From the IMG/VR virus record IMGVR_UViG_3300021426_000077, positions 1 to 64,000 of that record: 64,000 nucleotides of DNA; one strand, written 5' to 3'. The first letter of the stretch is position 1. Each line of letters begins with the position of its first letter. The notes beneath the pieces were generated by a model. That model worked only from the letters and a program-made list of their open reading frames with translations. It did not search any database and was not told where the DNA came from. Made by a program: the position numbers and the translations under genes. This DNA comes from a virus. Taxonomy: Duplodnaviria > Caudoviricetes. Below, piece by piece: positions 1-64,000 of the stretch.

Positions 1-86
1 GAAGGAACAGAAACAAAATTCATTTTGTTTCTGTTCCTTCTCTTGGAAATGAAAATAGAAATGGGTTTGGAAGTAGTGGTGTATAA
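1..86 (+). CDS. dut: dUTPase, C-terminal end (partial)
   Basis: Frame 3 reads ...KIHFVSVPSLGNENRNGFGSSGV-TAA, matching trimeric dUTPase motif V (RxxGFGSTG). The stop overlaps the next ATG (TAATG). Confidence 0.7.
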   Translation, partial: RNRNKIHFVSVPSLGNENRNGFGSSGV

Positions 87-583
87 TGCGGCGAACGATG
101 GCAGTTGATCAAAGCAGTCGAGTAACAGGCTGAGCTGTTTATGATAATGAAAAATTAACTGGTTGAGGTCATTTTTCAATTCCCGCTAATAAAACAATGG
201 GACAAAGATTAAAAACTTTTCAACAGCATTTAATTGAGTTATTAGATTTTTATAATATAGAACATTTATATTTTGAAGGTATACAATTACAAAATGGAAA
301 TGCAGAAACATACAAAAAATTAGCTATGATACAGGCTATGATATTTTTTACTTGCCATGTAAAAAATGTTCCATGCACAGAATTAGCTCCTTCTCATTGA
401 AGAAAGATTCTTAGTGAAAAATATAATTGAAAATTTGGTCGTAGTCGAGCTGAACAAAAACAAAAAGCAAAAGATCTTATAGAAGAACAATTTAATATTT
501 ATCCAACAGAAGATGAATGTGATGCTATCTGTTTAGGACTCGCGGGAATTCATGAAGAAAAAAAGAATAAATCAGCTTTTTAA
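86..583 (+). CDS. ruvC: RuvC-like Holliday junction resolvase, 165 aa (4 TGA=Trp)
   Basis: MRRTMAVDQSSRVTG-W(TGA)-AVYD..., YFEGIQ, PSH-W(TGA)-RK, EDECDAICLG: RuvC catalytic acidic pattern, with TGA at typical Trp sites. Confidence 0.85.
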
Positions 584-585
584 AT

Positions 586-630
586 AAAAAAAATGGGGCA
601 CTCTATTAATTTAGAGTGCCCCTTTATTTG
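586..630. terminator. Bidirectional intrinsic terminator between convergent units
   Basis: GGGGCACTCTA/TAGAGTGCCCC stem (595-622) with an A-run on the left and T-rich sequence on the right. Confidence 0.85.
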
Positions 631-631
631 T

Positions 632-730
632 TTATATTAATGAAGCAAAACCACTTATTACACAAGCTAAGCTTACAAAAATACAAGCTTTTAGAATTAA
701 TTCTATACTATCATCACTACTATTCGTCAC
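632..730 (-). CDS. Putative 32-aa single-TM peptide after endolysin
   Basis: GTG...TAA: MTNSSDDSIELILKACIFVSLACVISGFASLI; fills the gap between the endolysin stop and the terminator; weak RBS (GGGAAG). Confidence 0.35.
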   Translation of the reverse strand: MTNSSDDSIELILKACIFVSLACVISGFASLI

Positions 731-732
731 TA

Positions 733-1593
733 TTAAAACTTCCCATCATTAAGCGCACGCTGTAGTGCCATTGTAGTATACTTACCTCAGTCACCATCAA
801 GATAGTACTCAGTTCCATAATACCCAAGCTTGCGGAGATACTTCTGTAATCCAAGAGTAGAGTAATAACCAAAATCACCATCAAGGTAATACTCAGTTCC
901 ATAGTATCCTTTAGCACGGAGATAGCGCTGTAAAGCTAACTTGGAATAATAACCAAAGTCACCGTCGATTAGATAAGCAGTTGTGTAATAGCCTTTCTTA
1001 CGGAGGACTTTTTGTAATTTAGTCGCAGTATAAGAACCAAAGACACCATCAACATATAGCTTATCAGTAGTGGTGCTAGAAGAGCTAGAGCTACTGCTGC
1101 TAGAAGAGCTAGAATCGGCATCATAATTAGGACGAATAACACCGACGATGCAGCTATAAGGACGAGTGCGGCGAGCAACCATACCACTAACATTACCTTC
1201 AATAGTTTCTAGGCTTGAGCCAGTATTTCTCTCACAGAAGCCTGTGTGGTCAGCATTTGAGCTATAATATCCGCCATAGCTCCAGTCAAATAAAACTACG
1301 TCACCAGGCTTAGCTTGTGAAGGACGGAGAAGTTTACCCGCACTACGAGCAGCCGCAAGTAAACCACTAGTGCAAGCTGCAGTAGGACACCCTGTGCAAG
1401 AAATACCTAATTGAGCTAAACACCAAGAGACGAACATAGCACAGAAAGGAACTCCTGTTGTGCCAAAGTAAGGAGAATTAGTAATTTTAGCATATCAGCG
1501 ACCATATTTTGTGCCTTGCTCTGGATCGTTATAACGATTATAACCAACCTCTTTTGCAGCTACTTGTAAAAGGGCTTTAGCAGTTTTCGCCAT
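733..1593 (-). CDS. Endolysin: CHAP domain, Ser linker, 3 peptidoglycan-binding repeats; 286 aa (2 TGA=Trp)
   Basis: MAKTAKALL...GTKYGR-W(TGA)-Y...PFCAMFVSW...DHTG...TIEGN (CHAP Cys/His); C-terminal DGxFG/DGD-W(TGA)-G..T..ALQ repeats. Confidence 0.92.
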
Positions 1594-1717
1594 CTGCATC
1601 ACTCTCTTCTTTATCTTCTAAAGCGTGTTGAGCTTCAATTTCAACTTTTAAAGCTTCCCATGCTTCTGGATCAGGGAATTCTGTAATATCATATTCTAAT
1701 ACTTTTTCTTCTGCCAT
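1577..1717 (-). CDS. Small acidic protein (46 aa) between holin and endolysin
   Basis: MAEEKVLEYDITEFPDPEAWEALKVEIEAQHALEDKEESDADGENC; RBS GGAG; overlaps the endolysin start. Confidence 0.65.
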   Translation of the reverse strand: MAEEKVLEYDITEFPDPEAWEALKVEIEAQHALEDKEESDADGENC

Positions 1718-1733
1718 AAAAAACTCCAATCTA

Positions 1734-2150
1734 TTATTGTTGTTCCGCGGCTCTTTCTTCTTTGGTTAGACCATCTTTACTGTGAAGAAGCATTTGATAT
1801 CAAGCAGAGTTAGAAATTTCCGGATGAATTTCAGCAAAAATTTCTAATAAAGACCAAAGTTCCATTAATGCAAGTGAAATAACAACACTCATTAATACAG
1901 GTTGGAATCCTAATTCGAGTCCACCAAGTAACATTCCATCTACAACATCCGCGGCTACGATAATTCCAAAATTACTAATTTTGCGGATTAAGCCTTTGCG
2001 GAATTCATGACTAGAAAAATCGTGTTGAATAAACATTGCATTAATTACACCAAAAAGAACATCTAAAAGCGCAAGAAGAGCTAAAGCAATAATAACAATT
2101 TGTGCTTGCGGATCTTGAACTGGTTGTAAAAATACTTCTAACGGGCGCAT
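1734..2150 (-). CDS. Holin (phage holin family 4 / toxin-secretion type), 138 aa (1 TGA)
   Basis: Hydrophobic segments, FSS..FRKGLIRK and ELWSLLEIF motifs; directly upstream of the endolysin; reads through TGA at 1800 to TAA at 1734. Confidence 0.85.
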
Positions 2151-2173
2151 GATTTATATTCCTTTCTGTCAAA

Positions 2174-2196
2174 GGGCGCATATAAAATATGCGCCC
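2174..2196 (-). promoter_or_regulatory. Stem-loop in holin leader
   Basis: GGGCGCATAT-aaa-ATATGCGCCC perfect 10-bp stem; the arm is repeated at the holin start (2143-2150). Confidence 0.6.
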
Positions 2197-2274
2197 ATTT
2201 TAAATTCAAAATCCTTTTATCTCATCTTTATTTAATTGAATTTTATTTAATATAAATTTTATATTTTTACCCTT

Positions 2275-3801
2275 TTATCCTAATCATTCAAGAGATAGGT
2301 TACCATTTTCATCTGGTATAATTGCTCAATTACCATTACTAGTCCTAAAAACTAATTGAAAAGCGCATTTAAGAGTATTATCCATATCTGCAGTTGTTCC
2401 AAAAGCAATCCCTTTTTTATTTGCTTTAAAATCTACTAAAGAATAGACTGAATCAACAATACGTTTAATAGTTGGTAATACAGTTAAACTATCATGAGCA
2501 TCAATTTCAAATAAATAGGCTGAATTATCATCAAGATTTGCATTATTATTATCAAGATTTGTATTAGAAATGATTTGCGAAGCGGTTATTATAGTATCGG
2601 TTTTTGTAATTGTAGGAGTAATTGAATGTCAATTTGCAGCTATATCTGAATCATCTGTTGTTTTTATATATTTTATTCCAATATCTGTATTTGTTTGATT
2701 TAATCCATCAAGAGAAGTTATTGTTAAAGTAACTTGAATATCAATATTTTTACCCGAAGGGTTTGGATTTCCCTGATTATCACAACGGTCTATAGCAAGG
2801 CTAATTTGTGGAGAATTATAAGCAAGAACTGTAATAGTTGTAGTTATTGTACTAGTGCGTCCACGTGAATCTGTAACTGTTGATGAAACTGTTTTTGAGC
2901 CAGGTGTCAATGTAGCAAATGTTACTGTGGCTGCTGTTGAGCCAGATTTTGTAGATCCATCAAATGTAGTTGAATATGAAGAAATTGTTGAACCATTTGC
3001 TCCATTTGCAGTAATAGCAACTTGTAAAATTGATTTTCCTTGAATATATCCATTATAAGTAGTTAAATATTCTTCCGTATCAGTACAAGTGAAAGATATT
3101 GTTGGCTTTACTGAAGATGGAACTTGAAGTGTAACATTAACAGTTTTTGTTCCAACAGGGGTCTGACCATTTTTCGTTGTGCAAGTAAGTGTACCAGTCA
3201 TTGATGTATTATTTGGAATAAGTGAAGCATAATCTGCTACGGAAGGTGTTCATGAATACGATGTTCCAACATTAGATGCTATATTTTTTGTTGTCCCATT
3301 AAGAGTGAATGAGAGATCATGGGTAAAGCTCGATGATGCACGGTTGAGAGTAATTGTTACCGTATCTTCCATAGTAATTGACGATGAAGACAATGAAGGA
3401 GTCGTTGCACGAGGAATTGTTGTTAAATTTGTCTCAGCTAAAGATACTGTATATGTACCAGTTCATCCATAAGTACTAGACGTATAATTTCATGCCTGAG
3501 TTCATGAACCAGAAATTTTACCAGTCCCATCGCTATTATGTGAGACATTTTTTGAAACTGTTGCAATTGTATGTCAAGTTAGGTCTGAGCCAGAAGGATT
3601 ATTTGATCCTGAAAATGAAATTCCATTCATTGAACCTGAATATGATCTTGATCCAACATCAACATTACCATAAACTTGTAAATAAAATGTTACATTTGAT
3701 GTATTATTTTCAATGCTATACGAATTTTCAACTCAATATATACGCATTCCTGTAATTGGATTTGGATTGGTTGTCCCTGAATAACCAGATTTATAGGCCA
3801 T
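2275..3801 (-). CDS. DUF859-like siphovirus minor tail protein, 508 aa
   Basis: MAYKSG...IYW(TGA)VENSYSIENNTSNVT...LTTIPRATTPSLSSS...FTHDL...TDSRGRT...KGIAFG; continuous in code 4. Confidence 0.75.
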
Positions 3802-3815
3802 TAATTATTTCACCT

Positions 3816-6800
3816 CTATCCAAAGCTTAAATTACCATTGCCTCTAGGAGTAAATTTAAATCCATTAATTTCAAGACTAGTTAAAAATATACCATTATCA
3901 ATTACTAATTGAGAGTCACTATTTATATGTCAAACTGGTAAATTGTTTTTAACCATTCCTATTTCTTCACTACTTAAAATAAGATATGATTCTTCTTCAT
4001 TTGGAACCTGTATTTTAATAACATCATTATCAAATTTAATATATCTATTTAATTGATTTCATTGATCTGTCTGTTCTTTATTATAATTTGTAAGACGTGT
4101 ATTAATAGTATTTCAATTAGTATTAAAATTATTATTTAAATCTTTAATATCTTCCATAACATGATCATATTTTTGATCATTTTTTTCTTGCCATAAATTT
4201 ATATCACCAATTTGTCCATTAATTTCAGAAATTGCTTGGCTTGAATCTACCTCTGCAATAAGATCATTAACATCTTCTTGAGAAAGACTTCAGCTAGTAG
4301 GTTTGTTACCCTTTTCTAGTTTTCATTTATTCACATACATAAAACGAGTACCATTTGCATTGTCTACTGAATTATACAATTGCAATCAAGGATTGGCTGC
4401 TTCAGAATCACTAGCTTGAGCAGAAGTTATAGTAAAAGTTTTTGATAAATGATCTGCATGAGAAATTAAAACAGTTTCATTATTTAATTTATCTTCAATT
4501 TGTGAAAAATAATCAGTTCCTTTTCAAGAATTAATTAATTGAATGGTACCTCCACCTCAATAAACTCAAACTCCGGTTTCAGCGGCTAACTTAGCAGAAT
4601 GATAAACGTTTACATCTCAAAGTTGAAGTGTATAAGTTTCACCTTCAATTAAATTTTCTGTTAAATTTAATTGATAAGCTCCATATGCTGCGCTGTCATA
4701 CAATTTAGGATTATTTTTTAATAAATTAACTCCGCCTATTTGAATTTTTTCATTTAATATTGAATTTTGAGTATTTATATTAAACTCACCAATAGTAAGA
4801 GAATTTGCTGCAATCTGATTAGCAGTAATTGAACCTGTAATAATATTTCCGCCATCAATAATAGTATTGCTATCATCAAGAAGAATAGTTGTATAATTAA
4901 TAGTACCATCTAAACGTTTACGCTGTTCACATGTATATAAATAAGGATATTTAGTTTCATTTCCTGCAGAAGAAGTCGCTAAAGGCGGTACTTTTAAAGT
5001 TCATTTATTATAGGCATTAGCAGTTAAAGTAATTCAATTTGTTGGTAAATTATTATTAGTAGTATTAAAAGTTACACTTGAATTAGAGCGATAATAAATA
5101 CGTTGTGTAGCAACTATTCCAGTAGGATCAACTTGTCTAAATCCTCCATCTATATAAGCATATAATTGTTTAGATGTAGTAAAATATAATTTTGAAGCTG
5201 AATCACTAGAAAGAATACCAAGAGGAATGTAAAAATTATTATCTTCAGAAATTGGCATATTACAAGTAAAAGCATTTTGAGAAGCTACTGTGAATGTATT
5301 TTTTGATATTGTTCCTTTTAAATACATAATTTTATTTGTAGCAGCTCCTTGTACTGTAAATGTTGTACCAGGATTAACACTAGGATATACTTCATATGTA
5401 TTTGTTGTTGTAGAACCAGATGTAATTGCTGCAGGAGCATATAAAATTGGATAAGAAAGATCAAATGTTAAATTAGCTGCTAATTCTTTATACCCAGCAG
5501 AAGTTCCTGCAATAATTTTTCCTGCGGCTATTGCAGCAGCAGCTTTAATTTGATTGCTATGCTGAGTACGATCAATAGTATTTGAATTATATGAAAAATC
5601 AGCAACTCAATAAGAACCATCATATGTGAAAGTTATAATTTGATTTGCACGCAAATAATTTGCTGCAGGTAAATTAGCTATACTTCCATTACTTAGATAT
5701 TTTATTGGCTTAGCAGTTGTTTCATTAACACTTAATTTTAAATTATCAGAAGGTGTTACAGTATTAATATTAGCAAATTTAACATTAACAGTAGTACCTG
5801 TTTTGAGAGTAAATGCAGTTGTTGTAGGAGAAATTGAAGCTGTTTTAGTTGCTTCACTTGCGACAGTATTGCATTCTGCATATCATAAAATTGCTGTATT
5901 TGCAATTTTAGAATCTACATCAGATTTAGTTGCGTAATTATTAAGACTTCCAATAGACACAGTAGATCCAATATTAACTCCACTACCACTTATAGTAATA
6001 TGTCCATCACCATCAAAAGTAATAGAAGCTGATGCATCACCAATAGTAAAAGATCTATTTGAATCAAAGCTAATTCCTTCGCCATAAGTTGCGACAATAG
6101 TACCAGAATTATCATAAACACTCATACCAGAATTAGAAAGTAATACTTTATAACCATTATTTTCATTTGCTACATATCATCCTTGAGCTTTTGGATTTCC
6201 CGAAGGAGCAACAATAGGAGTATAAGTATAATTACCAATAGAACCAGAACGAGTATAATATAAAGTATTTTGTTGTACTGTAGTATGTGTAGTTGCAATA
6301 TAATTTTCAACAGTACTAGGTAAAACTCATAATCCTGCAGATGTTACAGCTAAATGAGTCATAATATATTTAGATTGACTATCTGTTATATCAAGAATAT
6401 ATCATTCTTGACTTTTCGGATTTCCTACTGGATCTGTAACAGGCGTATATGTATATGGTTCACTACTACCGCTTCGTACAAAATAAACAGTTCCATCTTG
6501 AACTGTAGTATCTGTTGTTAGTGTATATGACCCATGTTTACTAATTCAATCTAATGTTCCAGCTACATCTTCTACAATAGATAATTGAGTAAGAGCATTA
6601 TTAGCAGCATTGTTAGCAGAGGCCGCGTCTCTTGCAGCATCTCTTGCAGAAGTTTGAGCAGAAGTTGCCGCATCAGCGGCTATACTAGCAGAAGTAACTG
6701 CGGCACTTGCACTTTGGACAGCTTGACTTGCTGATGTAACAGCTACACTTGCAGACTGAACAGCTATAGATGCCGCAGCAGACGCAGATTCTGCGTTTTG

Positions 6801-9800
6801 TGAAGCTAATAAAGCTGAATTTTCTGCATTAACTGCAGCAGCAGATGCAGTAGTGGCAGAAAGTTCCGCGGCACTGGCTGATAAAGCTGCGGCACTTGCA
6901 CTTTGAGCAGCTTGTGAAGCAGAAGTTTGTGCTGATGCAGCAGCATTAAAAGCAGCACTTGCACATGCAACCGCAGAAGCAGCTGCATTATAAGCTACAC
7001 TTGCAGAAGTGACAGCAGATGCAGCATAATCATAAGCTATACTTGCAGATTGAACTGCTGCACTTGCAGCAGAAGATGCAGATGCAGCCGCAGTAATAGC
7101 TAAATCAGCAGATGCTTGAGCAGTTGCTGCAGCACTAGCAGCTATATTAGCAGAAGTCTGAGCAGAAACAGCAGCATTATAAGCTGTATTTGCACACGAA
7201 ACTGCAGCAGAAGCCGCTAATTCTGCGGCTTTAGCATATCCAACTGCTGTACTTGCTGTTTGAAAAGCTTCACTTGCGCTAGCTACAGCGCTTGCTGCAG
7301 ATGTAGATGCTGAAGTGGCCATATCCATAGCATCATTAGCTGTTTCACTAGCCGCAGCTGCAATTTCTCCAATTGAATTATAGCTATTGGCTAAGACAGG
7401 ATTAGTATAATCAATATGTGGATTTTCAGGAGAATCATCATCTGACCAAACAATTTTTGATCGAGTTCATATATATTTTCCAGACTCTCATACTGGAGGA
7501 GTAACATCTCATCCTGAAGCAGATTCTTCTGGTTCGTTTGTAGAACTAGTTGTTTTTATATATTCTTCTGTAATTGAAGTTGGATAAATTCCCGCATCTC
7601 CATAAGCTCCAATAAGATGTACATTAGTTTCAGTTGAATCTCCGGTTGTATAATTAACAATTTCATAATTCCATAAATATTTATTATTTGCATCAACTTT
7701 TTGAGGAGTTGTACTTCAAGGACTAGTAGTTCCTTTTGTTGGAGCATTAGGAGTATTAGTTCTTACATAATAATTAGTAATACCAGTAATACCTTTTCCA
7801 TCTGCGCCATATGTTGCGGCTATATGAACAGTACTTCCAGTTGATGTTGCATTTGTTGTACCATCTGTATAAGTTATAAGTTCATAATTTCAAATATATT
7901 TTGCATCTTGAGTTGGAGTTGGAATTGGAGGAGTACTTCAATTATTTGTAGGAGCAATGGTTGAGCTATTATTACGAGCATAATATTCTGTAATACTATA
8001 GATATTTTTTTCTATATATTGAATAGGTTCTGCCCAAGAGTCAATAACATCAGAAGCTGCGGCAGAAATAGCTACCCCAGTGATAATTCAACACGGACTT
8101 GGTGTATTATTTCCTATTTCTGGAATATTTAAACTTCAACCATTAAAATTTTCACTAGGAGTGAGGCTACCATTTGCGAATGTATAAGTAAGATTTCCTG
8201 GCTTTTCTGCATCAGAGGGTTTAGTTAATGCTCGTTTATAAAGAGTAATTTTAGCTTGGCTTAAACCATCTTTACCATCTTGTACTAATAATATAGGGTC
8301 TGACCACTCTGTATCGGCTATATTATCAATTGCTGGAGATACTGTAGCTTCTATTACAGCGGTTGCCGCAGATACTCAACAGGGATCTGTGCCACTTGGA
8401 ATTGAATCTGATCATAGACTTCCTTGAGGAATAATTGCTCTATGAGTATCAAAATTGTAACTGATATTTTGAGGTTTATTAGATGGCTGTACAAAATATC
8501 TTTGATAAAGAAGAACGGTTGTAGAATTAAAGCCATTAACGCCAGCTTTTCCTTCTTCTTTCATAGAAGCTAATGATCAATTAAAAGTTTTTTCAAAACT
8601 ATTATTATCAGAAGTTGTAGCAGTTATATATAATGTGCCACTTTGAGCTACAGAAGTTGTTAAATTTGAGTTTACACTAACTGTAAAAGTATTATTTGAA
8701 TAAGTTACAGTTAATCCTTCATAAGGAATAAAATCAATATTCGTAATTGTAGCTGTTACTTGAGTACTACCCTTATATACAATAAATTGTGAAGAAATAC
8801 TAGCATTAATTGCCATGGAGTATGCTGTAGCAAATGTATGGCTTTCATCAGTTAAAAAAGCAGTGTAAACATTTTCACTTTCTACATTACTATTAATAAT
8901 AGGTATTGTCTGAGTATCAATTTGATTTTGAGTTTCTATATCATAAATTGTACATTTTACTAAATTTGCTGAATCAGAATTTGCAATTGAATATGTTACA
9001 TTTGATTGATCTACAGGGATAAAACTTGATGTTCAATTAATTCCATCAGATGATTCAGCAATTCTAAAATGACTTATATATTCTACTGAAGTTTCATTTT
9101 CTTTTGCTCTTGTAGAAGAAAAAGTAACTGCACTTGGAATTAATGTCGGTGGAGAAGTGGTTGTATCACGAATAATAACAGAAGGACTACAAACCAAATT
9201 ATATTGATATGAAGAATAATTAATTTCTCGATTTGAAATACAAATTGGATCTGAATAATTTGGAGTAGGATCTCCTACTAGTACAGTTTTGGTTCTTTGT
9301 CAAATATATTGTCCAGGACTGTAAGCTGGAGCAGAAATCTGTCATCCAGTTGTTGGTGCTTCAAGGTTAGACTGAGAAGACGCATATTCAACATCTACTT
9401 CTTTAACAACTCCTTGAGTTGCTATTTCTATTTCTTCAACCCTTTCTGTCAATTCTTCATTTGAAGAATTTATTTTAATTCAGCATCCAATTCCATTTTT
9501 TTCATCATAAATAAATGTTAATATATTTCCTGCAGATCATTTTGGTTTTAAAGGAATAACTGTATCCTCGTCTTTTACGTATATATTTCCTTTAATTGTT
9601 AAGGGATTACCTTTAATAGGAGCGTCTGTATCATTGGCTGCAGTATTTTCAAATAATGTTAAACTAGGTAATTCTGTTGCAGTATTATCATTTATAAATT
9701 TTACAGTTAAAAGCATGCCTTTAACTAACTTAATTTTATTTACATTATGATTACTAATAATTACTTCTTTATCAGCAATATTTGCGGCAGTTGAGCAAGT

Positions 9801-9884
9801 TCCATAAAAGCTGGAAGAAATTACATGAACTCCCGCATCAGTTCCTCCAGAAGAGGTTAACCTTGAAATTACTTGTCCTGCCAT
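3816..9884 (-). CDS. Giant tail fibre/host-specificity protein, about 2,022 aa
   Basis: Five track ORFs (starts 9884, 8816, 7328, 6125, 5327) share one frame joined by TGA; W-x-x-x-P...YIW tail repeats, Ala/Ser coiled coil, GGVNLL...KLEKGNKPTSWS module; ends with TAG. Confidence 0.8.
6590..7370 (-). repeat. Ala/Ser-rich heptad-like repeat inside the giant fibre
   Basis: SASAASSAAS/AVTSASxA repeats over about 260 aa, like lambda Stf-type stalks. Confidence 0.8.
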
Positions 9885-9966
9885 ATAAATCTCCTTTTAC
9901 TCTTGGTAATAAAATTCATTTCTTTTAAAATGAAAAATATATATTAAATCTAATTTAATTAGACCC

Positions 9967-10743
9967 TTATCATGCTTCTACTCTAGTAATATAAATATTA
10001 TTATATTTTGTTGTGGTTCTTTGTGTAGTTGTACTATTATTAGTATCAAAATATCTGTTAGTAGGTCGTGTTGAAATAGTTGTTCCATTTATATATACAT
10101 CTCAACCTTTTCACCAAGGTACTCTATTATTGCCACTTGATCCAACTTCTCCAATAAACATATTTACATATTTGCCCTGCGGAGAATATACGCAAACGCT
10201 ACGATATAATGGAGTTGTTTTACTTGTTAAAGTACAATAATAAATTTTCATATGTGTGTAATTTGCTGCTGATGCTTTTAAAGTAATACTTGTTTGTGAA
10301 GGAGCTTGTGCTACTGGTTCTCATTCAAATAAAACATCCGGTGCTAACGCTGTATGTCAAGCTGCTTTCTGTTTACTTCCAATAGATCCAACAAAATGTT
10401 CGTCTTTCACAAAATTAATTACTGGTGCTCCAGATGGAGTAAGCTCTAATGAGATACCATTATATTTATCGACGCCATTTATTTTTCTTTGTGAAAAAAA
10501 TTCTATACCTTGATTTCCATTTGATGAAAATTTTGGCTGTATACACCCAATTTTAGTATTTTCTATATCTGAAAATTCTAATATTGTATTTCCTTCTAAA
10601 TCAGAACTTGGTGTAGTAGTATTGATTAAATTTGTCGATTTTAAATAAATAGGTAATTGACTATCTACAACATCAAAATTTACAGCTGTTTTATTAATAG
10701 CAATTCCATTTCCGCCAGATAAAAAACTTAATTGTGTTGACAT
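9967..10743 (-). CDS. Tail-tip module paralog A, 258 aa
   Basis: MSTQLSFLSGGNGIAINKTA...KAAW(TGA)HTALAPDVL...ASAANYTHMKIYY...TRVEAW(TGA)-TAA; own RBS. Confidence 0.75.
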
Positions 10744-10757
10744 ATAATCTCACCTAC

Positions 10758-11498
10758 TTACCAAGCTTCTACACGATATACATAAACACTTAAGTGATAA
10801 TAAGTCGTTCTTACTGTTGAACTAGCACCTTGTGTATCCATATAATAAGTATAATTAGGTGAATCACCAGCAATTCGTAAAGTAGTTTCATGTATTTCTA
10901 CTTGTGTTGCTTTTGGATAATAAAATCCAGTATCATTACCTGGTGCCCCTAGAAATAAGTCAATTGATTTTCCATTAGGATTAATTACATCAACAGAAGA
11001 ACAAATTAAAGTGTCTGAATAGTAAATTCGCATATGTTCATAATTTGCAGCTGATGCACTTAATGTTATAGGATATGCTAAAGTACCGCCACCATAGTCG
11101 TATAAAACATTCGGTTCTAATGCAGTATGTCAAGCTTTTTTACATGCTGGATTACGCATAGTAACTACAGGATTTCCATTAGAATCAATTCCTAAATGTA
11201 ATCCATTATAATATTCCCCAGAATCTGTTTCTTTTTTTGAAAACATAGATAGCGCTTGATATTTATTGTTATAAAAATGATTACCAAAACATCCTATTGT
11301 TTCATTATTTGAATCTGTTAAAATTAATTGATTATTTCCATCAGCATCTGATTGAGAAGAATTATTAACAAGATTATTTGATTGCAAATTTAAAGTTTTA
11401 ACAGATAATATATTAGGAAAAATTTCCGTATTATTTACAGCTATTGGAGAAGTTCCAATTGCAATTCCTTTATCTGATGAAAAATTTATTAATGCCAT
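10758..11498 (-). CDS. Tail-tip module paralog B, 246 aa
   Basis: MALINFSSDKGIAIGTSP...KAW(TGA)HTALEPNVL...ASAANYEHMRIYY...YRVEAW(TGG)-TAA. Confidence 0.75.
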
Positions 11499-13150
11499 TA
11501 TCCTCACCACTCATCATTTCAAGCTTCTACTCGTAGAATAAAAATAGGTTTTGTATCATTTCCTGGAGTAGAAGGCCTTTTAGTAGTTGTGGCTCCTGAA
11601 GTATAAAAACTATATCTTCTTTTAATAACAGACCCATTTATAAGTACATCTACCGCGGCAGGTCAATAAATACCACTACCATATCCTGCATATCCAATAA
11701 ATAAATTAACATATTTTCCATTAGGCTTGAATACTTCAACCGAACTTTCTGGAACTCGTGTTTCAAAATACTTATAATAAATTCGCATATGATTATAATT
11801 AGCTGCAGAAGCACTTAATTGAATACCTGTAGTATCATCTGCACCAGGAATTTGCTTACCATTAAATAATATATCTGGTTGAAGAGCTTTTAATCAAGCT
11901 AGTCTAGAAGCATTATCTTGAAAACCTATATCTGGAGTTCCATCTGATAAAATATTAAAATTAATACCATTATAATGGCCATCTCGATGAGCATAAATGC
12001 GCATACCTTCCATGCCATTTGTTCAAGAACTATATCCAATTCAACCTAATAAAGAATTATTGGAATCTAAAAATTTAACTCCTTCTTTACTAAAGATATT
12101 TTCTGAAGGTGGTGTATTATTGGTAATATTTGAAAGTTGGACTTTAATTGGTAAAGTTGTTTCAATTTTATTGTTTGTAACCGCAGTTTTTCCAATAGCT
12201 AAACCAGTTCCACCTGCTAAAAGACTTAAAGTTTTAAATTTTACTGGAATTGCTCCATAACTTATTACTGAACCATTATGTGTATCGGTTAAAGTTACTC
12301 GAAAACCATAAGTTTTATTTGGATTAAAATTTCCATTAATAAACTTTTCTGTAGTTCCAGATGATCCAGATAAAGTATCAGTTCCTACTAAAGTATATGT
12401 AGTATCTGAAGATAACTTATATTCAAATTTTAAAGATGATCCTGCGTAATTACTATCTGTACTTCATGTGACAATTACTTTAGCATAAGTTCCATCTTCT
12501 GAAGGATTTTGTGTAGAATCGCATCTAATAGCTTCTACGCTACCAATAGTAGGTTCAATATAATCTAAACTTCAAACTGCATATAATGCTAAAGCAGCAT
12601 TGCCAGTATATTTTCCGCCAGAATTATAAGCAACTGTCGTTGAGGTTGAAGAAGTTGCCCATCCTTTAAAAGAATACCCAGATCTTGTCGGTATTGTTGT
12701 AGAAAGTGTTAAATCTTGACCATAATATTTGGTCTGATTCGCAGGCGCGCCTTCACCGCCATTTGCGTTATAAGAAACAATATAAGAACTTAGAGCAGGA
12801 ATTGTAATAGTGGTCGTAGCAGTACTAGTACCATCTCTTCAATTAGAATGGTTATAAGTTACAACTTTTAAAGTAATGTTTCTTGCAGATGTTCCTCTTG
12901 CGATACTTTTGCTAATACTTGCCATTTGTTTCTGTACTGTAGCGCCACTAGCTGAATAAAAACTATTATTAGTAGTTTTCGCCGAAGTTCCATCTATAGT
13001 AACTGTACAGTCTACATAACCAATATCAAAACTTCATGCCATAGATTCAAAACCACCACTTAAACTAACACTAACCGCGGTGTTAGACTGAGAAGTGCTG
13101 TAATTTCCATATGCTCTTCAGTGATCTACTTCATTACCATAAAACGCCAT
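11498..13150 (-). CDS. Minor tail protein with a Listeria-Bacteroides (InlB B) repeat and tip module C, 550 aa
   Basis: VSYNANGG...TRSGYSFKGWAT...LYAVW repeat; GGTGLAIGKTA...ASAANYNHMRIYY...RVEAWNDEWWG; TAA overlaps the ATG of paralog B. Confidence 0.75.
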
Positions 13151-13181
13151 TTAAGCACCTCCTTATAACTCCTTTAATATA

Positions 13182-13988
13182 TTAACCAAGTCATTCTAAA
13201 TTAAGATTGCCATCACTATCTTGTACTCAATCTCATTTTCCAACAAGGTGATGTACATCAGAAGGAGAAATTGCAATAATTTCATATACGCCAGTTGAAT
13301 TAATAACCGTGCTATATACAAATGTTACAATATCTCCTGCTCTGATTAAATTAATATCTGTAAGTGCTTTTCCACGTCAATATATAGCTTTAGCACCTCT
13401 AGAATTAATATTTAAAGTTGGATTAGCAACTGTATTTCCATTTGTAAATTTAACTGCAACTATACCATTATTAGATAAAGCATAAGATGCAAAAGTTGCA
13501 GTTTTTGCAACAGTAGCAGCTGCAGTATCGCTATATGCGTATCCATTACCAAAAGAATAATTAGCATAAGTTGCATTATCGTTATCATCAATAGAACTTA
13601 CTTCTACTCAATTCGTTCCATCATATACAAAAAGTACAACTGCACCAGCTCTTCAAGACGTTTTGGCAGATGTGCTAGCTGTAGTTGTCCCATATCTCAT
13701 AATTGATTTCTCGGCTAATAAGGTTGTAGATCCCTTTGAAGGAGAAGCTGCAGTACCGCCATTATTAAATAAAGTTAAAGTAGGATTTGCTACACTATTC
13801 GTATTTGTAAATTTAACGGCTAAAGTCATACCAATAATAAAACTTAATACTTCTGTGGTATTAACTTCATTAATAATAACTTCTTTTTTAGCTGTAGCTG
13901 CGGCGGTTGCACAAGTTCCATAAAAAGTAGAGGTAACAGTATGTGTCTTACCCCCAGCGACTACTTTGCCGATAGTTTGGCCAGCCAT
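13182..13988 (-). CDS. Tail fibre adaptor-like protein, 268 aa
   Basis: N-terminus paralogous to the giant fibre (MAGQ...FYGTCxTAA...KEV); ends DGNLNLEW(TGA)LG-TAA. Confidence 0.7.
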
Positions 13989-14002
13989 ATCTTACCTCCT
14001 TG

Positions 14003-14944
14003 CTATGCTGGAACGCCTGTTGTGCCAGCTGTTCCAGTGAATTTATAAGCTGCATCTCCAGTTTTAACGGTAACAGCACTTCCAAGAGTAACAGAATCTC
14101 CTGTACTAAAAGAACCATTACTAATTGTTAATACGCAATTACTAACAGCTGCCGTTGCCCCACTTGCGGAAACTACTACTGTCTTTGCTGTAACCGGTTT
14201 TAAAGTATTATTTGTTGTTCCCGCTGTTTGAACTGCAATAGTTCCAGCAGGAGTAAAACTATGAGTATGATTACCTTTAGCCGCAGTAGATGCAGTAGAT
14301 CCAAGAGCTAAAGAAGGACTAATCTCTACATAAGCGGAACCACCTCAACGCCAAGTAAGATTAGTGGTTTTATCTACATAAATCTTACCTTCTTCACCAG
14401 TTGCGGGAAAGTTTGCTTTAGCTGTATATTCAAGAACATCATCCACATAGCTAGGAAGATATGTAGCATCAATTTTAGAACTTGAATTTAATGGAGCTAC
14501 GCCATTAGCAGCACCACGAGCATATCCTAAACCTGTTTCAATGTTACTCTTGGTTAAGATGTTACTTAATTTGCGGCGATGATAAGTTGTAGTAGTAGTT
14601 CCTCCACCCGCATACTGAACAACCGCATAGTCATTCATAGTGGCAGGAGAACTACCTTCACCTAAACCATTAATTGCTGTACTTAAATTTAATCCAATGG
14701 TAATTGTACCAGTTGATGTAATTGGACTTCCTGAGATAGAAATTCCGCCAGTACCAGATGCGGCAACACTAGTCACACCCTTATCATTAGGCGGTGCAGC
14801 CCATGTGCCGTCCGCACGAAGGAAGTGAGATGTACCTCCACCAAGTTTAACAAGACCTGCGATAGTGGTTGATGCATCTTGGGCATATAAAGTGCCTATG
14901 ATACGCGCAGGACCTGTAACAATTAAATCTTTTAATTGTGCGAT
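14003..14944 (-). CDS. Tail fibre-like protein, about 313 aa (apparent ATC start)
   Basis: AQLKDLIVTG...FLRADGTWAAP...VTSV...NGVAPL...LPSYVDDVLEY...FPATGEEGKIYVD...RW(TGA)GGSAYVEIS...HTH; ends with TAG. Confidence 0.7.
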
Positions 14945-14962
14945 AAGTCATCACCTTCCCTC

Positions 14963-15559
14963 TTAAATTTCATAAATAGTATCTACTTCAAAGCCTTCTC
15001 TTTTAAATATCTTTGCGGTATTCATATTATTTTCTCTAAAATTGACCGCAGATATTGCGCCAGTTTTTTGAATAGAAGGAATTTTTTCATCATCATCTAA
15101 TTGAAGTAGACTGAGATTTTTAATTTCTAAGATTCCTGTACCGCTAGCCGCAGTAGAACCAGTTCATTGATTTAAAATTCTTAGTCTAATATATTTAGTT
15201 GAACTACCTAAATTATCTTTAGATAAATCAACAGTTCCAACTTTACGATAATCGTTTACAACGGTAGATGCAGCGATGAGATAAATGGTAGAAGAATTTG
15301 AAGTTGCTGTTTTATTAGCATCAAATTTTTCAAAACCAATATAATATTGATTACCAGCTATTGGACTTGAATAAACGAAATCATAATAAAAAGTTTTACT
15401 AGAATCAATTTCTATATAATCTGTACCTAATGTTTCTGGATAATGCTGATTAACTCAAGCATTACCAGTAATTACTGTACTATCTTTGGTATATTCTATA
15501 GTACCATTTCCAGAAGTTACATATAAAGATTTAGGTCCATGCAATAATTCTTTAGCCAT
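14963..15559 (-). CDS. Hypothetical virion protein (carbohydrate-binding-like beta fold), 198 aa
   Basis: ATG adjacent to the upstream stop; YIEIDSSKTFYYDF...YIGFEKFDANK...TKYIRLRIL; open only in code 4. Confidence 0.6.
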
Positions 15560-17332
15560 TTATTCCACCACCTCTCCGCAGAATAAATTGCCTTGTTTAT
15601 CTATGCTTGCAACAGTATGATAAAGTTCTAATATATCCTCTTCAGACAATGCTGTCGCATAAATACGAACATCTGATATATTACCAATAAAAGCAGTACT
15701 AGCTGGATTTGTAGTAGTTCCTGCAGCTTCTGCTCCAATAAAAATACCATTAGCACCATTATATCCAATTAAATTCGTAGAGCCAGTTGATGTAGTGCCT
15801 TTTAATTCACCATCTATATAAATCTTTACGCTTTCTCGATCGCATGTTCCAGTTAACATGTGTCAATTATCCTTTAAAGTATTTGTAGCCACTCCACTGT
15901 TAACAGGTTTATATCCAACAGAGGCTATATAGAGAGAAAATTGAATTCCACTTGCATTTTCAAAATTTCATCCACCGCCTTCTGTACAGGATATTGGATT
16001 TCCTCAAGTAGAAAATTTTATTCAAAGATTTACAGTAATTGCATCTCTGACCATAGCACTTCTGCCAGCTGCGATAAAAGTTGTACCAGAAGGAAAATAT
16101 GTAGATGCACTATATCTGGGAGTATCGGTTGATAAAGTTAAATTAGATGTAGGTGTACCATTATTTTTATATCCACTACAATCTAATTCAAAATCATCTA
16201 AAGAAAAAATATCTGTACATTTTTCTCTATCATCTTCACAGTAGGCTTCTGAAAAATATACTTTATATCCTGGACCAACATAGAATCCAATTAAATCATT
16301 TGACCCACTTTGATGAATTCCTTCACATTTACAAAGATAAAAGCCATTTCCAAGAGATTCAACAGAAGTTCATATATTTTGTTCTGCTCCACCATCTCTT
16401 CCATTTCATGCGGGCATAACAATTTCTTCTGTTATTGGCAAACTATTTTCTTCTTTTACAATACATTGAATACTTCTATATCCGCCTTCAAACGCAGGAG
16501 ATTGATAGCATAAATATCCGCCTGTGCTCATTGGTGCAGTAGAAGCATTAGCTACTCAATGACTATACTGCTGATTAGGTCTAAATATATATTGTTTATC
16601 TTGATTTTGTCCACTTGTCCCAACTGCATTTGTACGACCTCAATGATTTCATCCTGCGCTGGCACTTGAAGTATTAAAAGTTGGATAAGTATAAGCATTA
16701 ATTAAAGTTTGCTTAATTTTATCTAATTTATAATGTAAAATTAATCCTTTAGATAATTCTTTAATTTCTTTAGTAGAAAGACAATGATCATAGATACGAA
16801 TATCATTTAACTGTCCAGTTAAATAATTTCCATAGCCAGATCCATTAGCTTGACTTGCACCAATAGAAAATAAGGTTCCTCATTGACTTTCATTTAAAGT
16901 CATATTATATTCTTGTTTATACTCTCCATTAATATAATATTTAATTTTTCCATTATTACAGGTTATCGCAATATGAAATCAAGTATTAATAGGATAGGTA
17001 TAATTAGTTATTCATTGAACATTTTTTCCACCTGGATCAATTCTTATTTTTCCATCAATTAAAAATAATGAAAAACCGTTACCAACTGTAGCTCTACAAC
17101 AGCCAAGTGTTTGTGTTGTACTAGCAGAAGTAGTATAAACTCAAACACTATAAGAATAATCAGAACCTAAAAATTTTATTGGTAAAGTAATATAATCATT
17201 ACCATCAAATTGATAGCATTTACCAAGTTTACCATCATTATTTACAGTAGCTCCATTATTAACAGCTTCTACACCAGATAATCCTTGTTGAATTAAATCT
17301 CCAGTTAACGGAAGTCAAACCTGTAAAGCCAT
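15560..17332 (-). CDS. LamG/concanavalin-like double-domain virion protein, 590 aa
   Basis: MALQVW(TGA)LPL...GKCYQFDG; LNDIRIYDHCLS and NISDVRIYATALS LamG signatures; W(TGA)FHIA and W(TGA)HMLT. Confidence 0.8.
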
Positions 17333-17341
17333 GTTGACCTC

Positions 17342-18118
17342 CTAACTGAATATAAAATCTAAAGCTTCTGTTGTAGAATTATATTCTAAATTTACTTTAT
17401 TGCTAATATTAATTCCACCTGTTGGAAGGATACCATCTGTGCGGAAATGGAATACAGAACCGTCGTAATAGACTATGTACATTCCTTTAGGTAAAGTATG
17501 ATTTGAAGCACTACTTGCTGTACCATTAATTCAAATTGGTTTCGCAGGTCAATTACTTGCGGCAAATGTAAGAGCAGACGCCGCGGTATTAGTATAATAC
17601 ATATTTACAATTAAATAGCAAGATTCATCTTGATTTTTGACAGGACTAGAATTTCATGCATGTATACTATAAGCACTTGTAGTTTTTGCAGCTGTGCCTG
17701 CCCCAGTGCCACAATAAATTGTAGGTACTGTATTACCATCTACATAATTTTGTCCAGCGATTCAACGATTATCAGTGGTTGCTGTACCGTTAACTTTAAT
17801 CTTGCCAGCGCTCCAATAAGTAAGTAAAATCATAGAACCTGCGCCATAGTGCGTTGTTAATCTAGTATTACCTTGATAATAACAATTAATTGCACCAGTA
17901 GTTCCACTTTTCAAAGTTAAATTTAAAGTTACATTATTAGCTCCAGCATAAGGTAATCAGTAAGCAATTGTTAAACCATCATAGAGAGCGTCAATAGTTT
18001 TTAATTCGCCAGTCCAAGAAGCACCTGCGGCAGTTTGAGTTCCTATTACGGTATGTATGCTGCCTTTTAAATCATACTTAGTATTATTAGGTAGCATAAT
18101 ATTTGAAATTTGTGCCAT
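17342..18118 (-). CDS. Tail fibre-associated protein, 258 aa
   Basis: MAQISNIMLPNNTKYDLK...ASWTG...LYDGLTIAYW(TGA)LPYAG...TRLTTHY; ends EALDFIFS-TAG. Confidence 0.7.
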
Positions 18119-18159
18119 TACGCCCTCCTAAAATTATTTAAAAATATTTCATATAAAAT

Positions 18160-18196
18160 AAAAAAGGCAATCTTGTAATTATACAAAACTGCCTTT
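18160..18196 (-). terminator. Probable intrinsic terminator
   Basis: AAAGGCA...TGCCTTT imperfect stem followed by a T-run on the minus strand. Confidence 0.55.
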
Positions 18197-18209
18197 AGTA
18201 TAATAGTTA

Positions 18210-19310
18210 TTAAATTCGAGTTAGACAATCTTTATATCTAGCTTTTAATATCTCGTTGTTCGGTTCATATGACAAAGCCTTAACTGCATATCCTAAAGCT
18301 TTATCATATTCATTCTTTTTGCTATAAGCAATACTTAATAGATTATAAAAGCCATATGATCAAGATAAAGGTTCATCCATTCAACCTCTAATTGGTTGTT
18401 CTGTTTTTAATCCCTCTTTTAATACACCAATAGCCATGTCATATAACCCACTACAAACTAAAATATCACCCAAACCTAAGTAATTGTCTTTATAATATTT
18501 GTTTTCTGCAATGCCTTTACAAAATGAATCCATACCATTTATTGCTTTATTTATTCTTAAATAACAATAACCTACATTATAATATAAACTAGCTTTTTCT
18601 CAAATATCTAGTTCTGGAAAATCTTCTGCATGCTCGAGGACATATGAATAAGCTTTTAATGCTTCTTCAATTGATCCCTTAGCTTTTTCTTCATTTCCTC
18701 ATAAGAATCAAGCTTGATGATCATTTGGATTCTCTTGGACACGCTTTTTAATTAAGTCTAAATAGAATTTTTTATCTCTTTGATAATCTGGAAAATGATG
18801 TAAAACTAATTTATCTCTTAAATCAATAAATTTAGAAAATTGTCTACTGTGAGTTATTCTATCCATTAAATGTTCATGTACGATCCCATCTCAAAATAAA
18901 TTAGGATCTTTACCATGAATTTTATTTAAAACGAATTCTTTTCCATTTCCATTTTCCGTATGAGATCAGATATATCTATAAATAACTCTAGGCTTTTCTT
19001 CGTCTCAATTTTCTCTAAGGACATTTGCTCAATCAGATGATTCTCAAAATTCATCTAAATCTGTACATACTCTAATATTATATTCATCTGGCACTAAAGC
19101 TAGTGAATCATTACGAGCAGTATCAAATCTAAATTCATCATATATCTTTTGATGTACTTCCACTCCAAGAGAAGATAAGAGCTCTACAGTGTTATCTGTA
19201 GAGCCCGTATCTAATACTATAATATGATCCGCGGGTGACATTGATTTAACCCACTTTTCAACATTTTTTTCTTCATTTTTAGCTATTGCATATACACAAA
19301 TTTTATTCAT
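18210..19310 (-). CDS. Glycosyltransferase family 2 with C-terminal TPR, 366 aa
   Basis: KICVYAIAKNEE...VLDTGSTDNT...FDTARN...DLDE...W(TGA)DGIVHEHL, then a helical TPR-like region. Confidence 0.88.
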
Positions 19311-19338
19311 CCTTTTTTCTCCTTTTTATCCTTTAAAA

Positions 19339-20718
19339 TTAGGATACAGTAATAGTAGCTGTGGTACCAGTAAATGTAGGCTGGCTTACGCTACCAGACG
19401 CGGTTGTACTACCACTAATTTGTACTTTAGTGCCTGTAAAGGTAGGCTGACCTACAGAACCAGTTGTTGTACCTGCCACGCTAATTGTTGCAGTTGTACC
19501 AGAGAATGTACCAGAATTTGCTTGAGAATAAGAATATTCTCCTTCTAACGCGGCTCCTGTACCAGTAAATGTCGCAGCATAGGTGTCAGGAACAGCAATA
19601 TTTCCAGTAACTAAACGTGCTCCAGTACCAGTAAATGTTGCAGTATAAGTATTAGGTACTGCGATATTTCCTGTAACAAGTCTTGTACCAGTTCCAGTGA
19701 ATGCGGGAGCACTTGATTCATACGCCGCATCTCCTGTTTTAACGGTAACTGCACTAGTTGTAATTGAATCTCCTGTTGTATATCCTAATTGATAAAAACT
19801 TAAAGTTTCATCTGCTACGCTATAATAAGTAATATTATTTGAAGGTGCGGCTGCGCCAGGGGCGGCTGCAACAACAGTTTTTGCTACTGTAGCTTTTGTA
19901 GGATTATTAATAGAAGCAGTTGCTCCTGCTGTTTTAACTGAAATTGTAGGAGCAGCTACGCTGCCAGCAGGAGTATAAGTTGCAGTTCCAGTTGTTCCAC
20001 TTACTGTTGCGGTTTTGTTTGTAGTTGCGCTAGTTGTTACAGTAACAGAACCCGCCGGAGTATAAGTGGCAGTACCAGACGCTGTATTAACTGCAGCAGT
20101 TTTATTTGCTGTAGTCTTTGTTGTTACAGTAACAGAACCTGCTGGAGTATATGTAGCTGCAGCAGTAGTATCTGAAGAAGGACCAATTACAACATTTCCA
20201 GTTGCAGTTGAATTATTTATTGAAATAGAACCACTAGGTGTATAACTTCCTGTAGAAGTCATACTTGAACCTGTAAAAGTTGGTTTGCTAACAGTGCCCG
20301 CAGGCTGATAATTACCGCTAGTATTATTTGCAGTAGTAATTGTTACTGTACTAGAAGATCCAGTAAAGGTTGGTTTACTAACAGTACCCGCAGGTTGATA
20401 TGAAGCAGTAGCACTATTTTTCTTTGCTAATGCTCCAAGGGAAGAAAGAGGTTCACCTAAAGAGTGCCACTTTTCATTGTCACCATAAATAAATTCTTCA
20501 TTTCCATAAAAGTATAAATCACCTACAGTTTTAGTTGTAACTGCAGCGTCATTTACTGTAGGATTTTCGTTTCCACCATCTGTTAGTGCTGTACTTGAAA
20601 CACCTTTAAAAACTATTGCACTACCGCCAGTAATTGCAGAAATTTGTTCTCGAGCTCAAGCGTCTTTAATATCATATGTATTACCATTTGGTAATGTAAT
20701 TTTTGAAATTGTGGGCAT
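19339..20718 (-). CDS. Thr/Gly/Ala-rich fibre protein with nested repeats, 459 aa
   Basis: MPTISKITLPNGNTYDIKDAW(TGA)AR...; repeated YTPAGSV and PTFTGT units. Confidence 0.75.
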
Positions 20719-20802
20719 TATAGCTGCCTCCTCTCAAATTGCATATTTTATATATTATTTAATTTTATCAATTTGAATTGATATTCCAGAATCATTTCAT
20801 TC

Positions 20803-21282
20803 TTAATATCGAGTTAAAACAAGAGTTTCTTGTTGTTCTTCAGCAGGTAGATTTATAAAAGATCCTGGAATAACTGTAATCCCAGAATTGATAAAGCTTT
20901 CTTCAAGTGGATCATCTAACCCAATAAAAGCATTTACTTTATTATTTCAAAATGCAATTTGATCTTGAGAAATAACTGGATATATGGGTAAATCTCCTAT
21001 ATAAGCCTTACCATCCCCAACTTTTATTCCTGTTTGATTTTGATTATCATCTAATATAACATATATTTCTCCAAGAGAAGAAATCTTATTTATTAATGTG
21101 CTATCATATACTTTAAAACCAGAATCTGGTTTAATATGGAGTCGTTTACCACTTTCCATATCTACATAAATATCGCCTAAATTATTTTTATTATCTCTTT
21201 CGACAATAAAAATGGCTCCATCTATTGTCTCATTAGGTAAGGAGGTACCAATTTCTCCACGATAAAATTTAACCTGTGCCAT
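20803..21282 (-). CDS. Tail-associated protein, 159 aa
   Basis: GEIYV...IKVGDG...DLP...IAFW(TGA)NNKV motif set typical of phage fibre-attachment proteins. Confidence 0.65.
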
Positions 21283-21327
21283 TTAGTCCCTCCTTTTAAT
21301 ACCTTATTAAAAATATTTTTTATTGTA

Positions 21328-21939
21328 TTAAGACAAAGAATGTCATTCAAATGCGGTCACCGCACTTTGGATTTCATCAAAAATAGATTGCATATTTTCA
21401 AATTCAGCTTTTTGCTGTTCCATTTGCTCTCTTTGTTCTTGATTTTGAGCAATTGTTTCATCTAATTGATCCTGTACTCTATCTTCAAGATTTGTTAAAT
21501 TAATTACAGCTTCTTGGAAAGCGCTATAATCATCTGAAGCTACAAAATCAGACCCATCATTTGGGTCAAGTAATACATGAATTATAAAATTAGTAGATGT
21601 AGAAATACTAACCTTATCTACTAATTGAATATTTGCTAAAACATGCCCTTCAAAAAGCATTGCCTTTGGATAAGTAATCTCTCAAGTGGGAGGAAATCGT
21701 TTGTCATTTTCGTTTTTAATTTCTGTAAAAACACTATATCCTCGAATATCTAACTCTTGATGATACCAACATAAATAGATTTTAGTTGTATCAGTAAATT
21801 GAGCTGCGGCTTCTTGTGTAAAAATTACTCTAAGCTTGCGGCCATCCTTGTCACTCGCGCCAACCGTTACAATTGGATTTTGTATCGCTTGGTTAAGTGT
21901 TTTCATATTAATAACCGTTGTACGCAATTCTGCTGTCAT
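21328..21939 (-). CDS. BppU-like upper baseplate protein, 203 aa
   Basis: DKDGRKLRV...W(TGA)EITYPKAML...STNFIIHV...DDYSAFQEA then coiled coil; two track ORFs joined by TGA. Confidence 0.65.
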
Positions 21940-21966
21940 TTACCAAAAACCTCCTCCCACATTTAT

Positions 21967-22998
21967 CTAATTTTCTATTTTATATTGATAATCAATTAAA
22001 AAATTAAAATTATTATCTTCTTTTAATTCATCTGTTACAACTATTCCTAAGGAAGAAATATCAAAATTGTCTAACTTATATTGATCTTGCATTCCAATTT
22101 TAACTTCTTCTCCATTAATATTTAATATTAAACCTTTTGGACCAGTAACTAATATACTATTTAATTCATTAATGCCAGATTTAATAGAAGCTATACCGAC
22201 ATTTGTTATTGGTAAGATATTATTTACCTTATAAAAATTGGCTTGAACTAAATCTAATGGTATAAAATTTCCATTATAAGTCTGACTTTGTTCTTCTCAT
22301 TGAACATAATTATCATTATGTACAATTTCTAATCATAAATATTTATATCCTTCAGTTAAATTATATTTTGGGGAGAAGGTAAAAGAAAAAGTTATAGTAG
22401 ATAATTCAGATAAATTTTCGGAAACATTTTGTAATTGTCACGCTTGTAACAAATTATATCTACTATATTGAACAGGTAAAAGACTATTTCAATTTGAAGT
22501 AGAACTATTACAATATTTATAAATTAAATTATCATTTTCATTTTTGTAATATAATCGTTTTGGTTCTGCAGATCCATTAAATTCTGTTGGTATATCTACG
22601 TCTACATAATTATTATTATTTAAAGTATATTCAAATAAAACCACATCGCTATAAAGTTCTTTTTCAGTAGAGGTTTTAGGAATAATTAGCTGTTTTATTT
22701 GTTGAAATTTATTAAAATTAATATCAAAAAGTTTACTACTATTTTCTGAACATAATTTTAAATTTAAAGTAATATCATATCATAAATCTTGAGGAACAGT
22801 TAATGTCATATAATAAGTATTACCATACTGAATATTGTCTGGTAATTTTATTGCAATATCTCTATAAGTAGTAGAACTATCTGGTTTATAATCTACATAT
22901 TGTTTATCATTTTTATTAATTGTTTTTAAATAACTAATATATTCAAATTCTTCAATATAGCGGTATTGTCCAATACCATAAGATATATTTTGTACCAT
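21967..22998 (-). CDS. Hypothetical baseplate-region protein, 343 aa
   Basis: IGQYRY...VTGPKGLILNINGEEVKIG...FLIDYQY; open in code 4, ends with TAG. Confidence 0.6.
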
Positions 22999-23008
22999 AC
23001 AATACCTC

Positions 23009-25408
23009 CTATAATCTTTCTAAAGCTTCATTCATTGTTACAGACATATTTGCCCCAGGACCTAAATTAAAATTAATATTTTGAATTATATAATCTCCAA
23101 AAGTATTTGTAGATAAATCAGAAATATGAGTTCTAGTATTAGGCTCTAAATAAAAAGCTGGTAATGCGGTTATATTTACAGTTTTTTGATAATTTGTATG
23201 TAAAAATAATTCATAACGAATTGCTTCATAAGCTCCATTTAAATATCCACCAATAATTAAATTTGAGAAATCTGTATCTGGCACTTTTATTCATGCTTGC
23301 CCATTATTAATGCATTCTAATCATTGTTTTTCTAAAATATCTTCTGTATTTTCAGCTATTCTCTGTTCAGTTATTGTAGTATTATCAGATCAATTTTGTT
23401 CTGGTTGATCCATATTTAAAAATATTACATCTGGAATTTCTGGAGTAAATAAACAATTTATTTCATCATTGTTAACTACATCTACTCTTCTACCTATATT
23501 TTCTATACTATATATCCCAAGAGAAGAAGAATTAGCATCAATGATATCAAAATAAAAATTGCCACTTGTTAAAGTTTTATAATGAATAGATCCGTTTTCT
23601 TCTTCTCCAAAAAATTTTTGATTTTCTCTGCGGAGATCATATTCATTTGGTCAAAAGCTATATAAATCTTGATAATATTCTCCTGGATCAGTTCCATTAG
23701 CATTTGCTTCAAGACCGTAACATAATAAGAATGTTCTTCAGTCAATTGCGTAGTAATCGTCATAAACAATGGGAGATTTTGATTCAGCTTGCGGATTAGA
23801 TAAATCTTCTTTTAAATATAGATCTATATATTTTAATTCTTCATTAATTCACATTACAAATTTTTCTGTGCCATCCGCTTCATAATAATGATAAATTTGA
23901 TCCATATTGCCAACTGTTGGTAAAACATCAACATCAAATCATTTTCCTAGTTGATTAGTTTGTAAAATAGGACTATTTTCTGTGTATTCTGGGTATGTAT
24001 AATAAATTAAATTGTGAAAAAGTCCATAATAAGGAATTTTATCATTATCTGATTCATCTACTTTATGATCATGAGTATTGTTTGTATACCCAACAATCTC
24101 TGGCTTATTGTCAATAACTAGTCTATATCTAATTGCCATTTTTATTCCGCTATCTGATGATCTCATTCCATTAATAATAAAATCATTTTTAATATTATTA
24201 TAATTTGGAGTCATTGTAATAGATGTAATATTTTTACTATCTTCAAATGTAAAGCTAGTTTTATCATTTACAGTATCTATTAAATATTGTAATTCAGTAC
24301 TTGTATCTAAACAAAATTGACCCTTCTCTAATGAGATATATCTACCCGGATTTTCTGTCTCTTGGAGAACTATTTCAGATTGATTTATGTTTAAATAATT
24401 CTTAATTTCTCTAAAATGAAAAATACCAAATACATCATAGAAATATTCATAATTTCCTAATTGATTTTTTATTTGATCTAATACACTGCAGATACTATCT
24501 CCTGCGGCAGCAGTAATTTCACTAACAGGAGTAAAATCTGCGTATACATATCCAATATCATCTCCAGAAGAATATTCTGTATAAGTGCCTTCTTTATTTT
24601 GTTCTTTATGATATTGATAGTAAAAACTTTGTGTTTGTTCATCTCATTCTTTACTAAGATAAACTGGATTTGATCCCATTCAAGCAACAATTTTCTTAAT
24701 TCTTAATGGAACATCTTGAATAATAATATTACTTAAATCTTCTTTTCCTCAATGATTCATTAGTTCTGTTATTAAATTATAATAAAGAACTTTTTGTTCA
24801 ACTACTTCTCCTTGTGTTGTTTGAGTTGTCATAGTATCAAATCTGATTGTAGCAGGAAGTTTTCCTCCAATATCTCCATTTAAAAGACACATTTTATCTT
24901 TTAAATTTAAAGTAAGATTAACAGCAGAAGAGGTTGCAGAATTTATACTAAAGGAATTAATATAAAAAACACCTTGAGGAAATCATAAAATAGGATATTC
25001 TAAATATTCATTTGTTTTATTTTCAATACCAATTTCAATAAATATTTTTTTATTTAAAGCAAAATCCATTTCAATATTATCTACATTATATTCTCCACGA
25101 CTTACTGAACAAGTTAAATTTGCGGAGCGCCGCACATTACTATTTCCATCTTTGGAAATAGATCCACTAGAAATAATACCTTGAATTTCTTTAATAGGAT
25201 TTTCTTTTCAATCTAATAAAGTCATATTTATATGTTGTTTTTGATTAACAAATGTATCTATTTTTGCAAGAAAAGATTGTTTTTTTCGTTCAGTATTTAA
25301 ATTATAATTATATGGAGATTCCATATAAGAATAATTTTCAATAATTTTTTGAGGAATCTTAGATAAAGGAGTGTAAGATTCTTCAAGATAAGGATATTTT
25401 TTTCTCAT
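23009..25408 (-). CDS. Tail hub/Tal-like protein (DUF5048-like), 799 aa
   Basis: LLDW(TGA)...GSISKDGNSNVRRSANL...W(TGA)FPQGVF...GNYEYFYDVFGIFHF...YLEPNTR; three track ORFs in frame. Confidence 0.7.
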
Positions 25409-25428
25409 TTTATCTCACACTCCTTATT

Positions 25429-28400
25429 TTAAACATAAATTTTTTGCATAATATTTGCCTTATAATTAATATTTCCTTCTATTGGAATATGAACATTTAT
25501 TGTATTTGAAGAATAATCTACATCATACAATAATCCATTGTATTGTAATTTATAACTACCACTACTATCATTAATAGGATATAAATGATTATTTATTCTA
25601 TTATTACTTCAATTATCCTCTTCATAATATTCTCAATCACAAAGATTGTTTGAATTATCTGATTTGAACATTTGCCTTCCAAGTATAGTACAGTCATTTA
25701 TTGAATAATTAGCATCTAAATTTAATATACCATTTTGATCTGCTACATATACAGTTGAATTTGACTCTCCTGCTAATGAAATATTTAATCTAGAATAAGG
25801 AGTTCCTTCAAATGACATTGCACTTCAAGAATCTAATTTATGTTCATAGGTAATTTCTTTATTTTTATCATATGCATAATATTTTGCAGTTAATAATGAT
25901 GTGATATTTTGATTATAATTTCAATATCCATCAATTTGTCCAACAATTTCTTCAAATGCTTCATATGCTTGTGGCATACTAATATCTATATAATTTAAAT
26001 CTATATGTGCTTTATAATCAATAGTTGCTTGAGCTTCATTAAATAATGAAATTTCTGAAACTTTTACATTGGCAGGTATTTCATAATAGCCTTCATATTT
26101 TATAGGATTTTCTATTGTTCATTCTCCGTTAACATAATTTTTATTTGAGGTACTAATATAATATTGATAAGCAATAAAAGGTTCTTGATGATCAGTTAAT
26201 TGAGTAATTTGACTATATCAAGGAGTTTCTTGAGTTGGCCATTCTACTTTAATACGAATTCATACTGTATTATTAGGTTCTTCTGGCCTAACGGTTGTCC
26301 ATGAAGCTGAATTGACCGCAGGTTTGCTATTGCTTTCACAATATTCTTTAGTTACTTTAAATTCTTCAATTTCTTCAATAAAAACAGGATCAGTATATTC
26401 AGATCCTATTCCTAATGTATTGTCATAATCTATCTTTATACGAATTCAAATAAATTTATCTTTAATATCATCGTTTATTTTTTTCTTAGCAGGAACAAAT
26501 ATAGTACGAGATAATTGTTCAATATTATTATTTTCATCATAATCATTATAAGGATTAATTAAACTAAGTTTTAATTTATATCCTAATCCTAAATTATAAC
26601 TAACATCATCTGAAGGCGTTGCTGTTCCTTTATCATCAATTAATTTTAGTATTTTAAGTAAATTTGAAGAATTTTCAACAGCAATAGAATTGTCTCCTTC
26701 TCATAAAACCAATTCATTACCCGGTATATCTGCAATAATAGAGGCTTCAGTATCCTCTCATCTACTAAGTCATTCAGTTAAAGTATTTATTTCTTTTCAT
26801 TGAGCTATTAAATTAACACTGTGATTTCTAGTATAAATATCTCCTGGTTGATAAATTTCAAATCATTCAAGATAAAAACGCTCTCATACATGTATTCCAT
26901 CAGTACTAATAGGAGAATTTGTTGTTCATTGATCATCATCAGGATTAGGAATAACAGTTGTAGAAGAAACATAATATTCTTTAACAATATTAAGTTGATT
27001 ATATTCTGTAATACAAACTGGAGTGCTATAATAATAATTATTATCATTCGGTCATTTTATTTTAATGCGAGATCAAATATATTTATTATCTTCTTGTGTT
27101 GGTTTATCTGTACTTCATTCATTCGATGATTGAAGTAAAGGAGTAATTATAGAATCAGATAAACAATACTCTTGAGTTAATTGCACTCTATTTTCTTCTA
27201 TCATTTTAGGTGCATTAGAGCCACTTTGGTCATATCCAAAATATTCAATTTGATTAGATTTTCATCCAGTAAAAACATGATCTAAATAAATCGGCTTAGT
27301 ATAAGAAAGCTTAATATCTTGATTATAAATTTTTGTTTGAGATACTGGAACACTTTGATTATTTCCTTCACCTGCATTATAATCAATATTATATTTTGCA
27401 GTTGTTCATTTTGCATAAACAGTAATATTATCAGAAGGAATAAAAACGATTGAATTTGTAGAAATTAATTTGTTATAATTTTTATCAGCATACCATCCTT
27501 TAAAATCATATCCATAACAAAAATCTGGTGGAGTTAAAATAACATATCTATTAATAGTATTATAATTTTCTTTTAAAACCGGAGTACTATAATCTATTTG
27601 ATTATTGCTTCAAATATTTTTAGTGCGCACTCATAAATAATTATTTTCAGGTATATTTTCTGGTTCTTCTTCAGATCATTCAACTTCATTAGTAGGTTCT
27701 TCGGTACTGCTATTTGATATATAATATTCTAAATTATAATCAACTATATTTGATTTTTCTCATTGAGCATATAAAGATATATCTTTATTTTCAACATATT
27801 GCTGATTAGAATTATATTCAATTCCATCCCCATCGATATTTCTATTTCATTTTTGCATAAAATTATATCTAGAAATTGGTTGAACATTATATGTATCTGT
27901 CTTTTTATAATAATTAGAATTATTATAATCTATTACAACCGTATATCTATTTATTTCATCATCTCTATAAAGCATTATATCTGAAATAGTGCTAGGGACA
28001 CCTACTGCGGCGGTTGTTACTAAAGGCCCATAAATTTTATTTTCTTGAGTATCTGTATATCAACCTTTATTAAAATTGTATACAATTTCATAATTTTCAC
28101 TAGCTACTGGCCTAGCTCGTAAAATTAAATTATTATTAGTTGTAGGCTGATATTTTTCTCCTGGTTGCCCTTCACCAATATGAATTTCTTGATTATTAAT
28201 TACTTCATAAATATCTCACATATTATAGTTAGAATTATTAATTATAGGTAAAGTAATTACTGAAGTAATTGATTCTGAATCTCATTGTGGATAAAGTACA
28301 AGATCAATATTTGTTTCATCTTTTTGAATTGTTCCTTTTTCAGAAACTCCTGCTATATATATATCATTTTTATTATAAATATTTTCTGGATTATTATCTG

Positions 28401-31107
28401 AAGGATTGTCATTAATATTTCAATTTTTAAATAGATATGAAGTTGCTGCATTAAAGATATTTTCTTGAATTAATTCTTCTCCAATATAAAAACTTGCATT
28501 AAAAGTGTGTTGTTCAGCTTTTCTTCTTGGTTCGATTGAACTAATTCTTAAATGATCTCCGTAAGATCAATTTCTTTGTGGTTCTGGTAAATCTTCAATA
28601 TTAACCCCTTGATTAGGGAGATACTCAATATTATATGCTATCTTTTTTCATTTTGCATATAAAACAATATCTTTTCTTTCTGGGCTTAATAAATCTGAAG
28701 CATATGAATTTCCTGGTTCTAATTTAATTGTATCATATTTTGGACTTTGATACCATCCATCAAATATATATCCGTTTCTGTGTTTACCTTCTAATAATGT
28801 TGCTCCATCAATTCGTGGACCTCAAATTGCATTTAAATTAATAATAGTTCCAGGAGAAACAGTAAAAGTGACTGTATCGCCAGGAAAATAGTGAGTATCA
28901 TTGTCTGGATCATTACCATATAGCCAATATTCAAAAGGTATATTTTCTTGAATATCATTTTCTCTTTCAGAAGTTCCATCTTGATAATCATAAGTAATTG
29001 AATATGGAGTAACAGTTGCAGTAGAACTGAGCTTTATTTTTGGCTTATTTAAACTAAGTACTGTTGTACCAGGACTAATTGAAACTTCTACAGAACTAGG
29101 CATATTGTCTACAGAGTAAGTTACAGTATTTTTATTATATTGAAGTATATATGTAGTAGGAATTCAATGTGCATATAAATATTCTGTATTATTTCTCTTA
29201 TTAACATACTTATCTTCTAATTGATAATTTTTAGCATCTGGTTCTATAATTTTATATGAATAATCATTATCATATACAGAACTATATCACCCAGTAAATT
29301 CATAATTATCTCTAGGTGCAAGAGCCGGAAGATTTGTTAAAGTAGGATATTCAGTAGGAGGATGTTCTATTCATTGTGCAGATAAAATTATATCTTCATA
29401 TTTATTATATTGATCTCCCGCATTATAAATAGTGATAGCGCCAGATTGATCTTTATTTAATCAAGTTCCATCAAATTCATAAGTAGTTGTATTAAAAACA
29501 GAAGCAGTAAAAATAGAAGTTTGATCTGTAAATATTCCATCTGTGGAATGAAATTCTACGTTATAATTATTTCGTTTACTTCCAGGAGAGATATTATGAG
29601 AAGATGTTGTAGCTAAAGTTATAGGTATTCCTTGATATGTAGTTGTAAATGAAGGGGTAATTGAACCTCCATTTCCATCATAAGTAACAGTATATTTTAG
29701 TCTTTCTCATTGTGCATATAAAGTAATATCTTCAGTTATAGCTGGTAAAATATTTTTTTGATTTTTAGTATAACTTTTTCCAGTACCATCTGCTTTAGAA
29801 TTTCATTCTTTGAATTTATAATACAATAAACTTGGAGTTTTATCAATAGTACTTCATGGATCACCATAATTATGAAGTACATTATTTGGAATATCAGTTC
29901 AATCTATATCTATATTTTCTGGAGCATCTTGAGGTTTTTGGCCTGTATAAAAAACTCTTTTTTGAACACGAATTCATTGAGCAGATAAAGTCGTTGATTT
30001 ATTTTTAATATATTGGCTTTCATTAGATACAGTATAAATATCTCCATCGCTATCAATTCAATGTTCAAATGTATATCCTGTTTTTTCTGGAACATGCGTT
30101 AATGCAAGAGGAACATTATATTCTTTATCTTCTGATAAACCTCATTCTCAATATCCTCCATTTAATTCATAATTAATTGTATAAATTGCTGGAATTCATT
30201 GAGCATATAATGTTAAATCTGTAGTATCTTCATAAAGACCTTGTGATTGACCTGCGCCATAAGAAGTTCCAGTACCATCAGAAGCAGTATTTCATTCATT
30301 AAATAAAAATCCATCTCTTGGTACATAACCAGAAATTGTTTCTCAATTTTGTCCATATGTAGCTGTTTGTTCTTCTGATGCTTGATAACTGTTTAATGGA
30401 TGATTATATTCATATTTTACAGTATAATTATTAGGAGCAAATTGTGCATAAAGATCTAGATTACTATTTGTTGTGATTTCAGTTGTATAAACTGTTCCAC
30501 TTCCATCTTGATTGGTTGTTCATTTATTTAAAAAATGATATCCTAATTTTGTGCCAGGAGATTTAGTAGTTATTGGAAGTGTTGTATCGTGTCATTTTGT
30601 TTCTATTCAAGATGAAGTAACAGACCCTTCATTTGGATAATATGTTACAGTATATTTAGTTTTAGGATTTACTAAAATTCTTACTGTAGCAGAAGTTTCT
30701 CTAAAATTTCTTTCAGGAATATAAGTCCGAAATTCAAGTAAAAATCCTTCATTATTTTCAGATCGATTAAATGTTTTATCATATGTAAGTTTACCTACAA
30801 TAACACCTTTATTATCTGAAGTATCTCTACCTTTTGTAATATCATAAGTATTTTTTAACTTTACTCAACCATATCAATTATTACCACTAATATCTTTAGA
30901 AGTACGATATCAAAGTTCAAGTTCAAAACCATAATCATAATTATGATAATAATGACCATCACCATCACGAGCACAACAGTATATATAAAAACCAGCTTGA
31001 CTTTTTGTATTTAATGTTTGTTCACAATAAATATAAGGTTGAATTTTTCGATTATGGCCATCTGTAGCTCATGCAGCTGTTCCTCATTTTTCTCATTCTG
31101 TCGCCAT
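25429..31107 (-). CDS. Large tail protein with many Listeria-Bacteroides repeats, about 1,892 aa
   Basis: Roughly ten or more YxVxY..NG...GYxFxxW...LYAxW units and W-S...P...YIW-xR repeats; track ORFs at 29103 and 25818 are in frame. Confidence 0.7.
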
Positions 31108-31128
31108 ACTTAATATGCACCTCCTAAG

Positions 31129-33450
31129 CTATTCTTCGCTGGTAACTAATATATATTGATGTAAATCTGAATCATATTTAAAGTTATATTTTGTATCTCC
31201 AATAGAAATATTTAAATCTAAATTATTATTTTCTTTAAGATTCATGCTAGTTAAATCATATCATTTTGGACTAGATTCAAAATAAATTTTTACATCTGTT
31301 AAATAAATAGAATTTTCATCAATTTTATAATTTTCATATACACTATTGTAAGCATCATTAATTTCATCTAATAATGATTTACAATTTACTATATATTGAT
31401 TTTCAGATGAATTATTTTGAACAATAGTTTTAAAATTATTATTAACAGATTTTACAAAATCGGTTTGTCTAGAACTCGCTATATAATGATTTTTTTGCCC
31501 TACTCAAACTTTTTCATTTAATTGACTATTTTCGTCTCGTCTTTTTAAATAAATATTTGTATTAAAATCGTTTTTAATAGAAAAAATTCCAAGAGTAGAC
31601 AAATCAGTTAAAGAATATCCGTCTCCAACTTCATATACTGTCGCAGAAAAATTCCAAATTCTGCGGCTAAGCTGTGCATTTGGTGTGAGAGAAACAGCAT
31701 CAAACATTACAAGTAAATTACCTTCAGTCATTGAACGATAAAGTTTTGGTTCTCCATCATTTAACCATTCAATTACTTCTTCACGGAATTTTCTTTCTCA
31801 CCATCAATTGTCTATTGGATAAATGTCATGATTTGTATTATTTTGAGTATCTAACATCGATTTTCTAGACTTATTATAAGGTTTATCTATATTTTCTCAA
31901 TCATATTGTTCTATTTCTGATATATAATTGCTAATATCTGATTGTCGATTAATCATTTTATCATTACGAATTATATATTTACCATTCATTTGTTCATTAT
32001 AAATATTCATTTCTTCTGCATAGTCTAAATCAGAAATAAACTTACGATTATAATCTTCTTCAGCAGAAATTATCCCTGTAAGTTGAAATTGTTTATAATG
32101 CATTTGCGCATTCTGTGCAAATCGAGGATATTTTCCGCCTAAAGTATCAATTTTTATTCGATTTACAACTGGAGTCATACTAGATATTTGTGCGTTATAA
32201 CGGATAGCTAACTGTTTATCTCCGCGTAAAATTAGTATATCATGAAAATCTGGATACACAATTTCATTAGTTTTTACAGTTTTACTTCATAATCCGCCTA
32301 AAGTTAAATATTGGCATGAATATTTATAATTTACTAAACTGCCAATAGTTTTATCTATAAAAGTTGTTGATACGTGACTACCATCAGCAAAATAAGTACA
32401 ATCAATAATTTCTCAATTTAAATATTTATCTAAGCTGCTAGCTCGTTTAATAAATAAATATCCCGCAGGTAATATATTTGAAACAGTAATATTAATTGTT
32501 ACCCAACCATCTTCAGATGTAACTAATATTTGTTTATTATCTTCTGTATAAGGAAGTGTAATTTTATTAAAATTTCAAATAGGATTAAAATCTAAAATAC
32601 TTAAATCAATAAGTTTAAAACTATATCTTTTTTCAAAAGTATAATGGTTATTTGTTGTTAAATATAAATTTAAATCATATTTAGTATTAATAATTCCATT
32701 TGTTAAATCACATAATCAATTAAATGTATTAGTATTTTCTTCAACAAATTGAATGCCACTATCTTTAATTAAATTTCCATTATTATCAATAATTTCAACT
32801 TTAAAAGATTCAAGATGTTCAGTTGTTTGAGTGTTATTAGGAGGAATAAAAGACACTACTCCGGTAATGGGAATAATTCCAGGGGTATATTGAGGAATTT
32901 TTTTTGACATTATTTCAAAATCTGTATCAAAATTTGTTAATTTAACTTCAATTTCTGGAATTGCTTTTAATAAAGTTACAGCAGATCATTCTGAAAAATA
33001 AGCTCGTTTATTTGTTAAATATAAATTATCAATTTTTTCATTTTCTTTTAATTCATATTTGTCAAATCTAATTTGAACTTTATAATAACAATCACAGGTA
33101 TAAGAAGGTTCATCTTCATTTAATTGTCTTAATAAATATGAAGGAATTTTTAATTTATAATAATTTTTTGTATGATCTCCTGTTAAAAATGAATTATTAC
33201 CAAGAGTAAAAGGAATAATTCAAACTCCATTAGTTAATACTGTTCCATCATAATTAGATCGCGGATTACTTAAAGCAAAAACATTTTGATTAGTTTTTTG
33301 ATTAACTAACGTAATATGTAAATGCTTAATTTCTCCATAAGAATTATAAGGAGATATAGTAAAATATATCTCTGCATCTTGAGTATATAAAAAAGGAATT
33401 TGGAAAGTATCAACTAAAGGAGGATAAAGAGTGCTTAAAATAGTTGCCAT
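31129..33450 (-). CDS. Tail/baseplate (distal tail-like) protein, 773 aa
   Basis: LYPPLVDT...FSEW(TGA)SAV...DTLGGKYPRF...EWLNDGEPKLYRSMTEGN; four track ORFs in one frame. Confidence 0.65.
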
Positions 33451-33475
33451 ATTTTATCCTCCTTTCGTATTTAAA

Positions 33476-33727
33476 TTAATTTTCTTCTTCAAAATTATTG
33501 TTATTATTATTTGACATTTGCGGAGTCCCTGAATTTTCTCTCGCTTTTAAATAATTTTCTTGTTGCTCTGTTAAATAATCTCGTAAAACTTGTTGTTTTA
33601 AATTAAGAAGAACTTTTGTTAAAGCATCTTCCATTTCAGCTGCCGCAATATTATATTGTGACATTACAGAATCAACTCATTGTTGAGCTGAAATTTCTAG
33701 TTCTAAACGAGTTTGTAAATTAATCAT
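33476..33727 (-). CDS. Hypothetical protein, 83 aa
   Basis: ATG with RBS AAGGAGA; MINLQTRLELEISAQQW(TGA)VDSVMSQY... Confidence 0.6.
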
Positions 33728-33739
33728 TTAATCTCTCCT

Positions 33740-36700
33740 TTAATCTCCATTATAAATACGAAGACCGCCATCTACAGCATTAGCTCTAGCATCTGTTGCA
33801 GCTTTTAAACATCCTTCAATAGCATCTTTTAAAGAATTTACTTCCATATAATATGAACTATTTTCACTATGAATATCAATATTATTATTTCCATTAAAAA
33901 TACTATTTTTAAAATCTATATTAAATTCTCCTGGAACGCTTAAATAAACATTATCTATTGTTGGCGATTCTTCATCAATTATATTATCAAATTCTGACTT
34001 ATTTATAAGTAGTTTCATATAAGGAACAACATTTAAATCTTTTCCAGCTTCAAATATAGCTCCTATATATTCAGTGGTATCACCGACTGCTTGATTAAAA
34101 CGTTTAGTTAATCCAAAATACATAGATGCTTGATTATTATTGTCATCTAAAGTGCCGATAATATTTGCTTGTAATTGTCCTCTTGAATTAATACCAGCTA
34201 AAAAAGTTCTATCTCCTAATATTTTACCATTTTTAATAGCTTCTTGTTTTCTAAATTCACTATTATGTCTAAAAATAGTAAAAACAGTAGGAGTTTGCGG
34301 ATCGAGCTGAATTTCGACAGAATCTCCACGTTTTAGATAAGCATTTGAATCTCCAATAATTTCATCATCTGTCAACATTGTACCAACAATTGACATATAT
34401 GGAGGATCGCTTGAAAATAAAATTCCAGAATCATGTACTTTAATATCTTTTCTGTGATGCTCTGCATAATCTCGTTTTTTTGGAGTTTCTTCGTCATGAG
34501 AATATTTTGGACCAATTTCTCCAGAATATTCATATTTATATCGGCCATTAGTTGTTTCTCAATATTCGGCTACATTTTCATCAGAAGTATTAAAAATTGG
34601 TAGTGGTTTCATTGTATAGTACAAACTACGACGACCAATTTTTCAACCACCAATTTTACTTTCGCCGCCAGGACGAAGTTCTATACGTCCTTCTCCATAA
34701 TCTTCTTCATCTTGTACCGGGACAGAAATATCGTTATTTGTTTTAATCGTATATCCATCGGGTAAACCAAAAGTTGCATTACCAGTTTCCGCATCTAAAA
34801 AGATAGATTGTAAGCCACAAGAATAGCCAAATAAACCAATCTGTTTTTCTTTCTCTGCTTTGCCAGTATAAGTTTCTGTTTTACCCATTAAAATACCAGT
34901 AAAACGATTATTACTATCTTTTTCACCAGCTCCTACTTGTGGAGCCATTACATAACCACCTTCATTATCAATGGTTACGCTGTTGCCATCTCAGGCATTA
35001 AGAGAAGCTAATCCAAAAGTATTGAGACTCATATGAATAGGCGCATAAACAATTGCAATTAAAACATTGTTTTTATCGTAACATCTTGCTTCTATTCTGT
35101 TATTTGTAATACTACCATTGTAATTATCATTAGGTAATACATAAACTAATTCTTTATCTAATCCTATTTTTGTTAATGTAAATCTTTTAGTTTGACTATC
35201 TTTATTAGCTAATAATGAAAAACATGGAGTACCTTCCGCATAAGTAATATTATTATTTAATCCAATATCTTTATCAAATCCTCCTTTTGCACTATATTCT
35301 ACTAAAGTAATATTATCAGGAAGATTTAGTTTTAATCCTTTATTATGATTATAAATTGGATTGCGGCCATCATTATTATATGTAATTTCATTTAAATAAT
35401 ATTGCTTATCAATTGAAATTAAATCTTCATTTGTTTCTGGATTTTTTAAGTATTTAATAATTGGTAAACTAACAAAAGCATAATAAGTTTCATTGTCATT
35501 TAATTTGACTTCCGCCTTTAAATTTTGAATTAAAGGTAATTTATGATCATCATACACTTCTGTTTTTCAAATTAAATTTAATCCAGTTTCAAAATATTTA
35601 CCTTGTTTATTTCCTGCTAAAGAATAAATAGGAGAATTAGAATATTTTAATTTGTTAGAGCGTTGATATAAAGAAGTTCTAAATATTGGAATAATATTTC
35701 CAGTATCATTGGTATTCTTAAAAATAACTTGAGATGATTTTAAAATACGTTGTTTATCTGTATTAATAAAAGATTGATTATTGTCATAAATATATAATGT
35801 TACAGGTTCTTTTTCTAATACATTATAATAATCATCATCTTTATTATATTCTATCTTAGCAATAATATCAGTACCATTAGTACCATTATCGCCTTCTTTA
35901 CCAAAGTAAAATTTAGTATCTTTATATAAATCTAATCCATCAAATGAAATATGACAAGTAATTTGATTATTATAAGAATCTGGATTGTAATCTTTTTCAA
36001 TATCAAAAATACAAATAGTATTATTATTTGTAGATTCAGAAGATATTAACAAACTTTGATCTTTTGGAGGAAAAATTCATTCAATTTGATAATTATTTGA
36101 ATCAATTTCTATATCATTTAAAGTTGTTAATTTTGCAATTAAATTTTTAATTTTTAACGGATCTTTATTAGATTCATCTGTTGGAGCTTTACCATAAATA
36201 TCATATTTAAATATTTGGTCATCATTTTCAATTTCAATTTTATAATTATTAACATTAACATTAGAAATTTCATTTATAAAATCTAATTTTGCAGAACCTA
36301 TATTAAAATAAGTATTTTTTTCTAAATTTCTCTTTTGAACGTAACACATTACTGAAAAATTATTATTAATATCAGCAACAGGGCATATAATTCTTGTTAT
36401 ATATTTTGATTGTTTTGCTTCAACAATAGCATTATTAGAAAGACGAGTTTGTCTTTTAATATTTTTTAAAATAGTAGATTCAGTTAGTTGTGAAACTAAA
36501 TTTATATTTTTATCATTTTCTTCTTGGTCTGTTAAAAATATTTTATTACCATTATTATCTATTATACATCAATTATATATATATTCGGGAAATAAATCAT
36601 ACTGTTCATTAAATCCTTTTTCTATAAAAGTGGAATCTCCTATATCTTTTATTTTTATAGATATAGTGGGTAGCCCAGCATCAAAAGAAAATTTAGTTCC

Positions 36701-37984
36701 TAAATCTGATTCTAATTTTAATAATGGAGTGTTTAACTCATTATATATAGAAAATTCATATTCTAATATAATATCATTATATTGAGCTATGCATTTATAA
36801 TTATTTTTATATGCTGTATTTTCTTCAATTGTAGTAGAAAAAATTTCGTTTGTATTAAAATTATTTAATTCTTCTCATCCTATTCCCGCAAGAGTATTAC
36901 TATTATTTGAAAAAGATTCTTTAAATCAATAAAATTTAGTATTAATATTTGAAGAAAGATCTTCATAAAATTTTCTTAAAAAAGTAGCTTTAAATTGAAT
37001 AGGATCAGTAGAATTTTCTGTAATAATAGAATTTGAATTATTATAAGGCTCTATTTTTAAACTGTAATCATTTATTTCTTGTATCTTTTTTAAAGGATAT
37101 AATTGAATATTTTTAACTAAAATATCCGGACCATTCGGATTACTAGGAGGCCAAATTTGTTCACGATTATAATCTTGAACAAATCCTTCTTGAAAAAATA
37201 CAATACTATCTAAATAACTCAATGTTTTTGTATTTAATTGAATAATATTATATTGATTGGATCATTGATTAAATAGAAAAGCATTTCCTATCATTTTATC
37301 TGAAGTTAAAATAAATTGTTCATATTTATAACTATTTTCAGAAGTATTTAAATTATCAAAAGCAAAATTAAAAATTAAACCATATTTTGCATTAGATTGT
37401 TGTCTTTGTAATAAATCTAAATTAGTTTGAAATTCTGCTTGAATCATTAAAGCGATTGCTTCATTTTTATATATATCTAAAATATTTTTATTAAAATTAA
37501 TATCGTTATTATCACTATCTTTTTGATAAATATATTGATAATAATGCGCAGTATTTGTATCATTTGAATTATTATTATCATGTCATGAATGTAATCCATA
37601 TACATTATCTTTAATTGAAGTTAATAAATTATGACTTAATTTAGCATAAGAATTAGATTCTGAAATAACAATTTGTTTCTGCATTTCATTCTGAATAGTT
37701 TTTGTGGCTCCAATAATAATTTTTTCATTTGAAAAATTACCTTGTGGAATTAATACATAGACAGAAGTATTAGGAAGATATACGTCATCTACGCTTTGAC
37801 AAATTGCATCAAAGGTACCACCGCTATAATATACTTGATATACAGGCTTTCCATTTTTTTGTCCAAGATTTTTCTTAACTATTGCTGTAATAGTTTTATC
37901 TAATTCTAATTCATTGATGCGCTGCGTGACAATAATATCGGCAGCTTTTAGTAATGATTCTTGCATTGCTTGCATATTTGCCAT
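33740..37984 (-). CDS. Large tail/baseplate protein, about 1,414 aa
   Basis: Eight track ORFs in one frame joined by TGA; N-terminal OB-like VYVLIPQGNFS; LNAW(TGA)DGNS...APQVGAG...FTGILMG...KIGGW(TGA). Confidence 0.7.
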
Positions 37985-38004
37985 ACTGCGCTTCCTTTCT
38001 GTAT

Positions 38005-38045
38005 AAAAAAAGAGGGAAGAGTTAAAGCAATATTAACTCTTCCCT
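38005..38045 (-). terminator. Intrinsic terminator after tape measure gene
   Basis: AGGGAAGAGTTAA/TTAACTCTTCCCT 13-bp stem plus T-run. Confidence 0.8.
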
Positions 38046-38114
38046 TAATATTCGCCTTATATCTCATTCTTTAATAATTAAAAAACAAAATAAAGACTTT
38101 ACTGTTTTCTACCC

Positions 38115-41100
38115 TTAAATCTTTCTGTGGGCATATTGATAAGCTGTGTCAGCTAAATTAGTTAAAGCAGTTTCAATCTCGAAAGAATCTTTGACATTCG
38201 GGAATTCAGCTTTAATTTCTACTCTTTGATCAACAGTACCTCCAAAAGCAGAACTCATAAAGTTAGCTTTCATACCACTGGAAGAATAATTTGTTAAAGC
38301 ACTACCAAGAGTAGAAGTCATTTGTCTAACAATATCAACCGCGGAAAGGATATTGCGTGTATCCTGAGCATTGAGAACAAGTTCTTTCTGATGAAGAACT
38401 GCAAGGCGTCCGTCCTTACCTCATTCACCAGTGTATCCGCCAGTGTCAAATAGTTGATCTTCTTTAATTCATCCTAAATCGCCGCCATCTAGAGTTTCTA
38501 TATGGATATTATATGAGCCATATCCAGAACCTCTTGAAAAACTTGAAATCCTAATTTTATTTGCTTGTCCAGATAAACTGTTACCGAATCCGCCACCGCC
38601 TCAAGAATTTCCATAATATGAACCTTTATATCCAGCAATTGAGCCATTTGGGAAAGTTTTTTTCGTAGTTGCAGATTCCATCGTAGACGTTGAAGTAGAA
38701 GTCGGTTTTTCTTCTGCAGGTTTAGCATCTTCAGGTAATGGAGCCTTTGTTTCATATACTAAATTATCTGTATTAATTTTTTGTAAATCGTTAATAGCTT
38801 CTTGAGCTTTACTTAATCAATCAACAGCTGCGGCTAATTCTTCAGTATATTTTTTAATATTATTCATGCCTTCAGTTAATTTTTCATTTTGATTTTTAAA
38901 ACTGTCTGTTAAAGAATCCATCGCATTGTTTAATCCATTTTCGCCAGTAATAGCATTGGCAGCATCTTCTAATGCAGGCCTTAAACCAGTTTCTTCATCA
39001 ATTAAAGCTTTCTTAACATCTGTAATAACACCATCTGGACCAGTTAATTTATTACGAAGTTCTTCTGCTTCCGTTTTTAAAGTATCATTCATAGTAGAAG
39101 TTGCATCTTGTATATATGGGAATAATTTCTTTGCTAAATTATTTCCAAAATCCCATCATGCAATATCTGTATTTTCTATTAAGTTGCCTTGATCATCAAA
39201 TAATTGTCCAAGCATTTCTTGAGCAGCTGCTGCAATATCTGCGGTACCATTTTCTACCATGAAGTTTAATACATCTGACATACCTAATTGACTATCTGCT
39301 AAATCTTCATTAAGATGCTTCATATAATTTAAGAATTTTTCTGTTAATTCTCGACTTTGTTTTATGCGTTCTTCTTCAGTTAGATTCATATTTTTATTTA
39401 AATCTGCCCATTGACTAGCATAATCTTTTAAAGTATTTCCTAATTCTTCTGCTGTTTTTTGCCTTTGTTCTTTTGTAAGTTCATAAGCATCTTGTACTGC
39501 TTGCATATACTCTTGACGAGCTTTTGCAATATCATTTTGATTTGCACGATATACATAACGATAATTACCTTGACTATCTCGACGTAACTGCATTTGGTTT
39601 TTATTTTGTTGAGCATCCTCAAGGGCAATCTGTTTTTGAAGAATTAGAAGTTTAGAATTAGCTAATTCAACATCATATTCAGACATAGATTCTTGATTCT
39701 TTAATAAATCTAATTGTTCTTGCATTTGTTTGCGGATTTTGTTTTGAGTAGCTAAAGATGAACCTTGAGCATCATTAAGTAAATCATTATATTTGCTACG
39801 AAGCTGTTCAATTTCAAATGTCTTTTCAACTTCATCTCGGTAATTATCAACTATCTTCTTATTTCATTCTCAATTTTGATTAATATGATCTAGATTATCT
39901 TCACGGATAGTCGCATTGTACATTTGCTGAACTGCCGCATCAATAGCATTCTCATAAGCTTCAACGAAAGTCTCCGCAGACTCTTGAGCTATATCGCGCA
40001 TTTCATCTTGAACATCATTCATACGATCTTCAATAGAATTTGCTAATTCTTCGTTTCCAGTATCTAAAGCTTCTTGATATTTTTTTTGTCAATACTTATA
40101 AATATTAACATATTGACCTAATTGAGCTTTTAATGTTTCAGCTTGACGTTTATTAATGTCGCTTAAAGCTTTATAACTTTCGTCTCCATATGATAAAGCA
40201 TATATATCAGCTAGATTTTCGAGCTCTTCTGCAAGACGTTCATATTTTTCAAGTTGACGATCTTGCTTATCAGCTATTTCATCAAAACCATCAATAACAG
40301 TATCAACAATATCTTCTTGTAAATCCTGTCAATCTTGACTTAATTCAAGAACTCTTTCATATCCTTCTTGATATGCTTCTGCTAAAGCTTTTTGATTATC
40401 TCCAAATGGATTTTCACCAGCTGTTGGATCATTTCTATATCATTTTTCAAGTTGCTCTAAATCAGTTGTTGCAAGGCCAAGAAGACCATTCTTTAACCTA
40501 TCATCTGTTAAGCCTTCTTTTAATCCGGTAAAATAATTAATTGAAGCTTGAATTGCTTCTTTTTCTGCTATATCATCTGTAGCATCTTGAGCTGCAAGTT
40601 TACCATTAATAATTTCTTGATAATATTTCTCTGCATCTTCTCGTCCAATTTCAAAACTAGTATTTAATTTAAGAAGATCAACAGTTAATTCTCTAAATGG
40701 AGAATCACTAGGCATACCAGTTAAGAAACCTTGAAATTCTGCTCATTTTTCATTTAAATCTTTAAGATTATCAATAGCTTCCATAGAAGTTTTATAAAGT
40801 TCAATATTAATATCTGTAATAGAATCTTTAAGCTCTTGAATTTTATTCTTAGTAGATTCAATTTCTTTTTGAATATCATTTTGTCTTTGAGCATTCTCAA
40901 GGATTGCTGCAGAATAATCATCATATTTCTTAATAGCTTCATCAATAGTTTTTGTTAGATCTTCATTACCCGCAGCTGCCGCAGCATTATATTGGTCAAT
41001 TAATTTATTATGTGCTTCATCAATTTTTGCAGATATAGTTTCATAATTAGTAATGATACCATTTTCATCATATTCTGGAGCAGGAATATTAAAGTTAATA

Positions 41101-44100
41101 CCACGACCTTTAAGAATATCTTCAGCAAGTTTGTCCTTAGCTTCCATCGCGGCTTTTACATCTTTTAGCTCGCTATCGGCCGTATCTTGAAGAATTTTTA
41201 AACGTTCTTCTTCAAGTTTAATTTCTTGCTGAATTAAATTAATTTGCTTTTGCTGATTTGCTCGAGCTTTATCACCAATTAATTTATCTTCTTGCTTTTC
41301 AATTCCAGAAAGTTGTTCCTTAAGTTTATCTAATTGAGAATCAACTTTCTCATAATAGTTCTTTTTATGTTCTTTCTTTTCTTTTGGCTGAATGGTTTTA
41401 GCTTTGCCACCGCCACCGCCACCACCTTTGTTGTGGGCAAGAATTTGATTATGACCAACATAGTAATTGTGGTTATCAGAAACTTCAAAGTTATATACTG
41501 TAGTAGTTTGAATCTTAACATTAATATTAGAAATTACATGTCAATTTCCATCGGCAAACAATACATAATCTCCAATATTAAGTTCAGAAGCCATGATTCA
41601 TTCGATATCATGCTTACGTCTAATATAGAATCTGTGGATACCTGTTACGCTAAGAGTTTCATCTTCAATATATAAATCATAAATTTCTTCTGTAGTATTA
41701 TGAATCATTGTTTGAAGAACTCTGCTGTATTCATTCTGATGATTTTCTTCATTATATGAAAGAACAATATCACCAACTTGAATTTTTTCAATTTCTTTAA
41801 ATGAATTTTGGAGAGAGACTAGAGTGCCTGCAATAAAACAGCTACCGCCACCTCCGCTAGAACGAGGTGCAGCACTACCAGAGCGTTTTTGACTTCCACT
41901 GCCACCGGTTTTACGAGCAGTAGAACGATTAATATGAAGATTACCTCCAGAACTGTAACCTCCTGAAGTAGTTTTCATTGAAAGTGCTGTTGTAGTTGAA
42001 GTCGCAGTATCTGTCATTGGCACTGGCTCCATACGAAATCCACCTATATGAAAAGATCCTGTAACAGTATCTAATCCAGTTCCAGCTTCATTTAATTTTA
42101 CCGGAGCACTAACAGGAACATTTATACCACCAGTTTCAACTGGTCTCCAGCCATAAGCTTCTTTTTCATCTTCAGTAATTTCACTTTCTTCTTTAACCTC
42201 TGCATCTACACCCATTGAAGATAAATATTGTTGAGCTTGATCAGCTGTCATTCCAGCTGCATTAATAATATCTTCAAAAGCAGCTAATAATTCTTCTTCT
42301 CCACTTAAAGAAGCGCCTATTTCAATATCATCTCAACCATTATCATAAAGGATTGATCGAAGATTTGCTGCAGCTTCATAGGCTTGAGTATCATCCATTC
42401 CAGCTTGAATTAAAATATCGGTTTGAGCTGCTTCTCATAAATCTCAATAAGCATCAATATCGCCATTTATCGCAGCTTCTAATGATTCAAGATTATCAGG
42501 ATCAACAATAAAAGCATCAGACAAACTATCCGTATCTAAATCTAACAAATCTTCATAAGTATTTCTTAATTCTTTAGTTGTTTTAGCTAAATCTTCTGGA
42601 TTAGCATTTTCAAGATCCTCTAAAACTTCTTTTCAATCATCTATATTATCAACAGTCCGTTCAACAGCTTTATTATATCTTACTTGAGCCTCTGCTGCTT
42701 CTTTAATAATACTAGGAAAGTCCTCTATATCATCTGCATATTCTGCTAATTGATCATTATATTCATAAATTGCTTTTGCTGTATCTTGTAATGTTTCATT
42801 ATCCACATCACTATCTGAAGAAGTAATTGTTGAAAGATATTCTTTTGGATCAGTATTTAATCCATTTCCTGTACCTGCTAAAATATCGTCAATAGAAATA
42901 CCATTTTCTAAGCCTTCTCGAATTTGGCGCAATAATTCAGCAACTTTAGTATCAACTTCCGGATCAGATCAATCAATTAAACTGACAACAGAAGCTTTTT
43001 GTTCTGCAGTTAAGTCATATTGATCACTTAAAGTATCAATCATCGCTAAACCACGATCACCTTTTTGAGCTCCTCAACTATTTGTGCCATTTTGAGAAAC
43101 TTGATATTCTGCCAATGCCATTTGTGCTTCTGCTGCAGCGTTTAAATTATCTGTCCATTCTGCAGCTTGTTGAGCTAAAGCTATTTGATCTTCTAAGACC
43201 AATCCAGAAAAACCATCTATAATTTGTAAATCAGCGATAATTTCTTCATAAGACTGAGCTTCTCTTAATGCACTATCTTTAGACAAAGCATTCGCTTGTA
43301 CTGCAGTTTCTACTGTTTGTTTATTATAATCATAACTATCTTGATTTTGCTGGATGATTGTATCATAAAGACCAATTCTTCTCTCAAGCTCTGTGTTATT
43401 ATCTAAAAGATTTTGATAATCTTCTGTAGATAATGTATTTGCTTCACGCATAAGACGATTTTGATTTTCTAATAATTGATTAGCAGTTTCTTCTCTCATT
43501 TCTTTAGCAGTTTGAAGCATTTCTGCTGGATTATTAGAAGTATATTCTGTATCTCTTTGACTTTGAGCGCCTCTTCCACCACCTCTATGCGTTGTGGTTG
43601 TGGTTTCGATGCCTAATCTTTCTCTATCTTCTGCACTTAATCTATAAGCATTAGAAAAATCATATTCAGTAGCTTCTGTATTTTGTCCTCGTAAAACTGC
43701 ATTATAATTTAATTGAGCCGCAGTAGCTTCTTCAATTTTTTGTCTTAAAGTTTCATAATCATCAGCTGCGGTTACTACAACTTCAAGAGCTTCAGCTTGT
43801 TCTTCTAGTGCCTGACGTAACTCATCTGCGCCTTCTCCAGTTTGCTTTCATGATTCATATAATTTATCAATATTTTTTAACCCATCTTTTAAACTGGCAG
43901 TATATTCATCTGAAGCACTTATTTGTTCTTCTAATAATCTTTGTTGTTCTTGGCTTCATTTTTGATAAGCAAAACTCATAGCTACTATTGCGGCTAACCC
44001 AGCTAATGCTGCAAAAGTAGCTAATTGTATGGCTGTTGCTTTAGCTGTTTCTGCGGCAGTAACTGCTTTAGCAGCTGCTTCATGCTCTATTTCTGCATCT

Positions 44101-46925
44101 TTTAACGCTTTTTCAGCCATTTGACTTTTTTCTAAAGCTTGTGTAACTCCAATCTGCTTTTTTTCTAAAAAGAAAGCAGAAGCACCACTACTTTTTTGAG
44201 CATCTGCTAATGCTGCTTGAGCTTTTGTAAGATTCTCAGAAGCATTCTTTACCCTTTCTTGTGCTTCTTTATATTTCTCCATAGCTTGACTTGCTTTATC
44301 TTGTAATTCACCAATTTTTGATATAGATGAAAAATCAATACCTTTTAAATTTTGAAAAACAGAAGATAAATTTAAACCAGTTATTCTTTTAAAAGATTCA
44401 TATAAAGTAGGAAGCGAAAAACTCAAATTTGTAACTATCTGAAGTAATTTTTCACCCGTTGTTAAATCTGCATTATTTCAAATAGAAGGTAAATTACTTA
44501 AAGATTGCATTGCAAAACTTAACTGACCAAGTGCTCCAACAATATTAATAATTTGTTGAACACCATCTTGAGAACTCATTCCCTGTTTAAAAGATTCAGC
44601 CAATTTACTTGAATCTATTGCTGCTGTATCCGTATTTAATTGATTAAGATTAGCTTGATCTAATTTTTTAAGATCTATTTGACTTAAACGTTCTAACTCT
44701 TCTATTAACCTTGCAGTTTTTCCTGTAAGTGCAGCTGTTTGAGTCCCAGCTTCTTTTTGATTTTTTCCAATCTGTTTTATTGCTGCATTATATTCAGTAT
44801 ATTGCTCTCCACTTAAATATGGTTTTAATTTTTCTAATGATTGTTCTAATTGTTGAGTAGACCCAGAAAATATTTGGCCACTTTTTTCAGCATTTCTTAA
44901 TTGATTTTGATATTCTTGCAAAGCTTTATTAAATTCAAGTAAGCCTTCTTTTGCAGGCTCTAATTTAGATTTTAAATTAGCAAAAAGATCTTTCTTTTCT
45001 TCTTCAGAAAGTTCTTTTAATTTTTCCATTAATTGTGAAACATTTACAATACCTTCAGAAAGAAAAGGCGTAAAATCTTTATCTAATAAACTAGCAATTC
45101 CAACACCAGTTGCAGACAAAGCTTGATCTAATTTTTCCGCTGCAATTGTAGCAGCATTTCCATTCTGAATTAATTCTTGAAGAATAGTATTTGCTTGATT
45201 TAATTGATCTGGACTAAAATTTTGAGCATTAACTTGCATATATTTAGCAAAATCTAAAGCATTCTGACTGTATTGATTATCTGGATTAGGATTAACCATT
45301 CCTAAATTTGTTAAAGCAGCTTCTGAATGTTCTAAATTAGCTATTTTTTGCTGTTGAACTTTTTGATTTAAATTAAAATCATTAATACTTTGAGCAAGAT
45401 GTTTACTAAATAATTGAGTAAAAGCCGAAGCTAAGCCAAGAATAACAGTTGATCCTCCACCCACAGATTTAAATAATGTATCAAAAACTTCTGCTAATTT
45501 GGTTAAAGTATCAATTAATGGATAAACCATATCAGTTGTAAATACATCATTAAATAAACCTTCTAAAGTAGCTTGTAATTTAGCTGTTCTACCTTCTAAA
45601 GAATCTAAATATTCTTGATTCATTTGTTCAAGAGTACCAGAAGCATTTATACCAGTAGCTCCAAGATATTCTTGATACATATCAGAATTATCCATTAAAG
45701 CAGTAAAACGATTAACTTGATGTTTACCTGCCAGTGTCTGTGCGACAGCTTCTTGAGTGGTATCGTCTAAATCTTGTCAAATTACCATTAAATCTTCCAT
45801 GATATCGTCCATATTACGGACGTTACCAAGAGAATCTAATACTTGAACTCCAATATTTTGAAGTGTCGAAGTAACTTTGCCAAGACCAATACCATCTTCA
45901 TCTTCTTTACCTAATTGCAAATCAGAAAAACGAGCATATAATGTTTTAAGACCATTACCAATTTGTTCTGGCGCTTCTCGTGTTACAGACTCAATTGTAG
46001 CAATTTGCGCAGCAAGTGCTTCGCCACTAACACCAACTGCATTGGCCATCGAAGCAGCTCTCTGAGATGCCAACGCAATTTCTTCAACATCAGCCGCGGA
46101 AATATTAGCAATTAACGCTCAATTATCCATTGCTTGACTGAGCGCTTCCATGTCATCTTGTAATCCATATGCATTCATATATGCGGTAATTTGATCAGAA
46201 GTCGCCGCAGTATCTTGTTGAGAAGCATTTGCAAGTTTAGCAGATAAAGTGGCTAATTGCTGAGACTGATTTAAATCATAGCCTTGCTGAGCAAAAATTA
46301 ACGAAGCATTAGTCATACCCACGGTAGTTTGACCTACAGCTTTTGCTGCTTCATTAGCTGCTTTAGCATATTCATTCATGCTATCACGGCTATAATCGGT
46401 AACAAGCATGATTTGAGTTAGTGAATCATCTAATTCTTTAGCATATTCTACTGAACTATGAATTGCATTCATAAATTGACTAAAGAAACTTGAAATTAAC
46501 CCTCAACGAAATGTATTTTGAAAAGTAACAAACATTTTATCTAATTGAGAACTAGTACGAATAATACCAGTATCTAATTTTCCAAGCTGCCCTATTAAAT
46601 TATTAAATGCAACTTGTCCTTCTGCTCCCATTTGACCAAAAGCTGTTTTTAATCCTTGGGCTGTAACACCATTATTTTTAAGTTCTTGATTAAATTTAGC
46701 TAAATTTAACATTCCAAGAGAAGGATTAAAAGCTTCTGTTAAAGCATCTCCTAAACCATGAATTTGATCTCGAGCATCAGAAAAGGTTTTTTCTTCTAAT
46801 AAACCTTTATTACCCATATTCTGCAATTTTAATTCTAAATTTTGTAATTCAGTTTTTAATTGAGTTATACCTTTAGAATCTAATTTAGTAGAAATATTAT
46901 ATTCAATACTATTAGAATATTTCAT
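38115..46925 (-). CDS. Tape measure protein (TP901-like N-terminus), about 2,936 aa, with internal Hint domain
   Basis: Thirteen track ORFs in one frame joined by TGA; LDDSLTQIMLVT...IGNGLKTLYARF; long coiled coils; C-terminal FDTGGYTGEW...AVLHQKELVLN. Confidence 0.9.
41430..41840 (-). other. Hint (intein-like/BIL-type) domain, 137 aa, inside the tape measure protein
   Basis: CFIAGTLV (block A), TGIHRF (block B TxxH), VYNFEVSDNHNYYV (block F), LAHN end; +1 residue is Lys; no homing endonuclease. Confidence 0.92.
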
Positions 46926-47021
46926 TAATTATTTCACCTTCCTCTCGGAAATGTAATCCTTATATCTCCTTTAGAGATAACAATATCTATTATTAAGTAA
47001 AAAACATTGTATAAAGATAAT

Positions 47022-47058
47022 AAAAAAAGACCCTACAGCACATCGCTATAGGGTCTTT
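47022..47058 (-). terminator. Intrinsic terminator
   Basis: AAAGACCCTA...TAGGGTCTTT stem plus T-run on the minus strand. Confidence 0.8.
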
Positions 47059-47066
47059 CTTATTAA

Positions 47067-47609
47067 TTATTTTACAAATAAACTATCTAATACTTCTGTA
47101 GAATCGACAGGGTTTTCTGCTTTTGGAGGAACTCTATTCATTCCCCACTCATCTGCGATTCTAAGTGCTTCTTTAATATCTTGATTAGTTGTTAAATTTT
47201 GTACTTGTCCTGCCATATTTTGAAGAACTTCTGAACTGAAAATTTCAGCCTTATTAAGCACCCCTCCAATAGAAAGAAGATACTTTTCATACGCTTCAAA
47301 ATACTGTGCGGCAACCTGTCCTACGTACTCGACAGTATCTTTGTGATTGGCAATTAATTCATCAATCTGTCCTTGCTTGAGGAACTGATCAAACGCGGTG
47401 AGTGGATTTTCCGCAACACGAGATCCCGCGAGGTCATCTAAATCCTCAACTAAATTAAGAATTTCGTGACAAACTAATGCACGTTCAAATACAAACTGAT
47501 TAAGAAATCCATTATCCTCCGCGGCTTCAATACATGAATTAATCATATCGTACATTTCTTGGGAAGTTAAAGGACAATTTTTGACTTGTTCTAAGTTAAT
47601 CATAATCAA
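47067..47609 (-). CDS. Hypothetical protein (180 aa), separately promoted, TGA-free
   Basis: Intact code-11 ORF, RBS AAGGAG, Trp encoded by TGG. Confidence 0.75.
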   Translation of the reverse strand: MIMINLEQVKNCPLTSQEMYDMINSCIEAAEDNGFLNQFVFERALVCHEILNLVEDLDDLAGSRVAENPLTAFDQFLKQGQIDELIANHKDTVEYVGQVAAQYFEAYEKYLLSIGGVLNKAEIFSSEVLQNMAGQVQNLTTNQDIKEALRIADEWGMNRVPPKAENPVDSTEVLDSLFVK

Positions 47610-47640
47610 CTCCTTTTGTCTCTTATATATTTACTATTTA

Positions 47641-47669
47641 AGTATAGCATATTTTTCAATTTTTGTCAA
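47641..47669 (-). promoter_or_regulatory. Near-consensus sigma70/SigA promoter
   Basis: TTGACA-17 nt-TATACT with an extended -10 TG. Confidence 0.85.
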
Positions 47670-47673
47670 GATT

Positions 47674-49281
47674 TTATCCAGATATATATTGAGATAAATT
47701 AGCTAAAGAAATGCTTATAGCAACTTTAGTATTATAAAATTCATTCATTACTGCTAATTTAGTTTTTTTAGATCTTTCTTCAGCAGCTTCTCTTGGAGTT
47801 TTAAAATTATCTGATATGTCAACATAAGATTGCGCATTAATTAACTGTAAATAATCTCTATCTAATCCATGTCCAGAAATGGTTGCATGTGCTGCTACTC
47901 TTTTACTTGTAACAACTTCTAACATACTTGATAAAACTTGCTGTATAGTAAAAATTCGACCATTTAAGCTCATATAAAAAGCTTGATCATTAGCTCCATC
48001 AAATCCCGCCAATGCAGCTAAAGTTGCTCTGTAAGGAATAGTTTCTTTAAAAGCATTTCATGATCCATACAATAAATCACTTTCTCCAAATGCTGGTAAT
48101 GTAGCTCCCATATTAATTAAAGTAATTAATTCACTAGGAGTTAAGTTAGCTTCTCGTGTTAATAATGTTAATAAAGGAGTATTGTCTTGAATGTGAATAT
48201 TTATCAAATGACCTTCATTATTGAAAGAAATTTGTTCATAATCTTTTATTGTTATACCTACAATACCCTCTATTGAACTATCGGAAGAACGAATTTGAAT
48301 ATCAGAGACATTTGTTTTATTATTTTTAACATTGTATATACTTCCAGCTTCTCTTTTATCTAATTTTAATTCATCCATTCTATATTTTTTTAATTCTTCA
48401 TATCATTCTCCGAATTCACCATCTTTTGAAAATCTTCTTTCAATATCTATGCCAACGCCAGACGTTTGACTACCAGATAAAGTAGCATTCTGTAAATTTA
48501 CATGTAAAGAATTTTCTAAAGCAGAAAAAAAATCTGATTCTCCTTTAACATAAGCTTTTAATATAGCTCATTCAGTAAGCATATCTTTTATATCGCCCAT
48601 TCAGTCATTAATTTTATCTCCTATGCTATTTCAAAAATTCTCATTGTCTTTAACAAAATCAGAATCTAAAAGTCCTCTTAACATATATAGACGTAGTAAA
48701 CTTTGATTAATACCTTCTTTAGATTCTGTTCCTAATGGATACCAAAAAATTTTTCCTTTATATGTAGAGCTCATAATTGATTCATAAATACGTTCTTCTT
48801 CGGTTTTTCCTCACGATTTTTTTACTCCAGTAGTATTTCTAGCAATAAATTGATATTTAATCGCTTTATAATAAGCATCTCTTATTGTAGGATTATATTT
48901 ATCAAATGTATTTAAAACTTCATCAATTTTTTCTTTGACCTCTTGAGCATTTTGTCCCATAGATTTTATTTCTGGTACTAATTTCGCTATTGCTTCTCTT
49001 GCTCCTGGAAAAGCCATATCAATAGGAGAAGAATCTAATACAGATGCATTTAACTTTTTTATTAATTCTTCACTATGAAGAATATCGTGTAAATTTTGCA
49101 TATCTTCGCCTGAAATTTCACTAAAACGCATTTCTTGCCTTTTTGTTTGTTGTTTTATGGCATTTTTTAATATATCTGTTTTTGTTTCTGCTATTAATTT
49201 TACAAAATTATCTCCTCTTTGTTTAAGAAAATCTTTTTGTCTAAGAAAAATATAATCATTTACAGCTGTCAAAATTTTCAC
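47674..49281 (-). CDS. Hypothetical protein, 535 aa (possible PD-(D/E)XK-like motif)
   Basis: Three track ORFs joined by TGA; NVSDIQI...GITIKDY. Confidence 0.6.
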
Positions 49282-49298
49282 CCCTTAAAATCTCTAAT

Positions 49299-49330
49299 AA
49301 AAAAGAGGGGCACCCGCAAGGGTACCCCTC
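49299..49330 (-). terminator. Intrinsic terminator
   Basis: GAGGGG(T)ACCC/GGGTGCCCCTC stem plus T-run. Confidence 0.85.
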
Positions 49331-49354
49331 ATTATGGAGACTATAAGGGTCTCC

Positions 49355-49639
49355 TTACTCTTTAGTTATCTCAGAAGAGTCGTCTTCACTAGGAAGATTT
49401 ACTGGATCAGTAATCGAGTTATCAAAAAGAGATATATCTTCAACAACTTCTGGCTCTTTAACAGACGGTTCTACTTCTTCGGTAGATTCTATATTATTTT
49501 CAGTAGTCTCTTTATTTAAAGACTCTGTATTATCAGAAGTGTCTGTATTTTCATCTTCTGGATCATCGGCTACTGAGGTTTCTTCTAAGGTGCCCGCACT
49601 AACCTCAGGTTTTAAATTTAATTTAGTGGGGCTATTTAA
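49355..49639 (-). CDS. Putative -1 frameshift extension of the major tail protein (94 aa, acidic)
   Basis: Met-less open frame LNSPTKLNLKPEV...EITKE-TAA beginning at the slippery A AAC CCT TAA. Confidence 0.65.
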   Translation of the reverse strand, partial: LNSPTKLNLKPEVSAGTLEETSVADDPEDENTDTSDNTESLNKETTENNIESTEEVEPSVKEPEVVEDISLFDNSITDPVNLPSEDDSSEITKE

Positions 49640-50790
49640 GGGTTTGATGTTTCACCCTCAGCGCCGCCAGTTTCACCTTCAGCACTGTCACTACTTACCG
49701 CAGTATCAAAGATGCTGTTGGTATAAGGATTATCAGCAACCGCGGTGCTAGTTACACCTTCGCCGTAAATATCGGCACCCTGAGTACGATTGGCGTGGCC
49801 AAGAATAGTCTTATCCTCGTAATTGTGTCCACCAGCCTCAGTAGGATCAACGATCTGGAGAGCAGCCATAACCTTCTTAGACTTATTAAACTTAGTATAA
49901 GCGGGGAAGGCGTCAATGGTAAAGGTGAAGGTGGAAGGATCACCAGAGTTAGCCATTGTAAAGGTGAAGTTGGACTGAATCTTACCACGAGGAATGATAA
50001 ACTGAGCAGGTAGATCCTGACCAGTAACTTCATCACGGAAGAGAGTGTCAGCTTCAATGTAGTAATACCCACCAAAACTCTCAGCGTCGATCTGGATCTC
50101 TTGAGCACCATCAGTGTGAACTGTGTAGCAGTCAATACGGACAGTGTTACCACCCTTTACCTGAGAATCAGTATAGTTGGTAGCGTCAACATCAGAAATC
50201 TGGAAGTAAACAGAATCAGAAGCTCCAAGTTGAATCTCGCTATTAGTAACTGTAACAGCAGCACTAAGGGCCTTATCTGTAAAGATTTCCGCAGCCTTAA
50301 CGGCAGAAAGGAAAGTCTTAGGACCACCAGCACTGTCTAAAACAGTAGCATAAATAGGAGCTTCCTTAGAAACAACGATTGTCTCACCATTACGAATATC
50401 CGCAGGAAGTTCAACGAAGAACTTGTCATTGGCAGTCTCAACAACTAGATCGTAAACTTGGTGAGTGTAGATCTTCTGACCAGCATCGGCACCTTGAGCC
50501 TTACGACCCTTAACGATACCAGCACCAGAAAGCATGGAGAAACTAACGGGAGAAATTAAAGCATCTTCGACAGTGAATGTTACAGTCTTCTCGCCGTCCC
50601 AACCGATTAGACGGGGATTACCCTTGCCGCCCTGAGCGTAAACTGTGGTAGAAGCACCCTCAAGAGAGCTGGTCTTAGCTGTATCTAAGTAGAGAACAGG
50701 CTGACCCGCATCAAAGTGCTGATTACCAATATCTACAGCGGTTAGAGGACGAAAGACAACATCACAGATCTCGCGTACACCCATTCGCAT
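49636..50790 (-). CDS. Major tail (tube) protein, 384 aa
   Basis: GVREICDVVF...TVYAQGGKGNPRLIGWDGEK...SNFTFTMANSGDPSTF; strong RBS AAGGAGG; biased high-expression codons; position upstream of TMP. Confidence 0.85.
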   Translation of the reverse strand: MRMGVREICDVVFRPLTAVDIGNQHFDAGQPVLYLDTAKTSSLEGASTTVYAQGGKGNPRLIGWDGEKTVTFTVEDALISPVSFSMLSGAGIVKGRKAQGADAGQKIYTHQVYDLVVETANDKFFVELPADIRNGETIVVSKEAPIYATVLDSAGGPKTFLSAVKAAEIFTDKALSAAVTVTNSEIQLGASDSVYFQISDVDATNYTDSQVKGGNTVRIDCYTVHTDGAQEIQIDAESFGGYYYIEADTLFRDEVTGQDLPAQFIIPRGKIQSNFTFTMANSGDPSTFTFTIDAFPAYTKFNKSKKVMAALQIVDPTEAGGHNYEDKTILGHANRTQGADIYGEGVTSTAVADNPYTNSIFDTAVSSDSAEGETGGAEGETSNP

Positions 50791-50921
50791 AAGCGGACCT
50801 CCTTTTGTCTAAAAAACGAACAGAAAAAAATTGTATACAGTCTTTTCCTTTTTTGATATTATTTAGGTTCGCGCTCCTATCTAATATCTCTTATATTCAC
50901 CCTATCAAGGCTTAGGGAGAA

Positions 50922-51698
50922 TTAATATAATGAACGATGCCATTCAAGAGGTTCTTCCATTTTTGAAGTATCCATTAAAGGCATTGTGGATACCCGCATA
51001 TAGAAGTCAGATTTAACTTTTTCAAAATATCTCTTATATACATCATATAATTGAAATGGGGTATAATTAAAAAAGATATTTATATCCATCTGTAATCCAA
51101 CAGCTAAAGTAGAACATTGATCACAAAAGATTGAACGAGGACCATCTGATTCAGCCTGCATAGCATGAACCTTTTCTCGTCCTGCTTTAATCTTATCTGC
51201 AATTTTCTTTGCCGCATCATTCGCAGGATTATAATCTGGTTCTCTTTCATTATCTATATGTGGAAGAAAAGCATCATTTAATACAATTTGAAAATCTTCA
51301 AAATTAAAAGGATGAATTCTTCCAACTATTTTAGTCGTCTCTTCTTCTTGTTCTATTGAAAAATCTATTGAATTTTCTTCAACAGAAACAATATAATCTG
51401 GAAAGATTAAAGTAAAAAGATTTAAAATTAAAGTTTTTACTGTTTCATCTTGATTGATCATCATCATTAATAACTGAAAATCTGATATAATCTCTAAATC
51501 AAGATTACCCTTTTTTACCATGTCAGTAAAATATTCCATTTTAGCTAACATTTGAACCGCCGATAAAAAATCATTTTCACCAAATAGCACTATATCTTTT
51601 ATCTTAGGCTGAGTAATAAATATGTTCGCACTCTCAATTGGCAATGGTTGCCCAGAGAGAATTAAACCTAATTTTGTTTTATCTCCTTGTATACTCAT
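50922..51698 (-). CDS. Tail assembly chaperone-like protein, 258 aa
   Basis: QPKIKDI...DYNPANDAAKKIADKIKAGR...YTPFQLYD; neck/tail context. Confidence 0.55.
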   Translation of the reverse strand: MSIQGDKTKLGLILSGQPLPIESANIFITQPKIKDIVLFGENDFLSAVQMLAKMEYFTDMVKKGNLDLEIISDFQLLMMMINQDETVKTLILNLFTLIFPDYIVSVEENSIDFSIEQEEETTKIVGRIHPFNFEDFQIVLNDAFLPHIDNEREPDYNPANDAAKKIADKIKAGREKVHAMQAESDGPRSIFCDQCSTLAVGLQMDINIFFNYTPFQLYDVYKRYFEKVKSDFYMRVSTMPLMDTSKMEEPLEWHRSLY

Positions 51699-51713
51699 AA
51701 AACAACACACCTA

Positions 51714-52334
51714 TTAATAAGAACCATTTAAGTCCTGATGTGAAGGTAGTGTAGGATCAAGATTTACGCTATCATCTGCATTAGAATGAGTTGCAATATA
51801 CCTTAAAACAATTCCTCCTAAATATTCGTTCATTACAATTTCGCTAGCACCCATAAATTGTAAAGTACCAATACCAGAAAGTTTAGTGCCATTTAAAATA
51901 CCATCAATATATCCCGCAATTTGATAAGGACGAAGTTTATAATCATCTAATTCCCAATAGTCTAAATGACAAATAATAGAAAAAGTAATTGTACAATCAC
52001 GATATTGTGGATTACTTGTAGGAATAAAATCATCAAATTCTAAAAGAATATATGCTTTAACCTCTTCATGCTCACCAAATTCAAGTTTAGGAACATTTTT
52101 AAGATACTGCTTATCTTTTAAATCTTGAAGATTCATACCATCAATAATTTCTTGATATTGTATCTGAGTATCATCAAGACAATCCGCAGTATTAAGCACT
52201 AAAAGTCGTTTTAATTTATCAGAATATGGGCGACTTTCAATAAAAAGTCGCCGCCAAATCGTTTCTTGATCTGTTTCGCAGGAGAGAAAAGTAGATTTAA
52301 AATTATTAGCTAACAATACCGATGCTTTTTTCAT
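51714..52334 (-). CDS. Tail terminator/neck protein, 206 aa
   Basis: IICHLDYW...LRPYQIAGYIDGILN...GIGTLQF; position between head-closure and tail genes. Confidence 0.6.
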   Translation of the reverse strand: MKKASVLLANNFKSTFLSCETDQETIWRRLFIESRPYSDKLKRLLVLNTADCLDDTQIQYQEIIDGMNLQDLKDKQYLKNVPKLEFGEHEEVKAYILLEFDDFIPTSNPQYRDCTITFSIICHLDYWELDDYKLRPYQIAGYIDGILNGTKLSGIGTLQFMGASEIVMNEYLGGIVLRYIATHSNADDSVNLDPTLPSHQDLNGSY

Positions 52335-53454
52335 TCTTATCTCCTGTAAATGATCCAATAGTAACAGGTAAAGTATAAGTTTCATTATCTTCAGTAACAC
52401 ACGTTAAAGTAAACTTACCTTTGCGACCAGTTAATACTTCAAGTTCGCACTTAGTACCATCTTGAGAATTAATACGAACTAAAGAAGAGTCTACACTAAA
52501 TGTACCATTAGCTTCATAAGTATAAATACCATATGGAGCAACTGTATCTGGTCCATTAATATATCCTCTTTGTCAATCTATTGTTACTTCTAAACTATAC
52601 TCACCATAGTTAATAGTGTAAGTACCTATTGCGCCATCATGAATTCTAACTTTACACATATTTCCATCATTCATAACATCTACGATTTCTACTCTTGGGT
52701 TGCCAGTAACAAACCAAGAGAAAGAACTTTGTAAATAAGATTTTGGAATATAATATCCGATAGTAGTATCTTGCGGGACTAGTGTTTCACCAACGATAAC
52801 AGATTCAATATCGTCAGCTTTCTTAATTTCCGGAAGTTCTGCAATTGGATTGTCATAATATTCTTGAACTTCTATTTCAAGAATGCCTGGGACAGAAATA
52901 CTATCTGTAACTTGGACTTCTCAAATATGTCCATCAACTTTAATATGTGTAAAACGTTCAAAAAATTCACGAGTTTGTTTATTTAATTTTATAAAAATAG
53001 TACCAGAAAGATTTAATTCATTAATATTAATTCCACGTTTTTGAAATCAACGAATATCTGTCTCTGTCGGACCTTGAAAATAAATTCAGTATTCTGTATC
53101 ATCAATTGTAATAGTATATCTACAACGAATGATTTCTGAACGGAGATATGCTGTTTCTGTTAAAATTGGAAGATATACCATCCAATGGGTACAATCATCT
53201 AATATTTCAAAAACATCCCCAGCTTCAAGACCTGCATCATATTCAACAGATAGAATTTTTTTGTCATAATCTGGTTTTAAATTATTTAAATTTATAAGTG
53301 CGGGCCAAGCTTCACAAAGAGGAGTTTTAATTAATCTACTATTATAATCGTTTTTTAATGCGGCCCGCAGACTATTTAATTTTTGTTGATTAATTCGACC
53401 TAATGCATTTCCTCCTTGATATTGAAGTCGCGCACTAAGAGTCTTTAATGACAT
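52306..53454 (-). CDS. Head closure/neck protein with Ig-like C-terminus, 382 aa
   Basis: AGDVFE...HWMVYL...IIRCRY...EYW(TGA)IYFQGP...W(TGA)EVQVTD...PGILE; open in code 4. Confidence 0.65.
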
Positions 53455-53686
53455 GGTCGTCTCCTACTTCTTCTCTTGACTGTTGCGCTTCAGCACCCTC
53501 TGAAAAAGCTAAAATTGCTCCAATTGATAATATTAGAATATGAAAAACTAACATTGTGTGATTAGCTGTTGTTATTCCTCATAAAGGACTGAATCCTTTT
53601 ACAACAATCGCGCTAAGAGGGCAAACAATAAGTCCTATCCACTTTAAAGTGTTATATAGTCTATTATTAACTTGAGAATTAATAAT
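53435..53686 (-). CDS. Dp-1-family holin-like membrane protein, about 83 aa (ATT start or frameshifted)
   Basis: RLYNTLKWIGLIVCPLSAIVVKGFSPLW(TGA)GITTANHTMLVFHILILSIGAILAFS resembles Phage_holin_Dp1; no ATG/GTG/TTG upstream of the first TM. Confidence 0.5.
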
Positions 53687-53729
53687 ATTTATTTCCTCCA
53701 AAATTTGCCCCCCTTTCTAAAATTTTTAT

Positions 53730-54041
53730 CTAGCTAAAATAAGTCCTTATCTTATCTATTAATCCGCAGCATTCAAAAATTGTTCTGCGGTAAAGCATAA
53801 AATCTGCTTCATCACTCATTTCAATTAAACCTTGTAATTTACATACTAGAGCAACTAAATATTCTAAATTAGAAAATAATCCTTGCATTCCCAAAAGCTC
53901 AAGGATAATAGTTTCTAATGGTTTACTTCACTCTTGATGTTCTTCCCGCATAGGTAGAAGTTTAAAAATTTGTGACTGTAATCTTATTAGATTATTATCA
54001 ATTGCTCTGTTGTCTATATCAATATCATACACGCTAATCAT
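53730..54041 (-). CDS. Hypothetical neck-region protein, 103 aa
   Basis: QIFKLLPMREEHQEW(TGA)SKPLETII...YRRTIFECC; ends with TAG. Confidence 0.65.
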
Positions 54042-54528
54042 AATACTGTGTATCAGATGTATCCATGATTCTAGCAAAAGTAGAACCGTATCCTCCACCT
54101 TCTCGCTTTTTACGGCGATTGTATAATCTCTGTAAATGGAAGCCTTTTGTTTCATATTCCTTTTTTAGAGCCACAAGCTGTTTAATATGACTTGCTTGTG
54201 AAGTAAATTTAAAATCACTTCCACTATACTTTTGACGAACAAGATCAATATTAGCTAATTGATAACCTAACCATTCGCTAATCATATATTGACGAATAAT
54301 CATCATTTCTTCTTGAGTTAAAGTAACAGTAAAAGTTTTAGATTCTAAATCTAAATCAAAAAGACTCTTTTTAGGAAACTCAAAATGCGGAATAGCGGCC
54401 ATTAGAATTTCTTCTAATAAAGCTTCTGTATCTTCTTTTGTCATTTCCATAAACATATCATCTGTAATCCCCGCAAGGAAGAAATCATACATTTCTTCAA
54501 AAGAAGTAAAGGAAGAAGTATCTGACAT
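54034..54528 (-). CDS. Head-tail adaptor protein, 164 aa
   Basis: TSFEEMYDFFL...ITDD...YMISEWL...DFKFTSQASH; follows the capsid region. Confidence 0.65.
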   Translation of the reverse strand: MSDTSSFTSFEEMYDFFLAGITDDMFMEMTKEDTEALLEEILMAAIPHFEFPKKSLFDLDLESKTFTVTLTQEEMMIIRQYMISEWLGYQLANIDLVRQKYSGSDFKFTSQASHIKQLVALKKEYETKGFHLQRLYNRRKKREGGGYGSTFARIMDTSDTQYYD

Positions 54529-54544
54529 TTTGGCCTCCTTCCTA

Positions 54545-55102
54545 TTAACTTTGAGTTACACGACGTCCTGTTCTATTAGCCTTAGTTGCGCTAACGCGAC
54601 GGTGAGAAGGAGCTTCATTTTCAGTTCTTACATTCTCTGTCGCTTCCGCAAATTCAATTTGCTTGTTTATATCAATACCTGTCATTTGAGAAATTACTCG
54701 TCTGCGATTAGTATCAGGAATTTTCCAAATAACAGCGTAATCAATTATCATCTCACGGATTCCTTCTGGAGCAAAATCTAAAGCATCTTGTAAAGACTCA
54801 ATTAATGCATCATTATCTAGAAGAAGATGCTTAATATCTTTTAACTCCCAATCATATTCAATTTGATCTTTGGGAATATTAAATTCTGCTCTTAAATCGT
54901 TATTTTTTACACAAAGATATTCGTGAAGAAGCGTTTCTCCACCACTAGTGTAATGTAGTCCACGAAGTTCTCCCGCACTAATCTTTCTCTCTTGGAAGGG
55001 TTCAAAAACTACTCGACGATTTTGATCTGGAATTGTATAAACCACTTTATGGTTTACCATATTACGTACTGGAACTAGTACATGATCTTGTAAATTACTC
55101 AT
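54545..55102 (-). CDS. Hypothetical head-region protein, 185 aa
   Basis: ATG at 55102 with RBS AAGGAGA; LQDALDFAPEG. Confidence 0.65.
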   Translation of the reverse strand: MSNLQDHVLVPVRNMVNHKVVYTIPDQNRRVVFEPFQERKISAGELRGLHYTSGGETLLHEYLCVKNNDLRAEFNIPKDQIEYDWELKDIKHLLLDNDALIESLQDALDFAPEGIREMIIDYAVIWKIPDTNRRRVISQMTGIDINKQIEFAEATENVRTENEAPSHRRVSATKANRTGRRVTQS

Positions 55103-55132
55103 TTTATCTCCTTTTATCTCTATAATATACAA

Positions 55133-55172
55133 ATAAAGGAGGAAGCATCTAATTTAATGCTTCCTCCTTATT
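55133..55172 (-). terminator. Stem-loop/terminator after the glycosyltransferase pair
   Basis: AAGGAGGAAGCAT/ATGCTTCCTCCTT 13-bp stem. Confidence 0.7.
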
Positions 55173-55177
55173 AATGT

Positions 55178-55825
55178 TTAAACTTTACAAGTTTCAATTT
55201 TTCTAATTAGATGACCACATCCAACTCGTGTATCAACATAACAAGGAATATTGTTTTTACGAAGTTGTTCACAGAAAAATAAATCTTCTGATAATACTCC
55301 TTTATGAGAATTATTATAATTTACTCAATCAAATCAAGGATAACTAATTTTATTAAAAATAGAGGTTTTAATGAGAATACACCCCATTCCTCCACCGTGA
55401 ATTTTTACTAAATATTTATTATCATTATGGAGTTTTATTAATTCTTCTTTAGTATATGCACTTTCTTTAGAATAATTAAAATATAATTTATTATACTCAT
55501 CTTTAAGTTTATATACACAAGTTTTATTTAAAGTTTGATCATCTAAATGCCTACGCACATAAAAGCCACTTACAACGTCAACATTATGAGAAAGAAGATT
55601 GAGAAGAGCATCTTTTGGAGGAGTTACATCATTGTCAATCATGAATACATAATCATAATTACCATCTAATGTTAATTGCGCAATTTTATTACGTGCAGTT
55701 GCACAATCATATCCTCGCACAAAGTTAAAAGAGCATTCATTATCACCCTTATCTAAATCTCAAATAGATTTAAAAGTATCTGGTGTAATATTTTCAAAAG
55801 TTGGAACCGCAATTAAAATTTTCAT
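55178..55825 (-). CDS. GT-A fold (GT2-like) glycosyltransferase, 215 aa
   Basis: MKILIAVPT...ARNKI...YDYVFMIDNDV (DxD)...GMGCILIK...PW(TGA)F...SEDLFFC...VGCGH. Confidence 0.85.
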
Positions 55826-55826
55826 T

Positions 55827-56558
55827 TTATTGCGCTCTCTTTGAATGTTCTTCTAAAACTGTTTCTCAATCCATCTCTTTATATTTTTTTATATATTCAC
55901 GTCGTGGGACTTTGATTGAATTTTGTCACTCTCTATATCCTGCAAAATGCACAATTGCAGGTGAATCAGTATAGCCAGTAACTTTAGTTTCATTATAACA
56001 AACAGGAATCTCAGAAACATGATCAGCAAAATAATTTACCGCATCTTGATCTACATAAGGTACTTTTTTATTATTTAAAAAATCAATTAATTTTTCATCT
56101 TTTTTAAATTTACGCATCTTATCTAAATCAAATAATGCGACTCCAGCATTATAATACAATGGACCGTAGGGTTTGTAAGTGGACAATGTTTCTTCCACCA
56201 TTGCGACTCAATCATCTTTTCTTAAAAAATCTCAAATAGGATTAATATCTCTTACACAAATAGTATCTACATCAAGTTGAAGTATTCTACTAACTTCTGG
56301 TAATAATTGAGTATAACAAACTCTAATCATAGCCATATAAGTGAATTGTGTTCTCATATTTGGACCGTCTTTAGGAAAAAACTTTTGCCCACTTACATTA
56401 TGACATTGAATTATATCTGGAAGTTCATGCGGAAAATTATTATCTTCAATGAAAAAATGAACTGTATCTACTGAGCTATTCGCAATAAGTGATTTAGCTG
56501 CAGTTTCCATTGAATCATATAAGTTTCTTGTACCTGTATATGCCGCATGCTTTTCCAT
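55827..56558 (-). CDS. Glycosyltransferase family 8, 243 aa
   Basis: RILQLDVDTIC (DxD), YYNAGVALFDL, DQDAVN, AIVHFAG; joined by TGAs. Confidence 0.88.
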
Positions 56559-56581
56559 TTAAATTAATTTATCTTATTAGA

Positions 56582-57679
56582 TTACTCGCCAGATTCGCCT
56601 TCAGCGCCAGATTCACCCTCGGGCTCGTCAACAGGAAGATTATGTAAACGAGAAGCCTTCTTAAGATCGGTGTTGCGATAGCTGAAGATAAAGTTGGTGA
56701 AGAAAGTAGCTACGCCAAACTTCTTGTAAGCCTGGAAGTCGGTGCTCCAATCATCGTTATCTTCAACAGTACGAACCGCAGTTTGACCCTCAAAGACAAT
56801 CTTAACAGGCTTGTTGTCTTGACCAACGGGGAAGATATAAGCCTGAGCAGGATCGATTACCTTCTCAGTATTAGTTTCATCAACCATGGACTGAGGAAGA
56901 ATAATTACATTGTGACCCTTGTAGTTGCCAAGCCAACCTTCGGCCCAGAGACGATTCTTCATATCATCAGAAACCCAATTGGTCTGGGGAAGCATCTTAG
57001 CAGCAAACTCAAAGGTACAGTAAATAGAAGCCTTGCCATAGCTATCAGCAATAGCAAGTAGCTCGTCCATAGTGGCCTCGTCAAAGCCCGCAACCTCAGC
57101 GCGCTGAACCGCAGGTAGAGAAGCAACTACAGCTGCAAGAGCCTTAGCAATCTCGCGATAAATAAATTCGTCCATGCCTTCCATGACAAGACTGGTTAAC
57201 TCAGAGAACTGAATGCGGCCATCAAGCATTTCCTCGAAGCCAATACGAGCCGCGCCACCGATAGCGCTAGTCTCAACAGTCATGGACTTACCATCAAGCA
57301 TGAAGACCTCATAACGGCCGGCAAGACCGACACGAGTAACGAAAGTCTTAGCGCGCTTACGAGCAGACTCAGTGATGCGAGTACGGAAGACCGCCTTATC
57401 GCCCTGAGCTACATTGCGAATCTCTGCGAATTGGGCATATTGAGCCTCAACACGAGCAGGAAGAACCTCGTCAATAGTCTGCTCAATTAGACGGAAAATA
57501 AGATTCTTGTTCTCACGGTAATCACTATAAGAACCAGCTAGTTTACGGAACTCGGTTGCAAGAGCCTCATTAACCTGATCGAGAGTGTAGCTCTCGTCAT
57601 TGAAGGAATAGGCTGTAGGAGCAGAAGGATCTGCCTTAAGAGCAATACGAGCTAAAGATAATAGATCTTTGTATTCCAT
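56582..57679 (-). CDS. Major capsid protein, 365 aa
   Basis: Follows the scaffold and decoration genes; LIEQTIDEVLP...FAEIRNV; strong RBS; four Trp, all TGG. Confidence 0.85.
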   Translation of the reverse strand: MEYKDLLSLARIALKADPSAPTAYSFNDESYTLDQVNEALATEFRKLAGSYSDYRENKNLIFRLIEQTIDEVLPARVEAQYAQFAEIRNVAQGDKAVFRTRITESARKRAKTFVTRVGLAGRYEVFMLDGKSMTVETSAIGGAARIGFEEMLDGRIQFSELTSLVMEGMDEFIYREIAKALAAVVASLPAVQRAEVAGFDEATMDELLAIADSYGKASIYCTFEFAAKMLPQTNWVSDDMKNRLWAEGWLGNYKGHNVIILPQSMVDETNTEKVIDPAQAYIFPVGQDNKPVKIVFEGQTAVRTVEDNDDWSTDFQAYKKFGVATFFTNFIFSYRNTDLKKASRLHNLPVDEPEGESGAEGESGE

Positions 57680-57696
57680 TCTACATCCTCCCTTCA

Positions 57697-58191
57697 TTAA
57701 GCCTTAATGCACTGAAGCTTGACCGCAGGTTGACCATCGGGTAAAGTATACTCTTTAACAACCTTGAAAACAAGATCGCCAGAATTACCCGCAGTAAGAA
57801 TACCATCATTACCAGGAACAACGGTATCGTTAACCTTTAGGCTAGTGCCATCAGCAAACATGTTAGTAGTAAAAATATCACCAGCTACAAGGCCAAAGAC
57901 GCGAGGATAAATCTTGCCATCATAAGAATCCTCAACCTTTTGAGCCCAATCCTTGTGCATCTGATGACGCTCATCATAGAGCTTTTCCTCGTTGTAGACG
58001 AGCATCCAAGCGCCGTCGCCTGTAAAGTTAACCTCGCCAGCAGCGTAGTCATACTTTACAAACATGCCATTCTCAAGAATGGTAATATTTTCAGCAGCAG
58101 GGAGCTGTGCATAAACACGACCGTCACGAGGAGCAGAAAGATGGTTAGGCTCAACCTGGCCGTAACCCTCTCGTTTAAATGTAATAGCCAT
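57697..58191 (-). CDS. Capsid decoration/cement protein, 164 aa
   Basis: GYGQVEPNHL...LENGMF...GDIFTTN...TLPDGQPAVK; lies between the scaffold and MCP genes. Confidence 0.65.
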   Translation of the reverse strand: MAITFKREGYGQVEPNHLSAPRDGRVYAQLPAAENITILENGMFVKYDYAAGEVNFTGDGAWMLVYNEEKLYDERHQMHKDWAQKVEDSYDGKIYPRVFGLVAGDIFTTNMFADGTSLKVNDTVVPGNDGILTAGNSGDLVFKVVKEYTLPDGQPAVKLQCIKA

Positions 58192-58211
58192 ATTACATTC
58201 CTCCTTTTACT

Positions 58212-59546
58212 TTAAAGATTTTTAGTTTGACGAAGTGCTTCAAGGAAAGCAGGAACGCTCTCAGATGCTTCTTCGTCGAGAGAGAAAGTCATAGCAGGAG
58301 CTGTCTCGGATTCAGATTCAACTTCTTCTTGACCATCAATCATGTCAAAGTTAACATTTTTCTCAACATAAATAACAGCTAGTTTAGCCTTAATTTCATC
58401 AAGACTATACTCGCTCTTATGAGCGATAACGTCAGCCTTATCCTCGTCAGAAAGCATATGATAAGAAGCAATTAATTTATCCTTCTTTTCATTTTCAATA
58501 TTTAGCTTAAAATCACGAAGTTCAGCAATCTCTGCGCGAAGAGATTCATTTTCGCTAACTAAAGCCGCATATTCTTCTTCTGTACGGGTAAACTGAGTCT
58601 GCTCTTCTTCAGTCTCGGCCTTGTCTTCGACTTCTTCTTGAGCAAACTCTTTAGAATTAGCTTGATCATCAGCTGTTTCTTCGACCGTTGTATCAACAGC
58701 CGCAATATCATCTACAGATTCCTCTACAAAATCCGCAGCAGGCTCTTCTTTAGGCTCTTCCTCAAGAGCATGCTCAAGCTCTGCTTCTTCTGTAGTCTCT
58801 TCTGTTAGATCAACATTTTCGTCAGACATGTTCAACCCTCCTTTACTATTGAGCGCTGTTTGTAAATCGTTCATCATCGTAAATAAGGTTTGCTGGAACT
58901 CCACGCCTTGAGTAAAGTTCTTACTTACCTCTGGAGATGTAACCGAAGCGCCTTCATAACAAGGTTCAACATCATCCCCAAGAATGCACAACTTACTAAA
59001 AGTTGCGTCATTAATAATGAAGAAATCTACACCAAGATTATTATCAGTTGCCCAATGACCTTCTAGAGTTTGATCATCTAGTTCCATTGATTGCGGCTGA
59101 CCTTCGCGAAGTACCTTGGTAAGTTCTTCAAATTGACCAACTCATAAATAACCAGTTGTCATTAAATAAGTGCGTTCAACTTGATTACCAAATTCATCTG
59201 TATCAATGAAATTTTGGAATCAAACTTCTGCATCAGGTGAAACGAAACCATAAGGAATAGTTTTGCAAGAGAATGTTAATTCACCATCCTCGATATGCAT
59301 TATATGCCCATGATCGCCAAAATCTTCTTTATCTTTATTAAACGCCGCTACGATAGGTGTGCCACGTAAAGTTTTAGCCATACCTTCCGCAGTCTCACGA
59401 TTAATATAAGACCCATTGCGATTATGTCCCAGATAAAAAACTTTAATCTCGCACTTAGACATTAAAGGGTTAATATCAAGGGGTTGTAAATTAATAAACT
59501 CAGGACCTTGAATCATATCTACCTCAGATTTATTTTTTAATGCCAT
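58212..59546 (-). CDS. Prohead protease fused to scaffold, 444 aa (2 TGA)
   Basis: GHNRNGSYI...DFGDH...PYGFV...W(TGA)...YLW(TGA)...QSMEL...LCILGDDVEPCYEGA, then an acidic coiled-coil scaffold. Confidence 0.8.
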
Positions 59547-59561
59547 TTTCCCCCCTTTCTA

Positions 59562-61121
59562 TTAACCCTCAGATTCTTCATTTGCGATTGTTTTGTCTGA
59601 TTTTTCATCTGGTGAAAGCTCTGGGCGTCCACCTTGCTCGTCCGCAGATGCGTTTCCATCATTATCGCCACCAGACTGTTGAGTTTTGCTAATGGTAGAA
59701 GACATCTGAGGAGGAGTAAATATCTCAACAAGCTCCATAATTTGATTCTCAAATATGGCAGTAGCAAGTACTGTACTTGGAGATTGTCCAAGAGCAACTT
59801 GTGGTAAAAGTTTAGAGAAGCCAATTTGAGTTTGCTCTTTATAAAGCTTGGAAAGATCTTTGTAATTATAAATTGTTGTGGGTAACATTTGTACCCTATA
59901 TAAAAGACGCTTTGGATTCTTGTTAAACATCTTTAACAAAGACTCCGCATAATCTTGGAATTGTAGAACTAAATCAAACATTGTAGCTTCATCATTTGCA
60001 ATTGACTTTTCAAGCGCTAAATTACCACTTGTATTAAATTGCATTTGACTAACGCCAGCTTCATTATAGACTGTTCTTTCCACTTTCTCGAGCTGGTCGG
60101 CCGCAGACTCATTACTGTGATCAGATAAGTCTTCAACTTTAACATCTGCAAAAGTAGTAAGAACATTAATACCAATTGCTTTGCCTAACATTTCAACTGC
60201 ATTCTTATGAAGTTCTCGAGCTTCATCTACGTCAAATATTAAGTCACCATTTTTATCAATTGGCATCTCTTGGATGATTAATCTAAGAAGTTGTTGTTCC
60301 ATCTTTTGTTTATCTAAATCTTGAGCATCTTCAAGATCCATTAATTTTGGAACAATAGAAATAAATAATGGAATATCTGAATTGTTTAAATTAAATTTAA
60401 CAGTACATTCTGGATCTAGAGTAAACCAGCCTTTTCCACTACCAACGTAATCTTCATCCATTTTTCCATGCTTATATTTAATATAAGCTTGTTGGAATTC
60501 TTTGGGGAACATTTTTAAAACTTTAATGCGATAGTCTACATCTTTAAATTGTTCATCAAAGAATTTAACATTAAATTCTATAATATAATGCCCATTTAAT
60601 TTATATCTTGAACGACAATAATCAATAGGAAGTTCTTGTAGGTAGGCCGCATCTTTTTGTTCAATTTTATATCCATAATAACAGCCGTTCCGGAGTACCT
60701 TAAGTGCAATTTCCCCAAAGGTGCTCTTTAAACGACAATTATCTAAGAATGTATTAGTCTTTAGTCAACCTTCAATAACTTTATCATCTTTAATTTTATC
60801 ATCATATCTGATAGGAGTAATTATCCAATCATACCGATATAGATAAGCCATATAACGACAAAGGCGAGAGTAAATACCACTTTTAACAAAGAAATAATTG
60901 GAAATGGAACGGAGTTCTTTTGTTTCATTATTCTCCAAAGCCCTCATTATATCATGTTTTTTAATTCTGTGATGATGATTACGATCAACAAATTCAGATG
61001 CTTTAATTACAACATCATCTCGATAAATTTGCCCGTTAATTCTCATTTTATTAAATTCATGCGGAGACCGTGTTGAGTTATTTTCTGAGGCAATTAAACG
61101 GAAATCTTTTGTATCACTCAA
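59562..61121 (-). CDS. Portal protein, 519 aa (1 TGA)
   Basis: LRSISNYFF..SGIYSRLCRY...VYNEAGVSQMQFN...GGRP; position after terminase; TTG start. Confidence 0.82.
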
Positions 61122-61133
61122 TATTCGACCCCC

Positions 61134-61490
61134 TTAATAACCAGCTGCTTTCATAATATAATCATATGATAATTTGGCTTCATCATAATAAGGAATACAA
61201 ATTAGTTTTATATTATGAGCTAAACAATATTTACGTTTTTGCATATCATTATATTTTTGCCGTCCTACACCTTTTTTCCCACCAAATTTATCTACTGCTG
61301 TGTAGTGTTGTTTACCCTGAGCTTCTATTAAAAATTCAAGCTCACCATCCTCCGTAAAAACGGCAAAATCAAATCTTAGATGCCTGCCACTAGAAGCAAC
61401 TAAATCATCAAACTCATATTCTTCTTCAAAGGGAATATCATAATCAGTTAAAATATTATGAATTTTAACTTCCATAGTAGAACTCATCAT
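61134..61490 (-). CDS. PD-(D/E)XK (DUF2726/Vsr-like) endonuclease, 118 aa
   Basis: EYEFDDL...LRFDFAV...LIEAQGKQHY...DMQKRKYC...IKLICIPY. Confidence 0.78.
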   Translation of the reverse strand: MMSSTMEVKIHNILTDYDIPFEEEYEFDDLVASSGRHLRFDFAVFTEDGELEFLIEAQGKQHYTAVDKFGGKKGVGRQKYNDMQKRKYCLAHNIKLICIPYYDEAKLSYDYIMKAAGY

Positions 61491-61571
61491 AATATACCCC
61501 TTACGTCAAAATATTTATTCAATTAAATATGAATCTCTACAATATGTAATTTTCTAATTTTGCCCCAAAAT

Positions 61572-63320
61572 TTAATTATAAAACATAAAGTCTTTAATAT
61601 TTCTTCTTTTAATTTTCTTTGAACGATCTTCTTGTAATTTACAATAATATAAACCATAAATTAGAGCAGAAAACTTATCTTTTTTAATCTTTTTTGAATT
61701 CTGTTTTAAAATAATATTTGCACCTTCATTATCTGTAATTAAATTAGCCATTTGTTCTTTTAAAATAGAAGTTTGAACAAATGGCATCAGATAATCTGCA
61801 CGTTGAGATTGAGACATTTTCTTACCTTGAGCTTGTGACATTAATTTATTCTTCGCGGTAGTCTCGTCAATTAGAAATAACACGCGGCCCGCATTAATCT
61901 CTGACTGAGTATAAGAATACATTTCTGAGTTAAGACCAACATTAGCTTTCATTATATACATAGCTTCATATATTGTATTTTCAGTTTTCATATTTTTGTA
62001 ATGATTATCTTCATCATTCATAACGCCCCAATTATAGAGCGTTTCTCCCGTGTCTGGATCTACAGTATCCATTGTCAACATATCAACAAGACCTGCGCCT
62101 AAACCGTTACCGTCGATAACCGCAACTTTACAGTGATATTGCTGGAATAAACGCTTTAATTTAAGAGCTTGCATACCAAAATGCTCTTCCTCAAAACTGT
62201 AAATATTAACAACTCGTTTGCGGGGAATATCGCCAGAACTAGGAGTGACCTTAATAATAACTGCTTCTGTAGAACAACCAAATCTACCAACGTCAACACC
62301 AATTACATAATAACCATCTTTAGATGTTTTGCTAGAATATTTTCATTCCGGAAGATTAATACGGCGATTGCGATCAAATCTTTCTGAATTAAAGAAGGCA
62401 GACTCTACATCGCCTGACCAATGAGATTCATACTCACGTTCAAAAGAATCCTCATTAAAAGTACCATCTTCGCGTAAATCCCGCACGAAATTCTTACTAA
62501 GAAGACCTTCCATTACAGGAACTCTCCAAGAGCCACCTAAAATCATAGCTTCTTTTGGACGCGCTACAGACATGCAAAGTAACTGAATAAGTTTCTCATA
62601 GCTAAATGTGCCTTTATAGCCTGCTGAAGTTACAAAAATTTGTGATTTATTTAATTGCTCTTTTGGATCAGTCTGACCTTGAATCATACGGTCAACATTA
62701 AGTGTAGGAAGTAAAACTTCATTAAGAAGATCTTGATCTAAGCTTACACATTCCTCCGCAAGTAAACTTTGAAAACGACGTCCACGAGTCTTTTCACTTT
62801 GAGCAACATTTTCTAGAGAACTGCCATTTTTAAAAGTATAAATAACAGTATCTTTTGTGCGGGATGTTCGAGCACGTGTACCTCTAGTATCTCATATAAT
62901 TTCTCGTTCCATTGCTGGAATAAGTTTACAAATTTCGTCTACTTTTCCGCCAAGAATTTCTGCAGATTGTCCTTTACCGCCCGCAACAGTAGCTATTTTA
63001 GCACCAGGATAAAGAACACATCGCAACATTAATGCCATAATAGAAATAAAAGACTTGGATCAAGCACGAACGAAAGTCGCATAGACATATTTATGTCTAA
63101 AAATAATTCGTAAAAACATTCTTTGATAAAAATAAAATTTAAAATTATATGGATTTCCAAGAGATAGATAGTAATCAACTAATTTATCTGGATAAAGACG
63201 TCAATAAGCAATTAATTTTTGATATTCTGATAAATTATTATGTACATGTAATTTAATTGTTTCATCATCTAAATCTATATCTTTTTTATTAGATGTTTTT
63301 AATATATCTCTAAGAGCCAT
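61572..63320 (-). CDS. Terminase large subunit, 582 aa
   Basis: FVRAW(TGA)SKSF P-loop, RGRRF..LLAEE, IFVTSAG, FEREYESHW, YVIGVDVGR, VIDGNGLGAGLVD, KDKFSA. Confidence 0.92.
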
Positions 63321-64000
63321 TAAATATCACCTGCTAAGAATCTTTCAAGAGCTTCGGCTTCAGCTTCAACTTCATTATCAATGAAATTACCCCAATCTTC
63401 AGCTTCTTCATCTGTGAGTGTTTCTGCCTCAGCCTCTTCCGCAGACGTTACAAGGCCCGCATTTAAATCAATTTCTGAATTTTCAGCTTTCTCAAGCTTC
63501 TCAATATAAGATTCAATTAGATCGCCAAGACCTAATTCTTCACTTACAAGAGCATAATTATAAGCTTTAAGGTCTTTAATAGTAAAGTCTATTTTATCTT
63601 GCGGATACTGGTCTGGATCAAATTGTGGTAAATTAGGAATTATACCTCCATCTTGTTCACAAAGACGTACTAATTCTCCAATAGAAGAGAGAACTTGCTG
63701 TCTATCTTCTTTATTTTGAGCTTCAGTAAACTTACCGCCTTTGCGGAGTTGGTCAAACACGCCCGCGAGATTCTTATATCCTGTTAAATCTCCAACATCT
63801 AAACATTCATCCATTTTAAGAGATGTTTTGCACATCTTTTTTAAAACTTCTTCTCGGTCTGTATTTAATTCGTACTCTTGGGCATATTTATTATACATTG
63901 TTTCCATTTTAATTCATTGTTCTGGAGTATAAACAGTACCTCATTTTAGCATTAAATAATTTATATCTTCTTCTGTGAGTTGATCTGTCCAATAAGTAGC
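63320..64000 (-). CDS. Terminase small subunit-like protein (5' partial)
   Basis: LMLKW(TGA)GTVYTPEQW(TGA)IKME...KKMCKTSL...SIGELV...DKID; stop overlaps the terminase ATG. Confidence 0.6.

Follow-up and report, generated by a model that had tools for sequence, protein, structure and literature searches.

The phage of IMG/VR record IMGVR_UViG_3300021426_000077 (Duplodnaviria; Caudoviricetes) very probably translates UGA as tryptophan in its late genes using a phage-encoded tRNA(UCA), in a walled host that most likely has the standard code. The DNA analysed, here called the window, comprises 64,000 nt (positions 1 to 64,000 of the record). The whole record is 100 kb long and was judged 72% complete; an identical protein is present on a 132 kb contig, and the phage genome is roughly 130 kb in size with a GC content of 32%. 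In the window lies the half of this large ruminant-gut siphovirus that encodes lysis, tail, head and packaging functions.

Coding structure

Under code 11, the window contains 83 ORFs of at least 100 aa, the longest of 438 aa. When TGA is read as sense, these fragments fuse in frame, as a sequence-only reading had claimed, into ORFs of up to 2936 aa, giving 38 minus-strand genes and a coding coverage of 94.2% for the window. These genes contain 256 in-frame TGA codons versus 55 TGG codons, for a tryptophan content of 1.55% counting TGA and 0.27% from TGG alone. All 38 end in TAA or TAG, although this is partly a consequence of the ORF calling method. The earlier claim that every gene end traced is TAA or TAG holds for the window genes in a caller-dependent way; between 66 and 100 kb of the record, some ORFs have a TGA in their last 5-15 codons that may be a real stop. 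Eight window genes are TGA-free and use TGG only, as do, outside the window, RtcB, SpoU, Metallophos and a 599-aa protein of the record; TGA avoidance is seen in high-copy virion genes and in those of the RtcB/SpoU type.

The principal genes of the window are as follows (with the basis of each assignment).

86..583, plus strand: RuvC-like Holliday junction resolvase (weak Pfam RuvC match, E-value: 0.0025; 4 TGA, 0 TGG)
733..1602, minus strand: endolysin with CHAP and three PG_binding_1-like repeats (Pfam; 2 TGA, 2 TGG)
1734..2150, minus strand: holin, Phage_holin_4_1 (Pfam E-value: 7e-11; 1 TGA)
2275..3801, minus strand: DUF859 tail protein (Pfam E-value: 1.7e-44; 9 TGA, 0 TGG)
3816..9884, minus strand: tail-fibre-like protein, 2022 aa (34 TGA; one open frame only with TGA as sense)
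9967-10764 and 10758-11522, minus strand: paralogous tail-tip genes with RVEA-W ends (translations; one TGA, one TGG)
11498..13150, minus strand: tail protein with Listeria-Bacteroides repeat (Flg_new) and RVEAW C-domain (Pfam; 11 TGA)
15560..17332, minus strand: double LamG (Laminin_G_3) tail protein (Pfam E-value: 2.5e-40; 14 TGA, 0 TGG)
18210..19310, minus strand: GT2 glycosyltransferase with TPR repeats (Pfam; 10 TGA)
23009..25420, minus strand: tail/baseplate protein, phrog_32343 (PHROGs E-value: 3e-37; 13 TGA)
25429..31107, minus strand: 1892-aa protein with six Flg_new repeats (56 TGA, 5 TGG)
31129..33450, minus strand: tail protein, phrog_30026 (PHROGs and VRE9_4 comparison; 11 TGA)
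38115..46925, minus strand: tape measure protein, 2936 aa (Pfam PhageMin_Tail E-value: 3e-23; 25 TGA)
49636..50790, minus strand: high-copy virion structural protein, phrog_2729 (PHROGs; TGA-free)
55178-55825, minus strand: Anp1/GT2-like glycosyltransferase (Pfam; 3 TGA)
55827-56558, minus strand: GT8 glycosyltransferase (Pfam; 4 TGA)
56582..57697, minus strand: probable major capsid protein, its role assigned by position (38% to VRE9_4 CDS0006, head module; 0 TGA, 4 TGG)
59562..61121, minus strand: portal protein (32% identity to the annotated VRE9_4 portal; 1 TGA)
61572..63320, minus strand: terminase large subunit, TerL (tblastn; 4 TGA, 3 TGG)

The RuvC-like resolvase shares 30% identity with the resolvase encoded by Enterococcus phage VRE9_4 and opens a divergent replication module that is truncated by the contig end. 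The tape measure protein matches that of VRE9_4 and has an internal PT-HINT domain (Pfam E-value: 3e-20), and the tail/baseplate gene at 23009..25420 is collinear with VRE9_4 CDS0034. No Pfam family was found for the 2022-aa tail-fibre-like protein.

Assignment of TGA

Comparison with homologs shows that in-frame TGA encodes tryptophan, as the sequence-only reading had proposed. In relatives without sense TGA (Enterococcus phage VRE9_4, Geobacillus virus E3, the code-15 phage phAss-1, Collinsella, Olsenella and one 67% GC temperate phage), a total of 69 residues align with TGA codons, and 18 of them are W, 11 F and 10 Y, against a W background of 1.0% (binomial P 9e-21). Tryptophan also gives the best BLOSUM62 sum at these positions (W 151, Y 83, F 56), and the spread of residues resembles that opposite the phage's own TGG codons. 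Many TGA codons fall in variable columns, where homologs are uninformative as to meaning.

The same reading had placed TGA at conserved tryptophan sites of four genes, and these fared differently. The two endolysin columns are well supported (W in 113/120 and 65/85 homologs), and 127/149 DUF859 representatives have W at column 184. In LamG, W dominates 9/14 TGA columns, but many of these homologs are themselves recoded and had been translated with code 4 in the database, such that this part of the W counts is circular rather than independent. At the RuvC-like sites, relatives have Y or W. The terminase P-loop site did not stand: it lies near Walker A and aligns to F/T/F in cultured relatives. 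The claim that paralogs end in RVEAW by way of either codon was borne out by the translations of three C-termini, which read RVEA plus TGA (9967-10764), RVEA plus TGG (10758-11522) and RVEA plus TGA (inside 11498-13150). TGA and TGG are likewise swapped between close IMG/VR relatives, whose codons aligned to TGA sites are TGA (114), TGG (21) or other (14).

Suppressor tRNA

The sequence-only reading held that the phage must bring its own UGA suppressor and that none lies in the window. Both statements proved correct: a tRNA(UCA) is encoded at 94,246-94,339 of the record, 30 kb past the window, within a cluster of ten tRNAs. It was detected by both ARAGORN and Infernal (57.5 bits to the tRNA model) and has the identity set of bacterial tRNA-Trp (A1-U72, G73 and the loop CUUCAAA); Infernal favours a 7-bp acceptor stem with A1-U72 and G73. 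A second conserved stem-loop copies the wild-type Trp anticodon arm, with the CCA-bearing loop CUCCAAA. This five-arm design is found in 14 other IMG/VR contigs, with A1-U72 and G73 in all 13 that were parsed. The two outer pairs of the second arm covary (GC/CG/UA/AU), and RNAalifold predicts five arms with compensatory pairs at 11/25.

Seki et al. 2025 (bioRxiv 10.1101/2025.10.30.685624) tested tRNAs for UGA suppression in E. coli extract. All 12 tRNA(UCA) that we assigned to the second-arm class by reading the supplementary-table sequences gave 27,000-59,000 units at UGA, compared with 5,400 for the no-tRNA control, and most single-arm tRNAs were at background (Seki et al. 2025, bioRxiv 10.1101/2025.10.30.685624). 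Among the 12, one is nearly identical to this phage's tRNA(UCA) in the acceptor stem, and another is from the Agate representative genome. Tryptophan insertion is reported for all 13 active tRNA(UCA) analysed, although their numbers are not given (Seki et al. 2025, bioRxiv 10.1101/2025.10.30.685624).

The proposed search of the remaining genome for tRNA-Trp(UCA), TrpRS and RF1 thus recovered the tRNA only; no TrpRS (class-Ib synthetase) or RF-1 domain was found in the 100 kb record, although the missing part of the genome could hold one. The phage is similar to the Jade phages in using TGA for tryptophan in lysis and structural genes in a standard-code host. It differs in that Jade phages have a code-change operon (TrpRS, RF1 and tRNA-UCA), whereas this record has neither protein domain and its tRNA retains Trp identity elements of the host type, with a CCA-loop arm in addition.

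Host

The host is predicted to be Gram-positive. Its wall contains peptidoglycan, as indicated by a holin gene followed by one for a CHAP and PG-binding endolysin, in agreement with the earlier claim for a peptidoglycan host. Within this group, a high-GC, Coriobacteriia-like member of the Actinomycetota is given slightly better than an even chance. The endolysin gene has a GC content of 42%, compared with 32% for the window, and its closest cultured relatives are from Bifidobacterium and Actinomyces phages. Its only two species-genome matches are Collinsella and Olsenella, it has matches in 13/401 Coriobacteriia genomes (best 56% identity), and it is 66/59/50/47% identical to lysins on temperate-phage contigs of 57-67% GC (all four relatives outside its own family whose contigs were read). 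The resemblance to Coriobacteriia phage lysins noted in the sequence-only reading was thereby confirmed.

Tail genes show a similar pattern. For the tail-tip C-domain, a gene on a 65% GC contig (L060) shows 36-37% identity, and a second 65% GC contig (L059) carries matches to both the tail protein at 11498..13150 (43% identity over 239 aa) and the Anp1/GT2-like glycosyltransferase (39% identity). The lysin, the tail-tip modules and an unameliorated domain of 58-60% GC, embedded in the 32% GC genome, all match temperate phages of 57-67% GC and Coriobacteriia genomes. This domain is 71% identical to a tail/lysis cassette gene of a temperate phage of 57-60% GC, and therefore suggests DNA exchange within a GC-rich cell.

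A low-GC host of the Bacillota (rumen Bacilli or Clostridia), with an unchanged recoding mechanism and with Actinomycetota-like lysin and tail-tip cassettes that travelled between phage gene pools and so say nothing about the host, is a serious contender, at somewhat under an even chance. Gene order agrees with that of VRE9_4 for fifteen virion and packaging genes (23-48% identity), the genome has 32% GC and the holin belongs to Phage_holin_4_1. TerL is 41-49% identical by tblastn to proteins of Enterococcus, Geobacillus and Alicyclobacillus phages and phAss-1, and has further relatives in Bacillus, Lactococcus and Clostridium phages; IMG/VR relatives at 80-99% likewise use TGA. Phage relatives of DUF859 mainly have Bacillota hosts (mostly Streptococcus, Bacillus and Lactococcus), plus Microbacterium. 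With the exception of code-25 phages, recoded clades have predicted hosts in the Firmicutes or Bacteroidetes (Borges et al., bioRxiv 10.1101/2021.08.26.457843). The phage also shares collinear head, tail and packaging genes, large tRNA sets and a comparable genome size (134-142 kb) with the proposed Phassvirus group of phAss-1, Enterococcus phage EF1/VRE9_4 and Enterocloster phage PMBT10 (PMC10607447), with TerL 41-43% and portal 32-38% identical. The known hosts of that group are Bacillota, but its lysins are unrelated to the one described here, phAss-1 reads TAG as Gln and those in culture have the standard code.

Several observations argue against a Bacillota host. In addition to the four GC-rich contigs, 86/120 lysin homologs have a GC-rich amino-acid composition, and the lysin type is retained across the phage's family down to a divergence of about 60-75% identity. 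A sibling phage's lysin has SLH domains, which are present in Coriobacteriia (including one CHAP+SLH ORF), and a Dp1-type holin is also found on a GC-rich contig. The tail-tip genes and glycosyltransferase shared with GC-rich contigs and the exchange implied by the 58-60% GC domain weigh in the same direction. The earlier proposal of an AT-rich recoded phage of a GC-rich host is supported by lysin and tail-tip likeness and opposed by the Bacillota-like virion module. The suggested CRISPR check gave no match among 401 Coriobacteriia genomes queried with 20 kb of the window.

The standard code is the most likely one for the host, because the phage encodes a tRNA(UCA) of its own and has a TGA-free gene set. 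It is very unlikely that the phage mirrors a host with code 4, be it Mycoplasmatota-like or another bacterium with UGA=Trp. The excess of TGA over TGG in AT-rich DNA and the decoding of UGA by tRNA-Trp(UCA) are indeed Mollicutes-like. However, the reassignment here is virus-owned and affects only part of the viral genes (eight window genes, RtcB, SpoU, Metallophos and the 599-aa protein use TGG only), the suppressor must compete with host RF2, and the lysis cassette targets peptidoglycan in a walled cell. The lineage is also mixed in its genetic code (code 15 in phAss-1, the standard code in cultured relatives), one contig (L018) lacks TGA at the aligned sites, and relatives' tRNAs function in a standard-code extract.

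Other readings of TGA

A non-tryptophan meaning of TGA, whether Gly (code 25), Ser/Cys/Sec via a long-arm tRNA or low-level stop readthrough, is highly improbable. ARAGORN does label the tRNA as SeC (UCA anticodon, long extra arm and possible 8-bp acceptor stem). SerRS, moreover, recognizes a long variable arm with G73. Nevertheless, opposite residues are W followed by F and Y, with G, S and C at background level. The 7-bp acceptor stem, A1-U72 and G73 also oppose it, as does the extra-arm loop, which is a tRNA-Trp anticodon loop rather than that of a Ser/Sec variable arm. A SECIS for each of 256 TGA in 38 genes is impossible, and the published assay gave tryptophan for 13/13 tRNA(UCA).

Misassembly, a pseudogenised phage or UGA-to-UGG RNA editing, for which no supporting point was found, can be set aside almost entirely given frames of up to 2936 codons free of TAA/TAG despite 32% GC, TGA positions retained in 8 independent IMG/VR contigs, recovery of the window stretch in runs of 8 studies and RNA-library contigs identical to the DNA that keep TGA at 52573, 55325 and 55334 (weak evidence, as such libraries may include carried-over DNA).

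Proposed model and relation to known phages

The model for UGA decoding in this phage is the following. The phage tRNA(UCA) would be charged by the host TrpRS and, as it accumulates, would outcompete host RF2 at UGA. The TGA-laden late genes (holin, endolysin, tail fibres, tape measure, terminase and resolvase) could then be completed, while genes needed earlier (RtcB, SpoU methylase and phosphoesterase) and the highest-copy virion proteins would stay TGA-free. The data show the in-frame TGA codons, their reading as tryptophan, the conserved tRNA and the set of genes free of TGA. The temporal switch in TGA decoding, the charging step in the real host and any role for the second tRNA arm are inferred.

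Agate-type phages have recoded late genes and standard-code early genes (Borges et al., bioRxiv 10.1101/2021.08.26.457843). The phage described here fits this type because its high-copy virion and RtcB/SpoU-type genes avoid TGA. Other features shared with the Agate clade are a roughly 130 kb genome of low GC, the ruminant gut, TAA as the favoured stop, a tRNA(UCA) without TrpRS or RF1, and the five-arm tRNA, found in GiantTortoise_AD_1_scaffold_344 (the Agate representative) and in cattle Agate-type contigs; the likeness is one of shared features and tRNA design. TGA-to-Trp phages of standard-code gut hosts, their late-gene bias and such tRNAs are already published, and the earlier rating of novelty was accordingly too high. 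Given the match in late-gene recoding, the core finding is therefore another phage of a described type. It differs from the Agate clade in that its lysis and tail-tip genes point to Actinomycetota rather than to Firmicutes or Bacteroidetes, which suggests an unexpected high-GC actinobacterial host.

Genome and coding capacity

The parent record, of which the window forms the first 64 kb, is linear, 100,427 bp in length and 32-34% GC, with a CheckV completeness of 72%. One of its tail proteins recurs, identical, on a contig of 131,982 bp, so the full genome is probably about 130-140 kb in size. Near-identical sequence was found in both DNA and RNA libraries from gut samples of sheep, goats and other animals (8 studies).

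Under the standard code (code 11), the window contains 83 ORFs of at least 100 aa, the longest of which is 438 aa. When TGA is read as a sense codon, ORFs of up to 2936 aa are found and 38 non-overlapping genes, all on the minus strand, occupy 94.2% of the window. If TGA is treated as a stop, the large terminase subunit (TerL), portal, tape measure protein and lysin are incomplete; each becomes full length once TGA is translated. These figures bear out the sequence-only reading, in which dozens of code 11 fragments fuse into complete genes ending with TAA or TAG: one of these two codons terminates all 38 ORFs. Its description of the tail-tip paralogs that share the C-terminal ending RVEAW is also exact, as the three related C-termini are encoded as RVEA followed by TGA, TGG and TGA. 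Across the 38 genes there are 256 in-frame TGA codons versus 55 TGG codons. With TGA counted, tryptophan accounts for 1.55% of residues; without it the figure is 0.27%, which is implausible.

Distribution of TGA among genes

Eight genes (within 47067-58191 and 61134-61490), including those for the probable capsid and tail tube, use TGG only, while their neighbours use TGA. Codon counts give the following TGA-free intervals in the window:

47067-47609, minus strand, TGA-free
49636-50790, minus strand, TGA-free
50922-51710, minus strand, TGA-free
54034-55132, minus strand, TGA-free
56582-58191, minus strand, TGA-free
61134-61490, minus strand, TGA-free

The TGA-free genes of the window are likely to encode high-copy virion proteins, which appear to avoid dependence on suppression. 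Outside the window, TGG-only genes encode RtcB, a SpoU-type methylase, a calcineurin-like phosphoesterase and a 599-aa protein. TGA decoding is required for the holin, lysin, tail fibres, tape measure protein, terminase and RuvC-like resolvase. The same module-wise arrangement of TGA is seen in previously described recoded gut phages, whose late and lytic genes yield complete proteins only after the code switch (Borges et al., bioRxiv 10.1101/2021.08.26.457843).

RNA-library contigs identical to the DNA keep TGA at three sites. These exactly matching assembled contigs give no sign of RNA editing of TGA, which is weak evidence because such libraries can contain DNA.

Several ORFs in record positions 66,000-100,427 have a TGA in the last 5-15 codons before TAA or TAG, and the GIY-YIG gene (record 93,483-94,145) has one at codon 215 of 220. 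These near-terminal TGA codons may be genuine stops in the early phase, with the second stop serving as a backup after the code switch.

Identity of the residue encoded by TGA

In close IMG/VR relatives (TerL identity 52-99%), the codons at aligned positions are TGA (114), TGG (21) or others (14). The proposal that TGA occupies conserved tryptophan sites holds for part of the proteome. Two TGA columns of the lysin have W in 113/120 and 65/85 homologs, and one column of the DUF859 tail protein has W in 127/149 representatives; many other TGA codons lie at sites that are variable or merely aromatic. In the LamG tail protein, 9 of 14 TGA columns are dominated by W. These columns were left uncounted as independent evidence because at least some of the homologs come from recoded phages translated with code 4 in the database (one match proved to be labelled 'with_TGA=W').

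An independent comparison was restricted to relatives that certainly do not use TGA as sense: Enterococcus phage VRE9_4 (collinear in the virion module), Geobacillus virus E3, the code 15 relative phAss-1, a Collinsella MAG, Olsenella uli and a temperate phage with 67% GC. Opposite 69 aligned TGA codons, these sequences have W in 18 cases, F in 11 and Y in 10, with the remainder scattered. Given a W background of 1.0%, the binomial P-value for this excess is 9e-21. Scored with BLOSUM62, W gives the best sum (151), followed by Y (83) and F (56), and Gly, Ser and Cys occur at background level. The spread of residues mirrors that opposite the phage's own TGG codons. The W excess, the BLOSUM62 optimum and the background frequencies of Gly, Ser and Cys make the predicted reading of TGA as tryptophan well supported.

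When the 803-aa protein and the DUF859 protein were used as queries against IMG/VR, almost no matches were returned. Several of the query peptides contained W and were back-translated with TGG, so recoded relatives were missed.

The suppressor tRNA

ARAGORN predicted no tRNA in the window. Ten tRNAs are present outside it, at 91.6-95.1 kb of the record, and one of these has the UGA-reading anticodon:

Record 94,246-94,339 (11246-11339 of L010, a stretch of the record outside the window), minus strand, tRNA(UCA) suppressor, predicted by ARAGORN and Infernal

This is the suppressor that the phage was expected to bring from outside the window. The tRNA is labelled 'SeC' by ARAGORN. In Infernal it fits the general tRNA model (57.5 bits) with a 7-bp acceptor stem, and the alignment shows A1-U72, discriminator G73, the anticodon loop CUUCAAA and a 22-nt insertion in the variable region. 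A1-U72 and G73 are identity elements of bacterial tRNA-Trp. The insertion forms a second stem-loop whose loop, CUCCAAA, is the anticodon loop of wild-type tRNA-Trp. The UCA arm adjoins the D arm and is followed by the CCA arm, a normal 4-nt variable loop and the T arm.

Fourteen more IMG/VR contigs, mostly of 40-177 kb, were found by pattern search to share this five-arm design. A1-U72 and G73 are present in every one of the 13 sequences parsed, and the two outer pairs of the second arm covary (GC, CG, UA, AU and GU types); the invariance of the loops is partly imposed by the search pattern. RNAalifold predicted all five arms, with compensatory changes in 11 of 25 pairs. This comparative structure was used in place of the single-sequence fold, which was no better than those of shuffled sequences (z = -0.8). 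Neither a class-Ib synthetase nor an RF-1 domain was found in the record, outside which 28% of the genome lies.

Phage tRNA(UCA) sequences have been tested for UGA suppression in E. coli extract with no added synthetase (Seki et al. 2025, bioRxiv 10.1101/2025.10.30.685624). Reading of the sequences in the supplementary table of that study reveals a second, CCA-type arm in 12 of 31 tRNAs, although the extra arm is not mentioned in its text. All 12 two-arm tRNAs gave 27,000-59,000 units at UGA versus 5,400 without tRNA, whereas single-arm tRNAs mostly had background activity, and tryptophan was inserted by 13 of the 13 tRNAs analysed (Seki et al. 2025). The CCA-bearing second arm correlates with activity in the published raw data. 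Among the 12, one nearly matches the present tRNA in its acceptor stem, and another comes from the genome used by Borges et al. as the representative of Agate, a TGA-recoded gut phage clade. No description of a tRNA with two anticodon arms was found in the literature searched.

The mechanism of recoding is a phage-borne tRNA-Trp(UCA). In this tRNA the canonical arm would read the stop codon, and the second, CCA-bearing arm may preserve recognition by any bacterial TrpRS.

Other predicted genes and RNAs

The tape measure protein (window 38115-46925) has a Hint/PT-HINT domain at residues ~1693-1829 (Pfam E-value: 2.8e-20). Three glycosyltransferases, an Anp1/GT2-like and a GT8 enzyme (55178-56558) and a GT2 enzyme with TPR repeats (18210-19310), are encoded inside the virion gene block, and this location suggests virion glycosylation. 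A 78-nt RNA (L010:8690-8767; record ~91,690-91,767, minus strand) matches the tmRNA model above the gathering score (56.8 bits). Only the tRNA-like ends of tmRNA are matched, with almost nothing between them, and the RNA looks like a tag-less mini-tmRNA. Weak matches to YrlA (Y RNA-like) lie near it, and an RtcB ligase gene is located at L010:1840-3099.

Lysis genes and the host

The lysis cassette encodes a Phage_holin_4_1 holin followed by an endolysin with CHAP and PG_binding_1 domains. This combination means that the host has peptidoglycan, in agreement with the walled host proposed earlier. The host most likely has the standard genetic code, to judge by the genes that lack TGA, the suppressor tRNA supplied by the phage itself, the peptidoglycan lysin and the relatives using other codes.

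The wall-binding domain of the lysin is swapped among recoded siblings: it is PG_binding_1 here, SLH in L050 (ENA, 123,769 bp) and DUF5648 in L040 (177,336 bp), with CHAP domains up to 87% identical.

The phylum of this host is a choice between Actinomycetota and Bacillota, with the former given slightly better than even chances and the latter not far below them. The resemblance of the lysin to those of Coriobacteriia phages, suggested in the sequence-only reading, was confirmed. Among cultured phages, those of Bifidobacterium, Actinomyces and Streptomyces have the closest lysins. Among contigs representing one genome per species there were only two matches, Collinsella and Olsenella, and a match was present in 13 of 401 sampled Coriobacteriia genomes (best identity 56%). 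In the protein atlas, queried through a 93% identical database protein (P0001), the architecture is mainly that of Actinomycetota, which is a lead only. GC-rich amino acid composition is found in 86 of 120 lysin homologs. All four contigs read for lysin relatives from outside the family are temperate phages (65, 65, 67 and 57-60% GC), with lysins 66, 59, 50 and 47% identical over nearly their full length. The same GC-rich contigs share the Flg_new tail protein (43% identity), and GC-rich contig genes are ~37% identical to the RVEAW tail-tip domain and 39% identical to a glycosyltransferase. The lysis and receptor-binding genes are thus closest to those of Coriobacteriia/Actinomycetota phages, the genomes compared being Coriobacteriia.

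A further link lies outside the window, in three tandem genes with TGA at codon 53 of each:

Record 89,005-89,616, first tandem gene
Record 89,660-90,382, second tandem gene
Record 90,502-91,473 (L010:7502-8473), minus strand, third tandem gene

The C-domain of the third gene is 58-60% GC in a genome of 32% GC, and is 71% identical to a gene that lies between a tail protein and the lysin in a temperate phage of 57-60% GC. Replication in a GC-rich cell would be the simplest way to acquire it. The domain had no match in 301 Coriobacteriia genomes, which is uninformative.

In a sibling phage the same CHAP domain (87% identity) is fused to SLH repeats. This is not an objection to a Coriobacteriia host, because 14 of the 201 Coriobacteriia genomes sampled encode SLH domains, and one of the 14 has a CHAP+SLH ORF. 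DNA of L059, one of the 65% GC temperate phage contigs, matches 40 of the 401 Coriobacteriia genomes at 65-81% nucleotide identity, a hint from a set consisting of Coriobacteriia only. The recombinase accounts for most of these matches, and the lysin and Flg_new genes for some; among the 401 genomes, no prophage nearly identical to L059 was found.

A Bacillota host is favoured by base composition: the phage is 32-34% GC versus 57-67% GC for the Collinsella and Olsenella loci and related temperate phage contigs, a gap of 30 points that speaks against an actinobacterial host. All of the cultured relatives have Bacillota hosts, and published host predictions for recoded clades also run against Actinomycetota (Borges et al., bioRxiv 10.1101/2021.08.26.457843). 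Host prediction by CRISPR spacers failed to place the phage. Comparison of window positions 44001-64000 with the 401 Coriobacteriia genomes gave nine matches of 27-52 nt and no spacer or prophage; this absence counts against the class, but weakly, because the search took in 20 kb, a third of the window, and a sampling of Coriobacteriia genomes. The three best short matches lie outside repeat arrays, have no flanking repeats and were taken as chance. Against a Bacillota host stand the lysin, tail-tip domain, glycosyltransferase and GC-rich domain shared with temperate phages of 57-67% GC.

Relationship to Agate phages and implications

Agate phages have genomes of ~127-154 kb and recoding in the structural and lysis modules (Borges et al., bioRxiv 10.1101/2021.08.26.457843). 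The phage resembles them in size (100 kb at 72% completeness and the identical protein on the 131,982-bp contig), habitat, code and tRNA type, although the clade itself is defined by TerL phylogeny. The Agate representative and cattle contigs have the same five-arm tRNA. The recoding described here is a further well-documented genome of a published phenomenon, and the points that merit follow-up are the actinobacterial host lead and the CCA-bearing second arm of the suppressor.

A tentative model, held at somewhat less than even confidence, is as follows. The hosts of this virulent lineage of 32% GC are high-GC Actinomycetota (Coriobacteriia) living in ruminant guts, and the phage's own tRNA set bridges the GC gap of ~30 points. 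UGA is read through the canonical arm of the suppressor, while the CCA arm maintains recognition by TrpRS. The tRNA design offers a testable idea for a stop-decoding tRNA that is kept chargeable by unmodified host TrpRS. If the model is correct, this phage would be the first with a recoded stop codon to be assigned to Actinomycetota, and stop-codon recoding would not be limited to phages of Firmicutes and Bacteroidetes. A phage and its host could then differ by ~30 points in GC content, which would undermine host prediction based on composition.

Follow-up and report, generated by a model that had tools for sequence, protein, structure and literature searches.

An optional type-A bacterial intein-like domain, held under purifying selection, in the glycine hinge of giant phage tape measure proteins

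Proteolytic maturation is known for phage tape measure proteins (TMPs), as in the conversion of lambda gpH to gpH* and in T5 pb2, whose cuts lie near the C-terminus and involve no built-in Hint domain; the Hint domain reported here differs from both in lying mid-protein and in being optional. Its closest described relatives are the type-A bacterial intein-like (BIL) domains, including the solved C. thermocellum BIL 2LWY, with which it shares a length of ~137 aa, the lack of an endonuclease, Cys1, a TxxH motif, a terminal His-Asn, the lack of a +1 nucleophile and a variable, non-conserved site in the host protein (Amitai 2003; Dassa 2004; Aranko 2013). In published type-A BILs, Cys1 forms a thioester, the C-terminal Asn brings about cleavage and the freed amine can ligate the flanks by aminolysis, with cleavage products predominating (PMC4031507; PMC7664689). 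The TMP domain departs from these BILs in having a phage TMP as host, a fixed poly-Gly hinge as site, zero to three divergent tandem copies and a nearly fixed +1 Lys, and its activity is a predicted one.

A second relative by both sequence and fold is the BUBL BIL2 domain of Tetrahymena thermophila (PDB 6Y75/6TMM; Chiarini et al. 2021), in which a Lys ε-amine resolves the thioester, yielding an isopeptide (PMC8616854 section 2.4). BIL2 differs in being eukaryotic, in being flanked by ubiquitin-like domains and in having its acceptor Lys within the C-extein or on other proteins; the TMP domain resembles it in sequence and fold, and the conserved Lys+1 of the TMP domain may or may not act in a like manner. 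Among Pfam families, the best model for the TMP domain is PT-HINT (PF07591) of polymorphic toxins, but, unlike in those toxins, no toxin or immunity module follows it. Finally, inteins of actinobacteriophage TMPs, which are listed in one preprint (bioRxiv 10.1101/2025.01.02.630785), are likewise Hint-fold elements inside a TMP; these are canonical inteins of class 1 or class 3 with standard splicing residues, whereas the present domain is a BIL without a +1 nucleophile. In full-text literature searches on TMPs that contain a Hint, a BIL or an intein, we came across no paper that describes the TMP Hint family.

The stretch of DNA analysed here (the window) covers the opening 64 kb of an IMG/VR virus record that is 100,427 bp long and has an estimated completeness of ~72%. 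The ORFs of the window are open only when TGA is a sense codon, and one of them encodes a protein of 2,936 aa with 25 TGA and 4 TGG codons in frame (table 4). In an alignment, conserved TGA columns of this protein are occupied by Trp in standard-code homologues, and this supports TGA as the probable Trp codon of the window. Pfam detected PF10145 (PhageMin_Tail) at residues 191-400 with 83 bits, the protein resembles TMPs annotated in phages of Enterococcus, Brevibacillus and Bacillus, and its gene is preceded by those for terminase, portal and virion proteins and followed by large ORFs without annotation. Judged by homology and gene order, the assignment of the protein as a TMP holds. Its main parts are given below, with locus L014 (the same contig as L005) as the nearest relative.

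38115..46925, minus strand: TMP gene, 2,936 aa with TGA read as Trp (table 4 frame; PF10145; homologues annotated as TMP)
45726..46355, minus strand: PhageMin_Tail (PF10145) domain, residues 191-400, in an N module ~90% identical to L014 (Pfam and L014 comparison)
41841..45428, minus strand: hypervariable TMP middle, residues ~500-1695, with 20-30% identity to L014 where the neighbouring modules have ~90% (L014 comparison)
43962..44039, minus strand: sole strongly hydrophobic segment of the TMP, residues 963-988, in the N part
38118..41429, minus strand: conserved TMP C part, 1,104 aa, against a median of 1,105 aa in the family

Between the hypervariable middle and the C part, which terminates in a conserved TMP C-terminal motif common to Hint-less TMPs, lies the Hint domain with its two glycine-rich flanks.

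41430..41840, minus strand: Hint domain of type-A BIL/PT-HINT type, 137 aa, residues 1696-1832 (Pfam, 2LWY match, AF2 model, Foldseek)
41838..41840, minus strand: codon of Cys1 (Cys1696), the predicted nucleophile of the N junction, invariably Cys in the family (157/157)
41634..41645, minus strand: block B, T66-G-I-H69, with Thr and His invariant across the family
41430..41435, minus strand: codons of the terminal His136-Asn137, HN in 157/157 family copies; the Asn1832 codon is 41430-41432
41427..41429, minus strand: codon of the +1 Lys (AAA); Lys in 155/157 family copies
41841..41861, minus strand: N-side hinge linker SSGGGGS, residues 1689-1695, with Ser as the -1 residue
41403..41429, minus strand: C-side hinge linker KGGGGGGGK, residues 1833-1841
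41598..41600, minus strand: TGA codon for Hint W81, which is Trp in 99% of family copies
41541..41543, minus strand: TGA codon for Hint W100

The subfamily of this domain was determined by sequence and by fold. In Pfam searches, the isolated domain scored 78.7 bits with PT-HINT (E 6e-22), 36.8 with Intein_splicing (PF14890) and 30.9 with Hint, and in the whole protein PT-HINT still reached 73.4 bits against a cut-off of 27.7. Among solved relatives, 2LWY gave the best match, which was full-length (E 4e-20), followed by Tetrahymena BIL2 (E 2e-5, 25% identity), whereas inteins had E values of at least 7e-4. The AF2 model of the domain (pLDDT 87.6) has an all-beta HINT fold and superposes on 2LWY with TM 0.81/0.91 and an rmsd of 1.4 Å; BIL2 is again next (TM 0.75-0.77), before mini-inteins and Hedgehog. 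Foldseek with the same model returned 66 matches at E<=1e-3, and the top matches listed were BIL, intein or Hedgehog chains. Furthermore, the sequence features of type-A BILs are present, namely Cys1, TxxH, the C-terminal His-Asn and the lack of Cys, Ser or Thr at +1, and the domain sits in a poly-Gly hinge beside a hypervariable region, a variable host site of the kind characteristic of type-A BILs. The TMP Hint is a type-A BIL domain.

These data bear out the preliminary description, made from the DNA alone, which had located a 137-aa Hint at TMP residue 1696 with Cys1, TxxH, His-Asn, +1 Lys and Gly flanks; every detail proved correct. Its statement that the domain has neither a +1 nucleophile nor an endonuclease also agrees with the data, as +1 is Lys and 137 aa is too short to accommodate an endonuclease, and its preference for a BIL/PT-HINT type over a canonical intein is upheld by the Pfam scores and the 2LWY match given above. 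The further claim that processing depends on recoding is true, but trivially so, since the whole TMP contains in-frame TGA codons. A polymorphic-toxin release module was also considered and rejected: no toxin follows the Hint, no Pfam domain was found in the TMP C part, and this part is ordinary TMP sequence with homology to the corresponding region of TMPs that lack a Hint.

A query with the hinge region retrieved 171 giant proteins of 1.6-5 kaa, of which 120 matches were listed, and nearly all of those listed carry both PF10145 and PF07591. With no fewer than 120 clusters (90% identity), the Hint-bearing TMP family is common in metagenomes. Of the 120 Hint-bearing TMPs listed, 86 carry a single Hint, 29 a pair and 5 a set of three; multiple Hints are always in tandem and are separated by spacers of K, G and S residues only. 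Every one of the 157 full-length copies has Cys as its first residue and His-Asn as its last two, and no decayed or nucleophile-less Hint was found among them. At +1, 155 copies have K, one has I and one has M, and Gly usually follows. The +1 Lys is also present at 39 of 39 internal junctions of the tandem arrays, whereas non-TMP relatives in the same Hint subfamily have it in only 41%. The stretch between the Hint and the C-terminus is constant in length (median 1,105 aa); that of the N part varies between 1,626 and 2,858 aa.

A second query, the TMP C part, yielded 73 related TMPs without any Hint, giving a family sample of 193 giant TMPs. In the Hint-less proteins, whose relatives with one Hint are ~140 aa longer, the Gly hinge runs unbroken at the same distance from the C-terminus, for example as ...GGGGGGKGGGGGGSKAKTIEPKEKK; another such hinge, ...SSSGGGGGGKGGGGGGSKAKTIEPKEKK, is nearly the same string as the window protein minus its Hint, SSGGGGS-KGGGGGGGKAKTIQPKEKK. 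The poly-Gly hinge, ~1,100 residues before the C-terminus, is family-wide and extends to deep, Hint-less, standard-code clades, and G[KR]G occurs within it in 29 of 60 clear hinges of Hint-less TMPs. On a C-part tree (FastTree, 144 rows), presence or absence requires 11 changes, 10 of them forced by well-supported branches, and copy number requires 19, counts that partly reflect N halves swapped where the mosaic proteins recombine at the hinge. Some TMPs whose C parts are almost the same differ in Hint number, as in P0055 (one) and P0123 (none), P0056 (one) and P0007 (two), and P0084 (one) and P0008 (two). Aligned with each other, P0055 and P0123 show a gap that stops exactly at HN|K, and the two are 96-100% identical from Lys+1 on. 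Thus, from the range of zero to three copies, the changes on the tree and the unequal copy numbers beside near-identical C parts, the Hint is an optional cassette and not a fixed part of the TMP family.

The related phages examined in GenBank (MT835936.1, Enterococcus phage EF1 and Phass-1), with about 26-32% identity, are Hint-less. In the IMG/VR sample, Hints were present in four of five related TGA-recoded TMP loci, in addition to the window, and in none of ~20 full-length standard-code loci; this association with TGA recoding may simply reflect phylogeny.

Comparison of the window with L014 revealed a mosaic structure. [quoted passage not shown] From these switches, the hinge is, on alignment evidence, a recombination boundary between the hypervariable middle and the conserved C part, which would explain both the gain and loss of Hints and the stacking of divergent copies. 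Tandem Hints of the same protein share no more than 54-73% identity; recent tandem duplication was therefore rejected as the origin of the arrays, and unequal recombination between alleles with different Hints fits better. An IMG/VR scan with the TMP upstream flank gave no match because this region is hypervariable.

The Hint itself is under strong purifying selection. Between the window and L014 it shows 29 synonymous and 6 non-synonymous differences, and its dN/dS is 0.038, compared with 0.12-0.18 in the flanking conserved TMP modules, where dS is similar. Family-wide it is conserved far more than either flank, and 81 protein pairs have Hints more than 90% identical with less than 60% identity in the next 300 aa downstream, a pattern that possibly reflects allele exchange in addition to strong constraint. 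Recent lateral transfer of the Hint into the window genome is not supported, since its dS (0.48) is not below that of the flanks (0.31-0.40); exchange elsewhere in the family is possible. In four related TGA-recoded loci, the Trp codons of the Hints are mostly TGA and Hint composition matches that of the host gene, in line with the long residence in recoded genomes proposed at the outset. The comparison suggested in the preliminary description, Hint presence or absence in related TMPs, found the site empty in 73 of 193 proteins and one to three copies at one hinge in the other 120. The alternative it had allowed for, a sporadic neutral insert, was partly right: the Hint is sporadic, with at least 10 presence/absence changes, but it is not neutral by its dN/dS.

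We infer that the Hint is a self-excising cassette whose removal leaves the TMP halves rejoined through Lys+1, a reading to which we assign a probability of about 0.55. An N-S acyl shift at Cys1 would produce a thioester, cyclisation of Asn137 to a succinimide would free Lys+1, and the Lys+1 amine would then attack the thioester and join the TMP halves across the hinge; the attacking amine could be the α-amine, as proposed for type-A BILs, or the ε-amine, as reported for Tetrahymena BIL2. Recombination within or beside the hinge would probably account for the gain and loss of Hint copies, and the selected trait would be the full self-removal of each copy, with a mature TMP equal to the one-piece Hint-less TMP. 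On general considerations, the lumen of the tail tube would probably not have room for several globular 15-kDa domains on each chain of a TMP trimer, which would favour complete excision with rejoining.

The preliminary description had instead proposed a built-in autoproteolytic tail-maturation system, in which the TMP cuts itself into a ruler and an ejected, membrane-interacting piece. Stripped of its functional claim, this amounts to cutting at both Hint ends, by thioester hydrolysis and Asn cyclisation, into a two-piece TMP of ~1,695 and ~1,104 aa that is functional or merely tolerated. We consider this outcome unlikely, though it deserves serious weight. BILs without a +1 nucleophile give mostly N- or C-cleaved products (PMC4031507, PMC7664689), which tells against rejoining, and a nicked coiled-coil ruler might work without religation. 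Moreover, the modules on either side of the hinge recombine independently and so may be functionally separable, and the length of the C part is constant near 1,105 aa. On the other hand, Hint-less TMPs with near-identical C parts are single unbroken chains through the hinge, which indicates that cutting is not required for maturation and favours excision with rejoining; a built-in maturation system is therefore not supported. One active junction would suffice for mere separation, yet every copy of the two- and three-copy arrays retains both Cys1 and His-Asn, again as expected if each copy is excised and the flanks rejoined. Cleavage leaves no role for the nearly fixed Lys+1, and the excess of this residue in TMPs (155/157) over non-TMP relatives (41%) favours rejoining, although Lys is already common in Hint-less hinges, and the +1 signal may partly be that of the insertion site and not of the chemistry. 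No clear natural hinge-split TMP was found among the shorter homologues, where only truncated or ambiguous proteins such as P0373 were seen. Nor is the division into a ruler and an ejected membrane piece supported, since the sole strongly hydrophobic stretch (residues 963-988) belongs to the N part and not to the C part, which is ordinary conserved TMP.

As for the chemistry of rejoining, that Lys+1 acts as the splicing nucleophile in a lysine-dependent splicing reaction, possibly through an ε-isopeptide as in BIL2, is a tentative and rather doubtful proposal. The thioester might also react with some amine besides that of its own Lys+1, such as the Lys+1 of a neighbouring TMP chain, an amine of another tail protein or one of the cell wall, giving a covalent link comparable to the transfer by BUBL BIL2 or of the Hedgehog type. 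BIL2, the second fold match, moves its N-extein onto lysines of several substrates (PMC8616854), and TMPs are trimeric in the tail tip (PMC8616854 section 2.2), which would bring neighbouring Lys+1 residues close together. In the relatives L006 and L008, furthermore, the Hint lies at the extreme C-terminus of tail-fibre-like proteins, where no splicing is possible and it must cleave or transfer. For the TMPs, such conjugation or cross-linking appears improbable, because Hint-less relatives manage without it and tandem arrays are hard to rationalise. A canonical class-1 mini-intein with standard four-step splicing would account for Cys1, TxxH, His-Asn and the Intein_splicing score of the isolated domain (36.8 bits), and it has precedent in the inteins of actinophage TMPs (bioRxiv 10.1101/2025.01.02.630785). 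It is hardly credible here and was rejected on the +1 residue, which is Lys and not Cys, Ser or Thr in nearly all copies, and on the insertion site, which is a low-complexity Gly linker and not a conserved functional site; PT-HINT and BIL scores are also far above those of intein models.

Should excision and religation through Lys+1 prove true, protein-splicing chemistry would extend beyond Cys, Ser and Thr nucleophiles, and protein engineering would gain from the domain a compact ligation module that does not depend on cysteine. If Lys+1 is itself the nucleophile, this would be a fourth protein-splicing route, present in a large phage structural family and in a wider 'HN-K' BIL subfamily. If the Hints only cleave, no earlier TMP would have been matured by a Hint of its own, yet the feature would be an optional one. 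For giant TMPs, the data point to a family-wide glycine hinge that tolerates and swaps cassettes predicted to remove themselves. Within the wider 'HN-K' BIL subfamily, arrays reach seven tandem copies.

The tape measure protein (TMP) has a hypervariable middle between two conserved parts.

Window 41841-45428, minus strand: TMP middle, a hypervariable cassette, residues about 500-1695

When the TMP of the window was compared with its nearest relative at locus L014, and TMP representatives with near-identical C parts but differing Hint number were compared with each other (P0055/P0123, P0056/P0007 and P0084/P0008), only 20-30% identity was found in the middle, whereas the N domain and C part were 90-100% identical. 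This variability could have arisen through module swapping or through an arms race against TMP-targeting exclusion systems. Two further TMPs, P0089 and P0096, carried an additional divergent Hint at a site differing from that of the first; it shared 31-34% identity with the first Hint and had Ile or Met at +1.

The GGGGS/CFIAGT...HN Hint of the window's TMP also recurred in other phage proteins, encoded at four loci.

L006:7856-10435: Hint at the extreme C terminus, +1 Glu
L008:9494-10528: Hint at the extreme C terminus, +1 Glu
L007:8684-10882: tandem HN/KG/CF pair
L010:6923-9931: single Hint, then a long tail rich in Lys and Gly

The L006 and L008 proteins reached a stop codon 4-6 residues after the Hint and had no Pfam matches beyond it; the former looks tail-fibre-like. 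Up to seven full Hints were arrayed in the non-TMP, poly-Hint proteins P0202 (1,285 aa), P0226, P0230 and P0208, separated by spacers of K, KC, KGG or RS only. The whole-library search matched 19,720 representatives at E<=1e-3.

TMP homologues of about 31% identity at six loci (L035, L037-L040 and L042) had frames that ran for 220-350 aa before breaking, whether read with code 4, 11 or 15, yet tblastn matches extended to the C terminus. An intron, a frameshift or other recoding could account for these breaks.

The highest in-frame TGA density in the window occurred in a 1,892-aa ORF with 56 TGA codons (25429-31107, minus strand), for which no PHROG match was found. No tRNA was detected within the 64-kb window, and the following one lies outside it.

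G000 94246-94339 (the same site as L045:10246-10339), minus strand: 94-nt tRNA (anticodon UCA) that has a long extra arm and is called tRNA-SeC by ARAGORN

This tRNA, one of 10 phage tRNAs clustered there, is likely the TGA suppressor.
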